From: Squalus acanthias
Lineage: Eukaryota
DNA: 64,000 nucleotides
NCBI GenBank assembly: GCA_030390025.1
Contig: CM059430.1
Location: 72,726,001-72,790,000 of the forward strand
Direction of reading: 5' to 3'
The position numbers and the translations under genes were made by a program. The notes under the pieces are model-generated. The model ran no database searches and was not told the origin of the DNA. It saw only the letters and a program-made list of their open reading frames with translations. Positions 1 through 64,000 of this stretch are shown here, in pieces (position 1 is the first letter of the stretch; the number at the start of each line of letters is the position of its first letter).

Positions 1-1020
1 TGTGGGATCAGGGGGAAGTGGGATGCGAGAGGAACGATTAGGAAGTGCCATACCGTCATTATTAGCAACGGCTTGAACTTCTCCCGTTGCCACGGCCTTG
101 GTCACTGCCCCTTCAATAATGCCAAACATGGATTCCTCCATTTCACTGGGGTTCTTTACAACGGCTTGACGCCTCCCTTCTGCCGCTGTTCAATACTGTA
201 CTGCGCCATCTTTGCTGTAAGCGAAGTGTGTCGGTGAGTATAGTGCAATGTGTTTGGGTAATGTGCCTTCCATATTTGAATAGCTTCAGTGTGTGCAAGA
301 TGTGAGATGTGGATGTGAGTGTTGCAGTGGTGGTAAGGTTGTGAAGGTGATGTGAAGGCATGATTTTGAGCTATGAGTGGTGATAGCTAGAGATTGCAGG
401 TAGCTGAGTGATAGGGTGTGGTGCGTTGAGCAGTGTGTGAAGCTTATGGTGCAGATGGTGGGCTATGGCATTTGCTGAAGCCTTCACTCACCTTGACCTG
501 CTGTGTGAGGTAATTAAACTTTTTTCGGCACTGGATCCACATCCTTGGAATCACACTGGTTGCGGTGACAGAGTTAGTTATCTCCTCCAAGAGCCTTCTG
601 CAAGTAGACTTGGATGGCTTCCTGCCAGCATCCGGAAGGCCACACGCCCTCTTTTAAAGGCCACGTCGAAGGGCTACAGTGCAGCATCCGCGAAACTTTG
701 TGCTCGCTCCCTTGGTTGCTGAGCCAGGTCTTCAGCCTGACTGACAAAGAGATGCTGCTGCAACAAAGCACCTCCCCTTTAAGTACTGCAGAGAGTCAAG
801 CCCAATCATTTCTGGCAATTAGACTGCACCCGAGAAAGGCCCACCTGTTCATCGGTAAGCCAATCAAAAACGCGTTTTAACTGAGATTCAGAGCTCCAAT
901 CATAATAATGAGCAGGCAGCACAAATTTTGCTTGCTGCATGCACCGCTTTCAAGGGGCACAGGCAAATAGCCCCGGCACTTGGAACCGCCAATTTTCTGG
1001 CCGAAACCAATATCTAGGCC
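1..1020 (-). mobile_element. PIF/Harbinger transposon remnant (Myb/SANT-like gene fragment and one terminus)
   Basis: The minus strand near 480-530 reads KKFNYLTQQVK followed by a gtgagtgaaggc donor, matching the Myb/SANT exon at 55320-55366. The terminal segment 975-1020 resembles the left end of the Harbinger at about 54776. Confidence 0.6.
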
Positions 1021-3560
1021 AAAATATATTTGCTTAGAGCTGAGGAGCAGAAGAAAAACTGTTACTCTGCTGGGTGTATGTAAAGACCACCAAATATTAG
1101 TAAGAATATAGAGGAGCATGTCTGCAAGCAAATTTCAGAAATATGTAAATATGATAGGTTACTGATAATCGGGGACTTTACTTATCCTAATATGGACTGG
1201 GGAAACATTGTGAAGTGCAAAGATGGGGAGGAAAACCTAAAATGTATACAGGAGTACTTTATTGATCAGTAAGCAACTTGGCAAACGAGGAAGGAAGCAG
1301 TGCTGGCTCTAGTTCTAGGGAATGGACTGGGTCAAATGGAGCATGTTTCAGTGGCAGAGTATCTGGGAAACAGTGATCGCAATGTCATTATGTTTAGAGT
1401 AGTAATGGAAAGGAACAGGAACAATCAAACGTGAAGATTCCAAACTGGAAGAGGGCCAATTTCAGTGAGTTGAATGTGCATCTGACTCAGTTCGACTGGA
1501 AAAGATTGGCAGACAAAACCGTAAATGAGCAATGGGAGGCCATCAAAGAACAGATAGTGCGGGTACAGACTAAAGACATTCCTTGGAGGGGGACTGGAGG
1601 TTCATCCAAAAATAGAGTTCCCTGGATAACTAAAGATCTTGAGATTAAAATGAAGCAGAAAAAAGGAGTCGTATAACAACAGGTTCATAATTTAGTGGAG
1701 CATCAAGCAGAATACAGAAAGTGCAGAGGAACACTTAGAAAGTGAAATACGAGGAGCAATGTGAATGAATGAGAAAAGAATAGCGGGTAAGATACAAGAG
1801 AACACAGACGTCTTTTATGAACATATAAAGATTAAAAGGATAGTCAAAGCAGGTTTGGGGCCGATTCGGGACCAAAAAGGAAATCTTCTCTTGAAGGCAG
1901 AGAGCAAGGCTAAGGTACTAAATGAGTAGGATACTATTATTGCAGTAAAGGAGGAGGGATTAAAAAAGGATCAAATGGATAAATAGGAGGTAATTGAAAG
2001 GTAGGCTATGCTTAAAGTAGGATGGGATGCATCCTAAGGTTGCTGAGGGAAGTAAGGGTGGAAATAGCGGAGGCTCTGGCCGCAATCTTTCAATCCTCCT
2101 TGTGGTTGGGGGTTGTGCCAGATAACTGCAGGGTTGTTAATGTACACCACTGTTCAAAAAATGGAAATGGATAAACCGAGCATCATTCAGGCCACAGCCT
2201 ATTCTCGGTAGTGCAGATTTTTTTATATATCATAATCAGCAACATACTTTTTTTCACTTGGAAAAATATACGTTCATTAATGACAGTAAGCATGGATTTT
2301 TTTCAAAGGCAAGTTCTGTCTGACAAATCTGATTGAGTTCTTCGCGATGAAATAACAGAGGCTTGCTGTAGGTAATGCAGTTGATTTTGTGTACATAGAC
2401 TTGCAAAAGGCATTTGATGAAGTGTCACACTATACACTTGTTCTAAAAATTGGAGGCTGTGGGTTTAGAGGTGGAGTGAGAACATTGATACGAAATTGCC
2501 TAAGAGACAGAAAGCAGAGTTTCGTGGTAAACGGTTGTTCTTCATACTGAATGGAAGTAAATAGTGGTGTTCCCCAGTTATTTTTATTAGGATCACTGCT
2601 CTTTTTGAGATATATTAATGATCTGGACTTGGGAATATGTGGCACAATTTTTAAATTTGCAGATACCTCAAAACTTGAAAATGTAGTAAGCAGTGGGGAT
2701 GATAGTAGCAGACTTCAGGAGGACAGACCCTGACTGGTGAAATGGGCAGACACATGTTCGATCACATAGAATGCAGAAAAGTGTGAAGTGATGCATTTTG
2801 GGAGCAAGAATGCGAGGCATTATAAACTAAATGGTACAATTTTAAAGTGGGAGCTGGAACAGACAGACCGGTAGATTCACATACACACATATTTGCAGCT
2901 GGCACGATTAGTTGATCAGATTGCTAAAAAAAATTATATAATTGGCTTTAGAAATAAAACCATACAGTACAAAAGCAGGGAAGTTATGCTGAACATTTAT
3001 AGATCACTGGTTAGGCCTCAGCTGGAGTATTTTGTCCAATTGTGGGCACCGCACTTTAGGAAGGATGTCCAGGTATTACAGAGAGTGCACATTAAACTTA
3101 TAAGTATTATAACAGGGATGAAGGATTTTAGTTATGTGGAGAGACTGGAGAAATTGGGATGTTTCTCCTTAAAGCAGAGAAGGTTACAAGTTATTTTATT
3201 AGAGGTGGTAAAGATTTTGAGATGCTTTTGTAAAATGAATAATGAGAAATTGTTTCCACTGGCAGGAGGGTAGGCAACAAGAGGACACTGAGAAAAGGTA
3301 ATTTTCAAAAAAGCCGGGGGAAAATTCGGAGATTTTATAACGCAATGAGCTGCTATGATCCGGAAAGCACTGCCTGAAAGGGTGAAGAAAAATATTCAAT
3401 AGTGACTTTCAGAAGGAATTGGTTATATGCTTGAGAATGAAATATGTGCAGGGCTACTGTGAAAGGCCGGGCGAGTTGGGCTATTTTGGATAGCTGTTTC
3501 AAAGAACCGGCACAGGAACGATGGGTCGAATGGCCTCCTTTTGTGCTGTAAGTTTCTACG
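1021..3560 (+). mobile_element. Decayed CR1-clade LINE (ORF2 endonuclease-RT fragments and 3' end)
   Basis: Broken ORFs carry CR1 ORF2 motifs (GDF, NWKRANF, VNSGVPQ, FKFAD, LVRPQLEY..WAPH). A CR1 3' tail (gggtcgaatggcctcct...tttcta) lies at about 3520-3560. Confidence 0.9.
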
Positions 3561-3829
3561 AGTCTAGGTGGCGTCATTACGGTTTCACGGCAGCTGGGGA
3601 TGTGTAATCAATGCAAACTGTGAGAACTTCGCAAATTCGGATCAAAAATTAATAAATGGATTAAAGAACAATGTTTTTACTGAGATATAACGACTGAATC
3701 AAAATAACCCATACTTTAAAAAAGTGTGAAAATAATTATGTGTCGAATGTACTCACTGTAAAAATAGAAATCCTATGCAACATGAATGAGTACGGCGGCT
3801 AAAATAGGATTAAAAAGTCAAATAATACA

Positions 3830-5385
3830 TGCAAAGGTGTTGCTATGGGTACCTGCATGGGTCCTAGCTATGCCTGACTTTTCGTGGAATATGTGGAACA
3901 CTCTTTGTTCCAGTCCTACTCGGGTCCCCTCCCTCACCTCTTTTTCCGATACATTTTGACGACTGTATCGGTGCCGTTTCCTGCTCTCGCCCTGAAGTAG
4001 ACAATTTCATTCACTTTGCCTCCAATTTCCACGCTTCCCTCACCTTCACATGGTCCATCTCCGAATCTTCCCTTCCCTTCCTCGACTCCTCCGTCTCCAT
4101 CTCCGGGGATAGGTTATTGACCAACATTCATTACAAGCCCATTGAATCCCACAGCTACCTGGACTACACTTCCTCCCACCCCGCCTCCTGTAAGGACTCT
4201 ATTCCCTTCTCCCAATTTCTCCGTCTCTGCCGCATCTGCTCTGACGATGCCACCTTCCATGCCAGTGCTTCCGACATGTCTTCCTTTTTCCTCAACCGAG
4301 GATTCCCCTCTACCGTGGTCGACACGGCCCTCAACCGTGTCCGTTCTACCTCCCACTTTCTGCCCTCACCCCGGCCCCTCCCTCCCGGAACCACGATAGA
4401 GTTCCTCTTGTCCTCACCTTTCACCCTACCAGCCTCCACATTCAATGGATCATCCTCCGCCATTTCCGCCACCTCCAACGTGATCCCACCACCAAAGGTA
4501 TCTTCCCCTCACCTCCCCTTTCAGCATTCCATAGGGACCGCTCCCTCCGAGACACCCTAGTCCACTCCTCTATCACCCCCAGCACCCCTTCATCCTCGCC
4601 CGGCACCTACCCGTGCAAGTGCAGGAGATGCAACACCTGCCCTTATAGATCCCCCCTTCCCATCCACCAGGGCCCCAAACACACCTTCCAGGTGAAACAG
4701 AGATTTACTTGTACTTCTTGCAATTTAGTATACTGTATTCACTGCTTACGATGTGGTCTCCTCTACATTGGGGAGACCAAATGCAGATTAGGTGACCGCT
4801 TTGCGAAAAACCTCCCTTCAGTCCGTAAGGGTGACCCCGAGCTTCCTGTCGCTTGCCATTTAAATTCACCTCTCCACGCCCACTCAGACCTCACCGTCCA
4901 TGGCCTCGTGCATTTTTCCACGGAAGCTCAGCGTAAGCTCGAGGAACAGCACCTCATCTTTCGTTTAGGCACTTTACAGCCTTCCGGACTCAATATCGAG
5001 TTCAACAATTTCAGATCATAACCGCGGCCCCCACCACAAATATATACATTTTATCCACCCCTTTTGGTTCATGCCTTTTTCCTTTTTTTTCTCTCTCTCC
5101 CCCTACGGCAGCTGTCTCTCATTCTGCCAGCATTTCACACCTCACCTTTTGTTTGTTAACCTGTCCCATTACCATCTCTTCTTGCCTTGAGCATTTCTTA
5201 ATGTCTCTACTTACCATACTTATTCCACCCTCCTCCAGCCTCCCCCTTGCATTTTTATCTGTTTCATTTGCTGCTCTTTTCTCAGTTCTGATGAAGGGTT
5301 TCGACCGGAAACGTTAACTCTGTTTCTCTCTCCACGGATGTTGCCTGGCCTGCTGAGTTTTTCCAGCGTTTTCTGTTGTTGTTTC
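3830..5385 (+). mobile_element. Penelope-like retroelement, 5'-truncated and inactivated (RT C-terminus, GIY-YIG endonuclease, pLTR-like end)
   Basis: RT motif KGVAMGTCMGPSYA, then HSYLDYTSSHP..CKDSIPFSQFLRLCRICS. GIY-YIG segment NLVYCIHCLRCGLLYIGETK..LGDRF ends in LGTLQPSGLN (ORF 4692-5021). A stop and frameshifts are present. Confidence 0.9.
5284..5319 (+). ncRNA. Minimal type I hammerhead ribozyme-like motif in the Penelope terminal repeat
   Basis: AGUU-CUGAUGA-A-GGGU-UUCG-ACCG-GAAAC-GUU-AACU contains the core boxes CUGAUGA and GAAA, a stem II hairpin, palindromic ACGU in place of stem III, and a 4-bp stem I. Stem II closes with a G-G mismatch. Confidence 0.65.
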
Positions 5386-5825
5386 ATGCAAAGGATAAAC
5401 TGGGAATGATTTTGGACAGATATAGAAATGTACTGCAACATATTAGAGTTGAGTGGAGATTAAAACGGCGCCGGGGAGGTGAATAAAATTGAATATTCAG
5501 AACACCAAAAAAACCTTCTGATGTCATAAAATGTTAGGCGCCTTTTTAGAGGCAAAAACCGTTGTGATGTTAATTATACATTTAAACACCACACTCGGAC
5601 AGTTAGGACACTAAACGGTGTGTTTCTTTCTACCTCCCCTCGTCCTTGAGTGTCTTTAATTTGTGAATTTGAAGCAGGGCTGTATTTGGGAAAATTAAAT
5701 TCAGTTTGGCTTTAATTTATTTTCCAAACTTTAGCGAGAACCCGGGTTTATTTCCTTGTTTGATCTGATTGTTGTACTGTGAACGCTTAAATCGGCATTT
5801 AGCAGTTTGTGGTCAGTCCAATAAA

Positions 5826-6190
5826 GCATTTTACTTTCATTTACATGTCGCGTTGTTACATTTCAAACTTTCAGAGGCTTCACACAGCTAATTATTTTTA
5901 CACCGCGGCGACTGTCGATTACACAAGAGCCAGAATCAATCCACAAACAGCACTACCGATAATATCCAGCTAATCAGCTTCTTAAGTGGTAATATAGATA
6001 GTGCAATGATGACCAGGGCCACCAAAAGTGCTGTGGAATCTGTACCGAGTGTGTGAACAGACAGAAGGCTTCGCCTTAACATTTCATCTGAAGGACTCCG
6101 CCTCGTACGTCCTGAATACCGCAGCGGAACATGCGCTCAAATCAAGTTCGAACCAACATCCTCACAACCGGAGATGAGCGTACTAACAAT
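5826..6190 (-). mobile_element. Old degenerate DeuSINE (SacSINE1-like) copy
   Basis: Diverged but collinear with the clear copy at 31705-32190. Confidence 0.5.
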
Positions 6191-7214
6191 ACTGATATTG
6201 CAATAGACCAGGTTCAATTTGCCGCACTAACCGCTGCATATATCTACCCAGGATAAGAGCGTTCAAATATTCTTGACAATTGTATTTTGTCTTGTCCAGT
6301 CGGTCATACCGGTGATTAACAGCTCCTGATCCTTACCTAACGGGATTAACTGCGCACTTCCAGTTCTTTATATTCTGGATGTTTCAGGTCATATAGTGCA
6401 GGTTCCATCATTCAAAGATGAATTGGGAGCATGAAGCGGACATGTAGACCGGAGAACACTACAATTCTTCTGCAAGACTGAAGGGATCAAAAGCGAATGG
6501 ACTTGCATTTTCATATAAGTTGTAACAACAGCCTCTCCTAATTTTCACCCCCAATAAGAAGCGTTTCTTCTTTATAACAATTGACACGTTAATAGAAAGC
6601 ACCCACATTTCTCGCGATGAAGCTGTGGAAAAATGAAGGATGTCTCGTTCTAAAGCTAAACCTGTATTGGTTTATCTTGCTATGTTTTGCAAATTGGATA
6701 CCGCGTGGTGAGCAGTTCTCTCGTGTGAACTGTAAAAAGGTACTGCCAAGAGCAGTACGAATACTGATATTCGACATCCCCTTAAAATATTTACAATTAT
6801 GAAATAATTCAATCTAAATGCTTCACTTTAACTACTTTTTCGGAATTTTACACAGTTGTTTAGAATACAACTGGGCAATCCACATAACAATTTCTATTTT
6901 ATTCAAGGTGAAATCCTGTAACAATTACTCCAATTGTGAGATATTGTATTAGTGAACAAAATAAGTTCAAGAGGAGCCCTGTTACCTTGGAAAAAGTAAT
7001 TTCGGTTAACTGGTTCACAATAAGTAACTTAATGGCTCCATAAAACAGCAAACACAGGAGGCGATCATAAAGGGATGAAAACTAGAACGATGATCTCCTG
7101 TGGTACGTCAACAATCTTGAGCATTAACAAAAATAGTGCGGGGTAGATGAAGAAAGGTGGAAGCAAAAGGGTTCGGAACTGAAACAAGTGCACATCGCGT
7201 AATTTACTGGCGGT

Positions 7215-8660
7215 GGTTCAAAACAATACAATGAATAGACATCGAAGCAATATTAAAGTCCAGGGGGCAATGATTTAAATTAATTTGTCGAAGGATTAGA
7301 GGGGAGTTGAGGAGAACCTTTTTCACCCAGAGGGTGCTTGGGATCTGGAATTCACTGCCTGAAAGGGTGGTAAAGGTAGAGACCCTCATCGCATTTTAAA
7401 AAGTTCGTGGATATGAACTTGAAGTGCAATGATACGGACTAAGAGCTGGAAAGTGGGATTAGGCTGAATGTCTATTTTTCGGCCGGCACAGACACGGTAT
7501 ACCGAATGACCTCGTTCTGTGCCGTAAATCTCTATGATTATAGGATTAAGTGGATGGTGGCAGCGTGTATACGAAATTGGCTAAGGAACAGAAAGTGAAG
7601 AATAGTGGTGAACGGCTGTTTTTAAGACTGGATGTAAGTATGCAATGGTGTTCCCATGGGGTCGGTAATAGGACCATTGCTATTTTTTATATATATTAAT
7701 GTCCTAACTTGGGTTGCCAGGGCATAATTTCAAAGTTTGCAGATGATATGAAAATCTGAAATCTAGGAAACAATGAGCGGCATAGTAACAAACAAACATC
7801 AGGAGGACATAGATGTACGTGAAATGGGCAAACTCATGGCAGATGACATTTAACGTGGAGAAGTGTGATGTGATACATTTTGGTGGAAGAATGAGGAGAG
7901 ACAATATGAACTAAATGGTGCAATTTTAAAGATGGTGCAGAAACAGAGAGACCTGGAGGAATGTGTACACAAATCTTTGAAGGTGGCAGTATAAGTGAGA
8001 AGGCCATAAAAAAGCCGAGGGATTCTTGGCTTTATTAATAGAGGCATCGAGTAGACAAGTAAGGAAGTTATGCTAAATCTTTATAACGCTCTGGTTAGGC
8101 GTCAGCTGGAATAATGTGCCCAATTCTGGGCACCCCACTTTGGGAAGGATGTAAAGGCCTTCGAGTCAGTGGAGAACAGATTTACTAGAACGGTACGAGG
8201 GTTGAGGGACATCAGTTATGTGCAGCGATTGGAGAACATGGCTTGTTCTCCTTGGCGTTGAGCCGAGAGGGTTAGCATGAGATTTGATAGGAGTGATTAA
8301 GATCATGAAGGGTTTTGATAAAGTAAATAAGTCGATATTGTTTCCAGTCGCAGAAAGCTCGGTAACCCGAGGACACAGATTTAAAGTGATCGGGAAAAGA
8401 ACTGGAGGCGACATGAGGACTTTTTTTTACACAGCATGTTGTTGTAATCTGGAAAGAATTGCCTGAAAGGTTTGAAGCAAATTTAACAGTACATTTCAAA
8501 CGGAAATTAGATTGGATAAATACTTGGAAGGGGAAATCCTACAGATCTATGGGGGACACAGACAGTGAGTGGGACTAACTGGATAGCTCTTTCCAACAGC
8601 CTGCACAGATGCGATGGGCCGACTGCGTTCCTTCGGAGTTGTGTAATTCTATGATTATAT
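7215..8660 (+). mobile_element. Two adjacent CR1 3' fragments
   Basis: RT C-terminal and 3'UTR sequences, with CR1 tails at about 7540 (tctatgatta) and about 8655 (ttctatgatta). Confidence 0.85.
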
Positions 8661-8810
8661 GAACAGTAAGGCCTCAACTGTACCTTGGGCCCCCATCTAT
8701 AGGTATTAATTTCATCAAAGATTCCCCTTCCTGTTGGTATCCAGTTTCTCCCTCTAGAATATGCTGGTATGGACGGGGTTTGTTCAATTTCTGGTGCGAC
8801 CAAGGTGCAA

Positions 8811-9245
8811 TAAGAAGAAACGCTTTACATTTATATAGCGCCTTTCACACATTCAAGCCTCCCAAAACACGTCATAACCAATTAATTACTTTTGGAAAGT
8901 TGTCTCACTTGTTATATAGGAACATATGGCAGTCAAATCGCGCAACGAAAGAGGCCACACACAACAATGAGAACAGTCTTCTGTTGATCTGTATCGGTGG
9001 CGTTGGTAGTGTAATAAACATAGGCTGCTCGAGTAGTGCTATGGGATCTTTTACATTATGAACAAGCTGATAGGGTTTCCATTTAATGTCTCTTCCGAAT
9101 AGTAGTGCTTCTAACAAATAGTACGGTAGACAATGCAGCATACCTTCCGAAAAGCGCTGAAATGTTAGCCGAGGTTATGCGTTCAAGGCCTGTCGAAGGG
9201 CTTTAAACTCATACCCGTCTGACTCAGACATGAGATACAACCACA
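8811..9245 (-). mobile_element. Degenerate DeuSINE (SacSINE1-like)
   Basis: The tail catttatatagcgcctttcac and the body are collinear with 31705-32190. Confidence 0.7.
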
Positions 9246-9281
9246 CAAAGGTCGTTACTCCAACGCTGTGCACAGACCAAT

Positions 9282-9881
9282 GGGCCAGAAATTCGGGTCT
9301 CCACAGGTGAGTACGCGCTGTGTACTCACCCGTCGACACAACGAAAGTGCCGGTTTTTCAGTGAGGGTAAGTCCCCAGCAGTTGCGCGGGGGAAAAAGCA
9401 GCCGCAAGGCCTGCTTTTAACAAGGTAAGTGGTGAATTAACAAAAATTCAAACATTTTTTCAACAGGTTTATTATTTTTAAATACTTTAAAGAAAGGTAA
9501 GTTTATTTTTAGCCCCGTTAAAAAGTGCAATTAATTTTTTCAAAAATTTAAATTATTGTTTAAAATAGTTATTTTGTGTAATTTATAGTTATTTTAAAAA
9601 TGTGATGTTTGAAGTTTTAGTGAGGATTTGGGGCCGAGCCTTCCTGTCAAATCCATGAATGGAGATTCCATGCTCCGTTTGGCTCTCCATGGCCCACGTG
9701 ATCCCAGGGGACGCTTCGAACTAATTGCACCCCTGGGATACCCAAGCACTGCACACCGGCAGCTGCAGGAGGCCCAGGATCAGAATCCCACGCGGGCCCA
9801 GAGCACAACGGCAGGCGCACGAGGTAAGTGCAGGTTGGGGGCTTGCACCCGCGGGAAGCCTCCGACCCGAATTTCTGGCCC
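9282..9881. mobile_element. Harbinger/Tourist-like MITE (600 bp)
   Basis: Perfect 18-bp TIR gggccagaaattcgggtc / gacccgaatttctggccc, 3-bp TSD AAT on both sides, AT-rich core, no coding capacity. Confidence 0.85.
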
Positions 9882-10677
9882 AATCTATGTGTGATCAGAA
9901 TGCAATCTTAAAGTTGGGGCAGTGTAGAAAGTCTTTCTGGTTCCTTGGAGCTAAAATCGGCCAGGTTCTGTTAAAGGTGGGCTGTGTGTTCCGCCAGTTT
10001 ACCTGCCCGGGCGGTGAAGGTGAAAATGACCCCCAGATGTGGTGACTGAATATTACACCTTCTGAGTGTACGCGTCCTGAATACAGTTTTGATAAATATG
10101 CCTGGGAATGCAACATATTTCAAAGCTCGAGAGAAGGGCCCACAGAACGGTAGTCCGGCGAAAAAGTAACCAAATCTCTTGGTCCAGTACAGGCAGTGGA
10201 TCGATGTTCAACTTGCGGCACTGTACTTATGTTGGTTTTGCCAATCGTACAGCTGTTAATGATACAGCCAATTGATTCCAATGGAATATGTTTTTACATT
10301 CTTATGTTCTTATGAAATATAAATCGGGCGATTTGTATAACGGGCTGCCAATCCGGAACAGCCGTTCAAAATCTACCCCGTTGGGAGTTATTTCAACTTA
10401 ACCCCGTTGTGGGGATCTGATGCGATTAGATGTCCAGTTTTGTATTCAACGGAAAGTAAAGCTCGGTGGGTTTGCAGATCTGAGCCAGTGAGTTTATAAT
10501 TATTGGGGTGAAATTCATCTTCAGCGACAACGAAAAACGGACGATAAGGAACGTGCAGTTCACTTGACGTCCGCCAGATATTCGTTTCCATGGAAAACAA
10601 AATTGCGCCGGGTGAAAAACGGGCTACCGATGAAGATCAATTACATCCATTGGCTTCGTGATATATAAAGAGATATA

Positions 10678-11410
10678 GGCCCGTATTTTCCGATCGGAGG
10701 CTCCCTGCCTGCTGAGGCCTCTGATCTGGAAAACATCTACAAACTTACCTGAGGAATCTGAGGTGGTTATACTTCCGCTACTGGGCCTCTCCAAACTCGA
10801 AATGCGCAGGGCCCAGGTATCCCAGAGGCGCATGCATTTCGCAAGCGCTCCTGGGATCAGGTAAACCATGGGGAGCCAATAGGAGAAGGGAATCTCCCTT
10901 CATAGACTTGACAGATAGACCTGTCAAATATTTGAATGGAGATCACCCCAAAAACACGGTAAAACATTAATAATTTTTAAAAAACAAATCACATTTTTAA
11001 AATGAGTTGAAATTACAATAAATTAAATATTTTAAACAAAAATATCATTTTTTGAAAAAAAAATAATTGATGTTTTTTACGGGGCTAAAAATAAACTTAC
11101 CTTTTTAAAAGCATTTTTAAATGATAAATGAGTGAATTTTTTTTTACTTTTTCAACTCTTTTTCAACGCTTTTACCAGGCGTAAGATTTCTAAGGGTTTT
11201 CTGCGGGCGGAGGTTCTCCAGAAAGCGGAACTATCCGCCCGCATAGACCCTTCTGTAGGGCAGGCATCCGATCTGTCAAGAACATTTTTGACAGATTGGA
11301 AATACCGGTTTTCAGCGCATACGCTTTGCATGCCTGAAACCGGCATTTCCAATGACCCTACGGGTGTGTATACAGCTCATACACACCCGTAGGCATCGGA
11401 ATATATGGCA
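10678..11410. mobile_element. Harbinger-like MITE of the same general family
   Basis: Imperfect TIR (ggcccgtattttccgat / atcggaatatatggca). Shares internal blocks (gcgcatgc, ctgggatca, aaataaacttacc, AT core) with 9282 and 15305. Confidence 0.7.
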
Positions 11411-11541
11411 ATAATTAAAATAACTCTGGATGAAGGTTTAACGCAAAAGAACTCTTGGAATTTGTTAATGCAGCCTGAGTTGCAAATTATTCAAGAACAC
11501 TGTAGTCATATCCCAGTTATAATATTGTTATTGCTTTAATA

Positions 11542-11635
11542 TCAAATGCTGAATACTAACATTTGGGGTAGCAATACATAGATTTTATTGTTCACTAGAC
11601 AATCAACTAGGTTTATATATGTGGCTGAAGAACTA
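11542..11635 (-). CDS. Gene A candidate alternative terminal cytoplasmic exon (C-SSSATYINLVDCLVNNKIYVLLPQMLVFSI*)
   Basis: A long polypyrimidine tract ends in ttttcag, and the phase 2 acceptor matches the TM exon donor. There is no transcript evidence. Confidence 0.3.
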
Positions 11636-12234
11636 CTGAAAAGGCAAAAAAAGTAAAAATGAACAAATAACAAAAGCCACTGAGGTAAGCTTTGGATAAC
11701 AGCAAAATACCAACTATGAAAAAGCATTAGGGTACATGTTAATATAAATCTAGGTTACAATCTGCCAAAAATCAACAAGCTAGCAAAATTGTTTTCACCC
11801 TGCGGGGCAAGATGAATTCTACCCCGTGTCGTCTTTATATAATAAGTCATTAGTTGAGATCCAAATAAACTACAAATGTATTGATCAATTGTTGATATGC
11901 AAGTTTAATTAATCGTTCAGCAATATAAAGTTGGCTTTTTGCAGAACGTCTTTCACGCAACTGCTTTAAATTCGACCTACTTAAGTATATTTTCTTACAA
12001 TTCATTGGCTAATTTCTAAGGCTGTCCTGAAGACCGCAGGTTAAATTTCCAATTTCTTTTGAACGTCAGTACTACCATGCAAAGGGAAACCAGATTTTGA
12101 AGATTAAGAAAATGATCATTGACGGCGTTATGCTGCAATTCTTTCCTTGTAATAATTGGCAGCAATAGTTCGACGATTGTAACTTCCAGCAGTTCAGGCA
12201 CATCGATCTCTCCTGAGCTGCTCCGTTTCAGTTC

Positions 12235-15200
12235 TCTGAACACAAAAATCAGAAGTTAGTTTAGGTTATTGCCAGATACTTGATGACTATCATTAGTTCC
12301 TGATTTTGTTTCCAACCCAAATACATATATTTACCGTTTCACGGCGTGTTGCACCAATTCCAGTCGAAGTAATGCAAGAAGATAGGGCTAACTCCCCGTG
12401 GAGTTTTGAGGCGCGTTATAGGCAGATTACAAATTAAAGATGCTAATTTGTAGATCCTCAATTGAGCTCAAAAAACTGTTGCATATTAGTTACAAATGTC
12501 TAACCTTTCACCCGGCTTCGCCGCAACCACGAGCGAAGCCCTAGTTAAATGACGCATCGATCTATTATTCTGTCTTATTTTTCAGGCACGGAAATTAGGG
12601 AAATAACTCCCAGGTGGAATTCTGCGAACATAATTATAATTTTTCTACAAAGAACCAGAAGATGAACAATGTTTCCATAAATTTTAGACATACCATTGGT
12701 TACCCGCTGTAACTTCGACAGATGATCTGGCAATGTCGCTGAGAAATCAGGTAACGAGCTGAAAGTGGCCATATACCTGTTCATCTGGAGTTTCCCAGTA
12801 AGTGACGTGCCGTTTTCTCACTAAACCTGTTTAAGCGGCCGTGGCTTGCAATTCCTTGGGGTTGTCCTGCGGTCCTTTCCCAGCGTTGATGGGAAACACT
12901 GGGACCGCAATGAAAAATAGCTTAAACGTCTGAAATTGTCGTTTGCGACCTTACTCTGGCGATTTGTCCAAAATGTGTGGGTTAGGTTGATTTGGCTATG
13001 ATAAATTGACCCTTAGTGTTAGGGGGGATTAAATATGTGGGGTTATGGAGATAGGATGGGATATGTTAGGGGGAATTAAATACGTGGGGTTACGGGCGTA
13101 GGGTGGGATATGTGTACTGTGGGGATTAAAGCAGGGACAGGGTACTGGATTTGGATGATCAGCCATGATCGTATTGAATGGCGGAGCAGGCTCGACGGGC
13201 CGAATGGCCTACTCCTGCTCCTAGATTCTATGTTTCTATGTTTCTATTCCACCGATCCAATTTCGTTGAATTTCGGCGGGACATTGGTGGCATTCTGGAT
13301 CATTCAGGGCCTTGGATATTAAATGTTTCGCTAGTCACAATTTAGGGTAAATTTGTTGCTGAAGAATTGAATTTCGCCGTTTACTCCCGACATCCCGTAT
13401 AACTTTAGAGGTAGAGCAGAGGGATCTCGGGACACGACCTAAACCGATAAAACTTGCAATGCATACCAATTCGAAATGTTCCCACTACAGTTAAGGCGGG
13501 ATATTGGGTGAATCAGACAGAAACACTCCTCTTCCTCTGTTTGGGTATTCCTATGCATTTCTTCATCCATTTCTTGTAAAGGAAATTTTAAAATTTAATA
13601 CATCAGTCGACCGAATTGAGGGGATCCTCCTCATCCGCCGCCGTAACTTCGACGAAATCCCCCTTGCAAGCGGTTTATTGGGAGAACCTTGGGGGAAGAT
13701 TACCCGGACAAGCGGAAGGGTCCCACGGATATTGGCTCAGTTTCATTTTAGACAAGTCTACATTAAAATAATAATTGTTCAAATTATTAATGAAATCTTA
13801 CCATTCGAAACGAATTGTCTTATAGTAATCAACAATGATGATGACCAGCATCAGAATTAGGAAAATAGAAAATATAAATCGGGATATCAAACCAATTCGG
13901 GATAAATTATTAGAGCCTGCAAGATGTAAATAAAACAGAAGTACAATGTTATATATTCAACTGGGTATCGTCATAATAACATTGGCCCTGAAATTAAGGT
14001 GTCTTCGACGGCATACACTGAGCGTACGCCGTCGTAATCCTTCTGAATGGCCCTGCATTTTTCGGGATTCCGCATGCACCTGCGCATGCACGGAAACCCG
14101 GAACTTGCAATCTGTCAATGTACACTTTGACAGATCTACCGAACCAAAAGTTAAATCAGATTCACTGGTGCAGAGTTGGACTATTTGCCCATCATCTGCC
14201 CATCAATTGCCCACGAAACTCTTGTTCAGGTAAAAACAGGCGTTGGGTTTGCTTTCATCAGCATAAGGGTTATTATGAATCTTAAATTAATCATTTTGAA
14301 ATAAACAATGATGCACAAACACTTACAATTTGTTCATGCAAAAAGTTGACCCGGTTTAGTTGCCTTACTCTAAATATTGAGATACAATACGCACATGGGT
14401 GCTTTGCGCTTTAATAATTCTGGAGTAAAACTTCAGTCAAACTCCAAATGCCAAAATGTTTACTAACGTGTTATATTTTTTTAAAGAGTGTGCATTCAAT
14501 AAATAATTATTTTCAACACAGTCCGATCACAAGTCCATCTTCTATATCCAGAAGAGTGTGTAATTCAAATCTAAGTTACTGTGAAATCTGCTGGAACATT
14601 GGCTGATGCGTTGTCCTTAACGACGATCGAATCATTGTGAAGCGGCCGAGTTTGGGCAAACAAGATCCCAATAGAGCACTTCAAACATTTGTTTTCGTGA
14701 AATAAACCACCGATTCATTATCCCAGTAGTATTGACATTAAAACTAAAGCATGCTCCTTTCGAAATCGTTATAAAGGAAAGATAGGTTGACTAGCTCCCA
14801 ATAAATTGTACCATAGATCTAAAAATATTCATGCAAATTTAAGTTTCACCTGCAAGTCAATGAAGGGTGAAAAAAGTTTGATTCCGTATAGCGCCTTCGC
14901 CTTGAAGCGTCGTTCAAAGAGATGCCCAGAAATGTCTAAATTTCCATTCTTTGAATTAAACGGACGGAGGATCCATGCACCGCCTGTTCATAGTTTCTAG
15001 CCAGCATTTCCTGTCATCCCTGCTCGGCTCCAAACCGCCAGTCCGCCGTAAAAAACGGCCGAACGTGTTGGATGTATGCTGTCACTCACGAGATTGACGG
15101 GGACGAATGCGCCATTACAAAATAGGGCAAAGACTGCTTCATATTTTCAGTCCAATAATTTCATTTGATAGAGAGTTGTGAGAACTTACTTTACGATTAT

Positions 15201-18200
15201 TCACTACAAGTTTCTAACCCAACATTCAAAGAGAACAATCTAGCCAACTATTACCTTGAGAAAAGAATATGACACGTTCAAAGCCTCAAATCTTGTTCTT
15301 TTATGGCCCAGAAATTGATCTCGCTCTGTTCCCGCGGGGGTAAGCCTTTCCCGCGATGTCTCACCTCGCTTATGCTTTTTCTGATCCAGCTCGCACGAAA
15401 TTGATGTTCCAGACATCAGCTGTGCTGGGCTTGCGTATCCCAGCGGCGTAGTTAATTCGTGCGAGCTGTGGGATCACGTGACTCAGTTAGAGCCAATGGC
15501 AGCACACCATCTTCCATTCATAAGTCTCACAGCATGGCTGAGAGACTTATGAATCTTACACCCCCCCAAAATAACAGCTAAACCTCAATTAAATTAAAAA
15601 AAAACCCATCACATTAATAAAATAAGTATAGTTAATTAAATTAACCATTTTAAATAAAAAATTAAATTTTTGAAAAAATTTAAAATCTTTTAAAAAGTTA
15701 TAAAAATAAACTTACCTGTCTTTAAAGTCTATAAAAAAGATATACCTGTAAAAAAAAATTCAAAAAAATACTTAATTCACTACTTACCTTCTTAAAAGCG
15801 GGTCTTACTCCTCCTTTTTACATTTCCAAAATCTTCCCTACTTACCTGCGCGTCCAAAGCATGAAGTGCACAGCGTGCGCGCAGCCTGTAGCGCGCACGC
15901 GATGCACTCCGGCCCCGCCCCCTTTTCGGAAGAGCAATTGCCGGTTTTCAGCGCATGCGCAGGGCATGCAGAAAACCGGCAATTGGAGTGGGAATACGCG
16001 AGAGTATGCAGTGCGTACTCTCGCGTCGCGGGATCAATTTTCGGCCCTATATTTCGGAATAACTTAGAATCCCTTATGCCAGTTGAATGCTCCTTATCAA
16101 AAAATTTCACATCATCATCTGCATACCATTCTGCACCTACCAACTTAATTTTACAAACTGAGTATCTGAGTAGAAAATAGCCCCTATTTTATAATTTCTC
16201 TTTCTAATGATCGGATCCTCTCATAATGTCGTACCTTTCAAAACAGTAGGATAAAATGATCCCAGGCGCCTTGCTTGCCCAGGGACAGATTCGACTGCAG
16301 CAATTCAACAGAGGGCATAACAAATCCCCAGTTTTTTTTGTTCAGGAATAGCCGGTGCTACTGTTGGGCCAATTGGGGAAAATTTGACTTTGGATGACAG
16401 TGTAAATTAGGCGACCGCGAATCATCACAATGGAAATGAAAATCCAGAGAAATTCAATTTTGTTCGATTTACACTATCGCTCAAGGTTAAAATTACCTCC
16501 AATTGCATTCAAGCTGGACCACTTATCTTCGCCCTCCACCTCAGATAAAGATTATAATTGGTGTTGACTCCCATAGTACATTTCCAACGCGTGTATTGCT
16601 GGCTTTGCGGGTGGGCTGCTACTTCTAGAAATCGCCCGATTTCCACTTCAAATGGAATCAATGAAAAATAACTTTTGGCGGGTTCGCTTAGGAGCGGCTG
16701 ATCAGCAAAGTCACCTTTACGCCCGAGCCGCAAGTTAAAAATCGAACCATTATCTATATTTGATGTCACTCCACCAACATTTTGATTAAGTTAATTTCCT
16801 ACCGGTGCACAACCGGAAAGAGCATTAAAAGCATCACACTGACTTGCGATTTACCTTGTTTTTTTCCCCTTTTTTGTTTTTTAGGCGTTTCACCATTGCC
16901 TCTTTCTTTGCGCTTTTTGGTTTAATTTAAAGCTTACTGCTGGATCCTGTTTGTCAAAGCATTTTGTTTGACACAAGCTAGCGGCGCCGGGAGTCGCTTG
17001 GTCCCATCTCAATACGAAATACAGCAACAAAAATGCATAACATCATGCTTTTCCGCCAATAGGACGTGCAAGTGCCACATGAAGAAGCTTTCCGAGTACA
17101 TTTCTGTGAATTCTTAGAAGAAAAATCTCCGTGTGTGATACTAAACGCACTGAGTCTGTCAGTGCATTTCAATGAAGGGAGAGCGGGAAACCGGTGGAAG
17201 TCCACTCTGAGGAGCGCAAAATCTGCTGGTCAATTGGCTAACAGCGCAACTTTACTGGGGGCAGAATTTCAGTCCGCAGCATTTAACATACCCAGGTACC
17301 CCCAAAACATCTACCTATAGCTGCGATACTCTGTTGCTCTCTGCAGCTTTACCGATTTTATTTTTTCCAGACTCGGTTAACTACGTTACCTTATGGATAA
17401 ACGTGCCTCAGATGTGTGTCTCTGAGGCCCTGATTTATATGAACAGTGATCCAACCAGTCCTTCTCCGCCACCGTCCACAGCTTCGATGGACTTGACCTC
17501 GCCTTGAACAACTTCTCTGTTAATTCCACTCACTTTTTCTCTATCAAGAGGTTACTGTGACAAAGTACTTGCACGTTAATTGTGCCTTTATTTTTGCAGG
17601 ATATGTGGAACGCTCTTTATTTCTGCCGTACACAGGGTCCCTTCCTAACCTCTTACATTGATGGCTGTGTTGGTACTGTTTTCTGCTTATGTAGTTGATC
17701 TCCGATTCTTTACTTCCCTCCGAGAAGTTCTCTGCATCGATCTCAGGTAATGGACATTCCACAGATCATCGTTTACAAGTCTACTGACTCTAAGAAATAC
17801 ATTTCAATATGCCTTTCCCACTCTGCTTCATAGAAGGACTCCATCGCTTTCTCCCACTTTATCTATCTCTGTCATGTCTTCTCCAATTACTCAAATTTCC
17901 ATGCCAGAAAATCCAATGTTTGCACTTTAAGATGATGAACACGAGCCTTTACTGTTAGCCCTATCTCCCAGACTTCAATGAAAATAAAAAATCGAGAAAA
18001 ATGTAAAACAGGCTGCTGATTCGCCTTTACCCGTTTTACACTGTCGCACAAAGTCGCAATTACCACCAGTGTCTTATCTGTCACACGACGGCCAATTGGT
18101 TGGAACATTCACGTTAGTAGCAGCATACATTCGATATATCCTCTGTTTCTCTACAGCAGGGATTGTTGCAGATATGGTTTGGGTATGTCGGTGTCCAAAG

Positions 18201-21200
18201 GAAGGTGGATTGATTTTTAGAAATACGTCGTCAGATAATAGTGTTGGCTGGTGTCTGAACCCATGACCTGTGATTTTATGTTATAAGGAAAGGCGCTGGA
18301 ACAACTTAACATTTTAACTAAAATATGTTGCAGTTGCACTCTGTTGTATGTTTGACAATTTGTTTCGATTCTCTACTATCCTTCTATGTTCTCCTTATTT
18401 CCGCATTTTGATATGGATATTACGCCGTTTATTTTGACTTTATGCAACCTACACGCTCTGATATCCATTAAAGTCTCTCTGTTGCCTCAGTGATGTTTCA
18501 TAGCATCTAACAGTTTTCTTTAAGCACTTTATGGGCAGTATTAGTCCGTCTTTGCAACTAGATTGCATTGACATTCTAGTGATCTATCTCCTCCCTCTTC
18601 CCTCTCTGTTTTTTCAAACTTATAAGAGATCGGTTCATCTTTCAGTCTTCCCTTTTGATGAACGAATACCCACCGGAAAACCGTGAACGGTATTCTATCT
18701 CCACAGATGCTGACTGGCCTGTTGTGGAGTTACTCTAATTTTCATGTTTATTACGGATTGCCAGCTTTAGCCCTTTATGATTAGATTTTATTTTGTATCT
18801 TTAAGGTATGCGATTCTTCTGCAGCAGTCTATTGGCAAGGGTACTTTGAAATTAAAATAAAATAACAACGTGTTATTTATAGTAAAGAAGTTCAGACTGC
18901 GTCTGAAAGGTTTATTATTTATTCGGAGCTTAACCAGAATCTACGTTAAGTCTTACTCATAAAACATGCTCAATTGGGCCTGCGTACAGCTGGATATGAA
19001 GCTGGCAGATTGAGAGCAGAACTGGAATAACATTTGAAATTTCATTGACGAATAAGAGAGAAATGTTAACCGAACCGAGCAGTACAGTCGCTGTGGTTAT
19101 GTTTCCTGGAACAGTGAATTGAAAATAAATACCTGCGGGTAATCATTGCTCCAGCATCTTACCTGGGTTCGAATTTGACACCAAATGAACAGCTAATTTC
19201 GGAGTCTGGAGGGTGGGGTGAGATACCAAACAAGTGTAAGGGGTCCCTTTCTGGACTGGCTGTGTCTCTTGCAGAATACTGGAAGCTTCATATAGTCCCG
19301 CTGAGTTCAGCTGCTTTGTGGTTGTTATCCCGGTTACAACGTTGCTTCCATTTTTGTACCAGTTGAAGGTGATCGTCTCCGGGTAAAAGTCAACCGTTTC
19401 ACATACGAGAAGAAGATAAATATTTGAATTTCTGCTGAATATTTTGGATATAATAGTCGGGGGAGCTGGCGGAGCTATAGAGGGATGCAGAGAAAAGCAA
19501 AAAAACCCGACCTTTTAAATGTAGAAGATTATTTACTTTTAAAAAATTCAAATCAAATGAGAGGATTCAGAAACCGCATTTGCTTTTTGCATTTAATTGA
19601 ACTGAAAATAATACTATCGTACTTATTTGACGGTCATCTGCTACTTTCATAAATGAACAAGAGACAGCCTCATTTATAGAGTGTTCACTCGCGTCCCTCA
19701 CAAGCATCACAAAAATCTCACCGACAGGGAATTACCTTCAAGTGCAATAATCTTTGTAATGTTGACAAAAACAACGCCCGTGCTTCAACCGGTAATCCCA
19801 CAAATAGCAATGACAGATCATCTGGTTTTATTGGCACGTATTAACTTTGGGAATATACCAACAGAACTGCTTGCATTTATTCCAAAAATGCTGTGTGACC
19901 GTTCCTTCCCAGAAAGGAAAGCACATAGAATTGGTTGCTTCGCTGACCCCAAATAAGCCGTAATCATGCAATACTAAACTAAAGCGTCAGACTAGATTAA
20001 TTCCTTAAAACGTGCAATATAGCTGAATGCAAGTTCTGGAATGTGCACAGCAGTTCTCCGATTTCTCCCTCCCCCTTAACCAGAGATAGATTCGCACAAA
20101 CGGTGTTGACGCCGATATTACGCCGAATTCTGCCGGACAGATATTGGGAAATACTGAGGACGTGCAAGGAGCTACAGAAATGCATTTCATTATATCTTAT
20201 AATAATAATAAAGTTTTTATGTAGCAATCTTTGCGTTAGCTCCGGAATATTTATAAACCTATTTCTCAGCAACAAAAATTCGATATTGCGAGCTGCAATG
20301 TTTCAGTCACTGGACTGAGAGACGCCGTCGACTGAGAATCATCAAATTCGACCGGCTTTTGTGGCATCGCTTAATGACTCGTTATATTGGAGAACGGCTG
20401 GTGATCATTTCTGTATAAAATGACTTGCAGGGAATATTCTGACATCACTGCTTGGTATTAGTTCTGGAATTATATTAAGTCTTTATCGTCGATATTAGAG
20501 TTTCAAACGATCAAATGTTCAGCCTTAATCGTCGCGGGAATGTGCCCAATGTGGCACTTTTCAGAAACACACCTGTACAAAAATATGGACGGCCAAATAC
20601 ATTGTTTGTCCAGCTCATGATTAAAATGTGTAGGTTGAAATCATTTCATTTAGGCTTCTATTGTAAATATTGAGGATTAATATACAAGTCACAAAACACA
20701 AAGGATCCACGGTAATAGTTAAATAAGAAACAGATCACCCCACCGTGCTGATTAATATTTTCAGTTATTTGAATTATCTGTGCGAGAATTCCCTGCCTTG
20801 CCACCTACCGTGGACAACAATCGTTGATCCAGTTCCGTTTCTCATCCTGTTTCTCTGTTGTTTGACTCCGCAGTAATAAAGCCCAGCGTCCTGGAAACGG
20901 ATATCAAGGATCTGCAAGGAGCCCCGTCCTTTCCTCAAGAAATGTTGTTTCCTCTTGTCTGAGCTGGGTTGCAGAAATATACGTTCGCCGAGTTTCCACC
21001 AGATAACATTCACTTCTGAATTATCTGGAAAAGGAGGGAACGAACAAGCAAAGGTAATGTTTGCGCCGATCGTAACAATCTTGCGTTGGGGGCTTTGGGA
21101 CACTTGGAACACGGCATCGCCAAAAACTGTGGAAGAAAAATAAAAACATGCAGACATCAATTAAATATTTCAAACCTGACGGAAATGTGTGCTAGACAGA

Positions 21201-21315
21201 GGTAGATGGTCGGACCGGGATCGACAGAAACTGGATTTACAAGGCGATTACCGAAAATGCCAGTCAAGAAAATCCCCAGGATCACCATGCACCGAAGCAC
21301 AGCTCGAACAGACAT
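12235..21315 (-). CDS. Gene A: VJ-C1 IgSF type I membrane receptor, activating type (TM arginine, short tail), about 269-270 aa; NKp30/SIRP-like architecture
   Basis: Exons 21315-21252 (leader), 21126-20809 (V), 19474-19163 (C1) and 13916-13802 (TM) are all GT-AG, phase-consistent and stop-free. The terminal exon is uncertain: a split TG|A stop at 12235 (acceptor has a ctaac branch point), read-through W-stop at 13798, or exon 11635-11542. Confidence 0.85.
12966..13246 (+). mobile_element. HE1-like V-SINE, 5'-truncated
   Basis: Nearly identical to 53946-54289. It ends in a CR1/HER1-type tail gatcagccatgatcgtattgaatggcggagcaggctcg...(ctatgttt)n. Confidence 0.85.
13802..13916 (-). CDS. Gene A transmembrane exon GSNNLSRIGLISRFIFSIFLILMLVIIIVDYYKTIRFE
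   Basis: Acceptor tcttgcag, donor gtaaga, 115 nt, phase 1 to 2. A 22-residue hydrophobic stretch contains one Arg. Not present in the ORF track. Confidence 0.85.
13984..14340. mobile_element. Truncated Harbinger-like MITE
   Basis: Starts ggccctgaaatt and is collinear with the left halves of the copies at 39589 and 49668. Confidence 0.7.
15305..16047. mobile_element. Harbinger/Tourist-like MITE
   Basis: TIR ggcccagaaattgatctcgc / gcgggatcaattttcggccc with 3-bp TSD TAT on both sides. Confidence 0.85.
16372..16503. repeat. Short inverted-repeat element (mini-MITE)
   Basis: Imperfect terminal inverted repeats of about 38 bp (attggggaaaatttgactttggatgacagtgtaaat / atttacactatcgctcaaggttaaaattacctccaat). 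Confidence 0.55.
17290..18770 (+). mobile_element. Old, heavily decayed Penelope-like element in the C1-TM intron of gene A
   Basis: 17595-17680 aligns by eye with the Penelope RT at 3885-3980, and 18655-18750 aligns with the pLTR/hammerhead region at 5288-5380. Confidence 0.65.
19163..19474 (-). CDS. Gene A Ig C1-set exon
   Basis: 312 nt, phase 1/1. Reads APPAPPTIISKIFSRNSNIYLLLVCETVDFYPETITFNWYKNGSNVVTGITTTKQLNSAGLYEASSILQETQPVQKGTPYTCLVSHPTLQTPKLAVHLVSNSNP, with C1 hallmarks LVC, FYP, W and YTCxVxH. Missed by the ORF track. Confidence 0.93.
20809..21126 (-). CDS. Gene A Ig V-set exon with germline-joined J-like G strand
   Basis: 318 nt, phase 1/1, acceptor ttccacag, donor gtaggt. Contains VSQSP, B-strand Cys, WW, DAGLYYC and NGTGSTIVV. 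Confidence 0.95.
21252..21315 (-). CDS. Gene A signal peptide exon MSVRAVLRCMVILGIFLTGIF
   Basis: ATG, hydrophobic core and a phase 1 gtaatc donor 125 nt from the V exon. A second in-frame ATG lies at 21288. Confidence 0.85.
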
Positions 21316-21620
21316 ATTGAATAAAGTAAGTTATCATTTGCTGCCAATCAAAAAAAATCTTTTTTTTTTTAGAGAGGGCGGGTTTCCTCTAATCCTGTAT
21401 AAACTATGAATCAATGGCGTGCACACCACCCATTAACAGCAGCCGTGTAATGAGAGAAATGAAGAGATGAACAGAAACGTGTGGGTATCCCTGTGAACAT
21501 TGCATAGTTTGAAACATCACGCATAGTAGCTTTTAGGTGAAATAATACAAAGACCACACTGGTCACCGTTGTATCCGGTATATCGGTTGAAAGCACATTT
21601 GGCCTCAATAATTGACTTAC
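21316..21620 (-). promoter_or_regulatory. Putative proximal promoter/5'UTR of gene A
   Basis: This is the only unique sequence between the ATG and the CR1 tail. It contains CCAAT (about 21344), GC box GGGCGG (about 21376) next to a GGAA ETS core, and a RUNX-type TGTGGT (about 21553). These short motifs are weak evidence. Confidence 0.35.
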
Positions 21621-21917
21621 AAACATAGAAACATAGAAACATAGAAAATAGGTACAGGAGCAGACCATTCGGTCCTTCGAGCCCGCACCGCCATTCAATG
21701 CGTTCATGGCTGAACATGCTACCTCAGTACCCCATTCCTGCTTTCTCGCCATACCCCTTGATCCCCTTAGTTGTGAGTGTTATATCTAACTCCCTTTTGA
21801 ATATATTTAGCGAACTGGCCTCAACAACCTTCTGTGGAAGAGAATTCCATAGATTCACCACTCTCTGGGTGAAGAAGTTGCTCCTCAGCTCAGTCTTAAA
21901 TGGCTTCCCCTTAATCC

Positions 21918-24548
21918 TTAGTCTGTGACCCCTGGTTCTAGTTTCCCTAACATTGGGAACATTCTGCCCGCATCTAATTTGTCTAAACCAGGCAGGATTT
22001 TAAATGTCTCTATAAGATCCCCCCTCATTCTTCTGAACTCCAGAGGATACAAGTTCAGTTGACCCAATCTTTCTTGATATATCAGTCCGGCCATCCCAGG
22101 AATCAATCTAGTGAACCTTTGCTGCACTCCCTCAATAGCAAGAATGTCCTTCCTTAAGTTAGGAGACCAAAACTGCGCACAATACTCCAGGTGTGGCCTC
22201 ACCAAGGCCCTGTACAACTGTAGCATCTCGTCCCTACTCCTGTACTCAAATCCCCTTACTATGAAGGCCATCATTCCGTTTGCTTTCTTGACTGCCTGCT
22301 GCACTTGCATTCCCACCTTCAGTGAATGATGTACCATGACGCCCAGGTCTCGTTGCACCTCCCCTTTCCCTAATCTGCCACCATTCAGGTAATAGTCCGC
22401 TTCTCTATTTTTATCACCAAAGTGGATAACCTCACATTTATCCACATTGTACTTCATCTGCCATACATTTGCCCATTCACCCAACCTGTCCAAGTCACTC
22501 TGTAGCCTCCTAGCATCCTCCTCATTGTTCACACTGCCTCCCAATTTAGTGTCATCCGCAAATTTGGAGATATTACATTTAATCCCTTCGTCCAAATCAT
22601 TAATATATAATGTAAACAGCTGGGGTCCCAGCACCGAACCCTGCGGTACCCCGCTGGTCACTGCCTGCCATTCTGAAAAGTACCCATTTACTCCTACTCT
22701 TTGTTTCCTGTGTGCCAACCAGTTCTCAATCCACGTCAACACATTACCCCCAATCCCATGTGCTTTAACTTTGCTCACCAATCTCTTGTGTGGGACCTTG
22801 TCGAAGGCCTTCTGAAAGTCCAAATACACCACATCTACTGGTTCCCCACTGTCCACCCTATTGGAAACATCCTCAAAAAATTCCAGAAGATTTGTCAAGC
22901 ATGATTTCCCTTTCACAAATCCATGCTGAATTGGACCTATCATGTCGCCACTTTCCAAATGGTCTGTTATGACATCTTTAATAATTGCTTCCATCATTTT
23001 ACCCACGACCGATGTCAGGCTGACCGCTCTATAATTCCCTGCTTTCTCCCTCCCTCCTTTTTTAAAAAGAGGGGTTACATTGGCCACCCTCCACTCCATC
23101 GGAACTGATCCAGAGTCTAAGGAATGTTGGAAAATGATCGTCAATGCATCCACTATTTCCAAGTCCACCTCCTTAAGTACTCTGGGATGCAGACCATCAG
23201 GCCCCGGGGATTTTTCAGCATTCAGTCCCATCAATTTCCCCAACACCTTTTCCCGACTGATAAGGATTTCCCTCAGCTCCTCCCTCTTACCAGATCCTCT
23301 GACCCCTTTTATTTCCGGCAGGTTGTGTGTGTCCTCCACAGTAAACACCGAACCAAAGTACTTGTTCAATTGATCTGCCATTTCCTTGTTCCCCATTACG
23401 ACTTCCCCTGTTTCCGACTGCAGGGGACCTACGTTTGTTTTTACTAACCTCTTTCTTTTTACATATTTATAGAAGCTTTTGCAATCCATTTTAATGTTCT
23501 CTGCAAGCTTCCTTTCATATTTTATTTTCCCTGCCCTAATCAAACCCTTCGTCCTCCTCTGCTGAGTTTTGAAGTTCTCCCAGTCCCCGGGTTTGCTGCT
23601 ACTTCTGGCCAATTTGTATGCAACTTCCTTGGTTTTAATACTATCCCTGATTTCCCTTGTTAGCCATGGTTGAGCCACCTTCCCTTTTTTATTTTTACGC
23701 CAGACCGGGATGTACAATTGTTGTAGTTCATCCATGCGATCTCTAAATGTCTGCCATTGCCCTTCCACTGATAGCCACTTAAATATCGCTTGCCAATTTA
23801 ACCTCGCCAATTCACGCCTCATACCCTCAAAGTTGCCCTTATTTAAGTTATGGACCATGGTCTCTGAATTAACTGTTTCCTTCTCCATCCTAATGTAGAA
23901 CTCCACCATACTATGGTCACTCTTCCCCAGGGCGCCTCGTACCACAAGATTGCTGATTAGTCCTTCCTCATTACACAACACCCAGTCCAGGATGGCCTCC
24001 CCTCGAGTTGGTTCCTCAACATATTGGTTTAGGAAACCATCCCTTAAACACTCCAGGAAATCCTCCTCCACCGTATTGCTTCCAGTTTGAGTAGCCCAAT
24101 CTATATGCATATTAAAGTCACCCATGATAACTGCCGTGCCTTTTTTGCACGCACCTCTGATTTCCTGTTTCATACCCTCCCCCACCTCACTACTGCTGTT
24201 TGGAGGTCTGTACACAACTCCCACTAACGTTTTCTGCCCTTTGGTGTTCTGCAGCTCAACCCATATTGATTCCACATCCTCCAAGCTGATGTCCTTCCTA
24301 GCTATTGCATTAATCTCCTCTTTAACAAGCAATGCTACCCCACCCCCTTTTCCTTTTATTCTATCCTTTCTGAATGTTGAATACCCCTGGATGTTCAGTT
24401 CCCAGCCTTGATTGTTCTGGAGCCACGTCTCTGTAATCCCAATCACATCGTATCCGTTAACATCTATTTGCACAGTCAATTCATCCACCTTATTACGGAT
24501 ACTCCTTGCATTAAGACACAGAGCCTTTAGGCTTTTTTTTATTAACAT
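21918..24548 (-). CDS. CR1 ORF2: APE endonuclease and reverse transcriptase (876 aa; a 1-nt frameshift near 21940 removes the C-terminus, natural stop about 21724)
   Basis: Motifs CLNARSI, ITETWL, VYRPPN, MGDFN, SDH, YLDFQKAFDKVPH, SGVPQGSVLGP and FADD. The shifted frame continues RTRGHRLRIKGKPFKTELRSNFFTQRVVNLWNSLP. Confidence 0.95.
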   Translation of the reverse strand: MLIKKSLKALCLNARSIRNKVDELTVQIDVNGYDVIGITETWLQNNQGWELNIQGYSTFRKDRIKGKGGGVALLVKEEINAIARKDISLEDVESIWVELQNTKGQKTLVGVVYRPPNSSSEVGEGMKQEIRGACKKGTAVIMGDFNMHIDWATQTGSNTVEEDFLECLRDGFLNQYVEEPTRGEAILDWVLCNEEGLISNLVVRGALGKSDHSMVEFYIRMEKETVNSETMVHNLNKGNFEGMRRELARLNWQAIFKWLSVEGQWQTFRDRMDELQQLYIPVWRKNKKGKVAQPWLTREIRDSIKTKEVAYKLARSSSKPGDWENFKTQQRRTKGLIRAGKIKYERKLAENIKMDCKSFYKYVKRKRLVKTNVGPLQSETGEVVMGNKEMADQLNKYFGSVFTVEDTHNLPEIKGVRGSGKREELREILISREKVLGKLMGLNAEKSPGPDGLHPRVLKEVDLEIVDALTIIFQHSLDSGSVPMEWRVANVTPLFKKGGREKAGNYRAVSLTSVVGKMMEAIIKDVITDHLESGDMIGPIQHGFVKGKSCLTNLLEFFEDVSNRVDSGEPVDVVYLDFQKAFDKVPHKRLVSKVKAHGIGGNVLTWIENWLAHRKQRVGVNGYFSEWQAVTSGVPQGSVLGPQLFTLYINDLDEGIKCNISKFADDTKLGGSVNNEEDARRLQSDLDRLGEWANVWQMKYNVDKCEVIHFGDKNREADYYLNGGRLGKGEVQRDLGVMVHHSLKVGMQVQQAVKKANGMMAFIVRGFEYRSRDEMLQLYRALVRPHLEYCAQFWSPNLRKDILAIEGVQQRFTRLIPGMAGLIYQERLGQLNLYPLEFRRMRGDLIETFKILPGLDKLDAGRMFPMLGKLEPGVTD

Positions 24549-24707
24549 CCTTTGTCCTTTTAGACTTATGATTTAGTATGGCCCTTTGTGTTTCTTGCCT
24601 TTGTTTACTCGGCCTTCCCCTATTGTTTCTCACCCTTCTAACATTTGTTTCTGACTGCATATTACTTCCCCCTGTTTCGCTACATAGGTTCCCATTCCCC
24701 TGCCATA

Positions 24708-25463
24708 TTAGTTTAAATCCTCCCGAACTGCTTTAGCAAATATTACCCCGAGGACATCGGTTCCAGTCCTGCCCAAGTGCAGACCGTCCCTTTTGTACAG
24801 GTCCCACTTCCCCCAGAACTAGTTCCAATGCCTCAGGAATTTGAATCCCTCCCTCCTGCAACACTGCTCAAGCCACATATTCAATCTCACTATCCTGTTC
24901 TCGCTATTCTGATTAGCACGTGACCCTGGTAGCAATCCAGAGATTACTACCTTAGAGGTCCCACTTTTTAATTTAGCTCCTAGCTCCCTAAATTCTGCTT
25001 GTAGGACCTCTTCCCGCTTTTTACCTATATCGTTGGTACCTACATGCACCACGACAGCTGGCTGTTCACCCTCCCTCTTCAGAATGTTCTGCAGCCGCTC
25101 CGAGACATCCTTGACCCTTGCACCAGGGAGGCAACATACCATCCTGGAATCTTGGTTGCGGCCACAGAAACTCCTGTCTATTCCCCTTACAATTGAGTCC
25201 CCTGTCACTATAGCACTCTTTTTCCCGCCCTGCTGTGCAGCAGAGCCAGCCATGGTGCCATGAACCTGGCTGCTGGTGCCTTCCCCTGGTAGGCCATCTC
25301 CCCCAACAGTATCCAAAGCGGCATACCTGTTTTGGAGGGAGATGACCACAGGGGACTCCTGCACTACCTTCCTGATATTGCCCGGCTTCTTGGTCACCCA
25401 TTCACTGTCTGTCCTAGCCTTTAGATGCGGTGTGGACAACTCACTAAATGAGCGATTCACCAA
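24708..25463 (-). pseudogene. CR1 ORF1, SGNH/GDSL esterase domain, 5'-truncated with one in-frame TAG at 24819-24821
   Basis: Motifs VTGDSIVRG, CLPGA and VHVGTNDIG. Past the TAG the frame continues FWGKWDLYKRDGLHL...VREDLN*. Confidence 0.9.
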
Positions 25464-26099
25464 CGGGTTTCTGTATCACACAGGTGACTAAAGTAATTGC
25501 TTTGAACAAAGAAAGTGCCGAGAAGCTGACACTTAATACAACAATAGATTGCAATTGCTGCTTTCGCCGATATCTCGTTCTTTCCAAGGTGGCCAATTTG
25601 TTCCACTTCAAATGCCAATGCAATTTTATCTTGTTCAGCTTTTCAAACCGATAATTATATGTTGCCCATCTCCACCTAAAGGCGTATACAGGTATTGAGG
25701 AAACTTTAATTATTTAATGTCAGCTCTTTCATTCACATGTGAATTAGGATGGAAGCAGCAGTCCGTAATATCATGAACAGTGCAAATTGCCCCAGAAAAT
25801 ACAAACAGGATGCGCTCGGTTTCCGAATGGAGATGTGTATTAATATTAATCCGTTAAAAAGTCTCCCCTACCCTACACTCCCAACAACGAATGTATAAAT
25901 ACCTTATAACTTAGCACGTACACTACACGGTTTTGTTTTACACTTCACGGCAGATAATCTTTTACTACTACGCACATTCAGTAGACAATTAATATTATGC
26001 TCTTTTTAGGCCATAAAGATGTTTTACTCCACTTAAAGCAGGCTTTGACCAGTGTCTTGGCAAATCGAAGAAATAGGGCGGTGGATAGGGCTTTCAACT

Positions 26100-29000
26100 A
26101 ATAAGGGGGAGGGAGGGTTCAGATAAGGGTAAATTGATAATTCGGAAGAGAACGTTCAAGGCTGTAGGGCAGAGTAGCGATTTAGGTAAAATCAGGCAGA
26201 TTGTGTCAGGAAGGGACAGAGATTCAATAACCATAACAGGGCATTAGCAACTAAGGCAACATCAGGGAAAATGAGTAAAAAAGTGAAAATTAAAGGCAGT
26301 ATCTCTGAATGCATGAAGCATTCATAACAAGATAGAAGAATCAATGGCAGAAATAGAGATTAATAGTTTTGAACTAGTAGTCATTACTGTACTGACACGT
26401 GGCCAAGATAGGGAACTAAATATTCTAGGGTACTTGACATTTACAAACGATAGGTAAAATGGAAAAGGAGTTCTGATAGCCCTGATAATGAAGCATGAGA
26501 TAAAGGCAGTAGGGAGAAAGGATCTTAGCCCAGAAAATGAGGTTGGAGCTAAAAATAACAATGGGCATAAAATACTGTTGGGAGTAGTTTATAGCCCTCC
26601 GAAAATTAATCCGAATGTTGGACAGAGTATAAATCTGGAAACTGGAGCAGCATGTAACAAGAGTAATGAAATATTCGTACGGGACATTAATCATCATATA
26701 GACTGGGCAAACCAAATTAGCAAAAGTAGCTTGGAGGACGAGTTCATGGAATGCAAACGAGACAGTTTTACAGAACAATCTGTTCTCGAGGAACTAGCTA
26801 GGAAATAGGCTTTTTTACATCTAGTATTGCGTAATGAGCTGGGGTTAATTTGTAATATTATAGTAAGGGATCCTTTGGGGAAGAGTGATCATGATATGAT
26901 AGAATTTCACGATGGATTTGAGAGTGAAACACTGAAGTATGAACCTAGTTTCTTAAATTTAAACAAAACCAATTACGGAGGTATGAGGGGTGAGTTGGCT
27001 GAGGTAAATTGGGAAATTAGATTAAAAGATATGATAGTAACTAAGCAATGGCAAACATTTGAATAAATAATTCACAATTCTCAACGAATATACATTCCCT
27101 TTGAGGAATAAAAACTACACTGGAAAAGTGGCACAGCCCTGGCTAACTAGAGAAGCTAAGGATGGTATTAGATTAAAAGAAGAAGCATATATTGTTGCCA
27201 AAAAATAGCAGTACGACTAAGGATTGGGAGGATTTTCAAATCAGCACAAGATGACCAAGAAATTGGTGAAGAGGGTGAAAATATTATATTTGAGTAAGCT
27301 AGCAAGAAATATAAAAAAAACAGTTAGGAAAAGGTTTTACAAGTACGTAAAAAGGAAGGGATTAGTAAAAGTAAAAATAGTTTCTTAGAGGCAGAGAAAG
27401 GAAAATTATGATGGGGAATAAGTAAAAGCTGTGATTATTTTCAGGAACACCTTTGCGATCTTCTGCGCATGTGTGCTGTATACCGGAGCCGCGCATGTTC
27501 AGTACCCAACCTGCAGTTGCGGCCTACACTTTGGGCCATTCTTTAATTACCTTCATGCGGAGAAGGTCAGGGGAACCGTTGGTGGCCGGGTGTGGGGGGT
27601 AGGAGGGGGGCGGGGAAATCGAGTATCGAAGGGGGAGAGAGTGAGGAGATCGGAGAGAGAGCGGAGATCGGTAAGTGAGAGGAGATCGGAGAGAGAGCGA
27701 AGATCAGAGAGAGAGGAAATCGAAGAGAGAGAGACAGAGGAGGTCAGAGGTGGTAGAGAAGAGAGTGAGAGGAGATCGGAAAGAGAGAGTAGATAGGAGA
27801 GTGGGCGATAAAGAGAGGGGATCGGATGTGGAGAGAGAGATGGGATGGGAGGGGGGGAGAGAGGATCGGAGGGGGAGAGGTGAGAAGCTCGGAGGGGGCA
27901 GAGGAACTCGGAGGTGGAGAGGAGGTTAATAACTCAACGGGAGGGTAAAGCGCACAGAGAGCACAGTGGGGATGGGGGGAGAACGGGATCGAGGTCATAA
28001 AGTGTGTGTGTGTGTGTGGGGGGGGGGGTGGTTTGGTGAGAGCAAGAATGTGATCCAGGTAGAAAGACGGATCAAGTTCTTCGAACCCGAACCGCTTTAC
28101 ACCCGCACTAGGTTCTGTCTCTCCTCCCCCTAGACCAGGTTGATTTTTCGGAAAGCCCGGCCCGTGTGTGGCGAGTGACATCATTGGACTGGACGACATC
28201 CGGCAATCATGACATTGTTACTATTCACTTCATACCCAATAAACCTGTTAACAATCCGTTACCCACACGAAATGCCCCATTTATGGGGAGGGAGATCAGG
28301 AAATTTTGGGGGGAGAAGGTGAGGAACCCGGGGTGGGGAGGTTCGGAACTTGGGCAGGGAGAGAAGGTCAGAAACTCGGGGTGGAGAGGGAGATGATCAG
28401 GATCCCGGGCGGAGAAAGGTCAGAAACTTGGGCAGGAGGAGAAGGTCAGGAACTTGCTGCGGGGGCGGCGGGGGGAGTGGGGGAGGTCAGCAGCACGGAG
28501 GTCAGCAGAGGAAGGCCGGGAACTTAGGCAGGTGGATACGATTAGGAACTCGTGGGGTGGAAGTTTGACAGGGGGTGAAGGTCACGATATTGGGTGGGTG
28601 TTCTGGAGATCAGGAGCAAGGCAGGGGAGTATGTCAGGAACCCGGGAGTGAGAAGGTCAGGAAAATTGGGCAGGGGGAGAAGGTCAGGAACTCGGGGGGA
28701 GGGAAAAGGCCAGGAACTCGGGGGGTGGGTGTAAGGTTAGTTACTTGTTTGGGGGCGGTAGCTGGTTTGACGGGGGAGAACTTCCTAATCCGCGAGGGTG
28801 AGCCCTGTCTGATCTCTGTGAGCTCTGTCTGGAGCCTGGCAGTCAGAATGAATGCCTCGATTTACACATTGCAAAGTACTTGATTACTTAGGCATGCAGG
28901 ATCTAATTACACACTGCTGGGTGTGTCTTGTCCTCCAAGGGGACAAATCAGAAATCTGGTGTTGCAAATAGACGTAACCATAAGTGAATGGCAGAGACGT

Positions 29001-30670
29001 TAAATAAACATTTTGTGTCTGTCTTCACAGTAGAACACACATATAACATATCGGAAATTGTGGGGTACCAAGGGTCTAATGACAGTGAGGAACTTAAAGT
29101 AATTAATATTAGTGAAACAGAAACACTGGAGAAATTAATATGACAGAAATCCCCTGGACCTGATGACCTACACGCGAGGGCTTTAAACGAAGTGGCTGCA
29201 GAAACAGTGGATGCATTTGTTTTGATTTTCAAGAATTCCCAGATTCTAGAACAGTCCACGTAGATTGGAAATAGGAAATGTAACCCCGCTGTTTACGAAA
29301 GGAGGGAGAGAGAAAACAGGGAACTATAGGCCCGTTAGCCTGGCATCAGCAGTAGGGAAATGCAGGAATCTATTATTAATGAGGTGATAACAGGGAAATT
29401 GGAAAATCATTATATGATTTGGCAGAGTCAACACGGTTTCATGAAAGGGAAATTGTGTTTGACAAATCTGTTACAGTTATTTGAGATTTTAGCAAGCAGG
29501 AAACATAAAGGGCAACCAGTGAATGTAGTATATTTGGATTTTCAGAAGGCATTCGATAAGATGCCACACAAGAGGCCGTTACACAGGATTTGGGTTCATG
29601 GGATTGGGGGTAATATATTAGCATGGATTGGGTATTGGTTAACAGAAATAAAACAGTGATTAGGAATTAACGGATCATTTTCGGGACAGCAGGGTGTAAC
29701 TACTGGAATGCGGCAAGGAGCTGTGCTTGGGCCTCAGCACTATACAATCTATATCAATGACGTGGATGAGGGGACCGAGTTTAATATATCCAAATTTGCT
29801 GAAGATGCAAAGCTAGGTGGGAAAGTAAGCTGTGAGGCGCATGCAAAAGGTTATAGACTGGTTAAGTGGGTGGGCAATAAGGTGGCAGATAGCGTATAAT
29901 TGTGGGAAATATCACATTATCCACTTTGGTAGGAAGAATGGAAAAGCAGAATATTTTTTTTAAATGTTAGAGACTGGTAAATATTGGTATTCAAAGAGAT
30001 TTTGGGGTCCTTGTACACGAATCGCAGAACGTTAACATGCAGGTATTGCAAGCAATTAGGAAGGCACATCGTATGTTAGCCATTACTGCAAGGGGTTTGG
30101 AGTATAAGAGTAAAGAAGTAAAGAAGTCTTGCTGCAATGATCATAGGGCATGCTGCGACTACAACTGTAGTTCTGTGTACACTTTTGGTCTCCTTTTCTA
30201 AGGAAGGATATACTTGCCTTCGAGGGGGTATAACGTGCGTATACTAGATTCATTCCTGGGATGAAAGTGCTGTCTTATGAGGAGCGATTCAGTAGAATGG
30301 ACTTATATTCTCTGGAGTTTAGCAAAATGAGAGGTGATCTCATTGATACCGACACAATTCTTAGAGAGCTTCACAGCGTAGAGACTCATAGGCTGTTTCC
30401 CCTGGCTGGAGAGTCTAGACCTAGGGATCATGGCCACAGGATACGGGGTTTGCCGTTTAGGATTGAGATGAGGATTGCGAATCTTGTGAGTTCTCTACGC
30501 TGGAGGACTGTGGCTGTTCAGTCGATGAGTACATCCAAGACTGAGATTGATAGATTACTGGGCACGAAACAGATCAAGGGATATCGGGATAGGGCGGGAA
30601 AGTGGAATTGATGTAGAAGTTCAGCCATGATCGATGGGCCGTATGGCCTACTCCCGCTCTCATTTCTTAT
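26100..30670 (+). mobile_element. Decayed near full-length CR1 ORF2, interrupted by an insert at about 27423-28979
   Basis: Fragments with GVVYSPP, KSDH, YLDFQKAFDKMPH and SKFAED, and a CR1 tail at about 30625-30670. Confidence 0.9.
27423..28979. repeat. Unclassified 1.55-kb insert with purine-rich degenerate tandem repeats
   Basis: It splits the CR1 at atggggaataag|..atggcagagacg with ATAAG on both sides. It contains repeated gagatcggagagag units, repeated gagaaggtcaggaactcgggg units, and a (GT)n/G run. Confidence 0.6.
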
Positions 30671-30774
30671 TAACCAGTTGGTGATTGAAAGTTTCCCAAA
30701 GATGTTAAATAATGAATTTGGAAAGGAAAGATTGTACTTACCTCTTCATATCCAAAGGACCAATTGCTATGACA

Positions 30775-30960
30775 GTTATTCCCGGTGTTCTAGCCAACAT
30801 TTATCAATCAACATCACTAAAGCAGATGATCTGGGAGCATGCTGCGCGCAAATTGGCTGCTGCGTTTCCTACATTGCAACACTTCAAAAAGCATTTCATT
30901 GGCTGGGACGCCCAGTGATCGTGAACCGCGATATAAATGCAAGTCATTCTTTTTTTCTTT
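30775..30960 (+). mobile_element. DeuSINE 3' half
   Basis: Reverse-complement match to 31735-31950, ending atataaatgcaagtcattctttt. Confidence 0.75.
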
Positions 30961-31704
30961 TTAATCATTATATTTCCATGATGCAGTGATATCTGACCGG
31001 TTGATGTTAGCAACAATCCAGGGAGGACTAAAGGTCTCAACTGCATATAGCACGAGTGTCCATCATCCTGCAACCTGGTTCTGAAACTGAAAATTTGAAG
31101 AAGCACAGACCAGCATTGCTTAATGGAGAGTGTAATGAGGCCCCATCAAACTTCCGCTCAACTGCCTATCAAAGAACCGTACTCTGATGAGACGGTAGCC
31201 CGGGTTTTGAGAACAAGAAATAGAAAGCTCGTTGAATTACGGAATTATATAAATTTCAAAATTATGCCAGATAACCGCTCACAGATTCGTCAGTCAAGGA
31301 TAACATTTATCGGAGTGACCATTGCACAGGGCTTGCAAAATCAATTCTCGAGTTCACAATGAGGATTTTCATCGTGCAATATGGCACCACCGCTAAGTGG
31401 GACAGACTAAGAAAATCAGACAGATCTGTAGAAAATCGATATATTTTGACATTGCTTTTGTTATAATAGAGACCAGATTATAACATGGAAAGGATTTGTT
31501 TAAATAATTTCCTCGAAAAAGCCTGTTTTTTCCTCTCATGTTCTCAAAATCCCTTCTCAATATGGTTGATAAGGAAAGCTTTTAAATCACAGGCTTTTAT
31601 CACAGCAGTGTTGCCATGAGTGCATACATCTGAGGATTGATTATATCAGAGGATGATTTAGGGCTAAATAAATAAGAAGTAACAGTCTTGTGCGAAAGAA
31701 GGAA

Positions 31705-32190
31705 AGAATGAAAGAAAGAAAAAGAAAGAAAGAAAGACTTGCATTTATATAGCGCCTTTCACGGACGTCCCAAAGCACTTTACAGCCAATAAAGTACTTT
31801 TTGAAGTGTAGTCACTGTTGTAATGTAGGAAACGCGGGAGCCAAATGGCGCACAGCAAGCTCCCACAAACAGCAATGTGATAATGACCAGATAATCTGTT
31901 TTTGTTACTTTGATTGAGTTATAAATATTGGCCAAGACCCCGGGGAGAACTCCCCTGGTCTGCTTCAAAATAGTGTTATGGGATCTTTTACTTCCACCTG
32001 AGAGAGCAGTCGGGACCTCGGTTTAACGTCTCATCCAAACGACGGCACCTCCGTAGGTGCTCCACTCGCTCAGTACTTCACGGGAGTGTCAGCCTAGATT
32101 TTTGTGCTCAAGTCTCTGGAGTGGGACTTGAATCCACAACCTTCGGACTCAGAGGCGAGGGTGCTAGCAAATGAGCCACAACTGACACTC
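31705..32190 (-). mobile_element. Full-length DeuSINE (SacSINE1-like), tRNA-derived head
   Basis: The minus-strand head has an A box (tggctcatttg) and B box (ggattcaagtcc). The tail is aaaggcgctatataaatgcaag followed by (tctt)n. Confidence 0.85.
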
Positions 32191-32559
32191 AAAAGGGTAT
32201 GAGGCCTTTCATCTCTGTTTGGTGAACTATTTGAAACAAATGTGCAGTTGTAAAACATGAGGTAAGTTTGCATTCGGGATGAGGAGAATGATCAACCAAA
32301 AGGGTGTCAGACAGATGCCATGTTTTACTTAGTTAGAAAGAAGGAAAGCAAGCTGCATTGGAGACCTTGGGGCGTGGACAGGCTTGGAGAAGCCATCTTC
32401 ACGATTTGTCTTGAAATCTCCACACTGTAAGTTTTGGACTCAGGGCTAACGTTCGCTACTCTATATGGTTGGTTATGGTGTTTAAGAGTAATATTTTATT
32501 GGTTAGTGTGTTTACGATTAATGTTTTGTCGGTAATAAATGAAGTAACATATCACACAT

Positions 32560-33330
32560 GTTACTGTCACTCGTTGTACGAATCTGTTTAAAGGATAAGG
32601 AAGGAATCATCCAACAACGTCTAGGGACAAAACTGCACATTCATGAAACACTGTGTGCCATCAGCAGATGCAGAATTGTGCACCACCACAATCTGTAACC
32701 TAATGGCCCAACAGATACCCCATTCCTCCTTTTGCATCAGGCAGGAGATCATCCCTGGTTAATGGAGATTGTAGTACAGCTTTTCAGGACAGGCGCCAGT
32801 CATACTTTAGCGTAAAAAGACAAAGTAGTAAAGCAACAGCACAGGACTACCCTCAAGGAAAACATAAAAATCCGTAGCTAATTGACAGCAAAGCGATCGC
32901 ACTACCAATCACCAGACAAAAGATCTCTAGCTTAACTACATTCATTCTATAGTGGTAATGGACAATCAGGCAACCAACGGGAAAAGATAGCAACATGAAC
33001 TTCCCCATTATCTTCTATGGCAGGGCCAGTGTGCAATCTTCAGCCAAAGGTGCGAAGTGCACAATTCAACTCAGCTGTCCTCTGACGTCTACACCGTCAT
33101 AGATACGGCCGTCCAGTCTATTAGATTTATTGCAAGTGACAATAAGAAGCAACCGAGTGCATTCAACACCGAGAAGGCGAAGGCAGGATCCTTGCTGCCG
33201 AGCTGAAGACCAAAACTCCAGAACTAGCATCCTGTTCCCCTAGGTAAGTTACTATAGTGCACCTATGGCACAGGCATCCACACAAATTTGTGGGAAATTG
33301 CCTGTGTATGATTTAACTAAAAAATAAACT
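32560..33330 (+). mobile_element. Old LINE fragment of a second CR1/L2-group family (continues about 36372-37430)
   Basis: Decayed RT-upstream sequence. The 36400-37430 part resembles the reverse complement of 60850-62180. Confidence 0.5.
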
Positions 33331-33389
33331 CCAGCAAATATCTAGCGCAGAAATTAAAGCTCTAACAACCTCCTCCCAGTTATCATTAC

Positions 33390-36372
33390 TGACGCAGAAC
33401 GTGAGAGTAGATTCAGAAGGGAAAGAAGCAAAACTGGGAATGGAAGGCGTAAAATTAGTAAGCGAGTTTGGAAGAGTGAGGAAACAAAGGCTAGTAAATA
33501 GACAACAAGGTAGTTTGGCAGTGCTAAATGGTATATACTTCAACGCAAGGAGTCTAGGGTATAAAGCAAATGAGCTAAGGCACAGATAGACACGTGGGGT
33601 ATGATATTATAGCTATTACTGAGAAATGGCTGAAAGAAGGGCAGGAATGGCAGCTCAACATTCTTGGTGAACAGGGTTTTGAGACGAGATGGAGAGGGGG
33701 ATAAAAAAGAAGGGGGGGTCGCAATATTGATTAAAGAACCAATTACAGCTGTGAGCAGGGAGGATATCGTAGAAGGATCATCCAATGAGGCCATATGGGT
33801 TGAACTGAAAAACAAAAAAGGTGCAATCACACTGCTGGGGTGTACTATAGTACCCCAAACAGTCAGAGGGAGATAAAAGAGCAAATAGGTAGACACATTT
33901 CTGAGACGTACAATAGTAGGGCAGTAATAGAAGGGCATTTAAACTTGCCTAACATTAACTGGGATAAAATAGTGTGAAAGGTATAGAGTGAGCAGAATTC
34001 TTAAAATGCATTCAGGAGAATAGTTTTTAGCCAGTACGTAACAAGCCCAACAAGAGAGGGGCGGTTCTGGATCTAGTTTCAGGGAATGAAGCTAGGCAGG
34101 TGGAAAGGGTATCAGTGGGAGAGCATATTGGTGGTAGTGATCATATTCTGTTAGATTTAAGGTAGCTATGGAAAAGTAGAAGGCCAGATCAGGAATAATA
34201 TTTCTCAATTGAGGAAAAGTTAATTTTGCTAAGTTGGGATCTGATATAGCCAAAGTGAACTGTAGATAGAAACTGGAAGGTAAATTAGTGTCAGAGCAGT
34301 GGGAGGCATTCAAGGAGGAGATACTGAGGGTTCTGAGCAAGTATATTCCCTTAAAGAAAAAGGGTGGGACTGACAAATCTAGAGCTCACTGGATGTCAAG
34401 TGCCATACAGGGTAGGATAAAGAACAAAAGGCAAGCTTATAACATATCCCGAGTGTTTAATACTGCAGAAATCCTAGTGGAGTATAGAAAGTGCTGGGGT
34501 GAAATTAAAAAGGAAATTGGAAAGCAAAGAGAGGGCATGAACAAATATTGACAAATAAAATCAAGGAAAACCCAAAGATGTTTTACAAATAAATTAAGAG
34601 CAAGAGGATAACGGAAGTTAGAGTAGGGCCTATTAGGGACCATAAAGTTAAACTGTGTGTGGATTTGGAAGACATGCGCATGGTTCTTAACGTATACTTC
34701 CCATCTATTTTCACAAAAGAGAGGGACGATGCAGACATTGCAATCAGGGAGGAGTTGTGTGAAATATTAGATGAAATAAACAGTGAAAGAGGAAGTATTA
34801 AGGAGTTCAGCATCTTTGAAAGTGGATAAATCCCCAGGCCCGGATGAAATGTATCCAAGACTGTTAAGAGAAGTAAGAGAGGAAATAGCAGAGGCTCTGA
34901 CCATCATTTTCTAATCCTCTCTGGCTACAGGTGTGGTGCTAGATGATTGGTGGACTGCTAACGTGGTACTGTTGTTTAAAATGTGAGAAAGGAATAGACC
35001 GAGTAATTACAGTCCAGTCAGCCTAACCTCGGTGGTGGGAAAATTATTGGAAAACAATTTGAGGGCTAGGATAAATCTTAATTTAGAAAGTCACGGATTA
35101 ATCAGGGACAATGAGCATGTATTTGTTAAGAGAAGGTCCTGTCTGACTAACTTTATTGAATTTTTTGAGAATATAACAAGGAGTTTCGATGAGGGTAGTG
35201 CGTTTGATGTAATCTATACGGATTTTAGAAAGTCTTTTGATAAGGTCTCGCATGTCAGACTGGTCATGAAAGTGAAAGGCCATGGGATCCAAGGCAAAGT
35301 GGCAAGTTGGATCCAAAATTGGCTCAGAGGCAGGAAACACAGGGTAATGGTCGAAGTGAGTTTTTGTTACTGGAAGGCTGCTTGGAGTTGGGGTTCGCAG
35401 GGCTCAGTACTGGGCCCTTTGCTTTTTGTGGTATAAATTAATGATTTGGACTTGAATGTAGGAAGTATGATTAAGAAGGTTGAAGATGATACAAAAATTT
35501 GTCGTGTAGTTGTAAATGAAGAAGAAAGCTGTAGACTGCAGGAAGATATCAATGGACTGGCCTGGTGCGCAGAACAGTGGCAAATGGAATTCAATCCAGA
35601 GAAGTGTGAGGTAATGCATTTGGGGAGGACTGACAAGGCCAGGGATTAAACAATAAATGGCAGGACACTGAGAAGTGCAGAGGATCAGAGGGACCGGATG
35701 TCCACAGATCCCTGAAGGTAACAGGACAGGTAGATCAGGTCGTTAAAAATACATAAGGGATACTTGCCTTTATTAGCCGAGGCATAGAATATTAGAGCAG
35801 AGAGGTTATGGTTGAACTGTATAAAACACTAGCTAAAATACCGCGTGCAGTTCTGGTCACTAAATTAAAGGAAGGATGTGTTGCACGAGAGAGGATGCAG
35901 AGGAGATTTACGAGGATGTTGTCTTGGCTGGGGAATTTTAGCTATGAGGAAAGATTGGATAGGCTGGGGTTATTTTCTTTTGAACAGAAGAGGCTGAGGG
36001 GAGATCTAATTGAGGTATAAAATTATGAGGGGCCGAGATAGAGTGGATAGGAAGGAACGATTTCCCTTAGCGGAAGGGACATACCCAGGGGGCATAGATT
36101 TTAAGTAATTGGTAGGAGGGTTAGAGGGAATTTGAGGAGAATTCTTTTCACCCAGAGGGTGGTGCGCGTCTGGAACTCATTGCCTGAAATGGTGGTGGAG
36201 GCACAAACCCTCATCGCACTTAAAAAGTACTTGGATATGCAGCTGAAGTGCCATAACCTACAAGGCTATGAACCAAGTGCTGAAAATTGAGATTAGGGTG
36301 GATAGCTCTTTGTCGGCCGGAAGGGACAAGATGGGCCGAATAGCCTCCTTCTGTGCTGTAAATTTATATGAT
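33390..36372 (+). mobile_element. Decayed near full-length CR1 ORF2 and 3' end
   Basis: Motifs YFNARSL, GGGVAILIK, SCLTNFIEFFE, QGSVLGPLLF and WQMEFNPEKCEVMHLG, plus a CR1 tail at about 36330-36372. Confidence 0.92.
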
Positions 36373-38537
36373 ACTATAGTGAACAGTACCTTCATGTTAC
36401 ATGTTGACGACAATATTCTGCTCGCTATAGCTTTATTAGGACGGTCAAAATTAGGACCGCCAGAATCACTCAGCTCCAAACCGTATTCAGAGAATATGGG
36501 AGCTGAACAGCATTGGAGAATAGGCAGCAGCTGCCTGAACATTAACGCATCATTGCAATGCGTGTGGCATCAAGGAGTCTTCAGAATCTGGAAGTCATTT
36601 GGGACAAGTGGAACACCCTTCAGTTGGTGCTCAATCTTCACAGCCGTCTTACAGAAGAATCCTCAGTCTAACTATCTTCAGCTGCTCCATCAATGACCTC
36701 CACTCCACCATAAATTCACGAGCGTGGCTGTTAACTGATAATTATAGTGTTCAGCTCCAGTGGCAACTCCTTAGATAAAGAATCAGCCTACAGCAGAAGT
36801 AACTTTCAAACAGGAATTGGATATACACTTGAAAACGAAAAACATTGCGGGGCTATGGCGAAAGAGCAGGCGAGTGAAACTATTTCGATAGCTCTTTCAA
36901 AGAGCCGCCACAGGCACGATGGGCCAAATTACCTCTTGCTGTGCTGTATGATTCTATCCTAATTCTATGATACCAGCCCACAACAGGACATTTCCAACAT
37001 TCAATGCGAGGTAAAATTCGTGCCACATAAGTGCCAAGCAATGGCCAGCTCATAGACCAAGCAAAATCACATCAATTTCAACAATGCTTCAACACACCAT
37101 CTATATCCTGGGCGTTAATCATTGGTTAGCAACTTAACCGACCCTGCCATATGAACAACCGTAACTACTGAAGCAGCTTTGCAATGAATGGTTTATATAT
37201 CAACCTGTGTGCCTCTTTATGCCATCCTCACTGCTCAAGTGTGGAATTTGGAACCACAGGCACTATTCGCCCGGATGGGAGCTTCTGAAAGCTCAAGTAT
37301 CTCCACACTATCCACAACACCAACAGTTTGTTTGATTCGTATCCATTTCACAGGAATCCATGGGTGCAGTACGTACTATGTACATGATGCATTGAAACAA
37401 TCAATTCATCAACAACTGACCCAGAGTTGATAATGGAAAAAAAACAAATGTGGAAAGTTTTGACAAGCATTGGTCCAAAGTAAACTTGTTCCTCCCAAGC
37501 ACACTACACTTACCAGTTGTCATGTCTTAAATTACTCATATGGGGACGTTTTTGGATTAATCTATTTTAAGGTAAATGGGGTTTGATGCAATTTAGTGGT
37601 TACTTTTATAAAGCCAACAGACCACCTTGCCTTATCTCGTTCTTGTCTTACCATTAATATCTGAGTAATATAGACGTTTGGTGTGGATTTTGTAGGAAAG
37701 AACGCAGCACACAAGGGTGTCGCTATCAGAAAGTGTTGCCCACATTATTTTGCTAACGATTTTTAATCGCCTTATTGATGCCATTTACAATAAGGGCCAA
37801 AGGAATGTCATACACCAGCAAAGTAATGCTAATCCCAAGTAAATTGTGCCAAGACAATGCCACACATTGTGAAGAGTGAAAAAAACTCAAGATTGACGGC
37901 AAAAAACACTGAAGAGCCAGAATATCATTTTAATGATTGAAGAATGCAGCCTTGTTAACCATTAGGCAATTGAGTATAAAAGAAAGAAATAACATTCATC
38001 CTGACTTTTTAAAGAAGTCAACTGTATTAATGTTATGGCTGGATAACGATTTATAAAATAAGTCGCACCAATTGGTGCATTTGTCTGTTGAAGTATGTTG
38101 ACCTGGAAAATAATGGCGGCTGAAGCATAACAAATATACATACAGGGGCAAGTGACCAGGCTAACGCGAGCATTCTGCACGACGACAGTGGTCTCTGCAT
38201 AGGTTAAAACATTAGGTGATTTTTGTTCTGGTGTAGATGACCTCGGCTGCTACTCTTTGGGTTTTCAAGTGTAACTGAACGTAATCTGAACTCTTGTCCT
38301 GAAGTTTAGGCTGTTCTATTTTCCTGGAGCCAGACAATTCCAGCGCAGCGTATGTCAGATTGTTATCTGTTGTCGCTTGCTTTGTCTATAAAGCGAGTGT
38401 TGGAGAATATCATTATTACATAGCCAATGCCAGTTTGTTCATTAGTAAAAGGAGCCATTACATTTAAGAAAGTCAACAGGTAATGCAAACTAATTTATTT
38501 CCTCCGCTACCATGGGTGACCTGTGTTTATTTTTTTC

Positions 38538-38648
38538 TCAGCCTACCTGGGCGTACACAGTCCTCTCCTCTTTATCGTTAGCGCTTGCAGTTTTCATTGA
38601 ATTTGTCAAATCTAATGCAGCGTAAAGCACCATCTCATTTGTTGATCC
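38538..38648 (-). CDS. Gene B terminal cytoplasmic exon GSTNEMVLYAALDLTNSMKTASANDKEERTVYAQVG*
   Basis: Acceptor ctatgcag, phase 0. Exact ITIM (V-x-Y-x-x-L) and ITSM (T-x-Y-x-x-V) consensus matches. Confidence 0.88.
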   Translation of the reverse strand, partial: GSTNEMVLYAALDLTNSMKTASANDKEERTVYAQVG

Positions 38649-41600
38649 CTGCATAGATCACAAAGTAATGCATATTATATTGGTTACTCATTATCTTAGT
38701 GACACTGCAGTGTATGGATTACACTTTGAACCGAACTCTCGGTAATACTAAAACCAGAGCTGTAAAGTGAAACATTAAAATAAATGCAGATGGAGCTTGT
38801 GTTATCTCTCAATAATTTTATACTATAGCATTAGGAAAATATATTGTATTTTACTCTCTCAATGTGGGCAATAGTCATGTTTTAAATAATGGTTATTACA
38901 CAAGTTACTGCTTAGTAAGCCCTATGCGTGAAAGCACAAAGGCCTAATTATACCTTCATTACTTGAAGTGTTTTGCCATTACATGTACACGCATGTTTGA
39001 AAATTACATTTTATGTTGTTGTTACTGATTCCATCAGCATTATATATTTTGGAAATAATTTCAACAATTTATGAAAAAAATCAGTAAATACCTTTAGGAG
39101 ATACATTGAATTTAGAATTGACCTGCAGAAATCTGAAATAAATATTTACTCTAACTTTTAAAGGGTTAATGCTTTACCTTAAGCAGCGAAGTGATGTATT
39201 TCAGGCCAGCGGATAAATTGCATCTATGAAAGTATTTCATGCTTAATCTCACAGCCAATTTCTATTTGCATAAAAAATGGATGAGAAGAACCTACCAGAA
39301 CTTCTGGATGTGATGGTTGCTCCAAGGAATCCCCTGTTTCTGGCAATGAATGGACTTGAAAATGTGAACATTAATTATTTGCTTAAATCGTTCTCAATGA
39401 TTCCAAAACCATTTCATGTAGGCTTAATACACAGTCAAACTTTATGTTCAGTAACACAATCAAGAATTTTTGGATATCTCTATTTGTTCAAGCTTTACTG
39501 TCAAATTAACATCTCCAGATTTTGTTAAATTATTGAGTACTACGCGAGTCAACTTCCACGAGGTCAAGAGGCTTCCTGCTTTGACCATGGCCCTGAAATT
39601 GCGGTGTCTGTGACGGCATACTCTCAGAGTACAACATTGTGTTCCTTTTGAAATGCCCCGTAAGTTCCGGATTTCCTCATGTGCTTGGGTAAAATCTGGA
39701 ACTTGAGGGCTGTCAATGTACAGGTTGACAGGCCATATGCGGGAGACCCGAAAAAGCAATCGCTGACGCAGAGTTCAGCTGTTTGCCCAGCGACTGGACA
39801 GCAATTTCCCACGTAGATCTTACAGTTGATGCAAGCAGGCTTAGGGCCTGTTTGTATCAGCGTAAAGAGATCTCTAAGGCTTAAATTAAACATTTTCCTA
39901 TCCAAAATTATGCACATACACTATATTAATGAGTTTATGCAAATTTTGGAATGTGTTAAAAATTTAATTACGTCTAAAATGATCAAAAAATATTTGTTTA
40001 TCGAGGTTGGTGTAATGAAGGTAGATATGAATAAAATTCCAACTCTGTACATTGTATAACTATTAGATTTGGGAATTCCATTGCATATCATTAGGGGATT
40101 CCTTCGTAAATGATTGGAATGGAATTCTGTTTATGAATTGGCGGACTGGAAACACGTGACCCCAGATACGTTTCCGATCCGCCTGTATCCTGGGATCCGT
40201 GGATCATTACGCTGCCCTCCACCTCGAGGCCTGAGACCACAACTTTTCGCAGCTTGGGCACCAGGAGGTACTTTCGTAATTGTTTCATGGTTTGGAGGCA
40301 CACTCCGGAAGCTATCCTCTGGCGGTAATTTCCAGCCCCACTTATTAGCTTAGACGCTAAACCTTAGCAGGAACTTGACGGGAAAACGCATCACATTAGA
40401 CCCTGCACTTAACTCACTTCTACAAAGGTAATGCAGCAGCAGAAAGAGGTCAGAGAATTTTAGATCCAAAACGAGCAACTTTCTCCTACCCACTCCAGAG
40501 AGGTGAAAGGCAACACACCACTTTATTGCTGCGGGACAGATTATTAAACTCAGCACATTGGTTCTAGTTCCCCATCTCCCTGGCTCCTATCTTCAACAGC
40601 ACAACATGTCATCCATTTGCAAGAGAGAAGAAATAACTTCTCATTTATGTAGCGCGTTCTAGGACCTTAAAACATCCCAATGCGCTTCTCAAGCGAAACG
40701 TACTTTTGAATTTTAATCACTGTTGTAATGTAAGGAAACGCGGTGGCTGATTGAGCACAGAAATATCCCACATACAGTACTGCGATGAATAAGCAATTAA
40801 ATTGTTTTACCGATGTAAATTGGGAATAAATGTTTTGCAGTACACCGAGAGACCATCCAGCCCTCCTTAAATAGCGCAAAGAGATATTTTACATCCACCT
40901 CAGCGCGAAGACGGAGGCTTTTTTTAAGTTTTCATCCGAAAGCTCTCCCTCAGTACTGTGATGGGGTGGCGGCCTAGATTATGTGCTTAACACTCCGACC
41001 TCTGATTATCAAGTGAGAATGCTACTACTGATCCAAACCTTACATTAACTTACTTCATCCCTACCCTCACTTTATCAAGGAAATACTTAAGGACAGAATG
41101 AAACGGGACAATTTCATACCTTTACATATTATTAATGGACATCGCTTCAGAATGATTATCAAGAGCAAAATAATTACGATTCCACCTCCAGCGGATCCAA
41201 AGACCTTTATGAACCACAGTTTGTTGTCACCTCCTGTAAAATGAATGTCAAAAATAAAATTAGAAGTTGTATATTGTGAGAAAGTGTTCTGCAGTCCCAC
41301 ATTTCAATGCCGCCAACCATTCTTTTGAACAATGATTTCAATTTTCGAGAGTACCACAGCATAAAGCGACGGTTAAACATTTAATTGACCGTCTTATTTT
41401 TCATTTTCCATTACAAATTCGTTATGATTACTAAACATTTAAAGAAAATGATACAATTGCATTTCAAAAATGGAGCACGATTTAACCTTCACCCCTGAGT
41501 AATAGTTAAGACGATTATCCTTGGACTTTAGTTTTTATACCACATGTTAACTAAGAATTAGATATGAAAGTTGATTCCTAGTTTAGTCACCAGTGTTTGG

Positions 41601-44600
41601 TGAACAAGTTGTGCTGTTTCGACAATCCAACAGCTTCAGGTTTGCTTTTCCTGAAACCAGCATTTTATTTCCAGAACTGTTTAATTTGAAGTCAAATTCT
41701 CAAACTACCATGGCGTGATTAATGGTCCAGGCGTCTGGATTACATAACAATTATACTACAATACATCCGCTCTCTAATAAAAAAAAGGTCAGTACAAAGA
41801 CCCGTTAGCCAACAGAACTTAAAAAATCTGCTTAATCCATATTTTTGTTCATTTAAAGAGTGATAACCCATCAATGTGCCTTTAAAGGATTGTTGTCAAA
41901 ATTGCGCAAATGCCAAATACGGTCCATAATCTTTGGTATCCGTCTTGGGTCAAATGTTCGTTGCATTTGTTATAATTAGATTTTTACCTCCAGTACTGGT
42001 TGAAATGAATCGGAAGTCAGTTGCCGTTTGGACGGTGAGATGAAATGCCTGGCAGGTATAAATAGTCCCGCTCTTGACAGGCTGTGACTCTTCCAAAAAG
42101 CTGGAAACTTCATACAGACCTTTTTCATTTAGCTGTATTTCGGCGTTTATCCCGGTCTCAACTTTCAAACCATCCTTGTACCAAGTAATATTGATATCAT
42201 TTGGGTAAAATTCAGCAGTTTTACACACAAGAATCAAAGAAGCAGATGCATTACGATCAGCCTCATTACAGTCAATACGCAGTGGGGTTGGGGGAACTGT
42301 GGAACAAGATATAGAAGAGATTAGAAGTGATTCTATTTTCTACCACATCAAAGCCAATGTGACATTAATACTTTCCAAACATTAAATGGCACGTTCATTT
42401 ATCGAAATGTTGGGTGGATTTTCAACTTGCGGAAAACAGCCGATGTTGATCGACAACTTGGCATCGAGTTGAAAATCTATCCCATTAATTAAAGGATTAC
42501 AATTTCTACGGAGAAGTTGGTGAGCTAAACAATAATACCATCGAAATCAATGCTAGAAAGTTTATAGATGGAAGACTTAAAGGTGTGGATGGTTTTGAGA
42601 TTATTGCAACAAATAAATATCTCAGTATAACTCATAATTAAGAGCAGGTATAAAGGGATTCGATGGATAATATGGTTTACAACACTTCGCATTTTACAGG
42701 GCTAAGCTTTTAATTGAAAAAACACATCATTTCACGATCAAATAGTTTTAATGTTGTTTATAAAATCATATTGAACACCATTCACCTTAACTGGAATATT
42801 TTAGAAAGTTGAAAGACGGTTTAATAACTGTCGAGACAGTTTTACTGAGTTAGAGACTCTGTTGAAGTAATTATTGTGAAGAGTGTTGGAAAGGTTAATG
42901 TAAAATACAGATAATACATAGTTTAAGAACGGCAGTAAGTGAAGAACCATAGCTGGAGGAAACGGAAAGCAGAATAAAATAGATAAATGGAAAATTTACT
43001 GAGAACTCGCCGGAGAGTGACCCGAAGTTTAAACCAGAGTGCGGCAGAGAAAGACGTAACGGTTCGAAACCAACAATTAACTTGCCATCTAAGCGAAGAC
43101 TTATTCGTCATATTCTCATTCAAGCGGCAGATTTACCAGTGAAATTCAAACAGTCGTGCTGGTTAAAATACACTGTACTCAATTATATACAGCAAATTAT
43201 GATACATCGTGATAGTGAATGATGTTTATTGCGCTCTGCTTGTTGATTTAGCTTGTCTACGCTAATTTATAATAATTCATTCGTAATGATATTAATGCTT
43301 CATCAATGTTGAACCTCATGTTCAACACTAGCTGCAAATTAGTCGATGCAATTAAGTAAATTAATCAGTGGCTAACCTCTTTCACGTTCAATTCTTTGTC
43401 GCGTTATTAATCATGTGTTTAAATGTCTCTTTACCGAACGTTATATTACATTCCTGTTCGTTCCCAAACGTTAATTGAACCGAAATGTGTATAAATAAAA
43501 CAAGGTATTGAATAATAATTTCATTGTACATTCCAAAATGCATAAAGCAAACGCTTGGATGCCCCAAACATAAAAACAATTAAAAAAAATCTTGCACCGT
43601 GTTTGTTTCGTTCGCTTTAAAAAAATTAGTGGAATAGCTTCAGGTACAAATTACCGTAGATGCCAAGCTTTGTCCCAGTTCCATTTCCCATCCGACTACT
43701 CGGATGTTTCACTCCGCAGTAATAAACTCCGGAGTCCGCGGCGCTGACATTCAGGAGCTGAAGAGAGGCCTCTCCTTTCTTCAAAGGAGAAAATCGTTTT
43801 CTGCTGTCATTAACTGACTGTAGAAACTCTATGTCTCCCATTTTCCACCAGTAAACAGTCACATCGGAATTATCTTGGAAAAGAGGGAACGCGCAATAGA
43901 AAGTAATGTTTCCACCTGCGATCAAGTTAACGTTTTCAGGGACTTGGGACACTCTGATATCAGCATCTGAAACAGCTGTGAGGAAATAAATGCAAACAAT
44001 AATTAGATATATCGCGCTCAAACGGCTTGCTGACAATAATCATCGACTTCTGACAGTAGGGTAGGTTTGCTGATGAATAAATTAAATGTTTGTCAACGAT
44101 ATCTGATACTGCAAGCGCTGAATATAACGAGTTCATTTTAAACGATGAGATCTGTCGGCGCTGCTCTGTATTTAATGTGCCTAGCTACCACATTTCTATT
44201 CTTAAAACTAACCTGGTGTGAAGCGCAGACCACGCCAGTACATTTTGAATTGCACATGTCTTCAGGAACAGACAATGATCAGACAATGAACACATCAACT
44301 GAGACATGGTTGATGCGACGCAGGGACTAAGATCTTGACATAACTCACGACGAAAGGACTTACATTGGACTGTGTTTCTTCTTTTAAGTTCAATTGAGGT
44401 GGTAATACATCCTAACACCACATTCACTTCGACAATTGTCTCGTGGCACTGGCCATGGACCTTTCATCAACCTTGCAATATAATCCGCATGTTTTCTATT
44501 GCTCAACCACCTTGCGAAAAGGACCCGGCATCATTCAAAGATGCAGTGCCCCTATCCAAGTGCAGCACACTACATTCGTCTAGATTAAATTATATCTACC

Positions 44601-45803
44601 AGATTCGGTTAATTCCTCTATTTAATCCAGTTTTGTCTGCAATCTTATTTTATTTTTTCCACAGTCTTTAGATCCGCAGATATGTTCGTGCAATCTACGC
44701 ACTTGCAGATAACATCCCCATGCCTTTACCCAAATAATTGATAAATAATGCAATGGTCCTAACGATTAATAACTGTCTTGTGTGACCTTTAATAGAGCAG
44801 TTTCCTTGTCCAACCCAACCAAAAACCTGCATGCAAATCCCACAATACTCAACCTACCTTAGTAGCCTTTTGAGTAGGACTGTATTAACCTCTTTTTTAA
44901 AAGACTAGATATACAATATCAATATGACTGCATCATCTACCAACTTAGTAAATTCTTGGAAAAAAGTGCAACGAAGTTGGTGAGACACGAACTTCTGTTG
45001 CATAAACCATGTCTGGATTCCCTAATAAACTCAAACTTTCGAATTGATAGTGCAGCGCATCTCTAATAATTGTAAAGTTTCGAGGTTCTCACTTCGACCA
45101 TTTTTGAAATTTTGGGAAGTCGTGGCCCCCTCACGGGTCCATGGGCAGCATCACAGATAACTATACAATATAACTACTAAATTTATACACAAATGGCCGA
45201 ATTAGCACAGGCCACATTTGCTGTAACACACTCGGGAGAATGTCTTCAAGGTCAGCACCCCGATCTATTTTACGAGCAAAAACTGCAACAAAGACTACCT
45301 CTGCATCCAGTTCAACAGGTTTACTTTTAACATCAGCCTCATGTCGTCGTCTTGGTAACCCAGCATCTTTGAATGTAGTGAAGGCAGGTGCAAAGTAACT
45401 TTTAATCTTTTGCCATATCCTGGCACTCCGCCTGAACCTGCCCAGAGGACCGTTCAATGTTCTAGCACTTTCCTTGGTGAGCCTGTGATGTTCAACATAG
45501 TTGAAAAATACCACCCGATACATTCTTCTCCATCCGTGTCTTTCTCGCTAATCATATTGATTCTTACATTTATTCTAATGCTTGAAACATGGGTCTTGTA
45601 TAAATTGGACCTCTGAGCGTAAAAGTGACCAGCAATATCCAGAAGTAACTCCAACACATACCACATACAACAGAGTTCAGATTTTCAGTGTCTGCTGTAT
45701 CTTGCTTTTGACATATTAAAACATGACATTAATAGAAAGGAAAACTCATGGATATACCTGTATAAGCATTCGCAAAGATCAATATCCAGTGAAACACAAT
45801 CAT
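38538..45803 (-). CDS. Gene B: VJ-C1 IgSF type I membrane receptor, inhibitory type (ITIM + ITSM), about 314 aa
   Basis: Exons 45803-45758 (leader), 43975-43655 (V), 42296-41988 (C1), 41233-41120 (TM), 39339-39296 (cyt1) and 38648-38538 (cyt2 with stop) are all GT-AG and phase-consistent, totalling 945 nt without internal stops. AATAAA follows the stop. Confidence 0.88.
39296..39339 (-). CDS. Gene B first cytoplasmic exon (ETGDSLEQPSHPEVL), candidate
   Basis: 44 nt with attgccag / gtaggt boundaries. It supplies the phase 1 to 0 change needed between the TM and ITIM exons. Confidence 0.6.
39589..40338. mobile_element. Harbinger-like MITE in a gene B intron
   Basis: Imperfect TIR ggccctgaaattgcgg / gcggtaatttccagccc. 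Collinear with 49668-50437. Confidence 0.75.
40631..41032 (-). mobile_element. Degenerate DeuSINE
   Basis: Collinear with 31705-32190. Confidence 0.75.
41120..41233 (-). CDS. Gene B transmembrane exon GGDNKLWFIKVFGSAGGGIVIILLLIIILKRCPLIICK
   Basis: 114 nt, phase 1/1, ttttacag / gtatga. Hydrophobic helix followed by a KR stop-transfer signal. Confidence 0.9.
41988..42296 (-). CDS. Gene B Ig C1-set exon
   Basis: 309 nt, phase 1/1. Reads VPPTPLRIDCNEADRNASASLILVCKTAEFYPNDINITWYKDG...GLYEVSSFLEESQPVKSGTIYTCQAFHLT. Confidence 0.93.
42411..42484. repeat. 74-bp inverted-repeat mini element
   Basis: tgggtggattttcaact ... agttgaaaatctatccca. Confidence 0.55.
43655..43975 (-). CDS. Gene B Ig V-set exon with germline-joined J-like G strand
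   Basis: 321 nt, phase 1/1. Contains VSQVP, NITFYC, WWK, DSGVYYC and GNGTGTKLGIY. Confidence 0.95.
45758..45803 (-). CDS. Gene B signal peptide exon MIVFHWILIFANAYT
   Basis: 46 nt with ATG, hydrophobic core and a CAG|gtatat phase 1 donor, joining in frame to AVSDADIRVSQ. Confidence 0.75.
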
Positions 45804-47989
45804 ATTAGAAATGGAATTGACGACAGGCTACAGGTAGGCGCCATCCTCTGATGGTTTGGAAATACTGGCTTACTCCGAACATGATTCGAACTGAGAGATG
45901 ATGACGCATGAGTCTAAAACTGCCGTCAGTAACGGAATTTATTTTAAGCGTTAAGATATGTGCCCGCGGTTGTGCGTACATGATGGACTATAACTTGAAC
46001 ACACTATTTAATCTGAGTTGCTGTAGTAGCAGTAAATATATCTTTAAAGAATTAGATCAAACTTTTGGAGAAATTATTTAGCTCGACATCTGCAGTTGTT
46101 GAGAAAGTTTATAGACTCCAACAAAGTTAACACAACTGGCCGATTTCACACAGCGCCATACGCACTCTTGTACATGCACATACATTTAAATCAAAATTAT
46201 AGCAATCCACCATTACTACAGCGGACGGCGGCCTGAAACTTGTACCTCCATTGCAATACAAATAAGAAGCGCAACTTATACTGCCGGTTCTGTCTGGCAT
46301 TGCGTACAATGAACGTAGACATTTGTGAGTTTGTGTTTGGCGTTTTCCATCTGCCTGTTTAACAGCTGAAGATATAATTTGATCGTCATGTCTCACTCAT
46401 TTAACAATAATTCAGAAAATATGCTTCATAAAACAGCCGTTGATCAAATTCAGCGAGCAGACCAGAAACACCAATGTAAGAAAGATAATAATATACAGAA
46501 CGAGTTTAGAATATTCAGACATTTTGTGAGAACGATCCAGTGCACACTGAAAGAATAAGTATGGAGGAGGGTAGAATTCATCTGCTGTTCAGCTGAAACT
46601 ATCTATCTGTTTTTGCATATGTATTGAGGCATTGTTTAGAATTATTCCAGTTAATAACCAAAAATGTGTCTAGATATTATTATGTTGCAATCAAAATGCG
46701 CATGTTTAGTGTTCGAACTGCCTACACGGAAATGTAGCAATAAATCATTTCCGTTCTTTACCACGAGACTGCAATCCGTTTATGATTCAGTCTATCAAAT
46801 AGAGCAGTAACCACTTTTCAGGTGAGGCCAAAAAGGTCATCTGCTCTTTGATCAATGTATCAAAAGCCAGTGTTTAAGCGCATTTTAATAGGATACGTGC
46901 GAGTAGAAACCACAGTTTAACCTTGTGACTCTTGCTGATGTATTGTTTCACTATCTTAACCAGTTACCTTGTTAACCTACATCGCGGGTTGCAATATCGT
47001 GTTGCTAATGTTAAAGTAGATCAAAGATCAACAGTCGAACAACTACCATCTTTTCTTTGTATTGATCAACATTAAACAATCTGTACTTTATGCAACAACC
47101 TTCTTCATAAAGCGCAGGTTCATCCCCACGAGGCAGCATGTTTGAGATACAAGAGTTCCTTAACGGTCTCACAACATTTTAATTGATTAGTCATTGAAAT
47201 TAAGATACTAATCTGTCCGTCCATAGATTTCTCTGATATAAGAAAGACTGTGTGATTATTCTATATCTACTTCGATGCTAGATAGATCAACACCCTTTTA
47301 AAATGTCTATCCTATAAAAAGTCATAATAATCGGTTAAAGTAATTTTAAATATCTCTCATGTCAGAAAGATAATAATGTATTATGCATTGAAAGGGGTTT
47401 TGCATTTTTAGCAACCTTGCATATTTAGCGATCATTTTCATCGATTTGAAATTAGCTGTTTGGATCAAAACGGAGGACTTCAATAACTAACGATGAACGT
47501 TGGAACAGAAACAAAGCAGAAGAAGATTACAGTTTATCAGCTCAGTTTTGGAACATGGCGAAGGAAATGTTTCAAGGCCAAAGTTGGAAATAAGAATTTA
47601 TAGAAATATAGAATCATAGAATCATAGAGCATTTATCCAATTCCCATTTGCAAGCTACTATTGGATCTGCTACCATCACCATTCCAGGTATTGCATTTCA
47701 GATCATAACAAATCACAGAATTACATAGAATTACAGCACAGAACCTGGCCTTTCGGTCTAACCAGTCTATGCTGGCATTTATGCTACCCTTGAGACTCTT
47801 CTCATCGTTCCTCATCTAACTCGATCAGCATAACCCTCTATTCCCTTCTCCCACATATGCTTATGTAGCTTTCCTTTAAATCCATCCTCACTATTCGCCT
47901 CAACGACTACCTGTTGTACCGAGTTCCACATTCTCAATATTCTCTGGGTAAAGAAGTTTATTCTGAATTCCCTATTTGATTTCTTTCCG

Positions 47990-48232
47990 AAAGTTGCCTA
48001 GACCCTGAGCTCTGGAATTCCCTGTCTAATCTTCTCCGCCTCTCTACCTCTCGTTCCTCCTTTAAGATGCTCCTTAAAACCTACCTCTTGACCAAGCTTT
48101 TTGTCATCTGCCGTAATTTCTCCTTATGTGGCTCGGTGTCAATTTGTTTTTGTCTTATAATACTCATGTGAAGCGCCTTGGGACGTTTTACTACGTTAAA
48201 GGCGCTATAAAATACAAGTTATTGTTGTTGTT
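47990..48232 (+). mobile_element. L2-clade LINE 3' fragment nested in CR1
   Basis: ctctggaattccct...tttaagatgctccttaaaacctacctc...aaaggcgctataaaatacaagttatt(gtt)n. Same family as 57825-58310. Confidence 0.75.
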
Positions 48233-49667
48233 GACGATCTTATATTGATGGCGTCTAGATTTGCTGTTCCTCACAAGATTAAACGCTCTGTGTTTACTCT
48301 ATCAAAACCTTTGATAATTTTAAAGACCTCTATTCAGCCTTCTCTTTGCAAGAGAAAATAGACCCAGCATGTTCATCCTTTCCTGATTGGTAAATCCTCG
48401 CAGTTTTGGTGTCATTGTTGTAAATCTTTTTTGCAAGCTCTCCAGTGTCTCTATAGCCATTTCATAATATGGCAATCAGAATGGTACATAGTACGCCACG
48501 TGTGGTCTAACCAAGTTTCAGTTCAAGTTTAGCATAACTTTTCTACTTTTCAATTCTATCCCTCTAGAAATAAAACCCTGGGCTTGGTTTTCTTTTTTAT
48601 AGCCTTATTAACTTGAGTCACTAATTTTAGTGATTTGTGCAATTGTACATCCAGATCCCTTTGCTGCTCTATCCCATTTAGATTATTATTTTCCAAGTAA
48701 CATGTGACCACCTTATTTTTCTCACCAAAATGTAATACCTCACACTTATCTATATAGAAATTCAGTTGCCAATTCAATGCACATTCTACAAGTTTATTGA
48801 TGTCGTCTTGTAATTTGTTGCAGTCCTCCTCACTATTGACTACCCCACCTCCCACCCCCTGCAATTTGGTGACGTCTACCAATGTAAACATTGTGTTTTG
48901 ATTCAAAAGTCAAAATTGTTAATATAAATTGTGAACAACAGTGGACCAAGTCCAGATCCTTGCGTGACCTCAGTTCCCACCTTCTGCCAATCTGATTAGT
49001 TACTCTTTACCCCTACTCTCAGCTTTCTGTCTAGCAACCAGCTATTAGCCATTGCTCTACTTTTTCCCTGAATCTGCATGCTGTGACCTTATTTATCAGT
49101 CTATTATGTGGTACCTTATCGAAGGTCTTTTGGACATCTAGATATATTACATCTACTACATTTCCCTTATCTACTCTCCCTGTTACCTCTTCAAAAATTC
49201 AATGAGGTTGGTCAGGCAAGTCTTTCACTTTTAAAATCCATGCTCAATATTCATTATTATATTTTTGGTTTCTCGATGTTTTTCTATTTTCTCCATTAGT
49301 AGGGATTCGATGGCCATTCCTACCACCGATGTATAGCAGATGCATGTAATATTTTCGAGACATTTTCTCTCTCCCTTCTTAAATATACATATGAATTTAG
49401 CTGTCTGCCAGTCCTCTGGCACTACAACTTTTTCTAACGAATTAATAAATATGTGTATTAGTGCCGCTACAATCTCGTAACCTAAATTATTTTAGAATTA
49501 GAGGATGTAATGCACCCCGACCAGAGTTTTTATCCTCTTTGGTTTTGATTAATTTATTTAATATTCCTCCCTTTCTATTTGAAATGTGGTTATAGCTTTT
49601 CTAATCTCATCATCCGATGTCATGTCCACCTGATCCGTCTTCCTGATAAATACTGAAGCAAAATAAT

Positions 49668-50437
49668 AGCCCTGAAATTGCGATCTCCCTGAAAGCGTAC
49701 TCTCAGCGTACATCGTCGTAATCCTTTTGAAAGGTCCCACAACTTCTGAGTTTCTGCAGGTGCTTGCACATATGTGAAAACCGGAACTTGCGATGTGTCA
49801 ATTTAAGGCTTGACAGGTCATCCTAACCGCAATGAAAATCAGTATAGCTAGCGTAGAGTTCGGCTATTTGCCAAACAACTGCCAGCAATTCCCCACGAGA
49901 ATCTTATAGCTTGTAAAATCAGTGATACGGCCTGCTTTCATCAGTTTAATGATATACATCAGCCTTAAATTAAACATTGATAACTCAAAAATGATGCACA
50001 TACACTTTGAATGAGTTTCTGCAAATATTGGCCCGGATTAAGATGATTACAATTATTTATTGAAAAAAACAATTGTTATTAAGTTTAGTGCAATGAAGGG
50101 ACTTTTGGATAAAATTGAAATTCAATGCATTTATAATCAATAGCATTCTGTAAATTGTGTAATTATTTGTGGATTCCATTGCATATCGGTAGGGGATTCC
50201 CTTTATAAATGATTGCAATGCAATCCTCCTTTGTGATTGGGGGACTGGGCGGATGTGATCCCAGTTAAGCTTCGGAACTGCCTGCTTCCATGGGATCAGT
50301 GGCCGTTCTGCTGCCGTACACCTGGAGTCACGGCCTCGCAAATCTACGCTGCCTGGGCGCCTGGAGGTAGGCTCGTAAAGGTTTTCCAGATTGGAGGCAT
50401 AATCTGGAGGTACACCTCCGACCGCAATCTCTAGTCC
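49668..50437. mobile_element. Harbinger-like MITE nested in CR1
   Basis: agccctgaaattgcg ... cgcaatctctagtcc. Collinear with 39589-40338. Confidence 0.75.
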
Positions 50438-50899
50438 ATCAATTTGTTTTCTGCCATTTTGCTATCGCTGCCTATGATGTTATTGTTCCATCTATTATTG
50501 GCCCAATTCCCAACCGACTTTCTTTTTTTAATTTTGTGCCTGTAGAATATTCTGCTATTTTGTTTTATGTTGCAGAATTATTTAATTTCATAGATCCTCC
50601 TTGCCTTCATAATTGATTTGTTTGACTTCTCTCCTAATCACTTTGCATGGTTCCTTATCAGGCTTTACCCTGCTGACTATATCCTTAGAGTTCGGTTATA
50701 TCCTTGTCCACAATTCTTCAGTTGTGTCTTATTGAATCCATGATGTTTCAGCAGTATTTCGATTTTTCTTGTTTTTTTTTAGTGGAATATATGTTTACTG
50801 GACTCTGTTGAACACCGTTTACATGTTTCCCATTGCTATTCGACATTGCTTGCAGATATTGCTGTCGATTTTATTTTCCAAGTTCTATTCTCAACGCCT

Positions 50900-52203
50900 C
50901 AAAATCAGCTTTTTCCAATCTTATTACCTTGGTCTTTGTCATGCTTATCTCCGAGCAGCCACCCGCGAGCTTTATGTGGTGGCTGGAATAGTGCTGGCAG
51001 ACTGGTCTGCCGCAGGATGAAGGCAATCATGGCTGCTGCCTGGACATTGGGCATTGGCATTAAGAATCCACTGTAACTGGTCGCACACCAACTGCACAAT
51101 AATTGAATAGTAGCCTTTGCAGTTAGTGAAGATATCATGATTATTATGCGGTGCCCGCAAATCCATGTAGGTGCAGTCGATGGTGCGCTGCACCATGGGG
51201 AAGCCTGCATTGCTGGCAAAGCCAAATGCACGTTCGTCCTGCTTCTTTCTGTGATTGGGAAGCCAATGTCGTTACTTCTCCTGCTGTAGAGAGCCTCAGT
51301 GACCTCCCAGATGCAGCAATGGACGGCAAAGTGTGAGATGTTAACTATGTCTCCTGTTGCAGACTTGAAGGAACCGCTGGCGAACAAATTGGGGGCCACA
51401 GTGACCTTGACTGCCATTGGCAGAGCCATGGTCGCCGTCATCTGAGGCTGGAGGTCTGGTTGCAGGAGGTGGCAGCGTTCTGGGACCATTTCCTTTGTGA
51501 AGCTTTCTAATACACTGCTCTTTGCTTATTTGCAGGTAGGAAACGTGCTCACGTATTACCCTTGGAGGGTAAGGCCTCCTGCTGAGAGCCTTGAAGGTTC
51601 TCCTCCATCCTTTGTGCACATGGTTCCAGATTGCTCTAGGCCTACGCTGCCTGCATCATAGATCCTGAATGATGCAAGTACAGCCAATTAACGTTATCAA
51701 GTGTAGCACTTCGAATCATTGAAGAATAAATGTAGCTAATTTTAAGTTGCAGGAAGACTCCTGATACAATAAAACATAGAAATTACTGAATGAAACTGTT
51801 GCAGTGGGTGAAACTAACCAAAAAACACTGAAACTACACTAACATGACGGCTCCGAGTGAATACTGATGATCGCTTTAAATAAGATCCCTGGAGCCGGCG
51901 TCCTGGTGCTGCACGCCAGCTCTCCCTGTCGGTGTTTACTCCAGGCAGTGAAGTAAGTGGCGAGAATTAATTTTGCAAATCTGGCGTTCAGTGAGCATTC
52001 CACAGTCACTGACGCCACAATCTACCTGGCGTGGACGTTCCCGGCAAAACCTCTTACTGCCGGTGCTACGGGGATGGGGGGTGGGGCCGCGGATTTGGCG
52101 TGCGGGGCTGGATTTGCTACACCCCGGCGATACTGGTCTTTTAACCCATTAGCGCCATCTACTGGCACTAACGCGAGGTGCTAAGGGGACAAATTCGAAC
52201 CCC
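50900..52203 (-). mobile_element. PIF/Harbinger transposase remnant (HARBI1-like DDE), frameshifted
   Basis: Motifs VKVTVA..FASGSF, IDCT, NCKGYYSIIVQLVCD, PGSSHD and GWLLGDK, spread over several frames. Confidence 0.88.
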
Positions 52204-53945
52204 CTCTTTTAAAATAACGTTTACATTTCATAAATTTTCCACACAGTGCACAGTATTTGTTTAGAAGTGGGAATTATGAGTAGTAATTTGGAATCCTACA
52301 ACAAATACTAAAATTGTATTTATTTTAATAGTTGTAGCAATGAATTAATGTAGTAATTTAAATGATGGAAAGGCAATCTGTTTTCTGATTGGAGGACCAG
52401 GCCCACGTGATCCCAGGTACGCTGCCGCACAGGCTGCGTCCCTGAGATCCGTGGCCCTTGGACTGACAGCGTCAGTTTACCCAGAAGTGCTGCCATCAGG
52501 TCGGTGCATTTTGTTTTCGCAGGTCATGCGGCATACTCCGGAGGTTCGCTGCCAGCAGCAATATTTGGCCCACCGTATGCGCTGCTGCACGAGGAGTTTT
52601 GCCGATATTTTAAATAGCGGTTCTACTCAGTTTTATTTTAGCCAATTTTTATGCTCCTGTTCTATAACTCTAATTATTCCCTCGCCACTTATGTCATCCT
52701 TTAGATTAGTCTGCCCTATGTTCTCCTTTCCTGTTTCCTTTATAGATAGGCTTGTTTCATTTCTTATAGATACCTCCTAACTAGTCTTACTAGTTTAAAG
52801 CCTTTGCCACCTTCCTCGTGACCTTTTCCACGAGGACACTGGTCCCATTCCGGTTCAGGGGGAGCCCGTTCTATCGGTACAGCTGCATCCTGTCCAAGTA
52901 CTGGTAACAGTGTCCTAAGAAAAGGAACCCTTCTTTCCCACTCCAGCCTTTTAGCCCCGTGAATCTCTCTGTCTCTATGGCAAATTGCACGTGGTTTGGG
53001 CAATAATACTGAGATTATGACTCTCTAAATCCTACTAATTAATTTAGATCCTACCGCCTGGAACTCCCACAGCAGCACTTACTCCCTGTTTCTACTTATG
53101 TTGTTTGTTCCAACATGGACCAAGCAACTGGATTATCCCTTTACAAATTGCTCTCCAGCCGCCTCAAAATATCCCTTACCCAGTAGGCAACAAACCCTTT
53201 GGGACTCTCGTTCATGGCTGCAGATGACACTATCTATCCCCCGAATTAAAGAATCTTATAAACGATTAGCATAACTTCAGAAACATGAAAAAATTAAACG
53301 TTTTTGATAATAAAGGAACGAATAATTCCTGATAAAATATTAGGAATTGGAAGTTGGAATCGTTTAATCTAACAGATATGTATGCGCTTTGCCGGGAAAG
53401 AGCGAGATGATCGCTTCGCAGTGATTGCAAACCAGGAAAAATACATTTCCGCAATTAGGAACTTAATAATAGTTGGGCAATAGAAAATGTTGCTGGGAAA
53501 TTGTTATTGAGATAAAGTGAGGTAATTGACACTGACAGCAAAATTGGAATAATACAGTCTGCATGAACAAGAAATGACGGAAAAGTTTTTGCAAATTTGC
53601 TAACAATACGGGCTTTGGCAATAGAAAACGCTGTTATATTTGGGTGATTCAGGGTTGATTTGATACTTCACCGTTGACTCGAAATTAGACAAAACGTAAT
53701 GTTGGCGTCCTGTCAAACAGTTTCGGCTTAGCATCGATATTAAACCTGCGATTTGTACACTTGGGTTGAAGGCCCCAACTGGCTGCGACGACAAGCAGGG
53801 TAGCTCTCTCATTATCACCATCTATTATCAGGTTTGGTCCTGACTCCGGATTGTGGATGCATTTAAACTATTTGGCTGTTTCCCCGTGTGTCCTGAGTCC
53901 CGGCATTATAGCGAAGCACCCAGATGGAGAACAGCAGCCAGATAG

Positions 53946-54289
53946 AATCTAGGATCTAGGAGCAGGAGTAGGCCATTAGGCCCGTCGAGCCTGCTCCGCC
54001 ATTCAATACGATCATGGCTGATCATCCAAATCCAATACCCTGTCCCTGCTTTAATCCCCACAGTACACATATCCCACTCTACCCCCATAACCCCACGTAT
54101 TTAATTCCCCCTAACATATCCCATCCTATCCCCATAACCCCACATATTTAATCCCCCCTAACACTAAGGGTCAATTTATCATAGCCAAATCAACCTAACC
54201 CACACATTTTTGGACTGTGGGAGGAAACCGGAGCACCCGGAGGAAACCCACGCAGACACGGGGAGAATGTGCAAACTCCACACAGACAG
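53946..54289 (-). mobile_element. HE1-like V-SINE lacking the tRNA head
   Basis: V-domain core tgtgtggagtttgcacattctccccgtgtctgcgtgggtttcctccgggtgctccggtttcctcccaca followed by a CR1-type tail. Confidence 0.88.
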
Positions 54290-57271
54290 ATGCCCTCAGG
54301 TTGTAAGAGACTCAGGCATAACTATATCAGCTCACATACCCGACAAATTAAGAGGGTCGAGACAAAAGACCCAGTCCCAGCTTCTTCGGGATATCCTTGT
54401 AACTGGGCGTCCAATTGACAAAACCACAAAATCATGAGGTGAGGGCAGGTATATCAACTTCTACCACGTTGAAACCCTTCTATTACAGGTAGAAATCATG
54501 CTTTATACATTGTGTAAGTCCCAGAAAACCCAGACTCCATGGAGGAGGCAGTTCCATGGCTGTATGCCTTTTTCGTGACTTTGTAATGGCTAGATATACG
54601 TTCCCAGGGTGCTTACCGAGGAAATTAGGCGCAACACTGAATTTTGTTCTCCAGTACGATCGTTTTGGCTTTGTTCTTGGGATACAGTTGATGTTGGCAA
54701 GGTAAATGTTTATTCGTAATTATCCTGAGAATGTGTCAGTGGGCCTTGCCTTCAAGTCCTTTCGCCCCTCTGGGCGAAGTAGAAATTGGATATAGCCAAG
54801 AAATGGGCAGTGTTAAGATTAAATGAGGTTATGCTGCCCCATCTGAAAATTGTCTCGGTGGCACACAATATTCCTGATTGTAGTCATAATTTCAGCAATA
54901 AAACAGATGCTCAGAGCTCATTGACTTTACACTCAACAGGTCGACCAATATCGGGGCCAGTCTACTTCAGAATCATGAGTGCCACAGGCATTTTCCACGA
55001 CTGAAAGGGGAGGTTCCATCATGCTGCAGCACCTCATTGTCAGGGTGGTTGGTGTTCAGCTGTCCCAACAGCAAAGTAAAGGAGCCTCACGACAATAATT
55101 TCCAACTTAAAAGTGATCATGACAGAACCTAGGCAGAGGGAGGGAGCCCGCAAGTCCTCTGATGAAGCTCTGCAGCCAATGGTAATTGCACTGGAGCGGA
55201 GGCAGGCAGTCGTACACCGTAGACTGGCAGAAGGCCCTCAGAACACCCATCCATGTGGCGTGAGGTGGCGGACCACATCACAGCCAGCACTGAGGTTCCC
55301 ATGACTCAAACCCAGTGCAGGAAGAAGTTTAACGACCTCGCACGGGTGGTCACGGTGGGTGAAGGCTTCACTAAATGCCATATGTCACCATCGGTACCAC
55401 AAGCTTCACACAGTGCTCAATGCACCAGACACCCAGCACTCACAAACCAATCTCTACATATTAGCACTCACACCCACATCTCACACTTTACACTCAATGG
55501 CAACTATTCAACTATGGCAGACACATCATTCAAACACATTGCACTAAATTCACTTACGCTTCTCTATTTCTCTTGCAGGCAAAAGTCGCACAAAATCGGA
55601 GGGAGCAGGAGCAACAGGCTGAGCTCAAGCTGTCCCGCAACAGCTCAGCCAGCTCGAGGAGAGAGTAATCGAAATCTTTCGGAGGCACGAGGTAGAGGCC
55701 ATTGACACCGGCGAGGTTTAACCCCTTGTGGACAACAACGGTATCTTCATTCCTAATCCATCTTCTCACATCCTACTTTAGCTTCAGCCCACAATCTTTT
55801 CTCAATTTCAAGCTACTCATGCTGAATGCATGCATGTCTAGCTTCGCACCCTCCCTCCTCACCATAACCCGACTCTTGTGCCTATCTACTTTCAGATAGT
55901 CACCAAGCACTGGAGCTGCCTGTCCCCGAGGGCACCGCTGAGTGTGAGGGGAGAGAAGAAGAGGAGAATGACGACACCGCATCACTCACTCGCAGACACC
56001 AGCTCAGAAACTGGCATTGCGCGTACTTTAGAGACTAGTGTAGAAGCAGGATCTGCACAGGGTGATACACCGAGCACGAGAGGGCTGCAGCAAGGCCAGG
56101 GGGAAAGAATAGCTTGGGGGCAAGCTCCCCGCAGGGCGAGTGCATGCAGGTATTCTGCTCCACAGAAGTCAGTTGAGGACCTCGAATGGGAGGCCTTCAG
56201 AAGAAGGGAGATGGGCATGCACGCATAAATGATGGATGCAATGGCAAGGCTGCCAGAGATTCTCTCGGCAATGTGAAGGAACGTGGAGGGGTCTGTCTCC
56301 AACCTTGCCAGGGGCTCTGCACAGATAATGGAGCCGATGATTCCAGCTTGGAAATGATTTAACGTTCCCAGAGAGACCGTGGCAACACAGACGTGATGGC
56401 GCACATGATTGGTGATGTCACAGCTTCCATTGAAGCACAGCCGGAAGCGACCCAATGTCGTAGTGCTGCAACGGAAACTCAGACTGCTCTCATGCAGTCT
56501 CTGTTTGGTGCCACCCAAGCTCTGACTGCTGCCATCGTGGCTGGGTTTACCATCGTCGACCGGAGCATGCAGTGTGTCACAGCATTCCAGCAATCTGTGC
56601 TCCAACACATTGCTTGGTGAGCTGAGGCGGCGCCCCGGGGTTGTGACAGTGGGTCAGTGGAACAGATCCATGCTGTCCTATCTCATGATGAAAGCATTCC
56701 TGTTCCCAGCACTGCCATTCTGCCATTGCTAATGCCGCTGCCTGTTAGCCAGCCAGCCCTGACTTCTGCCCCCATGCCGAGGTGGTGCCGTCTACAGCCG
56801 GGCCTTCCTGGCCCTGAGCTGCTCGAGGTCGTCCTGCAAGGCAATCTGAATTCTCGTAGGAGCTTCGTAGGAGCACTAGGTTAGGAAAACACACACGAAA
56901 GACACACACTAATGGATTAGACAAGGGTGATTAATTGATAATATTATTTTAAACATGTGTAACGTGAATATTGATACATTATTAATTTTGTTTGGAATCT
57001 TTTGTGGTGTCTCTCATTTCAGCTTTGTGCCCTGGAGAAGGATTTGTTATTTTGCGAGACAGGGGTGGTATGATGGGGATGTAGTGAGCCACGGGTCTCT
57101 GGGTTTCAATTATTAGAATCAGAGTGTGACGAGCCACTCGCGGATAGCCCATCCGGATGGACGATTGGGTGCCTGCCTCTTCCCTTCCTCCTCTTCCTCT
57201 TGCTCCCCTTTCTCTTCTTCTTCCTCCTCGTCCTAATCCTCGTCCTCCTCTACTTGGTCCTCCTCCTGAGT

Positions 57272-59430
57272 TAGTGGTGCAATCGGAAATAGTGGAAAAC
57301 CAAGGGTCCAGCGAGAATAAGGAACTGAAAGATATTAGTATTAGTAAAAAAGCAGTACTGGAGAAATTAATGGGACTGAAAGCCAATCAATCCCCTGGAC
57401 CTGATGACCTACATCCTAGGGTTTTGAAAGAGTTGGCTATAGAGATAGTGGATACATCGGATGTCATTTTCCGAAATTCCACAGATTCTAGAACTGTTCC
57501 CGGAGATTGGAAGGCAGCAAATGTAACCCTGCTATTTATGAAAAGAGGGAGAGAGAAAACGGGGAACTGCAGACCAGTTAGGCTGACATCAGTCGTAGGG
57601 AAAATGCTCGAATCTAATATTAAGGGCGTGGTAATAGGGCACTTAGAAAATAGTAATAGGATTGGGCAGATTGAACGCCGGATTTATGAAAGGGAAATCG
57701 TGTTTCACAAATCTGTTAGTGATTTTCGAAGTTGTAACTATCAGAATTGATAAGGATGAAACAGTAGATGTAGTGTATTTCGATTTTCAGAAGGCATTCG
57801 GTGACTTGCCACACGAGGTTATTAACAACAACTTGTATTTACAACAATAACTTGTATTTATATAGCGCCTTTAACGTATCAAAACGTCCCAAGGCGCTTC
57901 ACAGGAGCATTTTAAGACTAAGAAATTAACACCGATCCACATATGGATAAATTAGGGTAGGTGACCAAAAGGTTGGTGAACGAGTTAGGTTTTAAGGAGC
58001 GTCGTAAAGGAGGAAAGAGAGGTAGCGAGGCGGACAGGTTTCAGCAGGGTATTCCAGAGCTTAGGGCCTAGGCATCAGAAGGCACGGCCACCAAAGGTTG
58101 AGCAATTATAATCGGGGATGCTCAAGAGGGCAGAATTAGAGGAGCGCAGAGCTCTCTGGGGTTGTGGGGCTGAAGGTGATAACAGAGAGAGGAAGGGGCG
58201 AGGCCTTGGTTGGAATTGAAAACAATGATAAAAATTTTGAAATCGAGGCGCTACTTAACCGGGAGCCAATGTAGGTCAGCGAGCACAGGGGTGATGGGCG
58301 AACAGGATTAGTGCTAGTTAATTAGCATGGGATTGAGGGTAATATACTAGCATGGATTGAGGATTGGTTAACGGAAAGGAAATAGAGAGTAGGAATAAAC
58401 GGGTCATTTTCGGGTTGGCAGGCTGTAAATAGTTGGGTACCGCAAGGACCCGTACTTGGGCCTCAGCTATTCACAATCTACATCAATGAGTTGGATTAGA
58501 GGACCAAATGTAATGTATCCAAGTTTGCTGATGATACAAAGCTGGGTGGGAATGTAAGTTGTGAGGAGGATGCAAAGAGGCTTCAAGGGAATAGATATGC
58601 TAAGTGAGTGGGCAAGAACTTGACAAATGGAATAAAAAGTGGACAAATGTAAAGTTATCCACTTTGGAAGGAAAAATAGACAAGCAGTGTTTTTTAAATG
58701 GTGAGAGATTGGGAAATGTTGGTGTTCAGAGGGACCTGGGTGTCTTTGAACACGTATCATTGAAAGTTAACATGCTGGTACAGCAATCAATTAGGAAAGC
58801 AAATGGTATTTTGGACTTCATTACAAGATGCTTTGCGTATAAGAGTAAAGACGGCTTACTGCAATTATATAGGACCCTTGTGAGACCACACCTGGAGTAT
58901 TGTGTACAGTTTGGTCTCCTTAACTAAGGAAGGGTATACTTGCCGTAGAGGGATGGCAACGAAGGTTCACCAGACTGGTTCCTGGGATGGGGGGATTGTC
59001 CTATGAGTAGAGATTGAGTAGAAGAGGCCTATATTCTCTAGAGTTTAGAAGAATGAGAGGTGATCTCATTGAAACATACACAATTCTTACAGGGCTTGAC
59101 AGGGTAGATGCAGGGAGGATGTTTCCCCTGGCTGGGGAGCCTAGAACCAGGGTTCACAGACTCAGAATAAGGGGTCGGCCATTTAGGACTGAGATGAAGA
59201 GAAATTTCTTCACTCAGAGGGTGGTGAATCTTCGGAATTCGCTACCCCAGAGGGCTGTGGAGGCTCTACCATTCAGTATATTGAAGACAGAGAGCGATAC
59301 ATTTTTGAATATTAAGGGAATCAAGGGATATGGGTACAGTTCAGGAAAGTGGAGATGAGGTAGAATGAATGGCGGGGCAGCCTCGAAGGGCCAAATGGAC
59401 TACCCCTGATCCTATTTCTTATGTTTTTAT
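57272..59430 (+). mobile_element. 5'-truncated CR1 inserted into the Harbinger transposase
   Basis: Motifs SPGPDDLHPRVLKE, YFDFQKAF, LVRPHLEYCVQF and NFFTQRVVNLRNSLP, with tail tttcttatgtttttatg. Confidence 0.92.
57825..58315 (-). mobile_element. L2-clade LINE 3' fragment nested in CR1
   Basis: Interrupts the CR1 RT just after the FQKAF..PH motif. The minus-strand tail reads aaaggcgctatataaatacaagttattgttg. Confidence 0.8.
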
Positions 59431-60849
59431 GAAATCCCTGCTGCCAAGAGCTGCGCCAACACGATCACCAAGTTGTAAAGCAGGCAACGGCCCCCCACGG
59501 AATTGGACACCCGCTCAGCCGAGTACTGCAGGGATCCTTCCGAGTGGTCAAGGCTGCGGAACCATTGCTTCAGAACCCCAATGGTCTGCTCGATAATGTA
59601 CCTCGTGGATACATGGCTCTCATTATTTGAGGGTTGGGCAAGTGTGTTGGGGTTGCGGAGCAGATTCATGAGCCAGGTGGCGAGCGGATAGCCCCTGTCA
59701 CCGAGCAGCCTGCCGCGAGCTTGCTGTGGTCGCTGGAAGGTTGGTGGCAGACCGGACTGGTGAAGGATGAAGGCATCGTGGCTGCTGCCAAGATTGCTGG
59801 CATTGACATTGAGGATTCACCGTGCATGGTCGCACATCAGCTGCTCATTTAGTGAGTAGTAGCCTTTGCTGTTATGGAAGGTCACAGGGTTGTTATACAT
59901 TGCCTGCAAAGCCACATGAGTGCAGTCGACGGTGCCGTGCAACCATGGGGGAAGCCCGCTGTCCTGGCAAAGCCACATGCGCGCTTATCCTGCTTCTCGC
60001 TGCTGATAGAGACGCCAACGTCATCCGTTCACCTGTTGAAGAGAGTCTCAGCGACCTTCCGGATGCAGCGATGCATGGCGACTGTGAGATGTTAGCTATG
60101 TTTCCTCCTGCAGACTGGCAGGATCCACTGGAGAAGAAATAGAGGGCCACGGTGACATTGACTGCTACTGAGTGAGCCGTGTTCGATCTGCTCTCAGGCT
60201 GAAGGTCTGTTTGCAGGAGGTGACAGATTTCTGTAATCACTTCGTTGGTGATGCATAGCCTCCTAAGAACATGCTCCTCGCTTACTTGGACGGAGGAAGA
60301 GTGCTGACGGACGTCCGTAGGTAGGTAACGCCTCCCGTTGACAGCCCTCCTCCTCCTCCCTCTACACGCATGCTCTTGTCTTCCTCGCTGACTCCTCTCC
60401 CTCTGCTCTAGTTCCTGGAAGGCGAGGTCGACTGCCAGTACAGCCCCGTGAATGTGAGCAGAAGCCTTTGCAAAATAATGAGGGTGTTCTTCACTTGAAA
60501 CAATACTCCCTATGCCAAAATAACCTTGGAATAAGTGAAGAAAGCTTTTGGAATTGCTGGAAGCTGAACACAGCCACTGAAACTGCGAAATCCTGTCAGG
60601 TGCAGCTGATTGCTGATGATCCCTTTAAATATCGTTGCTGGAGTTTCCTTCCTGCTCTCCTTGTCTTTTAGACATTCCGGTAATTTCAATGGCGAGAACG
60701 AATACTGCAGATCGGCCATCAGCTGGCAGAAGAGCGGACGCAGGCACCTTTTCGACATTTCGCCACGTTAACAGGTGGCGCAAACCACCCGAATTTCTAG
60801 GCCGATTCTCCCACGATCATGTTAATTAGGTAATTGCATATTTTGGGTG

Positions 60850-62180
60850 CTGTGATGTTTAGGGTGGTGGATTGGCTGCCGAACAAGAGGACCAGTTTGT
60901 CATTGACACTATAGAGTCTCTTGAGCGTTATTGCAGCTGTCCAGGCAAGTGGAGAGCATGAGCAAACTCTTCTGCCTTACGCCTTGGAGGTGGAGGAGAG
61001 GCTATGGGGAGTCAGGAGGTGAGCTGCTCGTCACAGAATACCCAGCATCTGACCTGTTCTGGTAGCCACGGCGTTTATGTGGCTTGTCCCGTTGAGTTTC
61101 TGGTCATTGGTAACCCGTAATATATTGATGGTGGAGGATTTGTTGTTGAAAAGCGATTTCAATGTCAAGCGGGGATTGTTATTACCTCTCTTATTGCAGA
61201 TGGTCGTTGCCTGGCACTTGAGTGGCGCGAATATAACGTGCCACTTATAAGGCCCAGTCTGGATGTTGTCCATGTCTTGCTGCATATGGCAATGGACTGC
61301 TTCGTTATCTGAGGAATTGTGAATTGAACTTAACACTACAATCATCAGCTAACAGTTTCTCTTCTGACCGAAGGTCATTCGTTAAGCAACTGAAGATAGT
61401 TGGCGCTAGTGGACACGGCCCTGTGGCACTGATAAGAACATAAGTACATAAGAAATAGGAGCAGGAGTAGGCCATACGGTCCGTCGATCCTGCTCCGCCA
61501 TTCAATAAGATCATGGCTGATCATTCACCTCAACTCCACTTTCCCGCCCGATCTTCCCCATGATTCCAAAAATCTATCTATCTCAGCCTCCTGCAGCGAA
61601 ATGCTGAGCCTCAGATAATTGGCAGCCAGCAACCAAATCCATCTTTCTGATTGATAGTTAACCAGCCATTGGAGTGTTTTTCCCCTGACGACATTTTCTT
61701 CAGTTGGTGTCACACTCGTTCGAATACAGGCTTGATATCCAGGACAGTCACTCTCAGCTCATCTTCGGAATTCAGCTCTTTTGTCCATGATTGATCTCAG
61801 GCTGTAATGAGGTCAGAGCTGACTGCTCCTGACGAAAGATAAATTAAGGAATGATGAGCAGGTTATTGATGAGTACGTGGCTTTTGTTAGCACTATTTTC
61901 GAGTCCTTCAGTAATTTTCCTGATGATTGAGAACAGGCTCATATTATGGTAGTTTTCCAGTTGCATTTGTCTTGCTTTTTGTGAACACAAAATAATTGGG
62001 TAGGTGCCAGCTGTACTGGAACAGCTTGTCTCTTTGCAGGGCTAGTTCTAGAGCACTGTCTTCAGCTGCACAGAAGGGACATTTTTGTGACCAACAGATT
62101 TAGCTGTGTCTAGTGCACTCAACTTTTCTTGATATTCTGTGAGGTGAATAGAATTGGCTTCAGACTGGCATCTCTGGTGG
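60850..62180 (-). mobile_element. Old LINE RT fragment, containing a CR1 3' tail insert at about 61435-61590
   Basis: LADDC..., MQQDMDNIQ...WHVIFAPLKCQ. The nested tail is taagaacataag..ataggagcaggagtaggccat. Confidence 0.7.
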
Positions 62181-62199
62181 TTGGTAGCTGAGGAAGAAG

Positions 62200-62640
62200 C
62201 CGAGAATTACATTATAAATGGTAGGACACTTCGACGTGCAGAAGATCAGATGGGACCTTGGAGAGCATGTCCACAGATCCTTGACGGTAGCAGGACAGCT
62301 AGATAAGGTGGTTAAGAATGCATACGGGATACTTGCCTTCATAACCCGAGGCATAGAATATAAGAGCAGGGAGGTTATGCTTGAACTGTATAAAACACTA
62401 GTTAGGCCACAGCTAGAATACTAGGTGCAGTTCTGGTCACCGCTTTACAGGACTGATGTGATTATACTGGAGGGGGTTAAGAGGAGATTTACGAGGATGT
62501 TGCCTGGGCTGGGGAATTTTATCTATGAGGAAAGATTGGATAGGCTGGGGTTGTTTTATTTGGAACAGAGGAGGCTGAGGGGGACCGAATTGAGGTTTAA
62601 AAAGTTGTGAGGGGCCTAGATAGACTGCATAGGAAGGACC
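62200..62640 (+). mobile_element. CR1 ORF2 C-terminal fragment
   Basis: AYGILAFITRGIEYKSREVMLELYKTLVRPQLEY. Confidence 0.88.
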
Positions 62641-62719
62641 AATGATGTCAATGGTGGGCTACTCTACAGGCATGAGATTTTGCATTGTATCAGGACCACA
62701 CCTGTGCTGCTTGTTGTGA

Positions 62720-63480
62720 GCCAGCTTCCCGTGGAAGAAGAGTGGAATTGGAGTAATATATATCCTGGGCAATGAGTTTCAACCCACACCGTGTATAACT
62801 CAGCTTACCAATGTGTGAACGATGAAAGGAAGAATTAGATAATTAGGGCAAGAAAGAGAAGTGGCTGCGAGGGGCAGCAGCAGTTTTTGCGGGCGTGAGG
62901 GTAAGCAAAATGGAGGTGCAGTAAGGACTTATGGGCAGCTATGGCAATTGGGGGTGAGATGGATTAAGAATACTGAGATGAAAGTAAACCCCTTCATGGT
63001 AGTGCAGAAAGTATGAGAGAAATGACGGCGAGCTTTACATTGGCACTTCTGATGAGATCATTAATGCCAGTAATTACCACGCCTGTTCGGCCGAATGTAT
63101 GCTGTAACTTCGGTGGAAAACTGAGGAAAGCCTGCGGAAATTCTAAAGCAAAGTGTCTTTCTGCACTGCAGCCTGGTCCGGGAGATAATGCTAATCACAT
63201 TAATGTATGATGCCTCTCTTGTCATGCCCATACCCCAGGCAGCTTTAGTGCAGGCTGTGGACCTTTGTAAGTGGACGTCTTTCGTATTGAGAATCTGTTC
63301 CACCAGCATTTACAGAGCTGTATGTGAACACCTCTGGACCTTGAATTGATTCTTCTTAGCATAAGACATCACCCTGAAGCGTCACCGCGTTGTTTCCATG
63401 TTTTGGTCAAAAGATGCACCTCCCCATTAAGCTGCTGCAGCACATAACAGCACTCAGCAGCACATGATTTCCCACTTTAT
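62720..63480 (-). mobile_element. Harbinger Myb/SANT-like gene remnant
   Basis: KAAW...ISRTRLQCRK resembles the Myb/SANT segments at 55253 and about 500. Confidence 0.5.
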
Positions 63481-63635
63481 AATCGGCGAATTGCCTACAG
63501 AAAGCGCGTGTCGTGCTGGCAGTTCAGCTCAACCTGCAAATGCGGGACAACAGAGAAGCTGGGAATGGTTTACCGGCTCCTCTTCTCGTTGGCTGTTGTC
63601 CTCACCCCGCTCACCTTCCCGCCAATGCCTCGAAG

Positions 63636-64000
63636 TACAACTTGCAATTATACAGCGCCTTTAATGTACCAAAACTTCCCATTGCGCTTCACAGGAGCGT
63701 ACTCAGACAACGAAATTGACTAGGGAACCAAAGAAGGAAACGTTAGGAGAGGGGACTAAAACCTTGATCAAAGAGGTAGGTTTACGGAGCATTTTAAAGG
63801 ATGAGAGAGATGTAGAGAAGTGTCGGGAGTAAATTCCAGCGTTGTGGGATTATACATTTGAGGGCTCGGCACACCATGGTGGGGCGAAGGTAGTCGGGAA
63901 TCCGAAAGTGCCGGAATTGGAATAATGCAGGTTTCTGTGCTTATTAAAGGGCCGGAGAATGTTGAAGAGATTAGCAGGGGCGTGGTTATGGAGCGATTTG
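63636..64000 (-). mobile_element. L2-clade LINE 3' end (runs off the window)
   Basis: Collinear with 57850-58220. Confidence 0.75.

What the first reader, a model, noticed from the sequence alone, without database searches (positions are those of the whole stretch)
12235..45803. Paired activating/inhibitory receptors built on a non-rearranging VJ-C1 (antigen-receptor-like) scaffold
Seen: two tandem, co-oriented, apparently intact paralogues share leader-V-C1-TM exon structure and intron phases. The V domains are about half identical (my manual count is 51 of 104), yet the TM and tail exons are unrelated and of opposite polarity. Gene A has a TM Arg and almost no tail; gene B has an uncharged TM core with ITIM and ITSM. 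Established: this split defines paired receptor families (KIR, LILR/PIR, SIRP alpha/beta, CD300, teleost NITR), and C1-set domains are mostly limited to Ig/TCR, MHC, B2M, tapasin, SIRP and B7-H6-like proteins. Inference: this is part of a cartilaginous-fish paired NK/myeloid receptor cluster. Automated pipelines would probably label it NKp30-, SIRP- or Ig light chain-like, and it may be functionally undescribed. I cannot confirm novelty without a search.
Basis: partly seen in the sequence, partly recalled or inferred. Interest (0 to 1): 0.9.

Follow-up and report, generated by a model that had tools for sequence, protein, structure and literature searches.

The report
Shark activating/inhibitory VJ-C1 receptor genes
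Two neighbouring shark genes encode antibody-like surface receptors, one built to switch immune cells on and one to switch them off, and they belong to a large family found only in sharks, rays and chimaeras that no searchable paper describes.

Summary
On the minus strand lie two intact genes with leader, V (with a J-like end), C1 and TM exons, all Ig exons in phase 1. The V domains are 51 of 105 identical. The TM and tail exons are unrelated.

- **Gene A** (21315-13802) ends in a TM exon with an Arg and a tail of about 9 residues.
- **Gene B** (45803-38212) has 7 coding exons, collinear with Heptranchias perlo XP_067853494.1. It has an uncharged TM and three ITIM-consensus tyrosines.

Both genes belong to a multigene family seen only in cartilaginous fish in my searches. 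RefSeq names its members SIRP-alpha-like, Ig lambda-like, NCR3LG1-like, tapasin-related-like or CD276.

Arg-TM and ITIM forms are interleaved on the V and C1 trees. The family is therefore paired, but A and B are not each other's closest partners. The nearest outside V domains are amphibian NCR3 (36%) and reptile multi-V ITIM receptors.

No RNA evidence was available, and function is inferred. First-stage notes report similar genes on other pieces of this genome. My verdict is a new variant of a known kind.

The parts
45758..45803 (-). Gene B leader exon (ATG at 45803, MIVFHWILIFANAYT, phase-1 donor)
   Evidence: Read. The leader and the sequence just upstream align to the H. perlo isoform P0151 (tblastn 45922-45806, 67% over 39 aa).
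43655..43975 (-). Gene B V exon with J-like end (GNGTGTKLGIY), phase 1-1, not split by an RSS
   Evidence: Pfam V-set 4.1e-12. Family V profile 141 bits. 67-68% identical to P0008.
41988..42296 (-). Gene B C1 exon, phase 1-1
   Evidence: Pfam C1-set 7e-12. Family C1 profile 132 bits. 72-75% identical to P0008.
41120..41233 (-). Gene B stalk and TM exon (VFGSAGGGIVIILLLIIIL, uncharged core), phase 1-1
   Evidence: Read. It is the only six-frame piece of the window that matches the ITIM-type TM profile (E 2.6e-12). 54% identical to P0008.
39296..39339 (-).
   Evidence: Best of 150 AG..GT candidates of length 3n+2. Same length as, and 7 of 15 residues shared with (my own count by eye, no call), the P0008 segment GTRDVMERPQHPKVP. 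It resolves the phase clash between the TM exon and the exon at 38648.
38538..38648 (-). Gene B cytoplasmic exon 2 (VLYAAL ITIM; RTVYAQ), phase 0-0
Evidence: 68% identical to P0008. Tail profile E 1.9e-10.
38212..38385 (-). Gene B last coding exon (LTYAAL, SDYVQL, VIYTRT) with stop TAA at 38214-38212
   Evidence: 60% identical to the C-terminus of P0008. Tail profile E 4.2e-15.
21252..21315 (-). Gene A leader exon (MSVRAVLRCMVILGIFLTGIF, phase-1 donor)
   Evidence: Read. Weak match to the leader of P0023 (48% over 23 aa, E 0.15).
20809..21126 (-). Gene A V exon with J-like end (RNGTGSTIVVH), phase 1-1
   Evidence: Pfam V-set 2.7e-9. Family V profile 134 bits. 64% identical to P0034.
19163..19474 (-). 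Gene A C1 exon, phase 1-1
   Evidence: Pfam C1-set 2.5e-13. Family C1 profile 139 bits. 69% identical to P0034.
13798..13916 (-). Gene A stalk and TM exon with Arg (LISRFIFSIFLILMLVIIIVDYYKTIRFE). The donor is at 13801; read-through gives W then TAA at 13800-13798.
   Evidence: Read. It is the only six-frame piece of the window that matches the Arg-TM profile built from other sharks (E 5e-8, 29.8 bits). It aligns with the TM of P0009 and P0012.
12019..12235 (-). Possible 3' exon of gene A behind the acceptor at 12235 (would give TG+A = stop); unverified
   Evidence: The acceptor ttgtgttcag was read. There is no homologue or RNA support.
21918..25475 (-). LINE between the two genes (not part of either gene)
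   Evidence: ORF2 of 876 aa carries Exo_endo_phos 2.2e-13 and RVT_1 6.6e-33. ORF1 carries a GDSL-like domain at 3.7e-8.

Best explanation
The region holds two intact, tandem members of a multigene family specific to cartilaginous fish. They are type I membrane receptors whose ectodomain is a germline-joined VJ domain followed by one C1 domain.

Gene B is the inhibitory type. It has an uncharged TM and a tail of about 100 residues with three ITIM-consensus tyrosines and two further conserved tyrosines. Once phosphorylated, these would recruit SH2 phosphatases and damp activation.

Gene A is the activating type. Its TM carries an Arg near the outer leaflet, with a conserved acidic residue at the inner end and almost no tail. 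It would signal by pairing, through the Arg, with an acidic TM residue of an ITAM adaptor.

What is shown: the exon structure, family membership, the two TM types, and their interleaving on the ectodomain trees.

What is inferred: phosphatase and adaptor recruitment, the cell type and the ligands.

The same Arg-TM exon type sits on V lineages that are not one clade. TM and tail modules have therefore been exchanged or sorted repeatedly within the cluster, as in KIR, LILR and SIRP. A and B themselves diverged long ago and probably see different ligands.
For: Structure:
- The Pfam V-set and C1-set matches of both genes are above the gathering scores.
- Canonical splice sites and phases were read.
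- All 7 exons of gene B are collinear with H. perlo XP_067853494.1, a 377-aa protein. My summed exon lengths give 372 codons.

Family:
- phmmer of the gene B V exon against 1.84 billion representatives gave 494 hits at E<=0.001.
- Every V-C1-TM hit whose source I looked up is a shark, ray or chimaera protein.
- Profiles built without the window score its exons 132-141 bits. The best outside V domain scores 60 bits or less.

TM types:
- 102 stored proteins have a family V domain.
- The regex typing gave 38 ITIM-type, 13 Arg-TM, 12 with a third 'PWWIY' TM, 15 with a TM only and 24 truncated. I later moved P0166 by hand from the ITIM type to the Arg-TM type.
- In 13 of those 14 Arg-TM proteins the position holds R; one has Q.
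- In all six frames of the window, the Arg-TM profile hits only 13801-13956. The ITIM-TM and tail profiles hit only gene B's exons.

Interleaving:
- At least 6 type changes among 41 typed rows of the V tree.
- At least 7 type changes among 37 typed rows of the C1 tree.
- A single clade of all 11 Arg-TM V domains is rejected (lnL difference 245.5, p-AU 0.001).
Against: - There is no transcript evidence. No RNA run held the region, and the three runs laid covered only repeats plus one 170-nt contig, 91% alike, on the last exon.
- The join of gene A's C1 exon to the TM exon 5.2 kb away rests on phase, order and family analogy alone.
- A and B are only 49% (V) and about 47% (C1) identical, far less than classical pairs.
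- Gene A's closest ectodomain relatives in Mustelus and Scyliorhinus carry ITIM tails.
- A 2014 survey (PMC4016189, passages read) found no FcR-gamma in sharks, so the adaptor is unknown.
- The AU group was named after I had seen the tree.
- The trees are 'quick' trees on about 105 columns.
- TM typing used my own regular expressions, with one row (P0166) relabelled by hand.
Confidence: 0.72

Rival explanations
1. The family is the cartilaginous-fish form of NKp30 (NCR3). These would be NKp30 co-orthologues that keep a C1 domain lost in bony vertebrates, and gene A would be the true NKp30-like activating receptor.
For: - The best named V hits outside cartilaginous fish are amphibian proteins that UniProt or GenBank call NCR3 (P0105, P0076).
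- The gene B V is 36% identical to X. tropicalis NCR3 P0182 over 111 columns (E 5e-14 pairwise).
- The G strand shares a GNGT sequon with those proteins.
- X. tropicalis NCR3 has HR at the start of its TM, like the shark Arg-TM forms.
- Some RefSeq isoforms skip the C1 exon and are V-TM like NKp30 (P0080 against P0069).
Against: - Xenopus NCR3 V domains score only 37-38 bits on the family V profile, against 80-141 bits within the family. Reptile multi-V ITIM receptors score higher, up to 60 bits.
- No NKp30 chain is among the 60 best of 2357 PDB matches to the gene B V, where antibody V and PD-L1 do appear.
- The gene A V is only 21-26% identical to the Pelobates NKp30-like protein.
- NKp30 has no C1 domain and is single-copy in most species (recalled, from no call).
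- MHC linkage could not be tested.
Confidence: 0.25
2. They are B7H6-like (NCR3LG1) or other B7-type ligands rather than receptors.
For: - B7H6 is V-C1-TM. RefSeq names 3 of the family proteins whose names I saw 'NCR3 ligand 1-like' (P0009, P0048, P0172) and one 'CD276 homolog'.
- The Atlas search lists B7 and butyrophilin clusters among the look-alikes of P0009.
Against: - A charged-TM, tailless form beside multi-ITIM forms on interleaved ectodomains is the signature of signalling receptors, not of B7 ligands.
- No B7H6 chain appears in the 60 best PDB matches, although antibodies saturate those lists.
- I had no B7H6 sequence from any tool, so there was no direct comparison.
Confidence: 0.08
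3. Gene A is not an activating receptor. Its V-C1 exons would be a decaying or secreted copy, and the Arg-TM exon 5.2 kb downstream would be unused or belong to another transcript.
For: - There is no RNA evidence.
- The intron is long.
- Gene A's closest relatives P0034 and P0152 have ITIM tails.
- A LINE sits about 600 bp upstream of the ATG.
Against: - All four exons are open with canonical sites and matching phase 1.
- The invariant Cys and Trp residues of the family are kept.
- The window holds exactly one Arg-TM exon. It lies in the right order and strand behind gene A's C1, with no ITIM-type TM or tail relic near gene A.
- 14 proteins of other species, most of them RefSeq models, join the same exon type to V-C1.
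Confidence: 0.1
4. They are chains of a dimeric, antigen-receptor-like complex (TCR- or UrIg-like), in which the C1 domains pair and the TM charge serves to assemble with CD3-like chains.
For: - C1 domains usually pair.
- UrIg2 (9dmx) is the second-best PDB match to the family profile (2.6e-38).
- The VJ exon and split leader follow the antigen-receptor plan.
- First-stage notes place relatives inside Ig light-chain arrays (untested).
Against: - There is no conserved membrane-proximal Cys for an interchain bond (read by eye).
- There is a single C1, against several in UrIg and nine in UrIg2 (PMC12227049, passage read).
- ITIM tails are foreign to antigen-receptor chains.
Confidence: 0.05

Closest known systems
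SIRP family (SIRP-alpha, -beta, -gamma) of mammals and birds
   Same: - The V domain has a J-like G strand and is followed by C1-set domains.
- The family has paired logic: ITIM tails against a charged TM with a short tail.
- SIRP-alpha (2wng) and SIRP-gamma (4i2x) are among the best non-antibody PDB matches to the family profile, aligned across V and C1 (8.4e-34 and 2.1e-29).
- RefSeq most often names the relatives 'SIRP-alpha-like'.
   Different: - Here there is one C1, not two.
- The TM charge is an Arg near the outer end, where SIRP-beta has a Lys (the Lys is recalled).
- No orthology is shown.
- The family was found only in cartilaginous fish.
- CD47 binding is untested.
NKp30 (NCR3), including the expanded amphibian NCR3 genes
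   Same: - VJ-type V domain with a GNGT sequon in the G strand.
- Arg at the start of the TM in the activating form.
- Amphibian NCR3 is the best named V relative outside cartilaginous fish (36% identity).
   Different: - NKp30 has no C1 domain.
- Similarity to the family profile is modest (37-38 bits).
- Human NKp30 chains are not among the 60 best PDB matches.
- Most members here are inhibitory.
UrIg and UrIg2 (non-rearranging shark VJ-C1 genes; PMC12227049 abstract, section 13 and passages; PMC10751288 passages)
   Same: - Germline-joined VJ exon, split leader and C1 domains.
- Elasmobranch genes.
- UrIg2 is the second-best PDB match.
   Different: - UrIg2 has a VJ domain plus nine C1 domains and forms disulfide-linked dimers with an Fc-like part.
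- It is described as a single gene linked to the antigen-receptor complex.
- Here there is one C1, many genes, and ITIM or Arg-TM signalling ends.
Teleost NITR and mammalian KIR, LILR/PIR, CD300 and PILR paired receptors
   Same: - Clustered multigene families.
- Activating (charged TM) and inhibitory (ITIM) members share ectodomain types.
- TM and tail modules are exchanged between lineages.
   Different: - Those families use V, I or C2 domains, not V plus C1 (recalled).
- None is reported in sharks. PMC4016189 (passages read) found no C2-only LRC receptors or FcRL genes in sharks.
B7H6 (NCR3LG1)
   Same: V-C1-TM architecture. Three relatives carry this RefSeq name.
   Different: B7H6 is a ligand without a charged-TM counterpart. 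I made no direct sequence comparison, because no tool gave me a B7H6 sequence.

Membership tests
Paired activating/inhibitory IgSF receptor family (the kind) | Related ectodomains carried by members with ITIM tails and by members with a charged TM and a short tail | tested here: met
   Gene B has VLYAAL, LTYAAL and SDYVQL. Gene A has an Arg in its TM and a tail of about 9 residues. Across the family, typed 38 proteins as ITIM-type and 13 as Arg-TM (14 after I relabelled P0166 by hand).
Paired activating/inhibitory IgSF receptor family (the kind) | The activating and inhibitory partners have near-identical ectodomains (usually over 80%) | tested here: not met
   A against B: V 51 of 105 identical, C1 about 47%. 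The closest opposite-type pairs on the V tree are also distant (P0012 and P0015 are 0.29 apart by path).
Paired activating/inhibitory IgSF receptor family (the kind) | Adaptor association through the TM charge, and SHP-1/2 recruitment to the ITIMs | not testable with these tools
   This needs biochemistry.
NKp30 (NCR3) | A single VJ-type V domain with no C domain | tested here: not met
   Both genes have a C1-set exon. V-only forms exist only as C1-skipping isoforms of relatives.
NKp30 (NCR3) | The V domain is closest to NCR3 among all V families | tested here: inconclusive
   Amphibian NCR3 is among the best outside hits. However, reptile multi-V receptors score higher, and human NKp30 is not in the best 60 PDB matches.
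NKp30 (NCR3) | Arg in the TM, with CD3-zeta or FcR-gamma association | tested here: inconclusive
   The Arg is present in gene A. Association is not testable here.
NKp30 (NCR3) | MHC linkage | not testable with these tools
SIRP | V followed by two C1 domains | tested here: not met
   Each gene has one C1 exon, and the window holds no further C1.
SIRP | Sequence kinship across V and C1 | tested here: inconclusive
   The profile matches 2wng at 8.4e-34 across V and C1. Multi-domain antibody chains and UrIg2 score as well or better.
UrIg/UrIg2 | A VJ domain plus several C1 domains that form a disulfide-linked, Fc-like dimer | tested here: not met
   There is one C1 and no conserved stalk Cys.
Rearranging Ig/TCR | V and J are separate segments flanked by RSS | tested here: not met
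   The J-like strand (GNGTGTKLGIY, RNGTGSTIVVH) runs on within the V exon up to the phase-1 donor.
B7H6 (NCR3LG1) | Sequence orthology to NCR3LG1 and a ligand role | not tested
   No tool gave me a B7H6 sequence. The only hints are RefSeq names for 3 relatives.
Cartilaginous-fish VJ-C1 family (unnamed) | V and C1 exons score as members on profiles built from other species | tested here: met
   V scores 141 and 134 bits and C1 scores 132 and 139 bits, against 60 bits or less for outside V domains. The placements are starred (A 100, both genes within a clade at 97; A and B each 98).

The most novel reading that the evidence does not exclude
Sharks were reported in 2014 to lack KIR/LILR-type, FcR-like and FcR-gamma genes. 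On this reading they run their germline activating/inhibitory recognition on a lineage-specific, NKp30-related VJ-C1 multigene family whose Arg-TM and ITIM modules are repeatedly shuffled between ectodomain lineages. The family would preserve the ancestral VJ-C1 receptor form. NKp30 would derive from it by loss of C1, and perhaps B7H6 too. It would stand beside UrIg as a non-rearranging relative of the antigen-receptor precursor. First-stage notes say some members lie inside Ig light-chain arrays.
Probability: 0.3. Interest if true: 0.8.

Novelty: new variant of a known kind. Interest (0 to 1): 0.6.

Why it matters
Paired receptors such as KIR, LILR, SIRP and NITR are central to innate self/non-self discrimination. 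What fills that role in the oldest jawed vertebrates is poorly known.

A large family confined to cartilaginous fish, built on the antigen-receptor-like VJ-C1 plan, would be a concrete candidate. It has interchangeable activating and inhibitory ends and scattered misleading database names.

It also bears on two questions: how NKp30, B7H6 and SIRP relate to each other, and which non-rearranging VJ-C1 genes surrounded the gene that the RAG transposon invaded.

The exact exon models given here make reporter, adaptor and ligand experiments possible.

Tried and rejected
I looked for extra or alternative TM and tail exons. Profile scans of all six frames found no ITIM-type TM or tail relic near gene A and no Arg-TM exon near gene B. 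A weak tblastn extension just past gene A's C1 donor (19142-19062) was rejected: it is too close to the donor and too weak.

2. **Direct join of gene B's TM exon to 38648 or 38385.** Rejected on phase. No phase-1 acceptor exists at 38648, and a phase-1 join at 38385 gives a stop after 7 codons.

3. **The search for homologous proteins with the gene B V ORF.** It found nothing. This says little, because the tool sees only proteins of 75-240 aa.

4. **The search for homologous proteins with alignment A1.** It returned only 22 hits among 8000 word-sharing candidates. This is too insensitive to reach bony-vertebrate relatives.

5. **The Atlas search of P0009.** It gave only generic V-C1 families.

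6. **RNA evidence.** None was listed. The three runs with the same species label laid only on repeats.

7. **Papers.**
   - Searches found no description of this family.
   - Flajnik 2012, Ohta & Flajnik 2015 and Flajnik 2023 are not held.
   - I opened no supplements. The gene tables of PMC10751288 and the figures of PMC12227049 may list NKp30- or B7H6-like genes of sharks.

8. **Trees with NCR3LG1, SIRP, IgL or TCR references.**

9. **Joined coding sequence.** I never built or searched one. All searches were exon by exon.

Full report
**What is there**

The window has no N. In 12-46 kb only the minus strand carries Ig-like open pieces.

Pfam scores the four pieces as follows, each above the family's gathering score:

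| Piece | Domain | E-value |
|---|---|---|
| 44039-43629 | V-set | 4.1e-12 |
| 21160-20777 | V-set | 2.7e-9 |
| 42339-41953 | C1-set | 7e-12 |
| 19514-19146 | C1-set | 2.5e-13 |

A tblastn of these pieces against the whole window finds just two V and two C1 exons. The rest of the window is transposon remains.

**Gene A (downstream)**

Reading the sequence and a coordinate script give four exons:

- Leader 21315-21252: MSVRAVLRCMVILGIFLTGIF, phase-1 donor.
- V 21126-20809.
- C1 19474-19163.
- Stalk and TM exon 13916-13802: ...LISRFIFSIFLILMLVIIIVDYYKTIRFE.

All acceptors end in AG and all donors begin with GT. The leader, V and C1 donors and the V, C1 and TM acceptors are in phase 1; the TM exon's own donor (GAA TG|gt) is phase 2.

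The protein ends after the TM either by read-through (W, then TAA) or, if spliced to the acceptor at 12235, by TG+A. Either way the tail has about 9 residues. The splice to 12235 has no support beyond the site itself.

**Gene B (upstream)**

| Exon | Coordinates | Notes |
|---|---|---|
| Leader | 45803-45758 | phase-1 donor |
| V | 43975-43655 | phase 1-1 |
| C1 | 42296-41988 | phase 1-1 |
| TM | 41233-41120 | uncharged core VFGSAGGGIVIILLLIIIL |
| cyt1 | 39339-39296 | 44 nt, phase 1 to 0 |
| cyt2 | 38648-38538 | phase 0-0 |
| cyt3 | 38385-38215 | then TAA |

The first four were read.

The TM donor is phase 1, but the ITIM exon at 38648-38538 starts and ends in phase 0. An exon of length 3n+2 must therefore lie between them.

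Among 150 AG..GT candidates, the best match to the corresponding stretch of the closest homologue is 39339-39296. It is 44 nt, the same length as in the homologue, and reads ETGDSLEQPSHPEVL against GTRDVMERPQHPKVP.

The exon at 38648-38538 then joins in phase 0 to 38385-38215, which runs to TAA.

All seven exons are collinear with P0008, which is Heptranchias perlo XP_067853494.1 (377 aa). My exon lengths sum to 372 codons. Identities:

- V: 65%
- C1: 72%
- TM: 54%
- Tail exons: 68% and 60%

The leader and its upstream flank also align to the longer H. perlo isoform (45922-45806, 67%).

I did not build or search the joined coding sequence. Every search was made exon by exon.

- The V domains are 51 of 105 identical.
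- The C1 domains are about 47% identical, and the TM exons are unrelated.
- At DNA level only the V exons still align: 71% over 262 nt. The only other match is a shared interspersed repeat. The duplication is therefore old.
- Gene B's tail holds three ITIM-consensus motifs (VLYAAL, LTYAAL, SDYVQL) and two other tyrosines (TVYAQ|T, VIYTRT).
In P0008, and in five other relatives whose sequences I read (P0039, P0043, P0062, P0069, P0080), the spliced form reads TVYAQTK.

**The family**

phmmer of the gene B V exon against 1.84 billion representative proteins gave 494 hits at E<=0.001.

Besides giant multi-Ig proteins that score by summing many domains, the best hits are proteins of 220-420 aa. 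I looked up 30 proteins, and names also came. Every hit with a V-C1 build is from a shark, ray or chimaera:

- Heptranchias, Carcharodon, Cetorhinus, Heterodontus, Mustelus
- Scyliorhinus (2 species), Chiloscyllium (2 species), Hemiscyllium, Rhincodon
- Mobula, Hemitrygon, Hypanus
- Callorhinchus

Their RefSeq names disagree with one another: SIRP-alpha-like, Ig lambda-1 light chain-like, NCR3 ligand 1-like, tapasin-related-like, CD276 homolog, TCR beta-like, or uncharacterized.

Profiles of the V and C1 parts, built from 30 of these proteins without the window (A1), give the scores below:

| Sequence scored | Bits |
|---|---|
| Window V exons | 141 and 134 |
| Window C1 exons | 132 and 139 |
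| Family members (V) | 80-141 |
| Best outside V domains (lizard, snake and turtle multi-V ITIM receptors; a Pelobates protein) | 43-60 |
| Xenopus NCR3 | 37-38 |

**Signalling ends across the family**

Of the 102 stored proteins with a family V domain, my pattern rules typed them as follows:

- 38 ITIM-type.
- 13 Arg-TM.
- 12 with a third 'PWWIY' TM and a basic tail.
- 15 with a TM only.
- 24 truncated.

I later relabelled P0166 by hand from ITIM-type to Arg-TM type. The counts include isoforms.

The Arg-TM segment is conserved across species, with the pattern R-F/L-I/V-L-...-I-I-V-D/E-H. One protein has Q in place of R. Gene A's TM fits the pattern.

In a scan of every six-frame piece of the window:

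- The Arg-TM profile hits only 13801-13956 (E 5e-8).
- The ITIM-type TM profile hits only 41070-41303 (E 2.6e-12).
- The tail profile hits only the two gene B tail exons (4.2e-15 and 1.9e-10).

**Trees**

The V tree has 93 rows and the C1 tree has 75 rows. They agree on three points:

- Gene A groups with P0034 (Mustelus, ITIM tail) and P0023/P0152 (S. torazame, ITIM tail), with support 100 and 98.
- Gene B groups with P0008 on the C1 tree (with P0014, support 98). On the V tree the two lie unresolved in a weakly supported 8-row group (support 82, drawn open) that also holds the Arg-TM group around P0009 (white shark, basking shark, catsharks, bamboo shark).
- Both window genes lie in one starred V clade of 18 rows that mixes both signalling types.

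The fewest changes of type are 6 among 41 typed V rows and 7 among 37 typed C1 rows.

Forcing the 11 Arg-TM V domains into one clade costs 245.5 log-likelihood units (p-AU 0.001).

Caveats: I named the group after seeing the tree; these are quick trees on about 105 columns; and the typing rests on my own rules.

The pattern is that of a paired-receptor family in which TM and tail modules move between ectodomain lineages. It also shows that A and B are not each other's partners.

**Relation to known families**

By sequence against solved structures, the family profile matches:

- UrIg2 (9dmx): 2.6e-38.
- SIRP-alpha (2wng): 8.4e-34, across V and C1.
- SIRP-gamma (4i2x): 2.1e-29.

These sit among multi-domain antibody chains. 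For the gene B V alone, NKp30 and B7H6 chains are not in the best 60 of 2357 matches.

The gene B V is 36% identical to X. tropicalis NCR3 and shares its GNGT sequon in the J-like strand. The gene A V is 21-26% identical to a Pelobates NKp30-like protein.

The V domain is therefore NKp30- or PRARP-like in type, but membership in NKp30 is not shown. The presence of a C1 fails NKp30's architecture, and having one C1 rather than two fails SIRP's.

UrIg and UrIg2 share the non-rearranging VJ-C1 plan. However, they have several C1 domains, form Fc-like dimers, and are described as single genes. For this I read the abstract, section 13 and passages of PMC12227049, and passages of PMC10751288.

**Mechanism**

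- *Shown:* the architecture, the motifs and the family pattern.
- *Inferred, inhibitory form:* ITIMs recruit SH2 phosphatases.
- *Inferred, activating form:* a TM Arg pairs with an Asp of an ITAM adaptor, as for NKp46 (PMC6514059, passage read) and for NKp30 (recalled).

The adaptor is open. A 2014 survey found no FcR-gamma, FcRL or C2-only LRC receptors in sharks (PMC4016189, passages read). That makes a shark-specific paired family more interesting.

**Evidence that I could not get**

- No RNA run holds the stretch.
- The three runs laid cover only repeats, plus one 170-nt contig, 91% alike, on the last exon.
I therefore have no fold comparison and no synteny in other sharks.
- Flajnik et al. 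2012 on shark NKp30 and B7H6 is not held. It may already include members of this family.

**Earlier notes of the scan**

Notes on this window had already marked the Arg-TM exon and the exon at 38648-38538. The second gave me the lead to that exon.

Other notes report further VJ-C1-TM genes just beyond the window's end and on other pieces of this genome, some inside Ig light-chain arrays. I could not test those.

**Verdict**

It is not shown for this gene pair, for the cell type or for function.

This is a new variant of a known kind: paired IgSF receptors on a VJ-C1 scaffold. The family is present in databases under inconsistent automatic names, and I did not find it described in the papers I could search.

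Noticed in passing
window 21918-25475 (minus strand): An apparently intact LINE lies about 600 bp upstream of gene A's start codon. ORF2 is 876 aa and open, with endonuclease and reverse-transcriptase domains. ORF1 has a GDSL-esterase-like domain. Degraded RT fragments on the plus strand fill 26.4-36 kb.
   Followed up: partly
window 13983-14342 and 39588-39943; also 40538-40736: The same interspersed repeat (67% alike) lies just upstream of gene A's TM exon and inside gene B's TM-to-cyt1 intron. The bin 40538-40736 has a summed contig depth of about 5000 in all three runs, so it is a very high-copy repeat.
   Followed up: no
window 38648-38538 and 38385-38215: The two tail exons of gene B look like an internal duplication. 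Each has an ITIM (VLYAAL, LTYAAL) followed 23 residues later by a second tyrosine (TVYAQ, SDYVQ). The tblastn match between them is weak (E 0.07-0.09). Relatives carry 1 to 4 such modules.
   Followed up: partly
stored proteins P0080/P0069 and P0063/P0070: RefSeq models of other sharks include isoforms that skip the C1 exon but keep the same V, TM and tail. This gives an NKp30-like V-TM build by splicing alone.
   Followed up: no
stored proteins P0032, P0037, P0048, P0155-P0157, P0169, P0171, P0173, P0176-P0178: A third subfamily has a 'PWWIY' TM start and long basic tails without canonical ITIMs. It forms its own part of the V tree and looks like one or two orthologous genes per species. Its relation to B7H6 is untested.
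   Followed up: no
window 38195-38364: One 170-nt contig of run X2 lies on gene B's last exon with 15 differences (91% alike). It is probably a paralogous copy. It spans no junction and may be DNA.
   Followed up: no
window about 42270 (gene B C1 exon, residues RIDCNE): Gene B has an extra Cys at the start of its C1 domain. It is absent from H. perlo P0008 (HIAANE) and from gene A. It could be an unpaired or interchain Cys.
   Followed up: no
other pieces of this genome (first-stage notes): First-stage notes describe VJ-C1-TM-ITIM genes embedded in Ig light-chain arrays elsewhere in this genome. If these are the same family, the linkage to IgL clusters would bear on antigen-receptor origins.
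   Followed up: no
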